Shown here: one piece after another, positions 1-64,000 of the stretch
How the letters are laid out: each line of letters starts with the position of its first letter
Numbering within the stretch: position 1 is the stretch's first letter
Assembly: GCA_964036045.1 (NCBI GenBank)
Contig: OZ038378.1
Coordinates: forward strand, 181,412,001-181,476,000
Length of the DNA stretch: 64,000 nucleotides
DNA from: Eutreptiella sp. 'Long Island Sound 2002'
Lineage: Eukaryota > Protista > Euglenida
Reading direction: 5' to 3'
Notes under the pieces: generated by a model
The model's database searches: none
What the model saw: the letters and a program-made list of their open reading frames with translations, nothing else
Told to the model about the DNA's origin: nothing
Program-made: the position numbers and the translations under genes

Positions 1-1040
1 AAAAAGTAGTGAATACAATAACAATGAATTGCCTGTCTTATTTGCTGTCAGAATTATTCCTAACGCATGCCGCAAGTGTGCTGTAGGGCGTGCCGCAGGC
101 GCCGCAGGGGTGTAGCCCTCACTGCCTATTTCTGATCGTATAGGCCAGCCATGCCAATGCCCCGAACAGTGCTTGGCCTGCAATCCAATAGTTCCACATA
201 GAGAACGCCTGCAGAGGCATGCACACCACACCAAACGCAGGCAAAATAGCAGATTGCAAAAATGGTGTAAAACGTGTTGGTGCCATTGAATCGGAGGCTA
301 TCCAGCCTTCGTACCATCACAATGTCGCCAACATGCCCCACTATTCTTCGGCAGAGCAGAAATACAAGGGCAGAGGCGGCACGTGAAACGCCCGGCGGGA
401 CCATCTCGATGCACAAGGGATGCGTCGCAACGCAACACTTCCCTCCCTCTTGGGGAACGCTCACAAGTCCAATGTGTTTGCATCGACGGCCATCGCATCG
501 CCTCTGCTAAGCGGGAGGAACACTGTGCTGTTCGGGGTGGCATCAGCAAACCGACCGGGGCACCAGGCACCAGGAGGGGGGGGGGGGGGGGCGAGGGCAG
601 GCCACGTGCTGCGTGCGGCAAACAGACCACATCCCAAAAGAAGAGGTCGGAGGCAGCAGCAGCTGTCGTGCTGTGGCCGAGGCGGTCTCAAACATCAGAC
701 AAACATGTCCCAGTCAGCTGCTGGTGTCAGACCAGACGTGCCGCTAGTGTCCGCCAGGCCAGACACCATCAAGCGTGGCCGGGGTCCTACTGAGCTATGT
801 ACCGAACGCAGCAGATTCCGACTCAGTTGTGGACGTAAGTGAGGCGAGTATTACTGAGTGATATATGTTGTAGGACTGATTCCTTACAAGACCCGAACTC
901 CCCGCCGGACGGCAGTGGCATGCCTGTGTCCGACACGCCAACAGCAATCCGTTGACGGGTGACGGCCACCCCCACAAGGAAGCAGACACGCCCCCCGAGC
1001 GCAATCCCAACGGCAAAGCCCCAGGAAGCGCCATCGCCAG

Positions 1041-3449
1041 TCACCCTTTGGCCATCCGCAGCGTCCCCTGCGCCGGGACCCCTGAGTCCGAGAGCCCAAG
1101 CGAATCCTGGAGGGCCGCGCCGTTGAATATCAGCTGCACCCGCGGGGCCGGAACGTCGAAGTGCTCTCCGAGCTGCAGCTTGAGCGCCCCGACCGACACG
1201 CTGCGAGCCACCGTGAAAGGCGTCAATTGCCCGGCGAAGATGACGTAGATCTGCATATCAGAGGCAGACAGCTCCGGCTGCTCAACGCGGTGTGGCTGCT
1301 GGTGCAGACGTGCTGGCGGCTGCAGGCTGCTACTTGTGCTGGTCTGTGGCATGCGGCGGGGGCCGGCCGGAAGGGCTGCCGGGATCCAGCTTTGGAGGAG
1401 GGCCAGGGCGCTGGGGACCCCGTGGTCTTCGCCCTCAAACAGCCTCAGCTCTTTGGGCTCCTGCGCCTGCGCAAACAGCCGCTCCGCACAAGACGAGCGG
1501 ATGCACGTGTCCCCCGTCCCGTGCAGAATCAGCAGCGGGATGCCCCGCGCGCCCAGCGCCGCGATGTTGCCGGCCCCTTTGGACTGTCCCGCGATGGTGA
1601 TGACGCCCCGGATGCTCCGACGCAGGGCGCCGCGGCTCAGCCGGTGGGCGGCCTCGATCGCGACCGCGCCGCCCATAGACCAGCCGATGGTGACCATAGG
1701 CCCGAGGCCCTCACTGTGCGCGTACCTGCGAGAGTCGCAAGGAAAATGTGTGGAGCGGAATGACGAGGGAGTGTTGGCACCACGGCGCAGTGACCTACGG
1801 CATTGCACAGCAAACGTATGCCGGCACGACACGATGCAACGGAGCACAGTCTGACAGTACACAACACAATGCAACATAAACAAAACGCACCATGGCACAA
1901 CGCCATGTGTGGCCACAGAAAGGCAGAACGGGCAGGTGCACGGATGGAGGGTGGATACCGCATGCAGGCCATCATGTCCTGCGTGGCCGCCTCCAAATCC
2001 GCAAACTTCCGCCACACGATCTGCAGCACCGCGATGCCCTCCGCTGGCAGCGTCTGCGCGAGGGTATTGTAGTGCTCGTAGGGCCCGAAAGAACCGCCAG
2101 GTCCCGGCCCGCCCCCGGCGCCGGCGCCAGTGACGAGGATCCCCCGGTGTGGGTTGCCGGGATCGCTCGGGGTGAAGAAGCACTTCACGTGCCCGGGTGC
2201 CTCAATGCACGGCACTTCGACGGACTGTGCTGTGCCGGGGCGACAGAGGGCCGGAAGGGCTGCCGGGATCCAGCGTTGGAGGAGGGCCAGGGCGCTGGGG
2301 ACCCCGTGGTCTTCGCCCTCAAACAGCCTCAGCTCTTTGGGCTCCTGCGCCTGCGCAAACAGCCGCTCCGCACAAGACGAGCGGATGCACGTGTCCCCCG
2401 TCCCGTGCAGAATCAGCAGCGGGATGCCCCGCGCGCCCAGCGCCGCGATGTTGCCGGCCCCTTTGGACTGTCCCGCGATGGTGATGACGCCCCGGATGCT
2501 CCGACGCAGGGCGCCGCGGCTCAGCCGGTGGGCGGCCTCGATCGCGACCGCGCCGCCCATAGACCAGCCGATGGTGACCATAGGCCCGAGGCCCTCACTG
2601 TGCGCGTACCTGCGAGACACGCAAATTAGGGCATTGTGCAGGATGAAGGGGGTGCGTTGGTTGGCCTTATGTAGTCACACGATGTTGCAAGGGGACCAAC
2701 AAGGCCCGAGGACAGCCCAGCACCGATGTGACACGACACAGTGGCACGATACCGCAACACAAAACGGCATAAGACAACACAGCGCAACACAATACAACAC
2801 ACCGCACTACTACACCGCACGCCACGCCACGCCACGCCACGCCACGCCACGCCACGCCACACCACGCCACACCACCACCCCGCATCCCGCACCTCACACC
2901 ACACCACACCACGGCGCCACGTAAGGCACCGCACCGCACGCCATACCCCATGCAGGCTACGCCACGACACCACAGCGCAGCACAACACAGCGCCGCACAC
3001 GCCACGCCACGCCAAGTCACAACACAGTACAACGCTGCTACTTTGATGCGATGTGCTGTGCTGTGTGGTGTTGTGTTGTTGTCATTTGTGGTGTTCACTG
3101 CACAGCGCAGCACAACACAACATAATACCACCGGGTGACACAAGTGGGCCTGAGGGTGGATACCGCATGCAGGCCATCATGTCCTGCGTGGCCGCCTCCA
3201 AATCCGCAAACTTCCGCCACACGATCTGCAGCACCGCGATGCCCTCCGCTGGCAGCGTCTGCGCGAGGGTATTGTAGTGCTCGTAGGGCCCGAAAGAACC
3301 GCCAGGTCCCGGCCCGCCCCCGGCGCCGGCGCCAGTGACGAGGATCCCCCGGTGTGGGTTGCCGGGATCGCTCGGGGTGAAGAAGCACTTCACGTGCCCG
3401 GGTGCCTCAATGCACGGCACTTCGATGGAATGCGATGCTCCGGAGGGAC
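1041..3449 (-). CDS. Tandem double alpha/beta-hydrolase with C-terminal ubiquitin-like domain; resolved exons 3164-3449, 1959-2609, 1041-1725; 5' end not resolved
   Basis: GT-AG introns 2610-3163 and 1726-1958 join in frame (ACMR|YAHS). Each hydrolase copy has the nucleophile elbow GWSMG, the acid motif HGTGD and His in EGEDHGV. The C-terminus MQIYVIFAGQLTPFTVARSVSVGALKLQLGEHFDVPAPRVQLIFNGAALQD matches the ubiquitin-fold pattern. A further phase-compatible intron 3450-3569 leads to an upstream exon ending at 3570. Confidence 0.85.
2745..3125. repeat. Degenerate pentamer microsatellite (CACGC/CACAC/CACAA)n within hydrolase intron
   Basis: Near-perfect (cacgc)n core at about 2815-2870, flanked by degenerate pentamers; produces the spurious HAT/CVV ORFs. 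Confidence 0.85.
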
Positions 3450-3573
3450 CTGCGTGGAAACACGGGGTGCATCGGCACAGCAACAGCCATATGCTGAGGT
3501 AGCAATGGCACGAACGAAATATTTGGTCGTGGAAGTGGATGCACGATGCACTGCACACGTACGTAGCACCTTG

Positions 3574-3790
3574 CTCATTCAGCGCCGGGGACAACGTTGA
3601 ATCCATTCTGGTGCGTGCCTCTGTCCCAGACCCCAGCCATACTCCACTCTTCCCCTCACTCAGCGCCAGGGGACACCTGGATCCATTTCCGTGCGTGCCT
3701 CCGTCCCAGAACCCAACCATACCCCCCCTTTATCCTCACTCAGCGCCCTGGGTCTGGGACAGCCCTGGGTCTCTTTCGCTGCCTGCCCAC
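3574..3790. repeat. About 80-bp tandem repeat, roughly 2.5 copies
   Basis: ctca(c/t)tcagcgc recurs at 3574, 3655 and 3735; atccatt recurs at 3601 and 3681. Confidence 0.75.
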
Positions 3791-5150
3791 ATCCCCAACT
3801 CCAGCCATACCCGCGCATGGAGTGCCTTCGTGCACAGAACTGCAGTGCAGACCGTTCCGTACTTCGCCAAGGGGGAGGAGCACGGGGGGGGGGGGACCCC
3901 TCGGTTAGGATGCGAACCCCCCCAATGGACTGTTGGGGGGGGGGGGGGCATCCCATCCCAGGGCTGGTGGAGCTTTTTTTGGAAATTTTTCCAAAAGGTT
4001 TTTTGGAAATTTTTCAAAAAAAATCCTAAAATTTTCAAAAAAAACATTTCAAAAAAAAAACATTTTTTAAAAAAATAAAAACACATGTCAAAAAATAAAA
4101 AAAGTGTCCCAAAAAGCCCAAAGGGAGGAAATGAGACTTTCTCACGTACCCCAAAGGCCCATGGACCAGGTAGACCGCACCATGTGCCACGGACCCTCAA
4201 TGTCCTGTCCGACGCATGACCCCCCCACTGTCCAATGCATAAACCCCACTATTACAGTGCCACCGACGGCCGGTGGACTCCACAAGGACGTGCGTGTTCC
4301 GGCCTGTGAAGGTGCGTGTCTGCATCCGCGGCGACGAGGCAGCAGGTGTGCGGCAGAGGAATCGGCAAGACCTGACTGCTGCACTGCCGCCGCCTTCGGA
4401 GCCCTGTGACGCAGGACGTGATGGGCAGAGAAGAGCGGGGGGGGGGGGGGGGGCAACGACTCGAAATATCATAAAATTTTCACAGAAACTTTTGTGTGGG
4501 GAATTTCTCAGCTGCTTGAACGCATGCTTTGTGCCTCTTGCATCGTTGCGACGCTTGTTATGGAGCAACCCTTGGCCACTGTTGTTGGTGGTTGACATTT
4601 GTTGTTTTACCGGTGTGTCCTTCTCGGATTCCACGGGTGGTACACCTACGTGGACTACATTGAGGCACTTCCAGACATCAAGTACCACCCCTTTACAAGC
4701 AAAACAATCGTGCATGCCCATCTGCTAACACAACACTGTAGAGCGAAGAAACAACGCAAAAAGTGGACAACGTTGATGAGGCGGGGCCATGACTGTTCTA
4801 CGGATGGGGGGCGGGGGGGGGGAGGCAACGACCGGTGGGGGAGGGGGGGATGGTAATCGTGCGCTGGCGTGTCAGTAAGCGGCCCTCAGATCAAGCACTC
4901 ACGCCACAAAAGTCCTTTCGATTGACGGCGGCTGGCTGGTCACCGCCGTCCTCTATCCTCTAGCCGCCCACATTTCGTCTTAACCCCGGCTGCTCTGGTG
5001 GCCTGTACACGGCATTGGAGTCAGAATTAAACCAGGAAGGCCAAACACGTGCACAGCCCAAACTGAGTCAATGGCACAAGCTGAACATTGGCCCAGCGCG
5101 TGGCGCACGACAGGCCTTTGCTTGGGGAACGCCACGGACCGCAGACATAC

Positions 5151-5281
5151 GGTTGTGGCTCCTTCTGACGCGGATCGGTCCAGGTGCTAGTCAAGGTGTT
5201 GTAATCGATGAAGTACACTTGGCCATCCTCTGTGTAAGACATTTTCCAGCCATCCGGAAGTGGAGGAGATATTGAACGTGC
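5151..5281 (-). CDS. WW-domain exon
   Basis: [32 protein letters not shown] fits the WW consensus; bounded by acceptor ctgcag and donor gtatgt (131 bp, phase 0 to 2). Confidence 0.85.
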
Positions 5282-5969
5282 CTGCAGCGAGGACCAAAGT
5301 AATCAAGGGATCCAGGCGTCAGCAGCACCGTACAGTCGGCGTGAGGCAGAGTCTGCACTGCGTGCACACGCGGCAACAGCAAGAGGTAGGGACTGGGGGA
5401 GCGCAACACACGGCGCATGCACAGCGTCAGCAGTCATTGCAGGGACTTTACTGGGATCACTCTCAAAATAATTGAGCACCAAATCCCGCATGCAACAGTC
5501 AAATGTGCAGCTGAGACTCACACAGCGCTCCAGAATGGTGCACAGGGTCTGGGAAAATTTTGGAAATGTTTTCAGCGAAAACTAGGGTTTTGGTGAACAT
5601 GCTTCGGACTACTGCAGCCCAAACATGGTAGAGAACCCCGTCCTTGGGCACATCACCGGCCGTAGCCCCTGCCCCAAGGCATGTCTGCTGCGGAACATGC
5701 GAAAAGCAATGAACAAACATCATTCGCCAAACCGAGCGGGACTACAGCAGGGCATCAGCGTTCTCGAACTGAAGGTGCTCAGTCCCATTCTAGCCTCAGC
5801 TCCCATTCTTTTTTTGACATCAGCGAGACATCTACAGTTGGGTCCCGATCGACACGATCGTGGTCGGTCTCAGATACTGCACGCCCCTGCCCAGGCCCTT
5901 CCGGCCAATGTCCACTCTGTTCACGGATCTGGGAGCGGGTATTCGCCATTCACGCCATGTCTACACACC

Positions 5970-6140
5970 TCATCAACTGCCCCAGCTGCTACGCCTGAGC
6001 TGTGGCGTACCGCTGAAGACGCAGAACGCCTGGTTTGATGCCTCGCCCCATCATTCTGCGCCCCCTTTGGCCGTGCTGTGTGGCCCCGAAGTGGAGGGGC
6101 AGATTGGCGAGGCGCAGAAGAACTCGGTGTGGAAGCCATG
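5970..6140 (-). CDS. Possible coding exon (low-complexity linker); boundaries approximate
   Basis: Open frame ASTPSSSAPRQ...AGAVDE ends at donor-like GAG|gtgtgt in phase 0, compatible with the WW exon; acceptor not fixed. Confidence 0.3.
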
Positions 6141-6811
6141 ATGTGGGTGCCACAAACTGCGAAGGGGTAAAGGTGGTGGGCTCAATACATTCGAAATCCT
6201 GCTTAAACTACGATGGTCTGTTGCAAGGCGTCGTGAGTCTGATGCATCAGGGGGACAGTTTCATTTCTTTGACGTCAGATCAGGGTCAGGTGTTGTGGAT
6301 ACCTCTTGGGGCCCATTGGGTTTACCGGTCACATGTAAAAGAGGCGATGCCACAAAGCTTTATCTCATTTCGACTTGGCACAGAGATAAAGGCTAGAAAT
6401 TGTCCAATCAATACCCGTGTCGACGAAGATTTTGCAACGTCTTGGTGGACGTATCGGAGAAAACTGTTTTTTACCAGGAACCCTGACCTTTGTGCACATT
6501 TTGGCCCATGGGGTGGTTTCTGGGCCACAAAAACACATTTTTCTCAATTCATATGCATTTCGGGATGTTATCAAACCAATTGTATGTGGAAAATATTTGA
6601 AAAAAAATCGGACGCAGGGCTGTAAATGGTAGTTCGTGCATAATACATGGAGATGGATCATGCATCAGTGGTCAATGTGTATGCCCTGCTGTCAAATTTG
6701 ATTGAAGCAGGTTCCAATCCTATTGTGCACAAATTTTGCAGCACAACACTCCACAGGGCGTACCTTTGGCGTACCCTTGGCGTGCCTGTGGGGCAACCTT
6801 GGCGTAGCCTA

Positions 6812-7043
6812 CCCCCAGCCCAAACTTACGAGAATAAAATTGATCTTCATTTACTGTCAGTGAAACCGCCAACTTCGATGGTTCCAAAAGTTGCGGAAAC
6901 ACCACCTCATGGTGTTCAGACAGGGGCGCCGTTCTGGCAAGGAGGAGGGGGGGGGGGGGGACTCAAGTCACCGTCATGCTCGAGATCAACCTCTGAGATG
7001 TACCCTAGGTATCCCACCCGACACATTCAGCAATCGGCGATGG
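6812..7043 (+). repeat. Dispersed repeat, copy 1 of a ~230-bp direct repeat pair
   Basis: Shares long identical blocks with 7980-8210 (ggttccaaaagttgcggaaacaccacctcat; actcaagtcac.gtcatgctcgagatcaacctctga). Confidence 0.85.
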
Positions 7044-7979
7044 TCACGGAAGGAAGAATGATGGCCCGACCCCAGCGTTTTACTTGAAGGTGGCATGTTG
7101 TTTGACTATCGTTTTGCCATGTTTATTGATCCCTTGTCAACAGATGTTGCATTTCATGTTGTTGCGCTGTTCTCCCCTCCCCCCCCCCCAACCTGTGCCT
7201 CCAGCTGTAATGCAGCCTACCCCTGCTCTGTGTGTTGCCAGGTTGAGTCCCTGCCTTTCGGTTGCTTTGCTGGTGTCAATGCCATGGGTCTATGCATTGA
7301 TCTTTTGCCATTTGGCATGGATATCACCAGGTTTGAAGGGTGGCAATTAATTCCGCACCGCTTGATTCGGAGGATGTACTTGAGCACCTTCAGCAAGCTT
7401 GCCAGCTAACACAGTGTTTGTGAGGTGCAGGCGTCTGGCGGAGAGCAAACTACCGGCGATTCAGGGCACTGGGCATCGATTGGACACTCAGAGGGCGTTG
7501 ATGCTTGAGACGGGCTAGTCTAGTATGCTGTATCCTCCATGCTAAGTCACTGGAGCCCACTCGCAGTGGCGACTGTGCACACAAAACTGTTGCAGGGATT
7601 CTCCTCGGGTGCCCTTCGCAGAACCCTGTCTGCTCAAGACAAAAGACAAAGCACTGGTCCACAATTGTGCTCTCCACAGCAACTCAATGTCACTCATGAC
7701 CAGTTGCTTGGCGAACCAGCTCTGGATCCGCGCTCTGTTCTATCCGCACGGCAGCCCAGATTTCGAGATACCCCCGCCCCGCCTTGCGAGAACAATGGTA
7801 AAAGCATTGAGAATAAACGCCTCTTGCTCTGACATGGGACCCGCACCATGAGAAGACATAGGCAGTGACAGTACCAGTGATGAACATGCTCCAACAGTGA
7901 GGCAACGAGCAGAATGGGGATAAATACAGGGGAGGGGCAAAAAGTGGCAGGACCGTAATCAGCATCCCCCAAATGCTAT

Positions 7980-8210
7980 CCCCAGCCCAAACTTATGGGA
8001 AAAAAGTGATCTTCATGGACTATTAGAAAAAGAAACAACTTTGGTTCCAAAAGTTGCGGAAACACCACCTCATGTTGTTCTGACATGGGCGCCGCTCTCG
8101 CAAGGAGGGGAAGGGAGGGGGGGAGGGAGACTCAAGTCACGGTCATGCTCGAGATCAACCTCTGATCTGTACCCTAGGCATCCCACCCGACACATTCAGC
8201 ACTCGGCGTT
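7980..8210 (+). repeat. Dispersed repeat, copy 2 of the ~230-bp direct repeat pair
   Basis: Aligns with 6812-7043 in the same orientation, about 1.17 kb downstream. Confidence 0.85.
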
Positions 8211-8247
8211 GCTTGGGCATTGGAATGGAGGGGAAGGGGGTGGGGGG

Positions 8248-8571
8248 TTAAACCTGCCGTGCGCCCCCAGTTGCCGTCATAGTTGCCCCGCAAGCGTCAA
8301 ACGCGGCCCCTTCGGCTGATGACCCCTCGTGCCTGACTATCCCAATCCCGCATGCTGAATCCCCCCCTCCTGGTATCACATCAGTACTGAAGTCCGATTC
8401 TGCTCCGTCGCTTAGCACCAGATATGACTCCCTGACCAAGCCAAGGCTTTGAAGCGGGCCACAATCGGTCAGATTTGCATCGCCGCCATTAGCTCCAACC
8501 GCGCCTGCCACCGCGGTCTTCATTGCTCTCAGTTCAGCGTTCCAGTATGCATTCATTGCTCCACTGTCCAA
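8248..8571 (-). CDS. Possible coding exon, unknown function
   Basis: Stop-free frame with protein-like composition (NAYWNAELRAMK...ESYLVLSDGAESDFSTDVIP); no domain recognised and splice sites not fixed. Confidence 0.3.
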   Translation of the reverse strand: MDSGAMNAYWNAELRAMKTAVAGAVGANGGDANLTDCGPLQSLGLVRESYLVLSDGAESDFSTDVIPGGGDSACGIGIVRHEGSSAEGAAFDACGATMTATGGARQV

Positions 8572-11437
8572 AGTTCAATGGCTGGGGTTAGGGGCCAGGA
8601 CCCTCCCTCCCTGCTCCAGGAGGGAGGGGGCCACCCCATCCGAGTCCGTTACACGGGAGGGGGGAGTCCTTTTACAGAGGGGGGGTTGGGGGCGAGACGG
8701 GACGGGTGTGCGTTGGGTTTTGTTCAGAAGGTTTGTCCAGTTGTATGCACGTGTTCTTTTTGCCTGTTTCACCACCACCACCACCCTGCCTCCCCCCCCC
8801 GTGCCCCCCCCCCCCCCCCCCACGAGGACCATTCCTCATCAAGGCTTTGTGCAGATGGTTGCAGTGGAAGCGTTGGCAGTGGCATCGGGCCTTGCAACCT
8901 GCGGGGGATGAAGTGAAGTGAGATGTGGTGGTGGGAAGGGGCTGACAAAAGACACCTGCAGCACTACCGGCGGGGGGATGGGGGGGCGAGGGTACCCCGG
9001 AGCACTGAAGCCACTGTATCAGTGCGCCGGGCTACGGACCAAGTCCCATCCAAACCAGCCCCAGTCGGCGCAGCCCTTTGAATGAGACGGCTTTGGGCAG
9101 CGTGCACACCTTGCCGCCGATCTTCCACTACGCCATGCGTCAGTACCCAGCCACGACCCCGGGCTCCCGCCCCCCCCCCCCTACAACGCGAAACCCACGT
9201 CAGCATCGTCGGGTATCAAGTTAAAGGCGGCAACGTACAGTGCCAAACGCGAAAGTGCCAAATGCATGGAAACGCATGCGCACCACCGCTGTGTGCGACC
9301 GGGCGACCTGGGGCCTCCCGGCCCCGTAGTCAAATTCCCGCATCATTTGTGGCGCACAGCGCCCTGATCTGGGGATGACTGCTTGTGACGCCTGCCAATG
9401 CCGGCACGGGACTGGACGCTGGGGGCTGGGGGCGGTACACTGCAACCGTTTCCTCATCACCGCCCCCCCCCTTGCCCCGCATCCGCAAATGACCTCCACA
9501 AACCAGCAGGCCAAGCCACAAAAGACATGGCGCTGGACACTGGCGGCACTACACGGTCCCCAACCAGCCCTCATGGAACCCGCCCACCCTCTCACCCGCC
9601 AACCTCCCGCCTGGCACCAGTTCACTGCCAATCCGGCGAATGGTACTCCCATAGCTCAGTGGTCATAGGCCCTGACTCCAAGGCTGAACGCTCCGGTTTG
9701 ACAACGGCCCGCACAGGGGGGATGCGTTCCTACAACGCCGTGCCCCTGGAGACGAGCGGGTGCTGCCCGCTTGCACGCCTTGCCCTGGCGTTTCCGATGC
9801 CGATGGGGACGTCGGACCAGCATCAAGACCGCCCATGGCTACGCTACCCCGCCTGATGAACTCGTCCTGATGGGGGCGATTGCCATGGCCGGGGGGGGCA
9901 GTAGCACGAGGATGTGGTTACAATCCCCGGTCTTGTGGCCTCGGCTGCCGCCTTGACCTCCATCGAATGCCCGACGCCATGCGGTTTTGCACAAACACCA
10001 GCCAATCAAGAAAAGTGGGGGGGGGGGGGGGCATTTGCTTCTTTTTTTCTGCGTGGCGTAACCGTATTTTCAAGCGTGCTGGGCTGCCCCGTAGACCCTT
10101 GCGGCGATGTTTGTCCAATTCTTGGCGGTGCCAGTGCACCAAGGGCCAGAACAGTGACAGTCTTTCCAAAGCGCCCAAGAGGCACAGCCCCACAGAGGTC
10201 CGCAGCATCCCCGAGTGCCTATTGCCAAGAGTCTTCATTGTCATGGGAACATTGGAGAGCAGTGGACGCCCCGGGGGCAGCAGCAGCAGCAGCAGCAGCA
10301 GTTGTGGCGCAGCGGGACCCCCCCCCCCCTCGTCTGCGGAGAAACAACGTTTACAAGTTCCTCCTCAAAACCCGAACACCCCAAAAGTACCAACCAGCAC
10401 ACTTACTTAGACCCCCCCCCCCCAAGGTCACAGTCATACACATACCGATCAAGGTGGGGAGGTTTCCACAGCCCCAGGCTGCGGTTGGAAACAAGCGGCC
10501 AAAGCAAACAAGCGCCCATTGTGAAACGTGAGACAGATTTTCTAGTTCAAAATTGACCAAAACGAGGCTCATCGCATGAACAGTTCTAAGCTCTGAACAT
10601 TTGCTCCCCCAAAAAAGGATGAGTGAAAATCCGCTTAGGGCCCGGAAATTGCGATATCTTGATGTTCCGCCTGAAACGGCCGTAAAGTGCATATGTATAG
10701 GCCCTGTCGGGCCTGTCTCACCGGTGCCCACCGAGTTGGGACCCGAAAATTTTTTTTTGGCCCAAAATCGAAAATTGCTAAAATTTTGTGATTTGTTAAC
10801 AAAAAGAAAGGGGGGTCGAAAAATCCCCCCCCCAACGTAACCAACGTTAAATTCTCGGAAATTGTCAAGTGCCACTAAAAAGCCTACAAGGGCGATCTGA
10901 GGGGCTTGGGGGGGGGGGGGGGGTGGGCATGACCCTGACCACATGGGCCTCAGAGCCACTACATGGGTCCCCATGGGTGCTAGCGTACCCATATTATCAC
11001 CAAATGGTCACCCCCCTCTCTCCCAAAAGGTGGTAGTCGGTTTGGAGGGTTAACGGGGCCAATTTTCAAAATTTGGTAATATTTTTGTCTGATGATGATT
11101 CTATATATAAATTAAGATTTAACCGCTTGGGGTATGCGACGCGGACACCCAAAAAAGTGCCCACATCCACTTCTCGTGCATGCGCTCGATCTAACGACCC
11201 ATCTCAGGACCTCCGCGCGTCACTTAGTGGGGCTGACCGAAGGGGATGTGGGCGGGTTCTGCGCAAAGCTACGCATCGCACTGTGGAATGCCACCGAAAA
11301 ACGCGGCAGGGTCGCATACTCTGTTGGCGTCCTAAACTGTGGTCAACAGGGCAACGGGAGTGGGAAGTTGCTCCGTGGGACCAGGCGCCGCGTCCTGCAT
11401 CCAACCAATGATATCGAAACATTCCTAAACGGAGGAC

Positions 11438-12940
11438 TTACTCGCACAGGTACTTCACCCGGGCATCAAGTGTGCGTGCGTTCTTCAACGAGGCCAGCGC
11501 ATCGGCACCGGCCCCGACTGCATTGTACCGCATGTCGAGCGTGAGCTTGCGGAGCGCGGGCGCGTCCTTCAGCGCCGCAAGCGCCTGCGAGCCCTCGGCC
11601 CCCACCGAATTGGAGGCGAGGTCCAGGCGCAGCGTGTGCAGCACCGGCGCGTCCTTCAACGCCGCCAGCCCCTCGGCCCCGCCGTCGTGCACCAGATTGC
11701 ACGCCAGGATGAGCGTCAGGCTGTGCAGCGCCGGCGCGTCCCGCAAAGTGCCCAGCGCCCGGGCGCCCGCGACCCCCACCGAATTGCACTCGAGGTCCAG
11801 CGTGAGGGTGTGCAGCGCCGGCGCCTCCCGGAGCCCCGCGAGGGCCTGCGCGCCGCTCGCGCCCACGAAGTTGTGGAAGAGGTCGATGTAGAGGGTCTGG
11901 AGGGTGGTGGACGCCTTCAGCGCCGCGAGGCCCTGCGCCCCGGCGTCGCCCACCGAATTGGAGTTGAGCTGAATGGTCAGGCTGCGCAGCGCCGGCGCGT
12001 CCCCCAGTCCCCCGAGCGCCTGCGCCCCGTCGGCCCCGATGCGGTTGTACCGGAGGTCGAGGGCGAGGGTGTGGAGCGCGGGCGCGTCCCGGAGCGCCGC
12101 GATCGCCTCGGCCGCGCTCGGGCCCAGAGAGTCGGACGAGAGGTTGACTGTCAAGGCCGCGAGCGAGCGCGAGTGCCTCAAGGCCCCGATGGCCTGGGCC
12201 CCTGCGTCCCCGATGGCGATGCCCGGGAGGAGGAGGTCGAGGGTGTGCAGCGCCGGGGCGTCCTTCACCGCCGCGAGCCCGTGGCCGACGCTGCAGGAAT
12301 GGATGGTGAATTATGAATGTCGGGTGTAGCCACCCAACCGTGCGCGCGTGCGCGCAATCACACACACGTCAGGAACCACGAAACAAGAACGGAGCAAGAA
12401 AAGCGGTTAAGCAACCATGCGTAAACCATGTCCGGAAGGGTTTTCAGAGCCTACACACACAGCGCGCGCGCACACACACGCATACCATGGGGACCGCGAC
12501 AAAACCACAAAAAAAGCAGAAAATTGGGAAGACAAGAAAACTACTCGGGGCCTGCAGAGCAGCCCTAGACACACACACACGATTGCAAACGAACAAGCAC
12601 AACACCTGCCGCCGATCGGGTTGGCGCGCAGGTCCAGGACGAGGGTGTGCAGGTACGGGGCGTGCCGGATGGCGGCGAGGGCCGGGCCCCCGCTGGGGTC
12701 CTCCGTCAGCAGATTCTTCGCGAACTCGAACTCCAGCCGCCGGAACGCGCAGTGGGCCTGAGGCCCCGCGGGGGTGAGGAGGGCCACCATGCGCCGCAGG
12801 TCCGCGGGGGAGCGGCACCGCCACACCGCGCACCGCATGCCCAGGAGGTGCCGCAGGCGCTGGCAGACTTGGCCCAGCCGATCGGGCTGCACGAACCGGG
12901 CGATGAGGCTCCAGACTTCCAGCGGCAGTTGCATCCACAT
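11438..12940 (-). CDS. F-box-like / leucine-rich-repeat protein (RI-like 29-aa LRRs), 395 aa; exons 12606-12940 and 11438-12290
   Basis: N-terminus MWMQLPLEVWSLIARFVQPDRLGQVCQRLRHLL fits the F-box pattern. About 10 repeats of DAPALHTLxLDLxxNxIGxxGAQALxxL. GT-AG intron 12291-12605 joins in frame; total 1188 nt ending in TAA. Confidence 0.88.
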
Positions 12941-13030
12941 GTCTGGGCCTGCGACGGAGGACGCGCACTGCAGCGCGGAGGGTAAGTGATCAGACCATGG
13001 GACCAAAGACCCTCGAATTGCGGACCTCAG

Positions 13031-13345
13031 GGGCTGTTTCAGGTAAAGGTAAAGGTAAGTTGCTCGGGCGATCTCCGAACTCCAGCGTATCAGTGATCCC
13101 TACCTGTCCCTCGCAGCATCCCTTCCGGCTCGCGGGGTCACCGACACCCTAGCGCCTAGGACACTGCGTTCCGCCCCCACCGGGGTTCGAACCGACGCTG
13201 CATCCTTTTCGGCTTGCGGGGTCACCGACACCCTAGCGCCTAGGATATTGCGTTTGGCCTCCACCGGGATTCGAACCGAGCACCTTTAGTTCAGGCGTCA
13301 CGTGCATGACCGCTGAACTACGAGACCTTCGTGGGCTGTTTCAGG
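13031..13345 (-). mobile_element. tRNA-derived SINE with 13-bp target-site duplication and (TTTACC)n tail
   Basis: TSD gggctgtttcagg at 13031-13043 and 13333-13345. Head 13256-13327 has box A (TAGTTCAGCGG) and box B (GGTTCGAATCC). An 84-bp internal duplication carries a second B box; the 3' end is ttacc-tttacc-tttacc. Confidence 0.85.
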
Positions 13346-15559
13346 GCCGTGGGAAACGCGAGGGGGACGCGCACTAAATTTGGGGCTATGGGACGAAAAG
13401 GGGGGGAGCAGTCCTCACATCGTGACGTTTTCACATTCGAATAATCCAGCGCTGTTGCGGAACTGGGGATGTACGCTGGGCTGCACAGTTGATGACCATT
13501 GGTCCGGCATTAGATTTCCTTGGTTTTTTTTTTGGTCTAGACCAAGATGAGCTGGCGTATCCTGCTCGCCGTGTACTCGAGACAACCGCTCGGAATGAAG
13601 GTTCAGAGCTGTCCAGTTATACGATGATCCCACAAAAAACTGTGGTAGCGGACCTGACACGTAGTGAGGATTAGCTGAAACAAGCTTACCATCGGTTTGT
13701 AATTAAAACAAACAGTTCCCTGTTGTTGGCAAGAAAAAAGTGCCCCTTGAAAGGGGGAGCGAGGGGGGTACCTCAGCATACATGAGTCAAAATGATCCTA
13801 CATGAATCGCTGATGATGTGTGCATCATTGGGGGGAAACAACTTTTCAAAAGGTGGTCTGTCCGATTTCTAGCCACCGCTGGTCCTCAGGCGGGCTGGCA
13901 GAGAGCCCGGCGAGCATGGAGGTCCAACTCCCCCGCCGCCCCCCCTCCTCGCTCCTTGGTCCGACTCCGTGCCCTCCCTCCCCTCGGCTACCAACTTTCT
14001 AGGTGTCCAAAATGGTAGCTTCGTCTCAGCTCGGCCCCGCCAACCCACTACCCCATCACAAATGGTGGACACAGCACCGGATGCCGCTTGGACATGGGGC
14101 CTTTGCGACATGCATCCCCTGGACATTGTATCCGAACATGGGACACTTTGGGATACGGGGTACCACACCTCTTCAGGCAGCCAGAATAGCAAAGCAAAGC
14201 ACAGTTGGTGTTTGCCCCCTCACAAAATGCCCCCTGAGGAGAGCAAACCCTTGGGTTCAGGACCTGTGAAAATATCCATCCGTCTTGCCCTATTCAGCGC
14301 CTCCCAAAGTGAAAATACATAAGATGGCCCCTTGGGAGCAACCACCATCCTAGTTTGGGGTCTCCTTGCTGGATTGTCGATTTTTCCTACCCTTGTCCAA
14401 GTAGCAGAAGAGCAAACTACAGCTCTTCCAGCCTAGCCACCAGTTAATTTCCTGTTGCTTGATCGAGCCAGACGGCCAAATCTCCGCACAACGCGCGCAC
14501 TGTGTGCGCGCCGCGTCAGGTGCTCCCCCCTTTGCTATCATCCATCCACATGTGGTGCAATGGCAACTGGTGTTCTTGGAACAGGACGCTAGTGGCACGA
14601 CACTCAAAGAAAAGTGAAAACTACTTTTTGCTGTTCTTTTGTGTGGGTACAACTACACCTAATTTGTTTGGTTTTATCATGGCAGCCACCAAGGGAAAAA
14701 TTCCACTCTGACCACCATTGCTACTTGGAGAGGTGGATTGAGGCACACTCACTCAAACGGACATTTTGGCTCACTTCGGGTTGGAAATTGAGCAGCCGGA
14801 TGACCGCACCCACAGCCGGATGACCCCACCCACAGCCGTTCAAGCTGCCTTTGTAGTTTTCCAGAAGATATGTACATCTGAACCTAGCATGTAGTGCACC
14901 TGTCTCTGTACCATCTACAGTGGATCTCCGTTCTAGGCTGCATTTTCACTTTCCGCCGTCTCCACCGCCCCTATAGACATTTTGGGTGCCCCAAGCATGA
15001 CCAAGGCAATGAAGCCATGGTGCAGATGGAGGGATACGCGGAAGGGGGATGAGGAGGAACCAATTGGTGGGCATTGGATATTAGATATTGGACGGGCAAT
15101 GAATACACTGTACACACACACACAGTGTACAAAAGAGTACTTGGTTAGTCTAAGCAGCAAACAGCCAAAGAGGGGAGGGGGGCCAAAGAGAATAAATGGA
15201 GGCCGGGAGGCTCACAAACGTCATACAAATGAAGAAGGAAGGGGAATGAGGAGGAACCCATGGCTATTGGATAAAAAGCAGCTAAAAAAATTGTCCAAGA
15301 GATGAGTTGCTTGAGATTTAAGGAAAGAGGGAGAAACTAACAGAGCCTCTTGTACCCCCTAAGAATGCGGTAATATCACTTTCAATGTCTTGAATGTGCT
15401 TGCCAAAGCCAAAAAAAAAATGGCATGCTAGCAGGCGAGCTCTTCCCTTTGGTTCTATTTGCAGCAGCTAGTACAGCGAGCTCAAGCATTGATAGCTGCA
15501 AATCCAAACATTAAATGTTGGGGTCCGAAGGGCTTTACAGCGATGTCTTTTGCGCCAAA

Positions 15560-18150
15560 ACCCTCCCCAAAGAACCAAAAAAAAGGGCTACATAACTTGT
15601 GCTATCAAGGATTCCAAATGAATCAAAAGAGGCAGCACAACCCCTACCATCTCAGTGTCCCCATAGCAGGGAGGAATCCATAGGGCTACATAACCATTGC
15701 CGTCTCAGAATCCCCATAGAGGGGAGGTATCAAAAAGGCTAAATCACCCTTGCTATCTGTTGAGTTCCCAAGCTGGGAGGGATTCCAAACTGCTACATGA
15801 CTCCTGCCATCTTGGGTTCCCCACAACAATGATGAATCAAAAGAGGCGGCATAACACATGTTGTCGCAACGTCCCCAAAGTGGGGCATAATCAACCAGGT
15901 CTACATAACCCATGACGTCTCGGGGAAGCCAAAGAGGGGAGGAATCAAAAAGGCTACGTAACACCTGCCGTCTCAGGGTCCCCAAGGCGGGGAGGAATCC
16001 AAAAAAGGCAACAAAACCCCTGCCATAGTTGGGTTCCACACGGCGGGGAGGAATAAATAAAGGCGACATAACCCACGCCGTCTTGGGGTCCCCAAATGGG
16101 GGGGGAATCAAAGAGCTTACGCACTCCCTACCATCTTGGGATCGGCTACATGACCCTTCGTACTCTAAGGGTCCCCACAGCTAGGAGGAACCATCAAGGC
16201 TTTAGAACCCCTCCTGCCTCGGGTTTCCCACAACTAGGAGGAATTAAAAAAAAAGAGGCTCAATCATCTCTGCCGTCCCAAGGTCTTGAAAAGGGGGGTG
16301 AGTCAAAAGGGATACATAATCCTTGCTGTCGCAAGATCTCAAGTGGTGACTAACCAAACACTTACATAAGCCCTATTGTCTTGGGGTTCTAAAGCAAGGA
16401 GAATCAACTGAGCTCCATCACCCCTATTGTTCAAGCTGCTGCAAAGCGGGGAGCAATCAAACAAGGATACATAATCCTACCGCTCCGGGGTCCACACAGA
16501 GAGGAGGTATCAAAAATGCTACATAAGCCCTACCGTTACAGGGTCCACAAAGCAGCAAGGATTCAAAAAACCTACATAGGGGGAGCGTTTGCCCCGCACG
16601 TGCCATGCGCGCTACTTTTGTTATGACTTTCCCAGATTCAATCCCCAAGTTCACCATTACCCAATGAAGCCTTGGGATGGGGAATGTGATGACAGTCGTG
16701 TTGGGGAGCGACCGCGAACCGGGCTTCCATGAACAAGGGGGAACTTTTGGAGGGACGTGGATGGTGGTGGAGACTCGAGAATAGGGATACCAAAGGTGAT
16801 GGAGTCCATGGGGCATCAATGATTGACGGCTTACACACCACCTTGATCATACTCCAGCTCCACATGCCCATCGTGCAAAAGGCCAACCACATTCGTGGGT
16901 ACCCGAAGCCCAGTAGACCCGCTGTAGAACACCCTATCCCCAATGCCCAACTCCATAACAAACAGCAAAAGAGGTCCGAGGACACGAGGGGCAGAGAGTG
17001 ATGCTCCACAACAGACACACAGAATGTATAACCATGTGCCTAGCTCGGCATGCCTATTTCACAATACACATAGATGCACCTTGTAGCCGTGAAACGTATC
17101 ACACTAGGTGAACTGGGGGACAATAGGTGAGGGAAAAGGGCTGGTCCATATCCCCAACTAGAAAGGGGCCAATCCATATCCCCAATTGGAAAGGGGCCGA
17201 TCCATATCCCAACCAGAAAGGGGCAAGTCCACAAGGAGAAATCATCCCAAATTGCCCCATCCAACCCACCCACCTACCCACTCACCCATCTTAGGAGTAG
17301 AATCCACCCCAAAATCACGGGTATGAATCAAAAATAGCCCAAAGAGATGCCCTGCGCACCCTGCGCACTAATGCTCCCTCATAACCTATCCTAGCGCGGC
17401 GTCTTCAAGTAGGGGGGAATCAAACGAGAAACATGACCCCGACCGCCATGGGTCCCTAGAGCAGGGATCGAGTAATCCTAACCACGGTGTCTCAAGCGTC
17501 TCCCTACAGCTAAGAGGAATCAAAAAGGTCACATAACCCTTGCCGTCTTGGGGTCTACATGGTAGGGAGGAATCCAAATGGATACACAACCCCTACTATC
17601 ACGGGTTTTTTTTTTGTGTTCCGGCGCTAGGCGTGTGCACTTGCCCCTCGGAGGGCCCAGGGTCACGAGCTCGCATGGACAGTAGGTCTAGAACCATGTA
17701 CAATCTCCATCTTGGGACCTGTAGTTTCACACGGGTGAGGTGAGTCCCCAAGGAGGACACCACAAGGGGCAAGACTTGGGTGTAGACTGTCATCCCGGTT
17801 GAAGAACCCGGATCAATACTACTATCGTGAGAGTCCATTGTCTACTTGTTGTGTGCAATCGCTCTCTTCACCACAACACGACGTTGAAAACCCCGGGTCG
17901 CTTCATCGGCATAACGCCTGCTATCACGGGATCTCCAAATTGTGAAGAATCAAAGAGGCTACACGGCTCTTGCTGTTTTGGAACACCAAATTTCCGGCGC
18001 TACAAAAGGTTGATGACAGATAGAAGCTCGGAGCAATCAGATAGCAAATACATGCTATATCTAGGTCCCCACAATGGGGGAGGAGTCAAAGAGAATACAT
18101 GACCCCTGTTGTCTGCATGTTGCCATAGCAAAGAGGATTCAAAAGGGGTA
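15560..18150 (+). repeat. Degenerate ~53-bp minisatellite array, interrupted by other repeats
   Basis: Consensus-like unit ggggtccccanagnggggaggaatcaaaaaggctacataacccctgccgtct; ctacataac motifs at 15686, 15793, 15901 and 15954 (multiples of ~53-54 bp); interrupted at about 16560-17400. Confidence 0.8.
17133..17230 (+). repeat. About 28-bp tandem repeat, roughly 3.5 copies
   Basis: aaagggg...tccatatcccc repeated at about 17135, 17162, 17190 and 17217. Confidence 0.8.
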
Positions 18151-20153
18151 CATTGGGGAACGGTACAAGCCGGGTGGTTTTAAATTTTTTCGGACCGTGG
18201 AGGCCAAAACAAAAATGCGATAAATGGCTATTTTCTAGCGCTGCGTGCAAATTTCCCCAAGAGTAAACCGTAGAGCTTGTAAGCGCGCATCAAATGGCCC
18301 ACATTTCGGGCAATTTCAGCGTGGTTGGACCAAGTTATGGCCATTTTGGATGTCCACCTGGCCACAGCCAGGCCAAAATCTTCCGAACGGAAAACCAAAT
18401 CCTTGGTGAAGAATTGTGTCTCCCAAAATGATGATTTTACAGGGGTTACACATCCTATGCGACGTGAGTACCCCCAAAAAGTGGCGTACATGGTGCTCAC
18501 GCCTGCGCTTGATCTAAGAACCCTCTTCGACGTAATTACCGGCTCAAAATGAGAAGAACGCCAAAGTATTTCTGGTTTCAAGGCCATTTTCTGACCCCGG
18601 CGTGGCAGGGATCCACCATAACTGAACCCAGCTGGTCCCTGAACAAGAGAAACACTCACACACGCAATAAACACAGTGACAGCTGAGGTGCGATGTATCC
18701 CAAACTGGTGCAGGGTAACGTCTCATGGGCGGGCCGATCTCGGGATGCAAAGCAATCTGCCTCCCAGTTCGACCTGAACCAAACCGGACAAGAGCCATGA
18801 GCTCCTGACCGCATCACACATGAAACCAGCACCAGGCAACAGATTGAAGGAGTATCAGAGGGCCAGTTCTAGTGCTCGGCACTGTTCTATTCGAACAATT
18901 CGCATATTCGGGGTTCAGGTCCACCACCGCCCGGACCTCACAGCAGTGTGCAAACTGTACAAACATCTGAAGGACGGGCACACAATCATCCTAAACCCAC
19001 GTGTATGTCCATAAACCAAGGTTTTCAAAAAAACGTCCGGACCCTGCCTCACGGCACCCGCCTCACAACGCCCGTTTCAGGGCCCCTGCCTCACAACACC
19101 CGCCTCACAACACCCACCTCGTGGGGACCCGCCGCACCGCACGATCAGAAGCGCCTCAAAATGCGTGGCCTGGTGATTCAAACGTGTACGCACCAAACGC
19201 GAAATCTGTCGCAAAGAAGCAGCTGCTTCCTGAACGTCACATGAGGAGGGGGGAAATGCAATGGGGGGGGGGGGCGTCCGTCCAATAAGCCTCCCCAGAT
19301 CGGAGGGCATGGGGTCGGGAAAGAGGGCTCTCGTGGCAGACCCTACAGACTAGGGTGGTCCTGAAGGCTGGCGGCGGCTGGAGAAATGGGACCGCACAGC
19401 CTTAGTTCTCCCGCATGATGCACGGTTTGAGTCAGGTACGTAAGAGTACTCCAGACCCCCCTATGGCCCCTGCCCCTGCGTGTTCCCGGACTCTGAACTG
19501 CCGAGGGTGGGGCGGGCAACACTGGAATGCTGTGAAGAAAACCTGTGCAGTACTGCCGGCAGGCGCTGCATCCCGTCAACAAGCCATGCGAGCAAGGACG
19601 TGGGGCAAAGGGCAGGAATTCTCACAAGTCAGGAAATGGGTTTTTCGTGTTTTTGATCACAGATTCGGTTTGGTTGGGCTTAGTTTCCGGCTGGAGCGGG
19701 GCGGGGCCGGGAGGGGGCGATAGAGCCCCTCTGGCCAGGCCCCAGATTCCACATACAATGGGAATCAGTGCAACCAACGGATCCGGGAAAATCATCATTT
19801 GGGATTCGGTGACAACTTTGTTGACGGCGTTTGGCGCCAGATTGCAGTGATTAGCTAATGGTCCCTGTTCATTGAGCCCCCAGCCCAGACCCTCGCCCCT
19901 TGGGCCATTGAAAGACCGCATCCCGCTCCGTGCTCACCGACTGCTTCTGTTTATGCGTTGTGCATGCTGCTGCCGCTGGTGCTGGTGCCGGTGCCGGCCG
20001 GTGCTGGTGTTGGTGCCCGTGCTGGTGCTGGTGCTTGCCGACAGTTCCATGCAACCCGCTCTACTCAAAGCACCTCGTTGCTGCATCCCTAGAACCAGCC
20101 ATAGTCCGATGCGGCGACCCACATCCCGCTTCATTTTCATCCTCAAGCAACCT

Positions 20154-22298
20154 TCAGCTCTGCCAAGAGCCCAAGCCCTCGTCCTCCTCGAACACCAGTT
20201 CCCAATCGGCGGCGTGCCCACTGGTCGTCGGTGTGCAGCCCAGAGCGCAGTACGTTTGGCCACAAGCGTCCGCAAACATCGGGGCGTCACAGCGACCGCA
20301 GCGGCCCCGGGGCGTGTAACGCTCCACAGCCCTGTCCACCGCAGTGCTGACCTCGGTAGAGATGCGTTGGATGGACCCGCGTCGCCGCACGGCAACTTCG
20401 TGCAAGACCCGCTCATGGTACAGCACCGCCACACGAATGCCCTGCGACTCCCCCGACCTACTCCAGACCTGAACCCTAACGCCCATCCCGAGGGCACGGC
20501 ACAATTTGAGAGACCCCGGCCCGGGGCCTTTCGGTCGCCTCCGCCTCTTGCGTCTACGAGAAAATCGCGGGAAATCACCATCGACAACGTCGTGCAGAAA
20601 TCGCGAGAAGTCGCGGTCCGCGTCGTCGTGTCCAAATCGCGAGAACTCGCGGTCCGCGTCGTCGTGTCCAAATCGCGAGAACTCGCGGTCCGCGTCGTCG
20701 TGTCCAAATCGCGAGAACTCGCGGTCCGCGTCGTCGTGTCCAAATCGCGAGAACTCGCGATCAGCATCGTCATCGGCGCACCCCAGGCCGCCCCAGCCCC
20801 TCTGTGGCTGCTCACGCGCACTCTCGTCCACCCACCCCCCGCCGCATCGGGCCTTTCGGAGCTCCGCCTCCAACAGCTGCTTGGCCCGCGTCGAGCCGTC
20901 GTACGGAGTGCCGTGCTCGTGCCCAGCCCCCACAGCGCCGAACTCGACGCCGAAGAAGTAGCCGTCCCCCATCCGTGGGTCCCATCGCGGCTCGGCGTCG
21001 TGTCGGGGACCGTCGTCGTACCCCCCGTACCCCTCATACCCCTCGTACACCTCGTCCACGTCCTCGAACGCCTCGACCGGGGGCCTCTGAAAGGGCGCGT
21101 AGCACTCGGCCCAGTCCTCCCTCCCCCCGCCTGCGTACGCCTCGGCACCCTGCGGCCCCGTGTGCCGGGGCTCTGCGCGTTTCCAGGCCCACTGTCGGAG
21201 CCACTCGCTGTCGCGGCCCCTGCGGCCTGGCGTCTCCCCAGCCTCCGGTTCGCCCCAGCCCCAAGCCGAGCCCCGGTCCCACTCCCCATCGGACCGCCGT
21301 GGTGCACGGGGCCACGCCCGCTGCGGGGCCCCGGCCGCCGGCGGCGGCGGCGCGCGCGCGACCCTCTCCGCGTCGTACAGGCGCCGCTCCGCCGGGCTCG
21401 ACAGGACGCGGTACGCCTCGGCGACGGCGCGAAATTCCGCTTGGGCCTGCGCGTGCGCGTTCACGTCCGGGTGCTTTGCCTTGGCCTCGCGGCGGTAGGC
21501 GCGCTTAATCTCCTCGCTCGTGGCCGTGGGCGCCAGCCCCAAGGCCCCGTAGTGATCCGCCGCTGCAGCCGTCGCCAGCGCAACCCACGTCGGATGCCCG
21601 TCCCCCTGCGGGTGACGTGCCGCGCAGCCCCCGCCGGCCCCGGCGGCTGTTGCCGCACCGGCCCCGGACACAGGCCCGGGACGTAACATGTTGGGACGGG
21701 GGCGGCGGCGCACGTGGATGGCCATGATCGCACTGCCCAGTCCACACAATGCCCCAAGGCCCCACATTGCCCAATGCACCAGCCTCATGTACCCCCAGCG
21801 GTACGCCGGGCGCCGGCACGACGCGGAGCCATGCTCCCCCCGGGCCTCTGCCGATGCAGCAGCAATACGTTGCCACGTCCCCTCACACGCCGCCGCCGCA
21901 ACGTGCGGGGCGTGCGCAGTGACTGCGACGCCGCGGATAGAGGCCGGTATGCGTGGGAGCGAGGGGGGGGCGTGGGGCCCGCGGAGCTGTGGGGACCGCT
22001 GCTGACGTCCGGTGTGCGACCCGGTGCTGCAGTGCCGTGTGTGCCCGCAAAACGGACCCGCGGGTGCTGTCACGGCAGCATCCCGGACCTGCTGCCATGC
22101 TGCTGCCTGCCTCGTAGAAGGAGCAAAGTGCACGTGCACCGTCGTGAGCCAAGACGAGGTCGGAGGCCAACAAGTCCCGGCGACGAGGCACAAAGCTATG
22201 CACCAAAGGCAGCACAACGGGCGGTGTGGGTTGGGCTTCGTACTTTGCCATGGCACGGCATTGAAGGGAATACTCCGTGTGCTTGTTGGGAGGTGCAT
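20154..22298 (-). CDS. J-domain (DnaJ type III) protein with bipartite presequence, probably plastid-targeted; about 714 aa if intronless
   Basis: J domain DHYGALGLAPTATSEEIKRAYRREAKAKHPDVN...AYRVLSSPAERRLYD with HPD at 21465-21473. Upstream in frame: hydrophobic LCCLWCIALCLVAG, an S/T/A-rich spacer, then a second hydrophobic segment followed by RRRPRP. The start Met at 22298 is inferred; small introns cannot be excluded. Confidence 0.8.
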   Translation of the reverse strand: MHLPTSTRSIPFNAVPWQSTKPNPHRPLCCLWCIALCLVAGTCWPPTSSWLTTVHVHFAPSTRQAAAWQQVRDAAVTAPAGPFCGHTRHCSTGSHTGRQQRSPQLRGPHAPPSLPRIPASIRGVAVTAHAPHVAAAACEGTWQRIAAASAEARGEHGSASCRRPAYRWGYMRLVHWAMWGLGALCGLGSAIMAIHVRRRPRPNMLRPGPVSGAGAATAAGAGGGCAARHPQGDGHPTWVALATAAAADHYGALGLAPTATSEEIKRAYRREAKAKHPDVNAHAQAQAEFRAVAEAYRVLSSPAERRLYDAERVARAPPPPAAGAPQRAWPRAPRRSDGEWDRGSAWGWGEPEAGETPGRRGRDSEWLRQWAWKRAEPRHTGPQGAEAYAGGGREDWAECYAPFQRPPVEAFEDVDEVYEGYEGYGGYDDGPRHDAEPRWDPRMGDGYFFGVEFGAVGAGHEHGTPYDGSTRAKQLLEAELRKARCGGGWVDESAREQPQRGWGGLGCADDDADREFSRFGHDDADREFSRFGHDDADREFSRFGHDDADREFSRFGHDDADRDFSRFLHDVVDGDFPRFSRRRKRRRRPKGPGPGSLKLCRALGMGVRVQVWSRSGESQGIRVAVLYHERVLHEVAVRRRGSIQRISTEVSTAVDRAVERYTPRGRCGRCDAPMFADACGQTYCALGCTPTTSGHAADWELVFEEDEGLGSWQS
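20598..20777 (-). repeat. 36-bp coding tandem repeat x5 (DDADREFSRFGH)
   Basis: Unit aaatcgcgagaactcgcggtccgcgtcgtcgtgtcc at 20598, 20634, 20670, 20706 and 20742; in frame within the DnaJ ORF. Confidence 0.92.
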
Positions 22299-25200
22299 TG
22301 TCAGCGGCCGCTCATCGCATTGCCCCGATTTGTGAGGAGCAATGCGGCCAGAAGCCCTTGTACTTTGGTGCATTGATTGTCCACACCGACACGTGTGCCA
22401 TGTAATGTCCTGCGTGCAACACCGGAGGCGGAAAGGCAACAAGCGATGACAAAGGGTCAGAGGATCCTCCCCAGCCTCGTCACTGTGATCCTTCCCGAGG
22501 CATCGTCTTAGGACCCTGTACTCCATCCCTCATTGCCACGCAACATGACTCCTGGGAGATCAAGGCGGCCACATTGGTTCGCTCCGCCCAGGCCGCACCA
22601 TGGCTCTTGACCTGCCGATGCCGGGGAAACGGCAGCTTGAAAAAAAATCCTCCGCACAGCTGACCAAAAACCAAGCTGTAGGGCCAAATCAGTCATGTTC
22701 GGGATGATATTGTGGGGTCGGGACACTTATAGTACTGCATTGCGTCACCTTGTATTGTAACCTTTGGGAAAGAAGGTGTGCCCAAGACAAGACCAATGTC
22801 ACTCTGTGATGTCTTATCTCACTTCACTGTTGAACTTGTGGGCTGGGGAAAATGTAAGTCGAGTACAAAATGAATTTTGTTTTCTGCTGCAAAGGCGAGT
22901 GCCAATTTTTTCTGTGGTAAAGGCGAGTAATCTTTTGCGCAGTAAAGGCGAATACCAAATTGTTTTTTGTGCAATTCCAATTTGTTGTCAGCCGAGATTT
23001 TTTTTCTTTGCAGTAAAGGCGAGTACACGCTTTTTCTGTAGTTGCCAATACGATTTTTTTGTATTCACCGTTACAGCGGAAAAAAATACACAACTTACAT
23101 CATACACTTTTGGGCCAGGCCTCACACCGTCACAACCTGTACCTATGACGGCTGGGAAGCCTTCCATCAAGCAGAATGTGAGCCCTTCACATTTATATTT
23201 GCCAGTGGACCAGATCTGGCGTATTTGCAGCGAAGGAATCACATGACTTATGCACACCCCACCTGCTGTCTCCTGAGCTCACTCCTGGACCATTTAGTGT
23301 CCCTGTCAAACGTCATTCCTGTGACCATTCGCATGTCCTTACAAGAGTGCACAATGTTGCCCGCACCTCAAAAGTCTGTGCCTGTTAAATTGCCTGCACA
23401 TTATTGACTATGGGGGTGTTTCTGCAAAGCATGCGCACAGTGCCCAATAGTAATTCAACTTTCCCGTGGCCACCCTGAAATTCACCCACCGCCGAGGAAG
23501 CACACATGCACATGGCAAAAACAGCACTGAATCATTGCACATTCCCAAGCTGTGGCCCCAAATGGATGTCCTCTGTGGTCACAACACATTATCGACTTGC
23601 CACTTGAGACACGTGAAGGACTGGGGGCTGTGTGGGGGGGACATAGCTCTGGGCGTGGGCGGAGATGGAGGGTTGGGGGAGCAGTGAGGTGGCGAACCGG
23701 AACTTGGGATGGCAAAGCACATGGAGTCCATTTTGCATTGCCAATTTACCACCTTGACTGCATCTTGGTAATATTCCAACTTGAGCACGCCATCTGTGGC
23801 AGGAACTTTTGCACGCCATTGGAGCGGGTGGAGAGCACCCAATCCCCAATACTGAGATCCATGGAGAATGAGAAAGTGGGTTTGAGACATGAGGAGGGAA
23901 GTATGTTGTCCTGCAGCAGGCCCCCTGAAATTGTATGTATCACCATCACCATAACCAAGCTCAGGGTGCCCGTTTCAGGAAGCAGGTGCAAGTAGAGAAG
24001 GGCAAATGATGATGCAATGATGCATAACGCACTACCCCATCCCTCCTTTGGCCAAACTACAGCAATGGCTAAGGAACGCAGCAAGCAGAACTGGCCCAAA
24101 ATAGCTTACTGACAAGTGGTCTAGCGTTGCGATGGCCTGGAAGTGACCTCATGAAATTTGAAATTTTTGACAAGATTCTTGGGAAAATTCAAAATAGTGA
24201 ACCCATTTACCGGTAACCTTCAAGTAATTGCTCAATGCAAAGTAGAGAGCACCATTGAAGCACAAGAAAAGATCCCAAAGTCTAACTCCTCATAGGTTCA
24301 ATACTATTAAGATTCAAAGTGACCACATGACAAGGTGGTTTTTAGGGCTCTCTATATTAAGCCTGGTTGGAGCCATGCAAAACCACTATGCCATAGATAC
24401 ATCCGGATGGTATGAGGAGGCAACGGAAGGAAATTCACTATACAAAGCACACATCTAAAGTAGAGAGTCCTCGCTCTTGTAGGTAACAAATTTTGGGGTC
24501 AAACTCAACGTTGACCTGGAGATATGAATCCAAAACGTGAGCACATAGACAAGGAAAATTTGGACATGCTGAGCAATTTTTCCTAAGTATGAAATTTACT
24601 CAGAATGGCGTGCCCAAATAAAACGATAGCGATCCAACTTGCGTCGACGCGTTCGTAACTTGACCAGAGATGCGTAGTACAGACCATGGAGACTAGGAAT
24701 AATCGAACGTTTGAACGAAAAAACCAATATTAGTGGATCTCGATGGTCATCACAAGTGAGGTCATGAAATTCATAGGTTGAAAATGAAGTCAATCTTTGG
24801 CAAACCCATGCACAATGCACGAGCGCATATAATACAAACAAATGCAATATGCAAAGCAGAGACATGCCCCAACATGCACAAACCAAAATTGGGTTCAAAC
24901 TCCCCACGGGCTTTGAGAACAGACCCCTGAAGGTGAGCCCATGATTGACAAAAAATGAGTAAAACTTGACATGAAAATGACATACTGAAAAGAGCTTAAA
25001 GGGATTCAAAGTATTTTGCAAAAAGAAGATGTTTTAGCGTCGACGGGGCTCAAACTCTTCTATATCTTGTATGTACCCATCAACTACGAACAAAACAAGC
25101 TCTCACTTGACTTCTGTCGCCATGATATCTTAGAGATATCATGGCAAACTTTGAGCACATGGAAAAAAGTGTGCTCAAAACCAAGTTACTAAAATAAAGC

Positions 25201-28200
25201 TGGGGCTTGGCCATTGGCTCAAAATGCAATGGAATAAAAACATACACACATTCGAGACATGCCCGCATGTGGATTACAACTGATTTAAGTAAATCAAGCC
25301 AATGGTGGCGAACACAACCTGTCCAAAGTGGACCCATAGCATGGCCACAAATGGCTCTTTTGGGCCATGCCCAGTAGCCTCACCATGGATGACGCAACCC
25401 ACCATGGTTGTGATTCGAAATTCTTACCTCAAATTCGATTGAACCCAAAAAGTATAGGGTCTGTGTGAACCATGGGAAGAGGAATATACCTTTCGTTCCA
25501 TGGGGCAATTCATGATACTCTTGGAATCCTATTTTTATGAGTCAACGTCAATAATTCAGTCATAACTCTGAACCTACTTGCAACACACAAGCTTAACTAT
25601 TATACCAATCAAATAGACACTTATGGCCTTCTTATGCATTTGGTCTTGAGGGTTTGGGATGCGGTGGCTCAAAGATATGCCCTGCTAAAGTGACCCCATG
25701 ACATGCACAAGAATGGCATGCCAAGACTAGTCAAATGAGGGGCAAGGGGAAAGGAAGGCACCGTAAGGTGCCGGAGATGCCTATTGACCTACTTCTCGCG
25801 CAGCACGTGCACACCGCTGATTACTAGCGTAAGGTGCATGCGTGCACCATAGACTCTGGTCTAGGTGCAAGCCTACACATGGCACTTTTAGGCTCGCTTC
25901 TAGGCTGTTGCATTACACGCTGGAAGACCACCATGCACAAAGCAAAAATGACCGAAAGCTAGCAGCTCGGATGCGGAAGAATCTGCAATACGTGCCACTG
26001 TGTAATTATGACAAGACGCCTCGCAAAAATGAAAATGTGTCAACATGTTAATGTTAATGTGGCAACAGCAAAATTTGGAAAGAAGATCCTGATTTCGGAA
26101 TGCAGGTTGAAAATTGTCTTCACAAGTTTTGCTTGCCAATTTTGAGATGCTCTGTTTCTTAGGCTACAGTGTTGAAGAGTATTTCTAACGAATCATTCGT
26201 CATTGCCACAGACAGGCCCATCACAGCTGCGTTGAAAACACAGAGAGCATTGAGGCTTCTTGCACATGCGCTGAAGCCCAATGAGCCCACCTCACAATGC
26301 CATCACGAGCTTCTAAAACACCGGCCCAAACAGCTCACATAAGAAACAAAGACTCCCTGTTGGAAACCACCCCCTCAACCATAAGAAATCCCACTTCTAG
26401 GCACTGGGTGCACCTGTCAATACGTCCGAATGAATCTCAAGGCAACAGTCATCACTTGCGGTACACGGCACGGTCACATATGTTCAAATGTGCCAGCGCT
26501 GCAGTTCTGTGCAGGTCTTACCTGCGCTTATCTTCACTCTGTGCATACTCGTCGTTTAGGCTTGCCTGCTTGCCTCTCCCCCGTTCCTATTTATACCCCG
26601 ATGCCCACCTGTCTCTCGAATCCGTTCACCCCATTACCCCGTGACTTGGGAAGCCAGAGTTTCGGTACCCAGTAGCGCCTGTGCAACGTAATGCCCCCAC
26701 TCCCCACCGATCCCTACTCCTCCCACTCCCCCCACTCCCCCCAGCTCCCCTATGTTAGAGTAGGTCGACCCACCTTCACGGAAACCCCTGCCTGGGGGTC
26801 AGCACGCAGTGTTTGTGGTCTCAATCGATGAGGTTCGACGGCCAACCCTACGGTGCGGGATGAGGGGGAGGGGGAGGGGAGGGTCCTTGCGGAAAGCAAA
26901 CAGCAACAAGACGATGGTGGCCGGGCAAGATGAGCCCAACACGATAAGAAAAGCAAGGGAGCTCACGAGACCATGCTCGAAACAATGGGATATGGTTTGG
27001 CAGAAAATCGATCGCTTGCAACGCCCCTGGACTCGAGGCATCTCAGAAATCGCCCAGCAGAACACGACGACACTTGTGGCACATCATACGGATCCCCTGG
27101 GTCAAACCAGGGGCCTTGGGGTTGGCATCCTGGGTTCTTGCGCTGGGTACGTCACGCCTGACCCACTCAGCAGTCGGGGGGGGGGGGGGCTCCCTGCTGC
27201 GGAATATGAGTCGGGGCCGTCCGCAAGTAAACTCGAAAAGTAAAAGACGTCACAACAGAAAATGACGCAGAGGCCTGGTATCTGCTACGGCGTGGTATGT
27301 GGTATCCCCAAACCCCTGACAAACAAGAGGTTGCTGCAAATTGGGGCCAGAAAAAGCACCAATTTTTGACTTATGCAACAGACAAGGTAGCAGGTAATTT
27401 TCTCCTCCAAAGTGTCAAGGACATGAGCAACCTCCTTTCTTTTGTTTGATACAGTGAGTGCCCGGGGGGCCCTTCTGAAATCGACTGCAAAAACCAATTT
27501 ACCAAAATGGATCCCACCAATGCGGTGAAACACATGACGGAGCCCCGCCAAAAAAAATGGCTCACAGGTCTCAAGCGATGGCATGCCAAGGAGCTCATAC
27601 GGTTTGTACACAGGGAATATTGCAGGATTGATAAGGCAGGCAAGGGTAGTTCCATCAAGTACTGGCATTTGTCCCATGAATATCTAGCAAACGTCCTTCA
27701 CGTTGAACTTACTGACCAGAGTTGTGTTTGGGCGGTAGGAGAGGAACGCCACAGGTTACAATGCATTCCCATAGGGGGCCCTTTTCTGTGTCAAGGGTGG
27801 ATTTGCATGGTGTTTGGGGGGTGTACAATCTAGATATCTGTTCTGCAAGCTCGGGCAACTTCGGTTCTCCGACGGTGGACGCTCGCTCGACAGCGGCAGG
27901 TCAATGAACAACGGCAGTCGACCAGCTGGCAATGACCAGTAGCAGTGGGCAACCGACAGCAGTGGGCGGTCCAGCGCCGGCGATCAGTGGTCTATCGAGG
28001 ATTCTGGCAAGCAACCGCCGGCGACTGGTGGTGCATAACCGCGTGTAACGGTTTGCCGGGCGGTCAGAGTGCCGCGCTGAAAAAAAAACAAAACACAAAA
28101 CATTGGCCCTTGCGGACAGCTCCGGTTGCAGCCCTCGGATGCGCCGCGCAGCACGCAGACCATTCAACTCTTTACCGACGGACTCGAACAACAGATTCGC

Positions 28201-29204
28201 AGCGTCATTCCGCTCAGTCTTATTCTCAGCGGTTTTCAGACCCCCCGGTCCACGCACGGGGGGCCTCCTGCCGACGCCCACGGGGGCTGTGGTAGCCAGA
28301 GGGGTCCGGGGGGCGACGGGCATCGGGCACCTCAAGAGGGGGCCCCCCCTTGGGCCCACGCGTACTGCGAGGTCTGCATCCATCCAGACACCCCTTTGAC
28401 GCAGGCGCCTTAAACGGATCCGAGCATTTCCGTTGAAAACGCCCCTCAAGACCACCCCAACCGAGGCTTCTGGAAGACCATTCATCCATCTGAGCGCTGT
28501 TCCGGGCCCTCAGTGTGGGGCCCCACAGACGGGTCACCCCCGCAGTACGCCCGCCTGGCGCGCGGATGCCGGTCATACGGGTCCAACGCCACCCACTTGG
28601 CGCACGCCGCAACGGATATTTGCCGGGGCGGAATTCGCGGGGCTGTTCGGCCGAATTGCACGGCAACGCTTTGCCGAACCGAGCGCCCCAAGCGCGGGAA
28701 CGCATGCCCCAAAGGCGCGGGAACCATCTACCCTCACGTGACACGACATTTGCACTGATGGGCATAGAATTGGTAAAATGTGTCGTAAACAAAATAGCCA
28801 TTCCCATCCTCGTGTGTGCCGTTCAAATATCGAATGGGACTATTTGGTGCATTGCTTTTCTCTATTATGGTGACGAATTCAATGAATGGGATGGAATGAG
28901 CTCCTCTGGTTGTATTTGACGAACAATATGACTGCTTTTTCGGTATTCTTGTTGGGTCTTGTCAATAAGGGAGGGTAAAACTGGGGCTAGAGTCGAGATA
29001 CTCGGCATAACTCAGTGTTCACGGACATATGTGCCGGGCGCTACCGACCGTGAGTACAACGAACCCGCAAGTCTGGGCAACTTGCACTCTGGACATGCGC
29101 ACGCCCACGTGGCAGCATGCTCCTTCACCCCTGCGCCCCTCATGCGCCACAGTCTGGCCCCAGGAAGTGTGTGCCAACGCGTGTACTGCGCACAAACTTC
29201 CCAG

Positions 29205-32200
29205 TCATTGGCGCCACAACTTGGAGCCCTCAGCTGCGGTATCGTATCGCTTTCCGCGGAAATCGTGTCTCTCGAAGTCGATGATGTACTTCTGGTACAC
29301 GGACTTGAGCGTTTCGTTGATTCCTGTCCAGCATCGGCGAGGGCGCGCTCGGGGCGTGCGCACTTCCGCGAAGCATGATGCCACCCGTTGGGGGCGCTCG
29401 GGTGGAATCAATACAACGCTTTTCACAGTCAAGTCCGAAGCCCTTGGGCTGACACAGGGGCTTTCCCCAACACCTCCCAACAGAATACCAAATGGATATC
29501 TCATGCGGGGCTACGCACTTTTAGCACAAGCAGTCCCTCAGGTGTTGGGGCAAGAGCGGGTCAGCGACAAGGCAGATTGATCTGAGCGCTTGCTTTGGGG
29601 GCTTTGTGGAAGAGGGGATATTCACAGGGTTTTCTAGGGCGGCGTGTTCCAAAAAAAGCGTACACTGAAGGGGTGGGGTGGGGTGGGGTGGGGTGGGGTG
29701 TGCGCATCGGAGTGTTCTCATGTTGTAGCTTGTTGCACTTTCGTAAAGGAGAGATCACCGGAATCTTCATCAACCAGAGTTGTTTGCAAATCTCTTAGTG
29801 TTAAACAACATCATCTTGACGTCCGTTGGACGAGTAAAGAAGGCGTCGGATAAAGAATGGACTGATGCCCAAAACACGTAATAAAATTGGGACGGGCAGA
29901 TGTGAATCTTTATGTTCGCTCTAGCCCCACCTCCTCAACAATACGTCATCTGGCGCGGGGAACACTTCCACTGCGCACCCTCTGTGCAGGGTGCCGCTCG
30001 CTATCCGCAGGTGTGGTCATGGAAATATTAATTTTTGTCGGAGGAGAAACACCAGGAGAACGTGGTCTGGCAGGATTTTGTGGAGTCTGCAGGGGGCTCT
30101 CCATTTGGCAATTGACATCTCCACATTGAGATCTGACCATTTTGAGTTTTCATAAGTGGATTTTCCGGCGGCAGCATATTTGGGTCAAATCAAGCCAACC
30201 AAATAATTTTCGTCCACTGAGAGTAATGGGGGGAGTGACCTGACCGAAACTCGTGGGGGCATGGCTGACAAAATACAACACTACGCCAAGCACAGTACAC
30301 CATCCAGCAAACAGCAGACCGCTACATCAAGCAGACCGCAATGCATGTTGCATAAAAGGCATAGCACAGTATACCAACGACACCGTGGCGCCCCTGCCGC
30401 AACACCCCACCAAAATCGGACACGCACTCTTATTTCGACTCGTGACAGCACTCCTGTGCAAGAGGCCCCTCTGATGGCAATCTTGGCCCCAAGCGACTTT
30501 GCAAGGACTGGAAATGCACAGGGCATACGAGACTGCAATTAAAGACGGCATAGAGGCCAGATCAAAGGAAGACATGCGCAGCTTGCTCCCCAATCCGATG
30601 GCACATCATTCCCGTTGCAGACTGGAGGTCCTGGGGTTCGATACCTCGCATGGGTGCTATGCAGGGAGCTGATCAGAATATGGCACGGCACGCCAAGCTA
30701 AGCTGGGCGAGGAACAAGGCGTACCCGGGACACCCACCCAATCTTCGTTCTCTTTGCTGATAATGTCCAGCCATCGGTTCAGCATCACTGTCTCCCATCC
30801 TCCCAAATGCGTGACGACGTTGTACAAATACCTGCAGCAGAACCAGGGGCAAACAAGAGACGACGGCTTCTAGATTATGGGGCATCCCATTCCATCTCAG
30901 GCTACCCTCCTCGATAAGAGTGTGCCCCGACACATATGCACAAATTGAAGGTTCGATGGCTCCGTGTCGCGTTTTGCACAGCTCCCGGCATGGGGACCAG
31001 GAAACCCAAGTCACCACTCGGCCCGAGGAGAGCATGCGTGCAGCAATGAGCAACGAAATTTGTATGAAATGTGTTGCCCGCCAGATCCCATTCTGGGGTC
31101 TGACGTGGGCTGGAGGCTGCTCGGGGCGCGTACCACGCACACGCTGCCTGTCACCGCTCAGTTGTGATATAGCGATGCTCAATTAAACACCCCAGGCCTA
31201 CTCATAACCCACTGCTCACTGATAATGGCGGACTGGTCACGCATGACATGCGACGTGCCATTTGCCGGACAAATACCAAGCATGTCCCAATGCCGTTTGG
31301 GACCTCTTTGTGACCTCGCTCAGAGAAACCTGATGCTCCCCCGCACACCGACGATACCTGTTCGGAAAACCACTCCCTTCACAGCAATGGAGCAGGAGTT
31401 GACGTCAGGTCAGGGCCAGTCCCCAGCCCTACCCCTGACACTCTTGTGCCCGTGCGGTAGAGTGCGGCAAAGGGCCCCGCTCGTGAAAATGAAATGCTTT
31501 CACCGGAGGCCCAGCGACAGCATCCCCCCGCCTTCCGGACCGGGCCGTGCGCACCATTGCACGTGCACCCCCTCGTGTGCAGCAAGGGACACGGACATAC
31601 CACAGACTGAGGGGTTTGCCTCCCGCAAGCGGAGGGTTATGCAGAACGGACAGATCCTGTGCGAAAACAATTGCCAGTGCTCAAACGGACACAAGAGTGG
31701 TGTGTGTTTCAGAAACTGTGCAGGACGGGACCTCAGGTATGGTGTGGGACAAAGTTGGGGGCGGGCCCGTCAGTGCACCGCACCCGGGCGTGGACGTGCA
31801 ATCTTGGACCCTCCCTCTCGAAGATGCTTCCCAGGTCCAGCGTGTGCGGGCCCATCGATTGCAGGCAAATCTGCCGGGGCTCCTTTGCATTTGGGGCTGC
31901 GGGGGCATTTGGCTGCTTGCAAGGGGGGGGGTTTTCACATGCCTGGGGCAAAAAGTGGGAGGACAATTGGGGGCGGGGGGGGGGTGGGGGGCTCAAGGCA
32001 ATTTTTCGAAGCCGCCCCTTCCAGCTCGTTGGCCGCGCCAGGGGCACAATCTAGACCGACATGTCAATCAGGCCGCCTAGCGGCTATGGCAGGACATGTG
32101 GGGCAGCCCAGACGCTTGTAGGACAGCTGTGGATACAGCATTTCGCCGCAGGGGCACCCATGTCCGGACGCCAGCTCACATGAGGGGCCTATCTCCGGGG

Positions 32201-33307
32201 CACTGGCTTGTCCTCAATGTGGGGTCCGTGCTATGGGATGCCCCCCCTGTGTGACATTCCGTCTGGTTGTTGCTCCTTTACGGGGCCCTGGACAGTCACC
32301 CGTTCTTCCCTTCGCATGTTGCGTCGGGTCGCTGCTTTCGGTCGGCCGCTGCGGCCGGTGCTCTTGCTGGTGTCGTTTCCGCGTTCGCGGGGCCCAGTAG
32401 TTGGCGTGTTGGGACTGTGCTGAATGTGGCATGGTGTGCCGTTTGCGCGTCAGTGGCGCCCAATAATTGGCGTATTGTGGATGTGCTGGTTGGCACAGGT
32501 GTTGGCACAGGGTGGCACAGGTGTGCTTACAACTGCCGAAATACGCGGCCAACGAGCTATGGGAAATGGTCATCAAAAAGACAAGGAATACAGGGGAGAC
32601 AGGGTAGACAATCATCGAACACTCTGTGACAGGCGCCGAAGCCGCGGAGAAAATTCGTTCCGATCACTGAAAAGGGGGGGAGGGGGTCCAGGCGGGAGCC
32701 CCCTGCCGGAACGAAAATTAAAGCAAAACCCTGGGGGGAAGGGGGGGGGGGGGGATGGTGCTCGTCGCTCCACTCGAGGACCAATTTTTCTCATCACCCA
32801 ATGCAGCTGCACGAGGCATACTTTACTTTGGGATTTGTAGAACTTCATGATGTCGACAAAGAACTGGCTCTCGGTGCGGCACTTGGCCAACTTCGGATTC
32901 CACACGTTCATCGTGCAGTACCACTTGGACCGGCTGCCAGGCATCTTGTGGCCCCTGCAGATGTCCAGACATGTGCACCCCCTTGAGCCCCACCCTTTCT
33001 ACTGCAAGAGATCGGACCAAGACCTTTGCTTAACGTACCCTTGCACCAGACATTCGCCTCTGGGTTAGACCCACCATTTAGCAAGAGCCTGTTGCATCAT
33101 CCATCATGTTGCGTTGCGTTGCGTGGTGTTGTCTTCTGTGGTGGGGTGGGGTGTGGGGTGGCGTGGCGTGCTACACTGTGGTGCGCTGCAACGGACCAGA
33201 GAAGTCGGTGGCAACCACTGGGTCAAGCAACTGCAACTGGGCCGCATACCTCTCAATTGTGGCCCAGGATCCGCATCGATCACACCCGATCCATTCCACA
33301 CGCCTTC
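29205..33307 (-). CDS. CW-ARID module 3 (terminal); exons 33250-33307, 32822-32954, 31601-31656, 30725-30831, 29205-29323
   Basis: Spliced: VEWIGCDRCGSWATIER|GHKMPGSRSKWYCTMNVWNPKLAKCRTESQFFVDIMKFYKSQSK|DLSVLHNPPLAGGKPLSLW|YLYNVVTHLGGWETVMLNRWLDIISKENEDWVGVPG|INETLKSVYQKYIIDFERHDFRGKR...stop. Four consecutive junctions are phase-compatible and rebuild complete CW and ARID consensus patterns. Confidence 0.85.
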
Positions 33308-36300
33308 CTGAACCAGCACAGACGCGAAGCACCCAGGGCCAACAAATGACACCCGTTGCGGGTCCACTGCCCAGTGCAAACCACATGGCAGACTGTTAAC
33401 CCCTGGTGGTACTGGGGGGGGGGGTACCCCTGCCTCAGACGCAACTCTCTGGCAGTAGAGGTCGGCCGCAGGCCCCCAGAGGGGCGGCTTGCGTGCCATA
33501 AAGGCTCAGTAAATGTGCTGGTTGGTACTTCTAGTTGTATGCAGTGGTCTGAGTTTCGGAAACTAAATTGTTTACCTCACATGTGTTGCCTGCTCCAAGC
33601 CACTGGGTAAAGGCATTTCGACCAGATGAGAGTGGGACAGCTGTCCCTCTGCTCACAAATGCTGCTGCTGCCCTATGGCGCCCCTCCCATGCCGGCGCCA
33701 GCATGCTTCACACACCGTCTTTCCCAAGACAGTGAAGCTTGAAAGGTGCTCACCACCACTTGTAACACGGAGCCAGAGGGTTCCGGATCACCAAGTGTTA
33801 CCCATCAGCGGTGGGCAGCATGTCCAGGCATTTTCCCATTTTGTGGCGTAGTTCGTTGGTGTAGTGCGCCAATGGCAACGAAATGTAGACGAGGTCACAA
33901 CCCCATGACTCCTGTCAAGGGCAGACTGGAGCTACCGAAGCAGGCGAACAGGGGCGCAGCTCCTATCCTTGTGGACGGCATATGTCAGCACACGGGTTGC
34001 ACTGTGTGTGGAGGGGGACTGGATTGCCATGTGTGTGCAGGGGAGAGGGGGGTGCTAAGATGGCCTTGGTTGTCGAAGGATTTCCCCCTGTCATTGCGAC
34101 GCCCCTCAACCTGTTGCTTTCTCCCAGATCAAGCCTTTTTTTGCTGGGGGGGTGGGGGGGGGGGGGGATGAAACTCGACCCACCCACCCAGCCCCGGCCT
34201 TCTCGGGGTCCTGAAAGTGGGGATACATCAATATGGCTGCATAACCGGCCAAGACCGGCCCTGAAAAGAAGTACTAAACCACCACATGCTTAACGACTGT
34301 CCTTAACAAAACAAACCCCTCCCACTCACGGTATACCCCCGCGTGAGGGGATCAATTCTCAATGACCCACCCACCCACTCCGAACCCGCCCCATCCGCAG
34401 CACAAAAAAAAAAAAGCATTGTCCGAGATCCCCGCCTAATGCAGCTCACCTGACATTCTGGGGCTTGGGGGCCGCTGGCTGCCACCAGTGGCGGGTGCAG
34501 CGAACTTCCCCCAATTCCGCCCGCCCCCACCGCCCGCTTGTGTAGATCTCCTGGGCATTGCCTGTTGGCTCCCGGGCTTCCGGTCCTCGTCAGTAACCGC
34601 GCTGTGTCATGGGGTGTGTGGTGGGGGCGTAAACCAATTTACAGGGATTCGGTTGGCCATCAGGCTCCCACCCGGCGCCCCTGAAGAGGCAGTCCCCGAT
34701 GAAGACACCCAACTCGGGTTGGAGTGGCTGTTGGGAGGGAAAAGTTGTAAGAATGCCTAAGAACGCCTGCGTTGAGTTGCGCTCCCAATTCATGCAGCCA
34801 GCCACGCCCCGTTCCCCTCCCAGCCTACCTAAGCGCCCTGGGTGTTTTGCACTGTGTCTCCCAGCGATCCGGGTGGGGCCTCCCATAGGGGAGGGCCCCG
34901 TTGGAACAGACATCAGAAGCACACAACAACCAAGGCCCCATCACTGCAGGGCGTAGTGGGACACGCTCCTGAAGCTCATGACTGCCTAGGCCCCACCACA
35001 ACGCCCTGGTAGAACACACAGTGGAAGCACAAAACCACCTCGGCCGCACCGAACAGCCTTGGAAGCACATGACTACCGAGGCCCCAGTGGTGGAGCACAC
35101 CCTTGGGGCACATAACTACTCAAGCTCCACCACTGCACGGCCCTAGTACAACCATCACAGGAAGCTCATGACCACTCTTTGGGCCGCACTACAGGGCCCT
35201 AGTGAACAAAAAAAAAGACAATAGAGCACACAGCTGCGGTGCACAACCATTTGGGCCCATTGTAGGGCCTTTGTGGAGTTGGACCGTTAAAGTCCTAGAA
35301 TCTTTGGTTCCCATTGCTCTGCATGCCGACCCATCTGGCGCATGCCACGCCAGTGCAACGACCCTGGCCCTCTCCCTCTGAAACGGCATGTAAGACATCC
35401 ATGTGAAACGACTCACAGCAGCGAATACGGGCTCTTGAGGAGAATGGAGTTTACTGTGTGTATTGGCATATGCTTTGAACAGCATGTGCAGCAGGGGGCC
35501 ACCTGCCATGTCATCAGCCTTCATCCCCTCCCTTCTGCCTGGTAAACCGGGGGGGGGGTCCACGTCGAGGTTCCATTGGGCGGGAAGAAAATTGCTCTGC
35601 GGGGGGGGGGGGGACACGGAAGCCCATTTTCCCAACCCCCCCCCCTCCCTCCTTGGCCGCCGTGACGGGGAGGGGGGAGTTCAGGGCGGGGGTGCCCGAC
35701 CTGCCGTGCCGGGGGGGGGGGGGGGGTCAACCCAACATCGATGGCTCAAAATGATACCCACGTCGCGCTGATCATTTTGACTACTCAAATGTGGGGGGGG
35801 GGGGGGGGAATTATTGGTGGAAAAAACTTTTTCGGGCCAAATCTTGTGTTCCTGTGCCTTTGGCGCCAACATCCGTTCTTACACAAAACAAAGGGCCCGA
35901 CACGGAACCCCATTTCTCCAACCCCCCCCCCCTCCCTCCTTCGGCGGGCGTCCATGTCACCCCCCCCCCGCAGAGCAATTTTCAGGTTGCCTTGGAAATG
36001 GGCAGTGGACCTTGATGTCTGTATGCACCTGAGCGTTGTTAGGGGTTGGTACAAACGGGGTGCAGTGCCAAGTGTTTTGTATGGCCTGTGTTTTGTTGTT
36101 CGAGGTCCGTTGGGAGAGGGCGCACCTGCCATGTCATGTGCCCTCACCACCTCCCCTCGATGTGGGGGAGGGGCCCTGGGAATCATCAACCGGGTCCTTG
36201 GCTCCGGCCGGGGCTCCGGCTTTGGCTCCGGCTTTGGCTCGGGTGCTGGCACATGAGCGGTTTCGTGTGCCTTTGGGGCCTGAGCGGAGCATACAGCAAC

Positions 36301-39300
36301 GGCACTGCAGCAGCAACGTGGCGGGACATCTACATGACACACTACCGCCCAATAGCGGTCATGCGTCGGGCGCTGCATGTGAAAAGGGAGTGCGCCAGTC
36401 GCCATGGGTATCTACATGACACACGAGGGTCGGAGTGGGACCGTGGTTGGGTGGGAAGGAAATTCCACACCGGGCGGGGGGGGGAGTGCGCGACACACAG
36501 GGGCCCGCAGCTGCAAACACATGAACCTTCGGAGGCACCTCCTCCAGCGACGCGGCGGTGGATGTCCTCTTCGATGCGGCCGGGCTGGGGAGCATCCCCA
36601 GCGCTTGTCCAGCTTCCTCTTTGGCGTTTGCCCTGTCAGAGAGGCCAATGCCTGTGCGCCCACTGCAAATATCAGCACTCAGGTATCACGGTATGTGTGG
36701 GCGTGTGTATGTGTGTGTGTGTGCGCGCGCGCGCGTGTGTGTGTGCATTTGTGTGCGCCCCTGTACATATTTGTGTGCACGTGCGTGTGTGTGTGTGCGC
36801 GCGCGCGTGTCCGGGCATGCATGTGCATGTGTGTGTGCGCGTATGTATGCGTGCATGTGCCACAGGGAAGGTGGATGGGGCTTGGGACCTGATGCTGAAC
36901 CTTCGGTCTAAGTGCAGCCCTATTTTTTATGGCCCCCCTCCGGACCGGAGACGTCACCGCCGGCGTGCTCAGCGGCGATCAGTCCAGGGTGGCTCTTGTG
37001 TGACGTGCATGCGAGGGAGCCGGCAGCGAGCAGGGCGTACAAGTTCCTCGATGACGCAGACGCCATCTGTTTGGACGTTCAGCGCCTCTGCCGTAGCCCG
37101 GACCTCGTGGGCGGTGGGAGGTTAGCCGCGGGTGAAATCGCATTTTGGCCGTCAGGGATTGGTGGTCTTCGCCGGCGGTCCCGAACTTCCCATAACAACA
37201 AGAAAAAGATAAGGCTGTGCATTGAGGAACGCCCTGCTCCACACAGTCCTTCCACATGTGCCGGATACTACGATCCAAGTTCAGATGGGCGCATTGCCTC
37301 TCGCAGACCTATGCGCGCGTGCGCGTGTATCTCCCTCCCCCCGCTATCTCCCTCCACCTCCACCCGCCGCTTGAGAGCGAAAGTGACCGGGACCAACACC
37401 GAATGTGATAGACGGAGAGGGAGAGAGGGAGAGAGAGGGAACGAAAGAGAGGAAGAGAAAGTGTGTTTGCAAGCGCGCACGCACGCACGCACGCAGGCAC
37501 GCACCGGGGAGAGCCCAGGGAAAGCCAGTGCCAAAAAAACAGACGGAAGGTATAGGGTGCAATACTACACACTCCATTTGCCCTGTGGCAGCCTGGCTAG
37601 TAACCCCCACACCTCTTGGCCACTCTCGGTGACGTCCGCAGGGTCACAGTCGGCACTTTTTGAGATTCCGCACCGTCGGCTGTCGATGGGGCAGTGGGCG
37701 CCTGCGACGAGTGGGGAGGCTCGGGAATGAAGTGGAAAGCCCGGCACGGCAACGGCGCAAGCGTCAGGATTCGCAGAGCCGAAGCGGTGAGAGGGTCGCA
37801 GCACGGGCAGGATACGGAGGCAGCCTCCGCAGTGGGTTCCGGAAGAAAGAAGGAGCCCGGCCTGAGGGCCAGGGAAGGGGGATTGCTCCGAAATCGGATA
37901 CCACGCTCGACGTGAATTGCGAAGGCCCGGAGGGGGGGGGGGGGGGGGTGCGCCGGGGGGTCGCCGGCTCCGTGGGTGACGCATGGTCTCCCACCCCCTT
38001 TACCTCCAGACAGTGGACTCAGGGCGGATGACGTGTCGCCACGCCACTGCCCGTGGCCTGCAGCCCATGGGGCGCTCTGAGCCTAGCGCCCGGGACTCGC
38101 TGCGCACCCCGCCCCCACGTCACATACCCGGGGGTGTCTAAGAGTATTGTGCGGAGGTTTGGGTCTTTTGGGGTGTTTCAGGACGCAAATCCTGTTTTTT
38201 GTTTCACTGATATGAAGGGGGGGTGGGGGTCCGGGTATAGAGAGGGGGGGGGGGGGGTCCAAGTGTAAAGGGGAGTGAAGTGGAGGGGTGTCACGTGGTG
38301 CAAATCCTCAGTTGGAAAGAGGACAGGCAACCACATCAAACAGCGACCAAAAAGAAGGAGGGCCAACCTGCCCCTGGGCGGCGTTCGCAGGCCGTATGAA
38401 CGGCGATGGAGGAACGGCACGGTGGCATAGTGAAGGGCAACAAATACCGGGAACATCAGTCTGCAACACCCACCCCCCCCGCCCAGCCCGGCAGGAGCCG
38501 CGAGAAAGCCCTGGAGGACGACCGAGGCCCTCGCGGTCGTGCAACACCGCGTGCCCGGGGGGCAGGATGCCAGTCGCACCGTGCGCACCCCGTCCCACTC
38601 TGCAATACACGGGCACCAGGACCTCCCTGTAGAAGAAAAATGTCAGCCGCCGACCCAGGGGGCAAGACATGGCCCGGGTTGCGCAAAAGTTTTCAAGGGG
38701 GGAATTTCAGCACCAATCTGAAAAACGAAATGTCCCCCGCCGAAGTCACCCCCGTATCTCATCAGTCCGTCGGCCTCCTGACCACTCTTGACCCCCTGTG
38801 TGACATTCTGACGGGTTGCTGTGGACATTCACCCGTTCTTCCCTTCACATGCTGCGTCGGATCGCTGCGTTTTGTCGGCTGCTGCGGCCTGTGTTCCTGC
38901 TGATGTCGTTTCCACGTTCGCCCAGTCGTTGCTGTACCGGGGCTGTGCTGGTTGCGGAGGGTGCCGTTTTTGCGTTAGCGGTGCCCAGTAGTTGGTGTAC
39001 CGGGGTTGTGCTGGTTGCTGCGGGGGTCGTTTGACTGTTTTCGCTGCCCACACACCTCCGCTCTGCGGTTGTCCTTCACCTGCCTTCCCACGTTTCCGTG
39101 TGCGTGAGGCCCAGGTGCCCCACTCCTCCCCGCGCCTTTCCGGCCGTCCACCCCCTGCGCTCCACCACTCCGTGGGTCGCGCGTGCGCATGACGCGTTCC
39201 TTGATGGCCGCAGGTAGCGTGTGCTTCGCGGGTGGCGTGCGCTCCGTTAAGGTTGACGCGGGTGGCGTGGGCGCCTGCGTGGTGTCCCGGGTGATTTACG

Positions 39301-42300
39301 CTGCACGGTGGCCGTGCCATCGTCCTTGGTTCTGCCCACCCCGGTTTTGTCGGGGGTTCCTTCCCTTGCCTGGACCACCACTCCTTTCCACAGTGCACCG
39401 CAGGGGCCCCAGTGGTGGCCCACTGGGTGCTGGATCCCCTGGGCACGGGCACGCACTTATGCTGCGCTGCAGAGGCCCCAGGGTTCGCCCTCTGGGTGCC
39501 CGATCCCCTGCGCGCACTGGCAGTACCACTGGACGCCTCAGGGACCCCAGTGGATCCCCTGGGCGTTGGCGACCCCCCCTGTGGGGTCACTCAGTCTCGG
39601 TGGCATCGGGACATCCTTTTGTGTACAGTGGCGGTGCAGGGGCACACTGGGTTGGGTGGGGGGGGGCACTGGGTTGGGGGGGGGGGGCACTGGGTTGGGG
39701 GGGGGGCACTGGGTTGGGGGGGGGGGCACTGGGTTGGGGGGGGGGGGACCTGGGCGCCCCTGGGGGGGTTGCTGATGTTGGTGTTCTGCGGTTTGGGGTG
39801 CCCTTGTTGTCCCCTTCCCCCTCACGGCTGGTCTGCCCCTGATGGGCTCCTCCTCATGTTGCGCAAACAGCCCATCTGGGCTGCGGGAGACACCCCCCAC
39901 CTGATGCCGGTTGAGCAGGTGCCCTGGCACCCGGTAGCGACGGGACTGGCCAGGCCCTCCCCTGTGTTGTTGCTGCCTCCCATGCGCACGCTCCCTCCTC
40001 CTCCGCTTCCTGGTGCCCGGTTCCCGCTGTCCTTGCTGCCTCCCCTGCCTTGCTGCCCCTCTCTTCCCTGTCCACTGCACTCTCCCCTGTCCCTCCGGGT
40101 GTGGCTCCCGTGCCCTGTTTGGCTGTGTTGCCCCTCCCCCTTTCCGTCGGCGTTCCCGGGTGGTGCCTGTGCGCTCCTACTCCTGCCCCATCCGTCCGTC
40201 CCCCCGCACAAGGATTTCGCGTCTGCGCACGGCGTTTACTGTCCCGCACGCGGTGGGCTAGTCACGGCCCTGCTGCCACCCCCGTGGCGGGCAGCCCCCT
40301 GCGCGCGCGGTGCAGCCCCCGACCTTGCGGAGTTCGCGGGCACGTCATGGGGTGAGGGGGGGGCCTGGTTGCCGATGGCACGTTCGGCATCCGCCGCGTT
40401 TGGCGGTTGCTGTCGTGACCCCCCAGCCCTGGGCCCGCTGCCCCTGCACCGAGCACATATATTAAAAGAGAGGGGGGGGGGGGGGGTCTGGAACCCAAAC
40501 GTTTGTGTACTAAAAACAGCCCAAATCAAGGTTTCCTTTGGTCGCTATTTTGTCGCTATGAAATCTGGGTCCAAAGGGGGGGACACCCCCTCTATCCCAT
40601 GGTTGTCAGCCGTTCGAATACATCCCTGCCCCTGCACTCCCCCCCCCCACGCATCACTCGGCAGGGTCTCAAGAGGGTTCGCAGGCGTGGGACTGGTCAA
40701 CACTGACATACAGGGGCCGGTGCTTGTGGCTGCACTACTGCCGGCTCAGGCTCCGCGGCGCCGCTGGGCTCTGGAACTGGTGCCTGCAAATCACCCCAGA
40801 GGCAGCGTCTCTCTGCTTCCCTTGCGTAGATTTTCCCTGCGAGTGGGAGGCAAATGGGGACGGACGGAGGGAAGGGGACGGAGGGAGGGAGGGAGGGAGG
40901 GAGGCAGTGGAGTTGACGTTGGAGTAGCGCACGTTGCGGTGCGCAAACCGCCTGCCCAGGGGCCGTTTGCATGGCTCCGCTGTGTGGGCGTTGTACCCGG
41001 GGCCACTCATAAAATGATGGTCCACCCAAAAACACGGCACCACGAAACATTAACAACACTTTGACATGTGATACTCGAATATTTTTTGTGTTCGGGCATC
41101 CACGTGACTATAAACACCCCCGAAGAGGAGCAGAATCACGGCAAAGCCATGGATGATGGCCCAACAAGTTCACTTCCCAAGGAGGTTGCACCGACTATCA
41201 GAGCACGTCGTCGTCAGCCACGGCCACATGCAGAGCCTGAGTCTGGTGCCGCCTTTACACGGATAAACTACCCGGTGTGGCTTGGGGAAGCAATTGCCTG
41301 GGGGGGGGGGGGGGAGCGGCGGGGGCTCGCGCCTCCAGGGGGGTGTTGGGGGGGATGGGATGGGATGGGAGTGTGTCCAACACCTGCCAGACACGTCGCC
41401 AGGCCGACCCTATGTGTCAGCGGCTTGTGCCACAGGCTGCCGCGCGCTGGACTCGGAGCCACGCAAACCACCACTGACCCAGTCCGAGACCGGCGGGTGA
41501 AGTTTCCATACCCACACTCCTTGGGGACCCTGGTCGGCGTCACGTCCGGGGCTTCCGGCCCACACTCACGGACGTGGGTGTGGGGGGGGGGGACACAATG
41601 GCCCCAGAGATGTGCATGCGGAGGATGTGGTGTGCAACATGCGAAGTGGGAGGGGAACCAAGGGTCACAGCGCGGCATGGGACGCAGAAGCAGGTGCGCA
41701 CACGCAGAGCGCTGGTGCGAGTCAGCAGCGGGCACCCCCCGTCTGCAGGTTCAGGAGCACCAGGGTACGTGGTACCGGGCATGCTTCCGGGGCCGAGGTG
41801 ACCACTCCAAAAAGACAACACCGGCGGTTATATCCGGCAGGAGGTTTTCCTGGACTACAACTCAGTGCAGTGTCGGATGCGCAGCTGATGACCCATTGGC
41901 CCGCACCACTAATGCAGACCCGGGGGGGGGGGGGGGGCTGGCCAGCCGAGGCCGACCCACTCACCCACATCAGAAACATTTTCGTCAGAAGGAAAATGAA
42001 ATTTTAATAAAGAGGCTCGCAATTGGAGGCCGTTTTTTAGCATCTGGTCTTAGTGGCAGACCCCCGGGGGGGACGGTGGGGGGGCGGTCTGCCACTAAGC
42101 GATGGCCTTCGCCCCCCGCAAATGAACCTTTCCACTCCAAAACTCCGAAGCCTTTCCCTCTGCTCCTCGCAAACCTCATTTCATGACCTCCCCCATGGCA
42201 CCTTCCACATCGCGGACCGCCTCACTCGTTTGCGGCAGCAACGTGCCGCCCGCCCTGGGCACTGAGTAGACTTGAACGCACACCTTTGTGATATGTTTGC

Positions 42301-42823
42301 TCAAATGGCAGCAGATATGACTTGTAAATCTGTTCCCAATGCCTGGCAATGTCCTTGAGCTGCTGCCACGGGGGCTGAGCAACCGCCATCGGAAACCACC
42401 TGCGGGGCACGGGCGCATGCGGTGTGTGCTGAGTGCGCTGTGCCGCGTGGTCGGGCTTGGAATGTGTCACCAACTTCAAGATCAATCGGCCTCGACAGGT
42501 TTCCAATACCCTTCCCTCTATCCCCAATGAGAGACCACGCCTCTTCCGACAGTCGATGGACCGGAGCGCTGCGTATGCCGAAGGTCGCAACCGCAGGTAA
42601 CCCAAGCTTGTGACTGGGCGTAAGTGAACACCAATTAGAAAGATCCATTACTATCGCCATTATCAGTAATGGTATTAGCAGCAGCAGCAACAGCAGCAGT
42701 ACCCCCATCAGCAGCGTCACCACCGCCACCACCACCACCACCACCACCACCACCACCACCACCACCATCTTCTTCGTGTTCAACGACAACAACAACAACA
42801 GACAATGACAACAACAACAACAA

Positions 42824-42854
<31 letters not shown>

Positions 42855-45800
42855 AACAACAACACCAACAACGTCGCTGCGTCTCGCTGCTGAGGTGCTG
42901 TTGTGCTGTTGTTGTCGTGCTGCTATTGTTACTATTTGCACATTATCACTCTGTCAGTCACATCACCCGTGGCAATGACGTGCTACTTGTGAGTGCAATG
43001 TTTCGAATGTGCAATCACGACGCCCATTATGGTGTGGTGCACGATAATATTATGAGTATTACCCTCATCACCACTGCAGGGTCCGCAACAGCCTACAATC
43101 GTCTACAGGGATCTACAGGGGTCTATACTGGTCAGGGAGGGTCTCAATGATAAAGCAGCATTTTTGGGGCAGGGGTTAGAAGGATGGACTTGGGCGCAAC
43201 AACTGCACGCTTTCTTGACACACAGTGGCACATCCAAGCCCCGGGCGAACTCCCCATACCTGCTGGAGGACACAGTTTCCAAGCCCCCAAGCTGCACCAC
43301 CATGTTGTACAGCCCCCAAAGGTTCACGGCCACAGAGTCGGCCATGACAGGCAGCTGGACGTCAATGTTGTGATGCCCCCAGCAGACCTTCAGCTGGGCG
43401 TAGAAATCAGCTTCTGCAAAGGATTGAAAGCCAACAACCGATGCCGCCCAAGGATCCCAGGAGGATCATCCTTGAATACAGCAGCAAAATGCATACGCCT
43501 CGTGAATACCTCCTGTGTGTCTGGTGTAGGTCTTGTGGACACCACCTTCATGCCTCATGTGCACCTCCTCTTTGCGTCCTGCATGCCTCCTGCATGCCTC
43601 CTGCACGCCTGCTGTGCAGGGGAAACAGAAATGCTCGTCACCACGGCTGTTGACGGATTGACAGAGTGGTCAAGAAAATTTTTGATTTATTCCATTTTCA
43701 CCGTTTCTGGCTTGTTTTGTGTTTTTTGGCTCCAAAGATGATGCCAAACGCTCATTTTATGCTTTGAGGTAACATGGGGGGGGGGGGGGGGGGGCTAGGC
43801 TTCACATTAACACTGTTTGATTGGCAGGAAACTGTCTTAATTCGAGGCGTAGCACTACTGCTGCCCCTGCCCCTGCCTCCACGGCGGTTCCTGCGCTCAC
43901 TCAGCTTGCCCCTGTCCATGCCCCTGAGCCACTGTGCCTGCCCCACTGCACTAGCCCCTGCCCTGTCCCCTGTCCCCAAGCTCTTCCCCTACCCCTTTCC
44001 CGCCCCCCTGCCCCTGCATGTGCCTGTGCCCGCATGACCAATAATAGCTGCCACTCACCAGTGCTGTCGCTGTTTCGCCGTCCAGGGTTGCCTACCTGCC
44101 GCACAGGGCTGCGCGTGATGAGCTACCATTGCCATTCATAGCTGGACACGAGGCATATAGAGGCATACAGGAGGCACACAAGAGGCACGCAGGAGGATGC
44201 AGGAGCAGTGAAAGCCTACTCACCGGACACACTACTCGTCGATTGGAAAAACTCACCGTTTCCCATTCAGTTTGCCTCGTTTTGGGGGTGTTTTCTCTTT
44301 TTTGTGTGTGTGTTTTCTTTAATGTAATCGTGCAGTACATTCTTCGTATTTTTCTTTTGCAAATGCCACGTTTTTACGAAATTTGTATGCTTTCCTGCAA
44401 TTTGTTTTGTGCACGTCATCGATCTGAAGAAGTCCGGCATGTCTGCCCCCCCCCCTCGGTGCAGGGTTTCGATCCATCAGGTTAATGAACTGCTTGCTGC
44501 AGTGACCCCATGCATCCGCCTTTTCCTTTCTTCGCCCATGCGGGGGAGGGGGGGCGTACAGAATGGAGAGGCAAAAGCCATGAATACCTGACATGCAGAC
44601 CGCAATGCCTGGGTTCCATTCATTCATTGCACATGTCCATGGGGTTGTCACTGAGCACCCTCTCTCTACTGACGCCCACTGCAAGCAGCGGGTGCATTGC
44701 ACCCACTGCACCCCAGGGCCAGCGGGGATGTGGTCGTCAAGGGAATCCACCGGGGAAGAGGTGGAGGGTGTATGCGAATTGGGCGGAGCTGAGGTTCCTG
44801 CGAGCGCGTGCAGAGCGGCCTGGGCATAGTCTGATGGTCGACGCCACAGGAAGTTGAAAGCAGAGCAGCACAACACAACACAACGCAACGCAACGCAACA
44901 CAACGCAACGCAACACAACACAACACAACACAACACAACACAACACAACACAACACAACACAACACAACACAACACAACACAGCGGTTGCCGTTCCACCA
45001 GCGGTACGTGAGAGTCAACGGACGCCCTTTGGCGGCTGGCTGCCATTTCTAGTCCAGAAGCGAGTGCAGCAAAGCGGAGGGGGGCTCATTACATCCAACG
45101 CAACACTTCCGCAAGCTTCCAACAATATAACCGCATTGCTTGCAAGAACTGTCAGGCCAGACATGTGCGGCCAGCAGATAAACATGTGAAACCTGCGGGA
45201 GACTGACCTTGTAAAAAGAAAAACAGCGGCTACCGAAAGTTTCAGGAACCGGTTGACCCGGAGAGCGCAACTTCGGCACGTTAGAGGATGGACGTGGGAA
45301 GGAGGGCGAGAGACAGGAGAGCAGAGGTGTGTGGGGCGGGGGGGGGGGGCGTCAGAGGCACAGAGCGGACATGGGCGGGGGAAGAGGAGGGAGGGGGGGA
45401 GTAGATAGTACAGGCGCCCCCCCCCCCAATTTGCCAATTTGTGGGTTAGTCAAACCGAAGCTGACTCATGCAGGCGCCGATGCTGCTTCCGCCTGCCGAC
45501 CGATGGGCAACACCATTGAATTGCACTTCGTAATTGGCACCATTACCCCAACATCCCGCACTGCAGTCTCTCCCCACCCCTCACCTTGGAGGGTGCCCTC
45601 CGCCCGCCCCCGCCTTCCCCTCCCCCTCCCCTTCCTGCACCCTAATCCAACAGACCTCCGTCGGTGGGCGGCTGCGGTAGGGAAGCCTGCACACAAGGCT
45701 CAGGGGGCAGGGCCGCTGCGGACACGTCGTCCACCCGTCCAGGCGGGCGTGCAGGAATCCTCCATAACTGCATCTTGTCTGCAAAAAGGAACAGCAGTGG

Positions 45801-48800
45801 CAAACGCCGAACTCATCATAAACAAGAGGGCGCTCCCCAAATACAAATAAAAGAAGAGGAAAGTGGGTGACCATACAATCCGTCATATTCGGGCGGTCAC
45901 CGACGGCGGGTCATGTGGCACGCAGCACCATTTTCATGTCGACATACATTATGCAACGGCCCGCACCACGCGTCCGAGTGGCCGTGGGAGGCGCCGATTC
46001 CAATGGAAAGGCAAACACACGCCCGTACCCATGTCAACTCACACACATATTCGTTTGACACGATCATTGTGTCGTTCAAACCCAAAACACACACCAAAAT
46101 CATGTACACAAGAGACCAAACCACCAGGACATTGCTCTTCACTCGGAACTACACGGATACCACTGGCAGTTGGCCAGCTGCCCCCCCCCCCCCCCCCCCC
46201 ACACACACGATCGACGCGAGACGAACAGGCAATACGAAACACAGCACTGCGTGCCAAACGAATCTCGTACGCAAAGGAAAGCACATCTCACGAAAGCCTT
46301 CATGCTGCATGGGTCTGCGCCACACCACGAGAAAGCACCCCGTTGTGCACGGAGCATATGGTCCGGCGAGGTGCTTTTCTGAGGTACAGCAGGCGCACGG
46401 TGAATATATGCTCACAAGGCGAGGGGCAGTCTACTGGAAGGGGCCACCCCCGAGGTCAAGAAGACGTTGTGCAGTACAGGGACCGTCCGTCAGCTCAGAA
46501 AACAGGCCGCCAGGTGATAGGCTGGTACCAGTATGACCGTGTTCGCCCCACGGTGCTTTCAGTGCCCCAAGACACCGGTTGCTTGCCGTCCCCCAGAAGG
46601 TTGATTCTTAAACCGGGAAACCCCGCATACCACACACGCGAGCGCACACAGGCCTGTTCCTTTCCCACTGGGGGATACTGGAGCCTAGGAAAGTGTGGAG
46701 GTACACTTATGTGAGCAGGAAATATGACTGAAAAAAGTACACAAACTTTCTTAAAAGAAAAAATCGCACGCGGTCCTTTACGATAGGCGTGATTTACTTC
46801 TTCAAATGGTCCTCAGGGCCCTGCTGCAGAGCAATGCCATCCACAGCCAACCGGTGCATTGGCGGCACGGAGCGGTGGGAACTGGTGTGACTGGAGTATA
46901 GAGCGCACCGTGTCCGAAGCCTGTGATTGACAGTGTACAGAGCTTTGGGATGGAAATGCCACAGGGGTAGGCACCAGTGCCGCCAAAGTGCTGCTTGGGT
47001 TTGGATGAGACATTGTACTGCCTCGCAGCATTCGGAAAAACGTCTAAACATCCGGCAAACAAACGCTCAAACTACCGGGCCAGGGGTTGTTCCGCGGAAA
47101 TTTTTCCGCAAATTAGCCCCTGGCAACGTGATTTGCAGGAACTTTGGGTTTGCGTGCACAGACCTGAAAGAAGAGAGTAACACTTGCCACGGAAATGCTC
47201 TTCCTCGAAAAAGAGTATGTACTCAACGTACACCTGAAATGCCGAGACGCTGATGGGAGAAGCGGACGTGCACGTTTGCACAAGGAGCAGTCTGCGGTAG
47301 CAGGAAACTGTCGCAAACACCCTAGCCAACAGTGCAACCGTAAACACATCAGTCATCGGCGGTAGTCTGCAACACACGCCTCCATACATTTTGGACGCCA
47401 TGGACGTGGCACAACGCTTTGACAAATGTGTGCGGCGCCTCATCTTCAACAGCATCGAGAGACACCCCCGTGGGAGGGTAGAATGACAAAAAGCCGGGCG
47501 GTTGCAAAACGGTTGGAGGGCGGTTGGGGACGGATTGGAAGCGGTAGGAGCGGGAAGGGCTCTTAGAGATGAAGGAATAAGGGGCGTACGTCACCCCCTT
47601 CAAGCACAGGCCTGTATTTGGCTCATTGCCCCCCATGTGGTGCCGCGCGCACTGTGATATACAGTCGGTCTCGATGAGGCTGCGCGCGGGGGGGCAGACG
47701 AGGCAGTGCGGTCACCAGGTCTTCCTACGGACTTTTGCTTCCGCTTTCGGCAAGAGACGAGGAGGAAGCGATTTGTTGCAATCGTGCCCATGCACAGACA
47801 GGGACCAGCCTGGTGCTCAGCAAGAGGTCAGGGTCAGAGCTGGTTCCGAACGGCCAACCCCCCCTATTTCTGTTTGGATCGGCGATATCTATGCCACCCT
47901 CTGTCAGCCCCTATGTTTATGCCATTCCCCCGTCCTTATGTCACCCCCCAATATCACTGCAATTCCACTATAATTATGTCAGTCTCCGATTTATATCACA
48001 GCCATACCGATGTCATCCCCCACATTCATGGCGCCCCCCAATTTGTCTCCAAGTGCCCCCAAGAGAAAGAGGCACACAGATCAGTTATGTCACTCCCCTG
48101 TGGGCCAGCAGCACCGAAGCAGTGAAGACATGTGCATCCCCCAGGGATCCGAGCCGAGGAACACCAACTCTTTGGAACCAAAAAACTATGCCAGCTCGCG
48201 TACGTGGCCTTGCGCAACAAAGAAGTAATATCCGACATTGGCTGCATGACGGAGATGCTGAAAGCATGTCCGCGGGCGTCTCAACTAAAAGCACGTCACC
48301 CCGCACGACATCGCGTCTCTGCTTCACATCATCTACGCTCCCACACCTCCTGCACCACGGCCCACCTCCCCCTCCTCGTCCCCTCTGCCCTCCCTATGCC
48401 TTCTTGGCTGTGTCTCCACATTCGGACGCCCCCTCCCCAGGGAGTAGCGCCACACCCGGAACGATGTTGTCACCCGGAGAGATATGAGTAGCGGGTCACA
48501 GGACCAAAGGCAGAATCCGAGTTGGAGTCAGACTTTGAATGAAGGTCCCTGTCAATTGAGCCCCTTTGCCAAACCCCCAGTTTTCGGGGCCTCTCGTGAC
48601 CCCTTCCCCCCAAAGACTGCAGCCCCCACTTCCCAAGGGGAACACACAGCAACACACACCTGCTGGATCCACTCGTGGATATCGCACGACGCCATCCACG
48701 ACTGCCTCTTGCCAAAACTACACAGAACGCCCACCCACTCGTTGGCCCACACGGTGCTCCACCCCCCCAACTGCGTCACGAGGTTATATAAATGCCAGAA

Positions 48801-51800
48801 AGGCACAGACACGTCCAATATTGTTGCAGACGTCGGGACCTGCGGATGAATGCGGCGAGATATGAGCCCCAGCTCAAACGCTGGCCCTCGTCTGAGCCCA
48901 CGCTCTGGCCCCTGCCCAAACCACAGCCCTGACTGTCGTGGCCGCCCAAAATCCGATACCTTGCCCCCACGGGCAGTGCTTCGCGCTGAGGGATCCACCA
49001 GGTCTCCGGGTCAGTACCTCACGTGCGCGTGTATGGGAATGTTGTCGTTTGCAGTGCGCCGTGCGAGGACGGTTTTGACGCATGTGATCGCTTTGAGGGA
49101 GGTGGTGCGCGGTGAAGATTGTTCGTCGGGTCTCTCTCATGCGTTTTGTGCCGTGGAAGCCCTGACCGGTTTGGCTCTGTGCCTCTGTGCCCCAGTGCCT
49201 CAGTGCCCCGGTGCCTGCGTGGCCTTGCTTGTCTCTGCATAACGTAATGTCTGCATTCGGTTGTACGCCGCGTACAAAACGTAACCCGCGTTGTGGAAAT
49301 GAATTCTCACGTCATGTGGCACGGAGGTGTACAGGGACATGTGTGTGGGGCTGGAGCAGTCACACTGCATACCTTGTCCACATGCGAGGGCCGCTGCAGC
49401 CGCCACAAATCGCGATACATCGCATCGAAGCGGTCTTGGGGGAGGCAGCGCGCCATGTTGGGGTTCCAGGAATTCATACTGCACCTGATGCGGCAGCACA
49501 CAGTCCCTCAATCCATTGAGTCTGCACAGCATTGCCCAAAGCGCTGCAAGTCCTACCGATGGCCCCGTTGCACTGATTACTTCGAGGTACATCTGTTGGG
49601 TCCAAACACGGGGGGGGCGGGGGGGCGATCGAGCCATGCCTGCCAGGTGCCCACGTCGTGTGGGCCTTTCAAAAAGGAATGGGGGTGGAGTGCTGTGTCC
49701 ACGCACCGGCTCTGCGGGGCCGCCGGGCCCTCGTGATGGCGGATGTTCAATCCACACCTCCTGGGAGCTTGAGGCGAAAGCGGGTCATTTCTTGGCAGCC
49801 AGAGAGCCTTGGGTGCATAGAAAGTGGGGATTGGGGGGGGCTTCAAAGTAGATACACCCAACAGGAACGCCATGCCACAAAAAAAATACTTAATGTAACC
49901 TCTTAAAATGCGCGTTTTCTGTCCTCAACCCACCGCTTGTGGCTGTTGTTGAGACTTGCAGTTCCGATTGTTGTTCTGAGTTGTGATACCGTGGTGCGCC
50001 CCATAGGGGCATTCCCCTTGCGTTGTTTGTTTTGCGTAATGGGTACCCATATCATGGCCAACGCTGCTCATGTTGCTCTGGTGCTCATGAGAAAGAGGTT
50101 TTTAGCATGAACAACACCATATGGCTTCCCCACAAACTTCAAAAGTAGCGTGGTGGAACTGTTTCACCGGTGAGACAAGGGTGCACGGGATATGCATGTG
50201 AACGGTGTCGGCATCAGCAACGCCAACTCCATCACCTTCGCCATTGCCATCTCCCTCATCGCCAGTACGAGCCCAGACCCATCCCCAACAACCTCCCCAC
50301 CATTGTCGCCATCAGCACCGCCTACAACAGCCCTGCCAAGCACCCAACCAACAATCCAGCCACCAGCCCGGCCACCAACCCAGAAGCCAACACAAGGAGT
50401 GCATTTCGACCCATAAATGGTGACCATCTGCTTCTTGGATTCTTGTTCAGCAGGGCATCATTTGTTGCAGCAGGCAGAATTTTTTCAGTCAAAATATCAG
50501 ACATCACACCTTCAGAACGAAATATGGCATTACCTTTGGATTGCAAACACTTGCAAAATTGCAACTTCAAGCCCCTACCCCGCCCCCCCTATTCCTTGCG
50601 ATCACAGCCCATGTCCCTGAGTACCACGGCAACACGGGGTGAACGTTCTTGCACACGGCCGCCAGTACACATGCACATGAAAGGGGTGCATGTCGGATAG
50701 AATGGCTCCCAATTACATTGAAACGTATAAAACTGGCTTGGAGTCCAAAGCACAACATGCCCCAGCCCCTCTTTCCGTGTCTTTCCACACACAACGCGCT
50801 CACGTTCCTTTGACCTTACGTCCTGATCCATCAGCGGTCCCAAACGTGACGACGTCCCACTTGGACAAGTGTGTGCTTGTGGAAAGGGTGTCATGGTGTC
50901 AAGTCTCGGAGCTGGGTCCACCAGTGTACCGGATACGGCTGCCCCCAGCCGAGTGGGGCAAGGTGGCACTATGCCACAGCAAATGCTGGCAGTGCCGTGC
51001 CTTGCCCCTCTCAATCGGCCCATGGAGGAGGGGGGCTGTTCAAATATGGACGCCCAACTGTGTTGAAGAACTTTTGGGGGTCCGGAGCAGGAGGGGGGGT
51101 CTGTTGGAGGGGGTGGGGGGTGGGAGGGCGCCCAGGGGAAGTGGGGGGGCTTCCCCGGGGGGCATGTGGGGGGGGGGGGGGGGATCAAGCACCTCCGAAG
51201 AGTTGGGTATGTGGCCCAGGTGGCCCGACTCACGCACCGTCCCTAACCAAAAGGATTCGGTAGCATCAACTTGGATATTTCCGTCAATACAGGAGACCTC
51301 AGGGAGAGGTGTCCCGAGGCGGTCATGGGGTGAGGTGCGCACAGTGTACGCGTTATCGGCTTGTGAGAGGCTCACCACCATGTTACGATGGGCAGTACCG
51401 CTCAGATGCAATGGAATGCTGACATCAGTGACATTGCGAAGTGTAGTGCCACATTGACAAGCATACTCAGTGCGCAACACTGCTTCACTTTCTTGGAAGG
51501 CATGAGAAAGAGTATATGAGCAGGCGCAATGAAAAAAAAAAAGCAGAGGCAGAAGAACAGGTGAGGACATGTGTTAAGTGCCACCTGCGGAGGGGTGTGG
51601 GGGTGGGGGTTGGAAGTGGGGGGGGGGGGATGTTTAAACTAGGCAAATGCTGCATGCTCCTGACATCCGTGGTGTATTCTGAGCATTTTGAGTGTACACA
51701 CGTGGGGTGGAAAAACAGTTTTACCCCATGTTGTAGGTAGAAGGGAAAAAAATCCGGCGCCTGCAGCGCTATCAGTTCGCCGCAAATCTCAAGTGGCCGA

Positions 51801-52139
51801 AAGCCGGATTCGAAAGCTTTGGGGGGTCCGGAAGGGGAAGGGCGTGGGTTGGGTGCAGGTTCTGAACCAAGGGGGTCCCCCTTGGATCGGGCCCTGCAGT
51901 AACCAGGCCGGTTGGTGGGGGGGGGGGGGGGTCAAAACATATGATCCTGAACAAAGTACAACAGACACAAGCACCCTCACATTCTGATGGCCCAGCACCT
52001 CCACTCCTCAAGCGACGGCGGTAGTCGATGGCCATGCTCGACTGTGGTCCACTGCAAACACTCGTCGCACTGGATCCAAAGCAGTTCGCTGGACTGAAGG
52101 ATTGTGGGGTCAAGTTGAGCCTGGGATTCACTGGCATCG
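29205..52139 (-). CDS. Multi-exon gene encoding three tandem zf-CW + ARID modules (putative chromatin reader); 5' end and linker exons unresolved
   Basis: Twelve exons assembled by hand, all with GT-AG boundaries and matching phases within modules (see the three module entries). Single-gene continuity is inferred from a donor site after module 2 and a stop codon required only after module 3. Confidence 0.75.
29670..29700 (+). repeat. (GGGGT)n microsatellite, potential G-quadruplex
   Basis: gggtggggtggggtggggtggggtggggtg seen directly. Confidence 0.85.
32241..32510 (+). mobile_element. Dispersed repeat family (non-autonomous element), copy A
   Basis: Homologous to 38791-39030 (cccctgtgtgacatt...acccgttcttcccttc.catg.tgcgtcgg); internal ~63-bp duplication starting cccag/cccaa. 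Confidence 0.7.
33802..37110 (-). CDS. Candidate linker exons of the CW-ARID gene (33802-33911, 35417-35502, ~36530-36645, ~37045-37110)
   Basis: Short open frames with AG/GT boundaries (e.g. GCT|gtgagt at 35416; ESWGCDLVYISLPLAHYTNELRHK); no domain support and the phase chain could not be closed. Confidence 0.3.
36700..36860. repeat. (GT)n/(GC)n compound dinucleotide microsatellite
   Basis: Alternating gtgtgt and gcgcgc tracts seen directly. Confidence 0.85.
38791..39030 (+). mobile_element. Dispersed repeat family, copy B (may continue to about 40400)
   Basis: Aligns with 32241-32510 in the same orientation and carries the same internal duplication. Confidence 0.7.
39646..39755 (+). repeat. 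About 20-bp G-rich tandem repeat CACTGGGTTG(n) x5
   Basis: cactgggttggggggggggg repeated five times with variable G-run length. Confidence 0.9.
42284..44830 (-). CDS. CW-ARID module 2; exons 44588-44830, 43260-43413, 42284-42399
   Basis: Spliced: WVQCTRCLQWASVERGCSVTTPWTCAMNEWNPGIAVCMS|EADFYAQLKVCWGHHNIDVQLPVMADSVAVNLWGLYNMVVQLGGLETVSSSR|WFPMAVAQPPWQQLKDIARHWEQIYKSYLLPFEQ; phases 1/1 and 2/2 match. Confidence 0.85.
42675..42875. repeat. Compound trinucleotide microsatellite (CAG)/(CAC)n/(CAA)n in the intron splitting ARID 2
   Basis: Runs of accacc and aacaac seen directly between exons 43260-43413 and 42284-42399. Confidence 0.9.
44866..44981. repeat. (CAACA)n pentamer microsatellite
   Basis: About 23 units of caaca/caacg, ending roughly 35 nt before the CW2 acceptor on the minus strand. 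Confidence 0.92.
46852..47017 (-). CDS. Candidate linker exon after ARID 1
   Basis: Phase-2 acceptor matches the end of exon 47184-47233; S/P/T-rich open frame; the donor gttggc is weak. Confidence 0.4.
47184..52139 (-). CDS. CW-ARID module 1; exons 51999-52139, 49373-49484, 48660-48839, 47184-47233
   Basis: Spliced: LLWIQCDECLQWTTVEHGHRLPPSLEEWR|CSMNSWNPNMARCLPQDRFDAMYRDLWRLQRPSHVDK|VPTSATILDVSVPFWHLYNLVTQLGGWSTVWANEWVGVLCSFGKRQSWMASCDIHEWIQQ|VYVEYILFFEEEHFRGK; all junctions are GT-AG and in phase. Confidence 0.85.
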
Positions 52140-52950
52140 CTGCACAACGCGAGCGGAACATGGCCACACATCACACACCCACACACACACACACTCTCTC
52201 TCTCTCTCTTTGTACCCTCAAAACGCCCCGTTTCGTGCGGTGTCTAGTGGGCCATGCAGCAGCAACAGCTTGTAACACTGCACTCCATCCGTGTCGTCTC
52301 TACCCTTTTATTTCATTGCAACCATGTGATGGAACTGCACTCCAGTGTGCAATGTTGTGTACTCTAGCCCCCCCCCCCCCCCTCCGCCGGGTCCCCCATC
52401 ACCAAATTTTGTTGTGGCAGGAGAGTTTCCAGTGGATGTCTGCCCCCCCCTCCCCCCACCCCAGAGGATCCCGTTCGGAACCCCTTTGCACAACCTTATA
52501 TTACAGTTCATAGGCTGTTCTCTTTATAGAAAAGCACTCTTCGAAGTGGTGGTGGGTCCCCGGAGCCCATATCCTTATCCCCTCCCCCGTTACGACTGTT
52601 CCAATTGTCTGGATGTCACGAAGGTTGTGTTGGTGCTGGAGCGAAGTGGCAGTCCCACACCTGACCATTTCCATCAATGCGCCCCCTCCCCCTCCCCCGA
52701 GACTGCCACTTTAGTAACCGAACTTTTGGATAAGTTCCGCACCGCCTGTTGGACAGGTGAGCAGTGCAGAACCATTCAACGGCGGGCACACCCCTATTCA
52801 ACGGGGGGCATAGCAGGGCGGGGGTCCTTGTTGCAGCTGCATTTGCAACTTCTCAATAGTACCTACTGGCTTCGCACGTCTGACCTTGCCCTGGCTGTGT
52901 GCCTAGCTCACGGGCTTGCACATGTTTCAGACAAGCACAATACCTTTCAC

Positions 52951-53149
52951 CTGCTTGTCCCCTTGGCACACATCGCTGATCGCCCGACACATTGGCTCTG
53001 CCCCTGCCAGCCCCTCTGCACCGGCCACCGGCCACACAGAAATAAGAGCACCCATGCATGCTGTGCTCAGTCGCACACACACGTGCTGCACACCTGCTTG
53101 AAGATCCGCCGGTGACGGGTGTGGTTGCACTGGTGTGCTGACATTTCAC
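52951..53149 (-). CDS. Candidate upstream exons of the CW-ARID gene (53094-53149, 52951-53015)
   Basis: GT-AG boundaries and phases (0, then 2) chain correctly into exon 51999-52139; no recognisable domain, so this could be chance. Confidence 0.35.
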
Positions 53150-54828
53150 CTGCAGCACCATTGGCGGACCGATGAAATGGAAAAGACCATGCACAGCCCC
53201 GTACCCAAGCCCCCCTGAGGGCGCTCCTCAGTCCAAAAAGACAAACGGAAAAAGGCTGCCTGTGCACTTAGTCATATTCGGGCGGTAACTGACGGCAATT
53301 GGAGGGCAGCCGAAGGGAAGGCGGTTGGAGGGCAACCGACGGCGGTCGAGCAGTTGTTTGGGCGCCCTCCATGAGTACGCCTTTGCAAAAAATAAAACAG
53401 GGTGATAAAGGAGCGCCCTACCGTCTGGGGGCGAGACTGCAGGCGCCTTGAGACCAATAGCCCCGCGAAACACTTCACAACTTCCACCACCACTCATTTC
53501 CGAACAGTGCATAATAACCCGGAAAAGGGCTGAAGCCTCACAACCCTCAACACAGCCACCAAAATCCCTGCACACACACCCGCTTTTTTCTTCTTGTTAA
53601 TAATTGGACTTTTCGAAGAAACTCCGAGAAAACAAAGAAAAGATTTCAAAAACAAGAAAAGCAAAAAACACTCCAACAATGCGGGTGCCTTGCAGGGACC
53701 CCAACTGGGACGAACAGCAGTATGCTACAACACAGTGCTTTTCATTGTGTGCCTTGCTGTGTTCCGACGTATATCCCTCTGCCCTCAGGTCGCCGTGCAG
53801 ATACACGCAGAACAAAAATGAGGCAGATCTATTCGGGGTTGGGCATGGGATACTCCACCAACTCAGCCCATTCCCAAACTGCGAGGTCCAACAAACTTGC
53901 AGCAACCCATGCCCAATGGTAGTGAGAAACTATGCATGCCTAACCCACGCGGTCTGAATTCAATGCCCCCCGCCCCTACCCCTCCCCCCCAAAAGGACCT
54001 GAAGTTTTTAAGCCTCCCCCTCCCATGGCACGCTGCCGGGGGTGGGGTCCAGGACCATGCTGAAATGCCGCACATGTACCATGGGTTGCCTTTATTACTG
54101 GGTGGTCACTTCCTCTGCGAAAAGCATTTTTTGTGTCATGAACCATGGCAATCTCCGAAACATGAAACACGTTTTGTGCATCGCAAACAACCTAACGAAT
54201 CCCAACAGTCGCCACGAAGGAGCCTTCAACACCTTCAGCAACCCATCACAGCACTGAACAATCCAATACCAAGGGTGACTTCAATAGCCCCAAGAGCGTC
54301 TCAACGGCAACGCCAATCTCTAACAAGCGGTCACAGCCCTCAAGAAACCTTCACGACTCTCTATGAACAGCCGTCAACAACCCCAATCCCGCTCAACAAC
54401 CCTCAGAAAGACCCTGACAGCCCTTAACAGCCCTCCACAACCGCGAGCAACCCCAATAAACTTCCCTAACAACCGCAACCAACCCCTGAAACCCCTCAAC
54501 ATCGCTCAACGCCGAACGACAGCCCTCCAACCCCAGACAGCTCCACTCCACAACCGCCCGAGAACCCTCAACAACCCAAAAGTGGGGCAACAACAGCAAA
54601 TGGTAAGTGTGCCATGCCCCCACAGACACATACCTCACTATGATGTGCTTCATTGCTTGAACTGGCCACGTCACATTTCAATGGAACAGGGGCATTTCTG
54701 TCACGCATTTGGGCCAAAAGGGGACATGGACTGCACAACAACGGTTGACCAGTCAAACAGTGTGATGCAACACTATGCTGGATGCAAAACATGCAAGCGT
54801 CACCCAGAGAAAAAAAATTTTGGCGAAG

Positions 54829-55470
54829 GAATGAAGCTCCGGATACTTAGCTGACGTATACCCCCAGGCCACAGGCATACAATCATCGCTCCAGGCCAGT
54901 ACCGAATGTTGCCTTGAGTTCACTGCTGGACTGCAGTTATCAAATGTTTCTTTGCCGGGCCGGTCAGCTCAACCCCACCCTCAGCGCCGGTTAGAGAAAA
55001 CCTCGCAACAACCTCGGGCGTTCGGCGAGAATAAATGAGAACTCAGTGACCTCCCCCTCGGATTCCTCTGACACACGTGATCCCCCAGACTGGTCAGAAT
55101 CAGAGTCATGACTATCTGGCATCTCTTGCAGTCCCAAGTCTTGCCAGATGTCTGCCACTGCTTTGTGTTGCGGTGTGCAATTTTTGCCCCTTTGGCTGCC
55201 TGCATATCCGCCTCCTCATTTCCCGCCACCCCCACATGAAATGGATGAGACGAAAAGACGAATTTTTTTTGGGTGGGGGGGGCTTTCTAGGGGCTGCAAG
55301 CAGGTCCTAAAGTGCTCCACACATGCACGTCCTGGTATGCCGTAATGTTCAACAGTTCTTGATTCTCTCACTCATAACATCTCTTGATTGACCATTGCTC
55401 ACACGCTGTATCAATGCCTTTAGCCTATTTTGTCGACACTATGTGTCTCTATGTTACAGTACAGAAAGGC
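54829..55470 (-). mobile_element. 5'-truncated non-LTR retrotransposon remnant (RNase H C-terminus plus 3' end)
   Basis: HVGVAGNEEADMQAAKGA is the RNase H C-terminal motif; shares the 3' motif (plus strand) atgaagct.cggatacttagc with 56101-56122. Confidence 0.75.
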
Positions 55471-56099
55471 GCTCCTTGGGTGGAAGGTTCGGTGCTGTGA
55501 CTTGCCTGATGGCTGATACAATCAATCCCAACATCGGTCCGTTCCACTTTGAAGGAGGAGGAGGGTGGTTATGGGCTTTCCAGGGGGGGGGGGGGGGGCG
55601 GCGGATGGCCATCCCAAGAAAGGGGATCTGAGGTTTGGGCAAGAACCCATTGGAGGGGCCGAATTGGGGCCCCCTCCGGCGTGGGGTGGGATGCACCACC
55701 TCACTCTTCCTGGGAAGGGGGCAAGGAAGCGGCACACATACCATGCTCTGGATTGTGGATTGGAGGGTGGCGTATGAGTGCTGGTCTCAGGGAGGGACTG
55801 CCTTAAAAATTGGGGGCCGGGGGGCGGGGGCAGAATGTGCCATCGGGCGTGTGGGGAGGGTGTGTTTGCTGGTCGGGCGCAAGGCATGACTGGGTCCATG
55901 GCATTGCTGCCCCTCTACGGTCCGTCCCTGGGCAGCAAGTGGGCGATGGCCCTTGCGTTCCTTTGGGGGGTGTGGTGTTGGGGCAGAAACTGCTAGCAAG
56001 GCACCAAGTACTCCCCCCCCCTTGAAATCCCCAACCCTTGGTCGTGACCCCCCCCCCCCCCCCGCGCGGGCGGTCATGATGTGACGGTCCCCCCCTGGG

Positions 56100-57480
56100 C
56101 CATGAAGCTACGGATACTTAGCAACCGAACACCCCCCGTGACACGGGCGAACGGTCACAGCTCAACATATGTTCTGTTCTGCTGCACTGCAGCACCTCGA
56201 CTCTTTGTCCCGACGCCTTCTACGCTGACCATGAAATATCCCTCTGTCGGATCGGGTTCAGCTCAAGGGTAAGGTACGCCTGAAATCAGGCCCAACCTCC
56301 GCACTTGGCTGTGAGAGCTCCCCATCGGAGTACCCACTTACCAGGCCTGCATGAAGCGCATGATCCTGCCCAGAGGCATAGCCGGACACTTTGCTGGAGC
56401 CAATGGATCCCGAAGCCGTGTCCACATGGTCCAAACTGTCCCCACCCACCCACCCACCCATTCACCTGCCACTTCAGCGCTTTCCCCTTACCCCCCAAAA
56501 AACATACTCAGAATCAGTAACAACACGGACTTTGCAGGACTGGGCTTCAAACAAACGAAGCGCTAAGATAGAAACAACAAGCTCTGCCGCGTTGTTTGTT
56601 TGGCGCTCCTCCTTAATCAGAGGTTCGGAGACCTAGATTTCTGCACAAGAATCCGAGGGGGGGACGAGGGGGGGACATAAACCCCCACCCCACCTATCTC
56701 AGGCAACTTGCATGATTTTGTCCTCTTCGAGGAACCGTCTGTGTAGGTGGGCTGGAAACCCTGGGAAACCAGAAAGGAGATTTGCTCCGGCACCGACTGC
56801 GCCAACTCCGGAACCAACTTGTGGCGTTTCACGCGCACGGCTACCTCCTCTGGTTCACTATAGACTGACTCCACAGACCCCGGAGAGACCACTAGGCAAC
56901 GCCGTACCTTGGGCGGCACTACTCCCGTTTCCAGTAACTACCGAAGCACAAGCAGGAAGTGTTGGGCTTTGGTCACTGACTCCCCACCACCCGAATGCGA
57001 CAAGCACCTGGACACAACCTCAATCCAAATCGCCAGAAGGAGGTCAAGGGACGCTGTGGCCCCCTCCTTCACCACCCACCGAAACTTCCAAAAGGCTTCT
57101 CTCTAGAGCCACACCATAACCCCACTAGCGAGTTCAAGGAAAACTCTATGTGCGCCGGCATGAACAGATCTGCCACTGCCACTCCATGGGCCCCACCGGG
57201 CCAGAAAACCCCCAACGCATGCTTCATCACAGTATAAAAACGACACATAGGGCATGCTCTACCGACTGCTCCACTCCACACACTGGGCACTGTGTTAGTA
57301 CCCGAAAGCACAGAGAGACTCTCGCGTGCACCAATAACTTCCCCCATAAACACAGCCGAATTACTTCCTTCGTGGCTGCGCTGGCTTGCAACGCCGGAAA
57401 GGCCTCCCACACCTCCCGTGTCTGCCTACACGGGTACTCTCGGTCAGGCGCCAAAATCTTTGCAAAAAAGCCCTAGCCCC
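56100..57480 (-). mobile_element. Degenerate non-LTR retrotransposon: zf-RVT-like zinc finger followed by RNase H
   Basis: LWGKLLVHAR...CPVCGVEQSVEHAL at about 57230-57400; PTYTDGSS at 56731-56745; then AAELVVSILALRLF, KVRVVTDSEYV and KWQVNGWV in shifted frames. Confidence 0.8.
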
Positions 57481-57553
57481 ACAACAGATGCTACTGAGGC
57501 AGCTGGTCATACACCCCGGCTTAAGGGGGAGTATTTGCCCTGCGCGCTACTTT

Positions 57554-58073
57554 TACCCTCCCCCCCCCCTTGTCGTTCCCCACCCCAGGGAAGACGGTCC
57601 CCCACCACCCCCTGGGGGATGGTCACCAAGTGACGGTCCCTGGGGGACCACACCCCCAGGGCAGGGCGGGGCGCAGCGGGAGCACGTGGCAGTGAGAGGC
57701 GCCGAATAGACGCACGGTCGTGCAAGACGGTCTTGCCATCACGGTCATAAGTGATGCGGCGATGTGCATCACCGTGCTCTGAATGTCCAACGACCTGCGC
57801 CAAAACAGGTTCCCCCGTGGAGCGGATGAACATCACACTTGTCCCGGGGGGAAACATGGTTGTGCTAACAAGTTCCATTTCAGCGAAAGTGAGCAAAATG
57901 TCCTGCCATGAGTGCAAGGGATGCAAGTGGTAGTGCCCCACAACACAGTCACCCAACAACAACACAATGAGCCGCAACGAAAAGTTTTGGGTTGACCAAG
58001 TGACGGCCCCCCACCCCCCCCCCCCCCCGGGGAACGACAAGGGGTGGGGAACGACAAGGGGGGGGGGAGGGTA
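57554..58073. mobile_element. MITE-like element with perfect terminal inverted repeats and TA target site
   Basis: 57554-57586 (taccctc-c9-ttgtcgttccccacccc) is the exact reverse complement of 58041-58073, including the terminal TA. A paralogous site lacking the insert lies at about 16600-16660. Confidence 0.85.
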
Positions 58074-58699
58074 TGATGACTTTCCCAAATTGAGTCCCCG
58101 AGTTTACCATTACTGTATGAAACCCTCGAGTAGACCAACAGTTGCCTCTTGCCTACCAAATGAAGCAACAAACCATCCATGCACAACATTGAACAAACTG
58201 CCACAAACTGCTATATCCTCCGGATGGATGGGATCGTAGTCTGGGACCGGTAGCCGTGTGGCCATTTTGGCGAGCAAGTCCACCTCCCCATTGCGCTGGA
58301 TTTGCTCACGTTCCTATGCACTGCGGGCCTCGGACTCTTGACGGTGATTGGGGATCTACTCCATGATGACTCGCTTGCGTTGCGTCTGATCACACGACTT
58401 GTGGCGGACGTCGGAATAAGAGCACTCCCGCGTGGGTCGTTTGTCGGCACATTTGGTCACGGCCATGTTGTCGATGTACTGCTTGTCGTTGGATGCTATC
58501 GCCGTCCAAGGACGTGCCTTCAGGCTGCCTTTGATTGTACTAACCCCTTCAAATGCACCAGTGGGGGAATGTTTGCCCGGCGCGCGCCCGGCGCGCTACT
58601 TTTAGACTATGTTCCCCCCGAAGAGCCCCCAAGCACACCCCTTGGAAACGCCCTTAGAATTAGGTGACCCAAACTGCCCCAGCTCAAGAAAGTTGCCAA

Positions 58700-58850
58700 C
58701 TGGGGTACACAGTACCACTCTCGCTCCTTTAAGGGCGATCTTGGTCAACACCTTAGCAAGTTGGGAGAATGGGGGGTTAGGATAGCACAACCGCATCGAT
58801 CTCCAGTAGAAGCGATAGGCGTTATTGAGGTATCGCGAACAGTAGAGCTG
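58700..58850 (-). pseudogene. N6-adenine methyltransferase-like fragment (NPPF motif) of the type carried by DIRS-like retroelements
   Basis: YCSRYLNNAYRFYWRSMRLCYPNPPFSQLAKVLTKIALKGARVVLCTP resembles the DIRS Dam-like pattern (DAF..W....Y.FPPF..I.+VL.KI....VILV.P); motif recall only. Confidence 0.6.
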
Positions 58851-58989
58851 CATCATAACATTGGTCCCACAAGTGTGGGTGTCAATACATGCAGTACAAT
58901 AGTGCTCCTTACACTCATCACAAACTGCGACGGTGGAGCGCTTCTGGCAACACAACACACACACTTCTGCCTCATCCTCTGCCTCATCT

Positions 58990-59290
58990 TGCGTGCCACA
59001 ACCGAGCAAACGGCTGCTCAATGTGTGCCCTATACCACCCGTGCACGTCATTGTAACATTGTTGGCGGGCTGTCAAAGCGCCATTCTTTCTTCCAATGAA
59101 TGGCACAATGACATGAATCCGGCCCTTATAAGCACCATCATGGCCCCCAACTTCGAAATCAAAGAAATCACCTCGGGTACGAGAAGGTCCATACCCATCC
59201 CAAATCAAGACATCTGCTGATGTCCCGGGGGCCAAGGGGCAAATCCATATAATGTTGCCCAACATATCAACGGCAACAGTCCACCGGTAG
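58990..59290 (-). mobile_element. PIF/Harbinger/ISL2EU-type (DDE_Tnp_4-like) transposase fragment, 5'-truncated
   Basis: AVDMLGNIIWICPLAPGTSADVLIW...GHDGAYKG...IVPF...LTARQQCYNDVHGWYRAHIEQPFARL follows the PG(S/T)xxD, DxxY, PF, YN and RxxIE motif order; the first catalytic Asp region is absent. Confidence 0.75.
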
Positions 59291-60034
59291 GGCACGGGTC
59301 ACAAAAGATGCCCGGCGCGCTAACGTTCCCCCAGTGTAGAGGAAGCAAACGTGGTACCCATAGGCCGCCAGGTTGACGCCCTAGGACCCGCAGGGACAAA
59401 ATCGGACCTAGCTACCTAACCCTTGCCTTCTCGAGGGCCCAAAAATGGGCGGATTGGCTACATAACTGCTGCCTTCTTAGGGGTCCCACACGGGTAGGGA
59501 TCGGGAATAGCCCAAAAAGTTGCCCTATGCACGCCCTCCGCGCGCCCTACACACTAACCACTAACACTCACTATAACTACCCTCATAACAGACGCCCCAA
59601 CGAGGTACACTAGCCTCCAAGTCGGAGAGATCACGTGTACCCACTTGTCTTGTTCCTCTGTCATTAAATGTCTCCAATTCAGAACACCCAACGACACTAG
59701 CTTGGAACAGTAATAGGTGTGCCTATGTACGTTCATGAAAAACACCGCGTGCTACGGCGGCACAACTGAGAGGTCACTGGGCGGGCACACGGCTCCACCC
59801 GGTGCCTCACTGTGGAAAATGCTTTTGTGGACCGGGCAAGGAAACTGAGACGCAGTGTTTGAACCATCCCCAGCTGAACATAGGGTAGGAAGCGAACCTC
59901 CAACGATTAACCTACCTTGAGAGGGTACGTTTGCCCGGCGCACGCCCGGCGTGCCCATCATCCAAATGAATGTTCCGGCCATCTGCTTTACCCCCAAACA
60001 CCACCCCCTCCTCTAGCCCAAGAACCCTAAGCAC

Positions 60035-60160
60035 ACACTGCCATTTTTTTGCCCAACAAATGGGACGATCACATGCACCCGACCCTTGTAGGCCCCATCA
60101 TGGCCACCCACCTCAAAATCCAAGAATCCCCCTCTTGTGCATGACGGACCACTCAAGTGC
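60035..60160 (-). mobile_element. Second copy of the Harbinger-like transposase fragment
   Basis: GFLDFEVGGHDGAYKGRVHVIVPFVGQKNG is nearly identical to GDFFDFEVGGHDGAYKGRIHVIVPFIGRKNG of the first copy. Confidence 0.75.
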
Positions 60161-63100
60161 CCACACCAAAGAGCGGGAGTCCTTAACTCCAACTTGAGGG
60201 GTCACACCAAAGCGTGGGAAAATTTTGCCCGGCGCACCCGGCGCGTGCCCGGCGCTCTAACGTACTCTCTGAAAGCCCAATCCCTCACAGCCTCCATCAC
60301 CAGCGACGAAAATAGCTCTCGACAGCTCACAGCTCGAACATAGGGATATGCAGACGAGTGCCAAAGGAACACATCGAGGGACATTAAGGAAAAACACCTC
60401 TCTCAGGTACCTGGGACAAGGTCGGAAAAAACAGCCCCAAACTGTGCAGCTTCAGTGCCACTCGGTAAATCATTTGACGAACAACAGATTCAGAGGGAAA
60501 GTAGGCCTCAGCCGTCCAACCAAGAACCAATGGAATCCAGATTTTCAACATATCAATGTGTTCAAGCAACTGCAGTGGCAATAAGGAGACTATCCTCGCC
60601 CCATGGAGGCACTCCCCCACCCCCGCCCACCCCCCCCACCTCAGGGAACCATACTACCACCATCCAGGCACACTGAGGGGCACAGAAATTGCGGCAGAAA
60701 ACGAAGTAACAAACCATAAAGAAATTTGGTGTGCAGAGCTTGTCACAGTCAACACACAACACACAGTGACAAATGAAAGCAAGTATTGCAACAATATGAA
60801 AATCATGCGTGCACTCAATGGGCTGCCAATGTAATGAAATTTACTCCTTGTGGCTCGGGATAAAAGTTCTTCTTCCTGTTCCATTTGACCTTGAATTCCT
60901 GAACATGCTCTCCACTTTCCACAGGGATGTTCCATTTCACCGAAAGTACTTCAGAGAGTCCTGCCAAAGTACAAGGGATACATGTCGTAGCCAAAGACTT
61001 CTACAAGACTTCCAAAACATGGGTTAGCAGGAACCGTGGATATGGCTCCGAACAGGGCCAGCTGGCCCAGCGGTGGCCAACTTTACCATGCCCTGCCCAC
61101 TGAAAATGTGGATGAGGAGGCTGGGGCGGGGGGGGGGGGGGGGACGGGCAGGCTTGACTGCATTTGGCACAGCATAATCCTACAACCACTCTTGAGACCC
61201 GTTGCAGCAGAATTGCTCTGCAACATTACAACAGCATCATGGAGGAATGTGTGCATGATGCATGATGCACCACATGCATCTACAAGTATCATCAGCTGCG
61301 AAAGGACAGCAAAACAAAGGAATACGTCTCCTAAAATTAAATGTGGTGTGTAGGAAAAAACTGCAGTAGACCAGAGGGTGATGGAAGGGGGCAGCAAAAG
61401 CAGGAGACAAGTGCAGTCTCACCGCTAGCTTCAAAACAGGCGAAGTCCAGAAGCCACGGCTCCCAGTTACGTGACCACCACTTGAAATGGCTTGCACTCC
61501 GAAGCACAACGCAGTGATGGGCAGCAACGAGTCTGACAGCCCCTCTTTCCTTGTCTTCCCACACACAGTGGAGTGGGCCCACACTCTTGCAACTTTACAT
61601 TGTGGGCGGTCCCAAAAACGACGTAACACCGGGTCATCGTGCTTAGCCATAATCCGACGATGGCCGTCACCCCCGGTATGCCACCGGCAGGAAATCACTG
61701 TTCTCGTGTCCAGCACACGCGGCGGAGCCGCGGCCACAAATCGTCCATAAGCGGCGAAGCCGCGCTCATGAGTCCAGAAAGGCGGCAAAGCCGCCCTCTC
61801 GTGTGCGCGCACATCCCGTGCGTTGCCCCTACTACCCTGTTGGATAGGGTCTTGTGCTTAGACAAGGTGGTGCTTGTGCAACAGGGCGGGAGGGTTACGT
61901 GTTTGATAGTATAGCACAATGTGCAGGCAGTGGTCGAGGGAGACTGTCACTGCATGCATGTAATTGCAAAGCTCTGCAAAGCACAACATTCTGCGCTAGT
62001 CTTGTGGAAGGGCCCCAGGTAAAACAGACAACGGGAAAGTGTTTAATTGGTGGGGGGGGGGGGGTCAGGTCAGAGCCAGCAACGTTTGGCACTGGGTGTG
62101 CAGCCTGAGTCAAAAGACACCAGAGCAAACCGGCAGTCCGGAGGAAACTGCGATGCTGGCAACGCAAGTGCTGACGCACTGCTGAGTCCATTGTCTATTG
62201 GTGCACTGGGCAGTGCCAGGCCCATGGGCAACCCAAAGCCAAAGCCAACTCACATCTCCCCGTCCCTGTCTTCTGCATCCTCCACTACTGTCACCCTGGC
62301 GCCGAAACCAGCCCCAGGGCTCGTAATTCAAAGTGAAGCGGCCACGCTATGGAAAATGCCAGAGAAGACACATGACTTTCCCAATGTTTCCTAGTCTGTC
62401 CTATACCGCGACCGACAAGTGGTGCTGGCAGAAGGAGCACAAGAAGGAGGCATTTGCTATGCGGAGGCCTTGCATGCCCACTTTTGACACAGGGCCCGGC
62501 ATCAAAGCCCTAAAGATGCCCTCTGAAAAAAATTCACCAAAAGGTGTGGAAAGGCTGTGCCAATTGTGCCAATCTGCCAATCGATTGACGCCGGCACATC
62601 CTTACGGCAACATATTCATGAAAAAGCATGAACCCCCCTGTCGTCGGATAGTGTTTGAGGACCAAAAAGCGCCGTGTGACGTGGGTGGTCGTTGGGACAA
62701 GGCCGTGAGGTACCCAGAAGCCCTCCGGAACAATTTTTCTCCAGCCCATTGCACCACACCCCCACACTGTTCACCTGCACCACACAAGCATGCCCTGTAC
62801 ACAGGGTGTGAAATGCTGAGGCTGGGTAGCATGGCGGCAATCGACATCGCGCAACCAAATGGGCTCCAAAGGGCCCTCCAGGGCGTCATGGCACTCGCCG
62901 CCTGGGCCCAAGGGTGTAGGTTCGAAACCCTTGGATGTCCAACTCCTACAATAGCTCCAGTCTCGCCCCGTCAACCACTTTTTATCGTGAGAGTGCTCTG
63001 AAGCCTTACAAAATTTTCATTCTGCTTCATCCACTGTTCATTCTTGCTGATTTTACAATGATGTGGAAAGTTGAGAATGTTTGATAATTTGACATCAATC

Positions 63101-63579
63101 AATTTTTCTCTGGCCTCCGTTGGACAGACGCAACGTAGGAACGCGACAGGAGTCCACGGAGTCGTGCTGCCATGTCCAGAAAAAACCAAAACCACGTCTA
63201 ATTCAGGCCAGAGCACCAGCGGCTGCCCAGACACAACAAGAGGTATGTCTAGCACGTTCCATGCCATACGCACCCAACCCTCAGCAATAGCCCTCCAACT
63301 TCATGCCCTGTACCGCACATGGCATTCCATCAGCCCCAAACAGCATCCAAATAACATTCCGTTTGTCACACAAATGTGGCCTTGCATGCACATCTCTCTG
63401 TCGCGCAGCTGCCAGGGGTCAAACATATGCCCCACAGACAAAAAGACAAGGCTTTAAAAAGCGCCGGGGGTGGTTGTTATGCAAGGCAGTCATTGCACAA
63501 GGGCCGCAGTTCATTTTGACCCACCATCAGCATTCTTGCGTACCTTACCATACCGTTGAAATGCGTCATAAAGAATGGA

Positions 63580-63890
63580 AAATGGGGACAATGGTTGAAA
63601 GGATTCAACCTGTCGGCCCGGAAGATTGGGGCCCAAAAGAGGGCGGAAATGCTACGTCACCCCTGCATTCTCGGAGGTCCCCAACAAAGGGGACAAAATC
63701 AGAAATCAAAACCTACGCTAGGGGTCACCATGATGCTCCTAGTATCTCAAAGTATGGGTCTCTAGTACAGCCAGACACCCAAATAGGTGCACTGCGCTAA
63801 GTGCGCCCCCTTAGTGCACCCCCTAGAAGGGCACCGGTGGGGCACGGGTCACAAAAGATACCAAGCGCTCAAACGTTCCCCCAAGGCCTT
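63580..63890 (+). repeat. Member of the minisatellite-bearing repeat family also seen at 59280-59590
   Basis: caccggtggggcacgggtcacaaaagat...aacgttccccc matches 59282-59332; one ~53-bp unit at about 63650. Confidence 0.65.
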
Positions 63891-64000
63891 GTGCAAGGGG
63901 GGTGAGGGGGGGCACCAAGCGAGGATGAGCTGAATCTGTTACCAGGAAATGCAGCGGGAACCGCCACGCCCATAGGCATTGATCTCGGTATGCTGCTAGA

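Follow-up and report, generated by a model that had tools for sequence, protein, structure and literature searches.

The CW-type zinc finger (zf-CW) and the ARID domain are both textbook domains, and several described chromatin proteins resemble the combination of the two analysed here. In Arabidopsis ARID5, an ARID is likewise joined directly to a small zinc-finger reader of the histone tail (ARID-PHD; PDB 6LQF, with H3K4me3 peptide and DNA bound), and one such cassette can take DNA together with an H3K4-methylated tail. ARID5 differs in having one cassette with the PHD after the ARID, whereas the gene in the window, the 64,000-nt stretch of DNA that was analysed, has CW before ARID in three cassettes. 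The zf-CW of the MORC3/ZCWPW1 type shares with the window the pattern W..C..C..W...W.C..N...C, with its four Cys and the pair of cage Trp positions, but a single CW is paired there with an ATPase or a PWWP domain, while that of the window is fused to ARID three times over. ARID4A/RBBP1 (PWWP-ARID) and KDM5 (JmjN-ARID-PHD) also hold an ARID and histone-mark readers in one chain; they differ in reader types and in domain order, and each is a large protein, multi-domain or enzymatic, with a single ARID.

Reader–ARID cassettes are, accordingly, already known (ARID5 ARID-PHD, ARID4 PWWP-ARID), while the direct tandem CW-ARID fusion was unmatched in the papers and structures searched. The view of the initial annotation that (CW-ARID)x3 is absent from model organisms is borne out to this extent: a literature search on fused CW-ARID yielded no paper, a Foldseek search of the PDB with a relative's cassette returned no solved structure covering both domains, and no Atlas cluster matched the entire cassette by shape.

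The locus belongs to Eutreptiella sp. 'Long Island Sound 2002', a euglenid alga, and comprises 12 exons on the minus strand, from 52139 to 29205, with the following features:

Exon 1: 51999..52139 (-), N-terminal half of CW 1 (W..C..C..W); Pfam zf-CW positions 2-18, 18.9 bits; tblastn matches from P0002, P0005, P0007 and P0009.
Exon 2: 49373..49484 (-), C-terminal half of CW 1 (C..N.WNP..A.C) and first ARID helix; Pfam zf-CW 12.0 bits, tblastn, family profile.
Exon 3: 48660..48839 (-), core of ARID 1 (LYNLVTQLGGW...); Pfam ARID 19.5 bits, tblastn, family profile.
Exon 4: 47164..47233 (-), C-terminus of ARID 1 (Y..YIL.FE..HFRGK.Y), donor phase 1; tblastn, family profile.
Exon 5: 44588..44797 (-), Ser/Pro-rich linker of ~30 aa and entire CW 2; Pfam zf-CW 28.5 bits; Atlas feature matches are zf-CW clusters; alignable to MORC3 CW chains.
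Exon 6: 43260..43413 (-), N-terminal half of ARID 2 up to the GG turn; Pfam ARID 29.1 bits, tblastn, family profile.
Exon 7: 42284..42399 (-), C-terminal half of ARID 2 (Y.SYLLPFEQTYHK), donor phase 1; tblastn, family profile.
Intron between cassettes 2 and 3: 33308..42283 (-), 8,976 nt, GC-rich.
Exon 8: 33250..33307 (-), end of ARID 2 (G-R-R) followed with zero linker by the N-terminal half of CW 3; tblastn.
Exon 9: 32822..32954 (-), C-terminal half of CW 3 and first ARID helix; Pfam zf-CW positions 24-44, 23.1 bits.
Exon 10: 31601..31656 (-), micro-exon of 56 nt, loop of ARID 3 (...GGKPLSL + TG); continuous family-profile alignment.
Exon 11: 30734..30831 (-), core of ARID 3 (YLYNVVTHLGGWETV...); Pfam ARID 16.1 bits, tblastn, family profile.
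Exon 12: 29205..29323 (-), C-terminus of ARID 3, complete family tail (FRGKRY...KLWRQ), TGA stop at 29207-29205; tblastn, family profile.

All 12 exons could be rebuilt from the sequence. Each is preceded by AG and followed by GT, and the phases match at 11 of 11 junctions, so that splicing in phase, as proposed in the initial annotation, is confirmed at this level. The 1,480 nt of exon sequence contain zero stops and zero frameshifts, and 22 of 22 internal splice sites are intact. Two split codons restore conserved residues, namely the Trp of 'LW.LYN' (exons 10 and 11) and the Gly of 'F.G.RY' (exons 7 and 8). The number of 12 exons stands, but they are distributed over the three units as 4, 3 and 5 instead of 4 apiece. 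The earlier layout is also loosened at its 5' end: use of the acceptor at 52139 is not required, since the frame remains open upstream of exon 1 to an ATG at 52172-52170, which is itself preceded by a (GA)n(GT)n tract. The reading frame is 481 aa long from 52139 and 492 aa long if started at the in-frame ATG 52172.

In a tblastn comparison of eight relatives with the 64 kb, the 12 exons were matched with agreeing borders, and the remaining matches were few and weak (E 0.03-0.9, <28 bits). Exon 10 ranked top among all AG..GT open frames of its 2-kb intron (39 versus 26 for the next other candidate); variants of this exon with the same acceptor scored 35-41. The 8,976-nt intron is 3.6 times as long as the next longest, the other introns being of 295-2,514 nt. 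No nested gene was recognisable in it, and Pfam was blank on its four longest ORFs.

A family profile was built solely from cassettes of relatives (mostly transcript contigs), with the window sequence excluded. The spliced model scored 448 bits against this profile and matched it as three full-length cassettes, unbroken across exon junctions. Cassettes 1, 2 and 3 scored 158, 133 and 170 bits and covered positions 2-146, 5-142 and 5-154, respectively, of 169. Both the three zf-CW + ARID units recognised earlier and the (CW-ARID)x3 layout with near-zero spacing from CW to ARID are thus upheld. The linker between cassettes 1 and 2 measures ~30 aa. There is none between cassettes 2 and 3, the former ending at residue 330 and the latter beginning at residue 331.

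Pfam was run on ten single exons, namely exons 1-7, 9, 11 and 12. The gathering cut-offs of 27.5 bits for zf-CW (PF07496) and 24.1 bits for ARID/BRIGHT (PF01388) were exceeded by exon 5 (28.5 bits) and exon 6 (29.1 bits), respectively. Six of the other eight scanned exons match the correct halves of the zf-CW/ARID profiles. Exons 4, 7 and 12 gave no CW or ARID match in these single-exon scans. For the split fingers of cassettes 1 and 3, three of four halves (those in exons 1, 2 and 9) match the corresponding halves of the zf-CW profile.

The four Zn-binding Cys (C-x2-C ... C ... C; alignment columns 9, 12, 33, and 45) are present in each cassette. Counted over the three cassettes, 12 of 12 Zn cysteines and 6 of 6 cage tryptophans are retained, together with the W.Q strand residues. 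Aligned to MORC3 (WVQC...C..W), exon 5 has W at both cage positions, and the alignment places W likewise in cassettes 1 and 3; the claim that both cage Trp are kept in all three units is therefore correct. The family-conserved positions kept in cassettes 1, 2 and 3 number 36, 32 and 36 of 43, leaving 11 altered in cassette 2. Identity is 30–55% in the few exon stretches that match, and all three units have long tree branches, cassettes 1 and 2 among them. Retention of conserved residues despite such identity and branch lengths does not fit a long-dead copy. The family C-terminal tail (L-W or L-F after F.G.RY) occurs in cassette 3 only (...KLWRQ).

Judged by its sequence, the window gene is genuine and intact, and it codes for a member of a euglenid protein family with fused zf-CW and ARID. 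The fused cassette is not peculiar to this locus: euglenid relatives encode 1, 2 or 4 of them. P0002 has four cassettes on one intron-free 3.7-kb contig, which is most likely RNA-derived, and its ortholog lies collinear in the assembly from which the window comes. P0003 has two cassettes on a contig with a spliced-leader tail. One cassette followed by PWWP (CW-ARID-PWWP) is found in P0017 (EG_transcript_6165) and in P0009 from Euglena longa; P0011 combines a single cassette with a chromo domain. Pfam scores of the relatives reach 67 bits over four fingers for zf-CW and 50–173 bits for ARID. The window protein shares the fused cassette with this family at 37–42% identity, with motifs in common from end to end. 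It differs in having three cassettes, neither PWWP nor chromo domain, two cassettes without the tail, and linkers of 0 and about 30 aa versus 60–130 aa. No ortholog of the window protein was found within the family.

The AlphaFold model of one cassette of a relative (P0002:803-962; not the window protein) reached pLDDT 91.3 and pTM 0.86, and the relative's cassette is predicted to fold as a single compact module. In Foldseek comparisons, this cassette matched the MORC3 CW with TM 0.65–0.69 by target and rmsd of about 1.8–2.3 A, and the ARIDs of JARID1D, RBP2 and ARID3A with TM 0.65–0.73 by target. ARID matches bearing on the ARID4A/RBBP1 and KDM5 comparison occupied ranks 2, 5, 15 and 16. The ARID part of ARID5 was matched both by fold (rank 13) and by sequence.

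The best overall explanation, which we hold with modest confidence, is an intact gene of the euglenid family whose one mRNA would encode a three-cassette reader of H3K4me and DNA. Each cassette would be a rigid reader with two lobes: the CW lobe would grip the N-terminal tail of H3, with two tryptophans predicted to cage methylated K4, and the adjoining ARID lobe is predicted to contact DNA. Three serial cassettes would act as a chromatin binder that is multivalent and non-enzymatic, with a preference for sites that bring several H3K4-methylated tails and DNA into close proximity. In MORC3, the lysine is caged by W410 and W419, and the CW strands are where H3 normally pairs (PMC10612106). Euglena H3 shows one difference from human H3.1 in the first 40 residues, and H3K4me3 has been detected in Euglena (PMC2939574). 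The description of chromatin in this lineage as poorly characterised is only half right as regards the ligand; on the readers of euglenids, no paper was found. The ligand specificity of the cassettes and any bridging of several nucleosomes are predictions.

The CW lobes may, alternatively, not read H3K4me; their ligand may be unmodified H3 or something else, or they may act as a zinc brace that shapes a composite DNA-binding ARID module. Of the 11 relatives' cassettes compared, five (from four of nine proteins) carry R, M, S or A in place of the second cage Trp, namely unit 2 of P0002, both units of P0003, P0010 and P0011, although the rest of the cassette is conserved; methyl-lysine reading is thus no constant feature of the cassette. 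In the relative's model, CW and ARID are packed as one body, to judge from the pTM of 0.86, and the C-terminal W-R-R forms a strand that could pair with nothing but the two CW strands, so that it could self-occupy the CW groove. PDB titles, moreover, list MORC3 CW with unmodified H3 besides H3K4me1 and H3K4me3. We nevertheless consider this alternative unlikely, since three of three window cassettes retain the W.Q strand residues along with the pair of cage tryptophans, two of these lack the tail, and the H3K4me3 ligand is present in Euglena.

As regards the transcript, the window gene, which we presume to be expressed, most likely gives a single 12-exon mRNA encoding about 492 aa with no additional domain. 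We infer one transcript because the splice phases fit, cassette 2 has no start codon, and relatives are multi-cassette. Both inter-cassette junctions (47164|44797 and 42284|33307) keep the phase, and their donors and acceptors conform to the consensus. In the frame of exon 5, no ATG occurs from the upstream stop (45014) to CW 2. The missing tails of cassettes 1 and 2 count against one mRNA, as 9 of the 11 relatives' cassettes have the '...LW' tail (ending L-W or L-F).

Separate products, two or three in number, are the second alternative: cassettes 1 and 2 would share one mRNA, while cassette 3 would be a gene of its own, started at ATG 33386; spliced-leader trans-splicing would separate the products, and the locus would be a tandem paralog cluster. 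This ATG lies in frame, 26 codons upstream of CW 3, and would serve if the acceptor of exon 8 went unused. The 8,976 nt that precede cassette 3, far longer than any other intron, point the same way, as do the stop reached 20 codons after read-through of the exon 7 donor and the stop reached by read-through of exon 4. Searches for RNA joining the units, in RNA runs and in a transcript collection, gave none. Three small candidate RNA runs gave no reads over 42900-48899, and among the sequence sets listed as containing the locus none is recorded as RNA. Exact patterns of exons 6 and 12 were absent from a collection that contains the spliced transcript of a same-organism paralog, a collection without positive control. 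On the other side stand the consensus sites and matching phase at both inter-unit junctions, the shared strand of the three units, which have no recognisable gene between them, and relatives with two and four cassettes on single transcripts; cassette 2, having no start of its own, must at least be joined to cassette 1. We regard separate products as quite unlikely. The long branches of cassettes 1 and 2, the 9-kb intron and the possible ATG of cassette 3 itself weaken the one-mRNA reading.

A single-cassette paralog from the same organism is represented by a transcript assembled in full length, including the spliced leader. No transcript-derived protein was found for the window gene, the exhaustive search with exon 3 giving solely the genomic ORF in unspliced form, with 100% identity, nor did that search reveal a close ortholog in other euglenid transcriptomes. 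A silent or recently retired copy, intact in sequence but with expression lost or decay under way, would agree with these results on three routes, with the long branches of cassettes 1 and 2, and with the altered positions and two missing tails; it is highly improbable given the intact 1,480-nt frame, splice sites, Zn cysteines and cage tryptophans, the ancient divergence of the cassettes, over most of which selection must have held the frame open, and low or conditional expression or thin RNA sampling as possible reasons for the missing transcript.

If the gene is expressed and active, the single three-cassette reader would be a compact natural case of multivalent reading of histone tails and DNA and, if true, an entry point into euglenid chromatin. 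The family members, which have 1, 2, 3 or 4 cassettes and may or may not keep cage Trp and tail, make up a natural series for effects of valency and tail on binding. A more specific version, which we hold very doubtful, is a compact euglenid array that would grip three H3K4-methylated tails and DNA at once and bridge or clamp neighbouring nucleosomes; here, a rigid cassette would have been arrayed one to four times, and the L-W tail would be a pseudo-ligand of the CW groove, kept only in the last cassette. Among named Atlas clusters, ARID+PHD came closest to the cassette, but only at 0.77. ARID, PWWP and zf-CW occur together in a mollusc Atlas cluster.

The gene region has a G+C content of ~57% and the window is eukaryotic DNA. 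Three W..C..C..W motifs occur on the minus strand, at ~52.1, 44.7 and 33.3 kb. Three-frame translation of this strand, combined with scoring of candidate micro-exons, resulted in a model of 12 exons (E1–E12; 52139 to 29205). These exons form three cassettes, each a zf-CW finger fused to an ARID, which comprise four (E1–E4), three (E5–E7) and five (E8–E12) exons, respectively. AG precedes all 12 exons and is followed by G in 10 of these acceptors; GT follows every internal exon, mostly as GT[AG]TG. The phases match at all 11 junctions of the assembled 12-exon model. The introns are 295 to 2,514 nt long, with the single exception of one of 8,976 nt. The open frame of 481 codons runs from 52138 to a TGA at 29207–29205. 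Upstream of the acceptor at 52139 it is still open to an ATG at 52172, directly 3' of a (GA)n(GT)n tract; a protein start at this ATG is therefore possible and would yield 492 amino acids. The acceptor at 52139 is probably not the 5' end (a spliced-leader site), because a spliced leader there would make the first ATG out-of-frame. The codon split between E10 and E11 restores the conserved Trp of 'LW.LYN'. That between E7 and E8 restores the conserved Gly of 'F.G.RY' and is non-discriminating, since read-through also encodes Gly.

Domain identity was examined with single exons and a local profile rather than with the whole spliced protein. E5 alone matched Pfam zf-CW with 28.5 bits (cut-off 27.5), and E6 alone matched ARID with 29.1 bits (cut-off 24.1). 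Six of the eight other scanned exons matched the correct halves of these two profiles; no CW or ARID match was obtained for E4, E7 and E12 in the single-exon Pfam scan, which covered all exons but E8 and E10. In tblastn searches, eight relatives matched the 12 exons, with borders at the predicted splice sites. Elsewhere in the 64 kb only a few weak stray matches appeared (E 0.03–0.9); these aside, tblastn with all relatives revealed no fourth cassette, PWWP or chromo domain at the locus. The spliced model scored 448 bits against a profile made solely of relatives' cassettes, with three end-to-end matches (158, 133 and 170 bits) and no gap at intra-cassette junctions. The initial annotation, in which 12 exons splice in phase into three CW + ARID units, is confirmed by splice sites, phases, Pfam, tblastn and the 448-bit profile. 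Of the domain-profile checks, Pfam placed both E5 and E6 above cut-off and the family profile gave three full cassette matches.

The family was assembled from an exhaustive search with E3, from Pfam and from two word-index searches.

Relatives carrying CW-ARID cassettes (protein handle, architecture, source)
P0017, P0009, P0007: CW-ARID-PWWP, one cassette; EukProt (E. gracilis, E. longa), JGI
P0011: cassette + chromo (Pfam: ARID, chromo; CW by motif); JGI
P0010: cassette + PWWP (Pfam: ARID, PWWP; CW by motif); JGI
P0003: two cassettes; 2.2-kb JGI contig with 5' start TTTTTTTTCG
P0002: four cassettes; single intron-free 3.7-kb Logan contig

A collinear ortholog of the four-cassette P0002, with 43–71% identity (mostly >50%), is present in the window's own assembly (L006, contig ctg9883, 9751–19627). 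It contains tandem cassettes and introns of 1–3 kb, and only the first two cassettes lie within the fetched 20 kb. Multi-cassette mRNAs are therefore established for the family by the transcripts P0002 and P0003 together with this collinear genomic ortholog. Two further open reading frames were found in ENA assembly ERZ25074135. One, P0001, is an unspliced ORF around E3, whose locus is 100% identical to window positions 47552–49998. The other, P0005, is a CW-ARID ORF. Its orthologs P0017 (Euglena gracilis) and P0009 (E. longa) are only 76% identical to it; unless these are paralogs, the window thus probably comes from another euglenid species. JGI contig L005 (sample 3300042018), with the 5' start TTTTTTTCG, is a five-exon spliced copy of the P0005 locus at 100% identity, so RNA of the window's organism is present in the JGI collection. 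The tails TTTTTTTTCG and TTTTTTTCG on relatives' contigs point to a euglenid origin.

The best identity of the window cassettes to any relative is 37–42%. A tree intended to pair them, either among themselves or with cassettes of relatives, has long branches and gave no resolved pairing. Two features distinguish the window protein. Its linkers are very short, with cassette 2 ending at residue 330 and cassette 3 starting at 331. A '...L-W/F' tail after F.G.RY is present in 9 of 11 relatives' cassettes and absent from cassettes 1 and 2 of the window. CW and ARID are known domains, and the joining of an ARID to a histone reader is also a known principle. No CW-ARID fusion or tandem array was found in the literature searched. 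The earlier remark that a (CW-ARID)x3 architecture is not known from model organisms agrees with the searched literature and PDB; the cassette itself recurs one, two and four times in euglenid proteins. An Atlas mollusc cluster combines ARID, PWWP and zf-CW (score 0.86; domain order unspecified), and the CW/ARID combination may also occur outside euglenids.

Structure prediction, proposed in the same annotation, was run on a relative's cassette, P0002:803–962, with the family alignment; both a CW-like and an ARID-like part were matched. In this model (mean pLDDT 91.3, pTM 0.86) CW and ARID are predicted to form a single compact body, not two beads. Foldseek aligned the N-terminal part to the CW of MORC3 (TM by target 0.65–0.69) and the remainder to the ARIDs of JARID1D, RBP2, ARID3A and Dead ringer; it also listed 6LQF (ARID5 ARID-PHD, bound to H3K4me3 and DNA) and the ARID4A PWWP-ARID. 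Among solved structures, none that spans both CW and ARID was retrieved by Foldseek from the PDB, and no Atlas cluster covered the whole cassette by shape. Residues P0002:958–960 (W-R-R), in the conserved C-terminal L-W tail, are modelled as a beta strand (model m7701d6bbf57f), for which the two CW hairpin strands are the sole possible partners. The tail strand may occupy the histone-tail site of the CW.

Alignment of E5 to MORC3 chains placed its two tryptophans on 'WVQC' and 'C..W'. W410 and W419 of MORC3 cage the lysine (PMC10612106). Their equivalents are kept in all three window cassettes, as had been noted from the sequence. The second cage position is R, M, S or A in five relatives' cassettes, so not every family member can be expected to read methyl-lysine. 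That the CW of the window gene does not read methyl-lysine is rather unlikely. The H3K4me ligand is available in Euglena: within the first 40 residues its H3 has a single difference from human H3.1, and an antibody detected H3K4me3 (PMC2939574). Domain identity and the retained residues suggest that the gene product is most likely a non-enzymatic, multivalent chromatin binder, which would bind a K4-methylated H3 tail with each CW and DNA with each ARID.

Cassettes 1 and 2 are very probably joined in one mRNA. In the frame of E5, no ATG occurs from the preceding stop to the CW finger. Cassette 2 therefore depends on a coding exon further 5', which indirectly supports one mRNA over separate products from the locus. 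The same is true of both inter-cassette junctions, which are in phase and have splice sites like those of the other junctions, of the long introns, which contain no recognisable gene (the five longest ORFs tested there had no Pfam match), and of the relatives with two and four cassettes per mRNA. Inclusion of all three cassettes in one mRNA is likely, with less confidence than for the first two. Separate products, an unlikely arrangement, are favoured by the 9-kb intron before cassette 3, which far exceeds the other introns, and by the ATG at 33386, which is in frame for cassette 3 and could be its independent start.

A single search for sequencing runs returned three DNA runs containing the sequence, along with three very small ones from 2013 that share hardly any of its words; the latter gave no contig for window positions 42900–48899. 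Neither the exhaustive E3 search nor the E5 and P0009 cassette-region queries retrieved a transcript-derived protein that contains exons of the window gene. Among transcript-derived proteins, E5 gave no candidate and P0003 gave three matches, with candidates dominated by low-complexity words; the P0009 cassette region retrieved single-cassette orthologs only. Exact patterns of E6 and E12 were absent from the JGI metagenome/metatranscriptome collection, a weak negative without a positive control. A dinoflagellate origin was rejected, as the window lacks the spliced leader of that group; it also lacks that of Euglena, which is uninformative. A silent copy of the gene is the least probable reading; the three cassettes keep 36, 32 and 36 of 43 family-conserved positions (cassettes 1, 2 and 3) and all zinc cysteines.

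Several repeats and mobile-element remnants were also recorded in the window.
1334–3449 (minus): internal duplication, 1365–2236 versus 2249–3441, 73–100% protein-level identity
32240–32502 and 38773–39060: one repeat element shared by two introns of the gene, 54–82% translated identity
44855–44989 and 46172–46215: short tandem repeats within the intron that immediately precedes E5, treated as repeats in read mapping; the former translates as (VLCC)n
58608–59298 (minus): PIF/Harbinger-type transposase remnant upstream of the gene (Pfam DDE_Tnp_4, 29.5 bits)
60031–60171: second transposase copy, ~70% protein identity, 1 kb beyond the remnant

The summed contig depth in the DNA run reached 6548, 565, 487 and 304 at 48500–48699, 43700–43899, 47500–47699 and 45300–45499, respectively, i.e. 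7 to 150 times the ~40x background. This points to high-copy intronic repeats in these four stretches, one of which adjoins E3.
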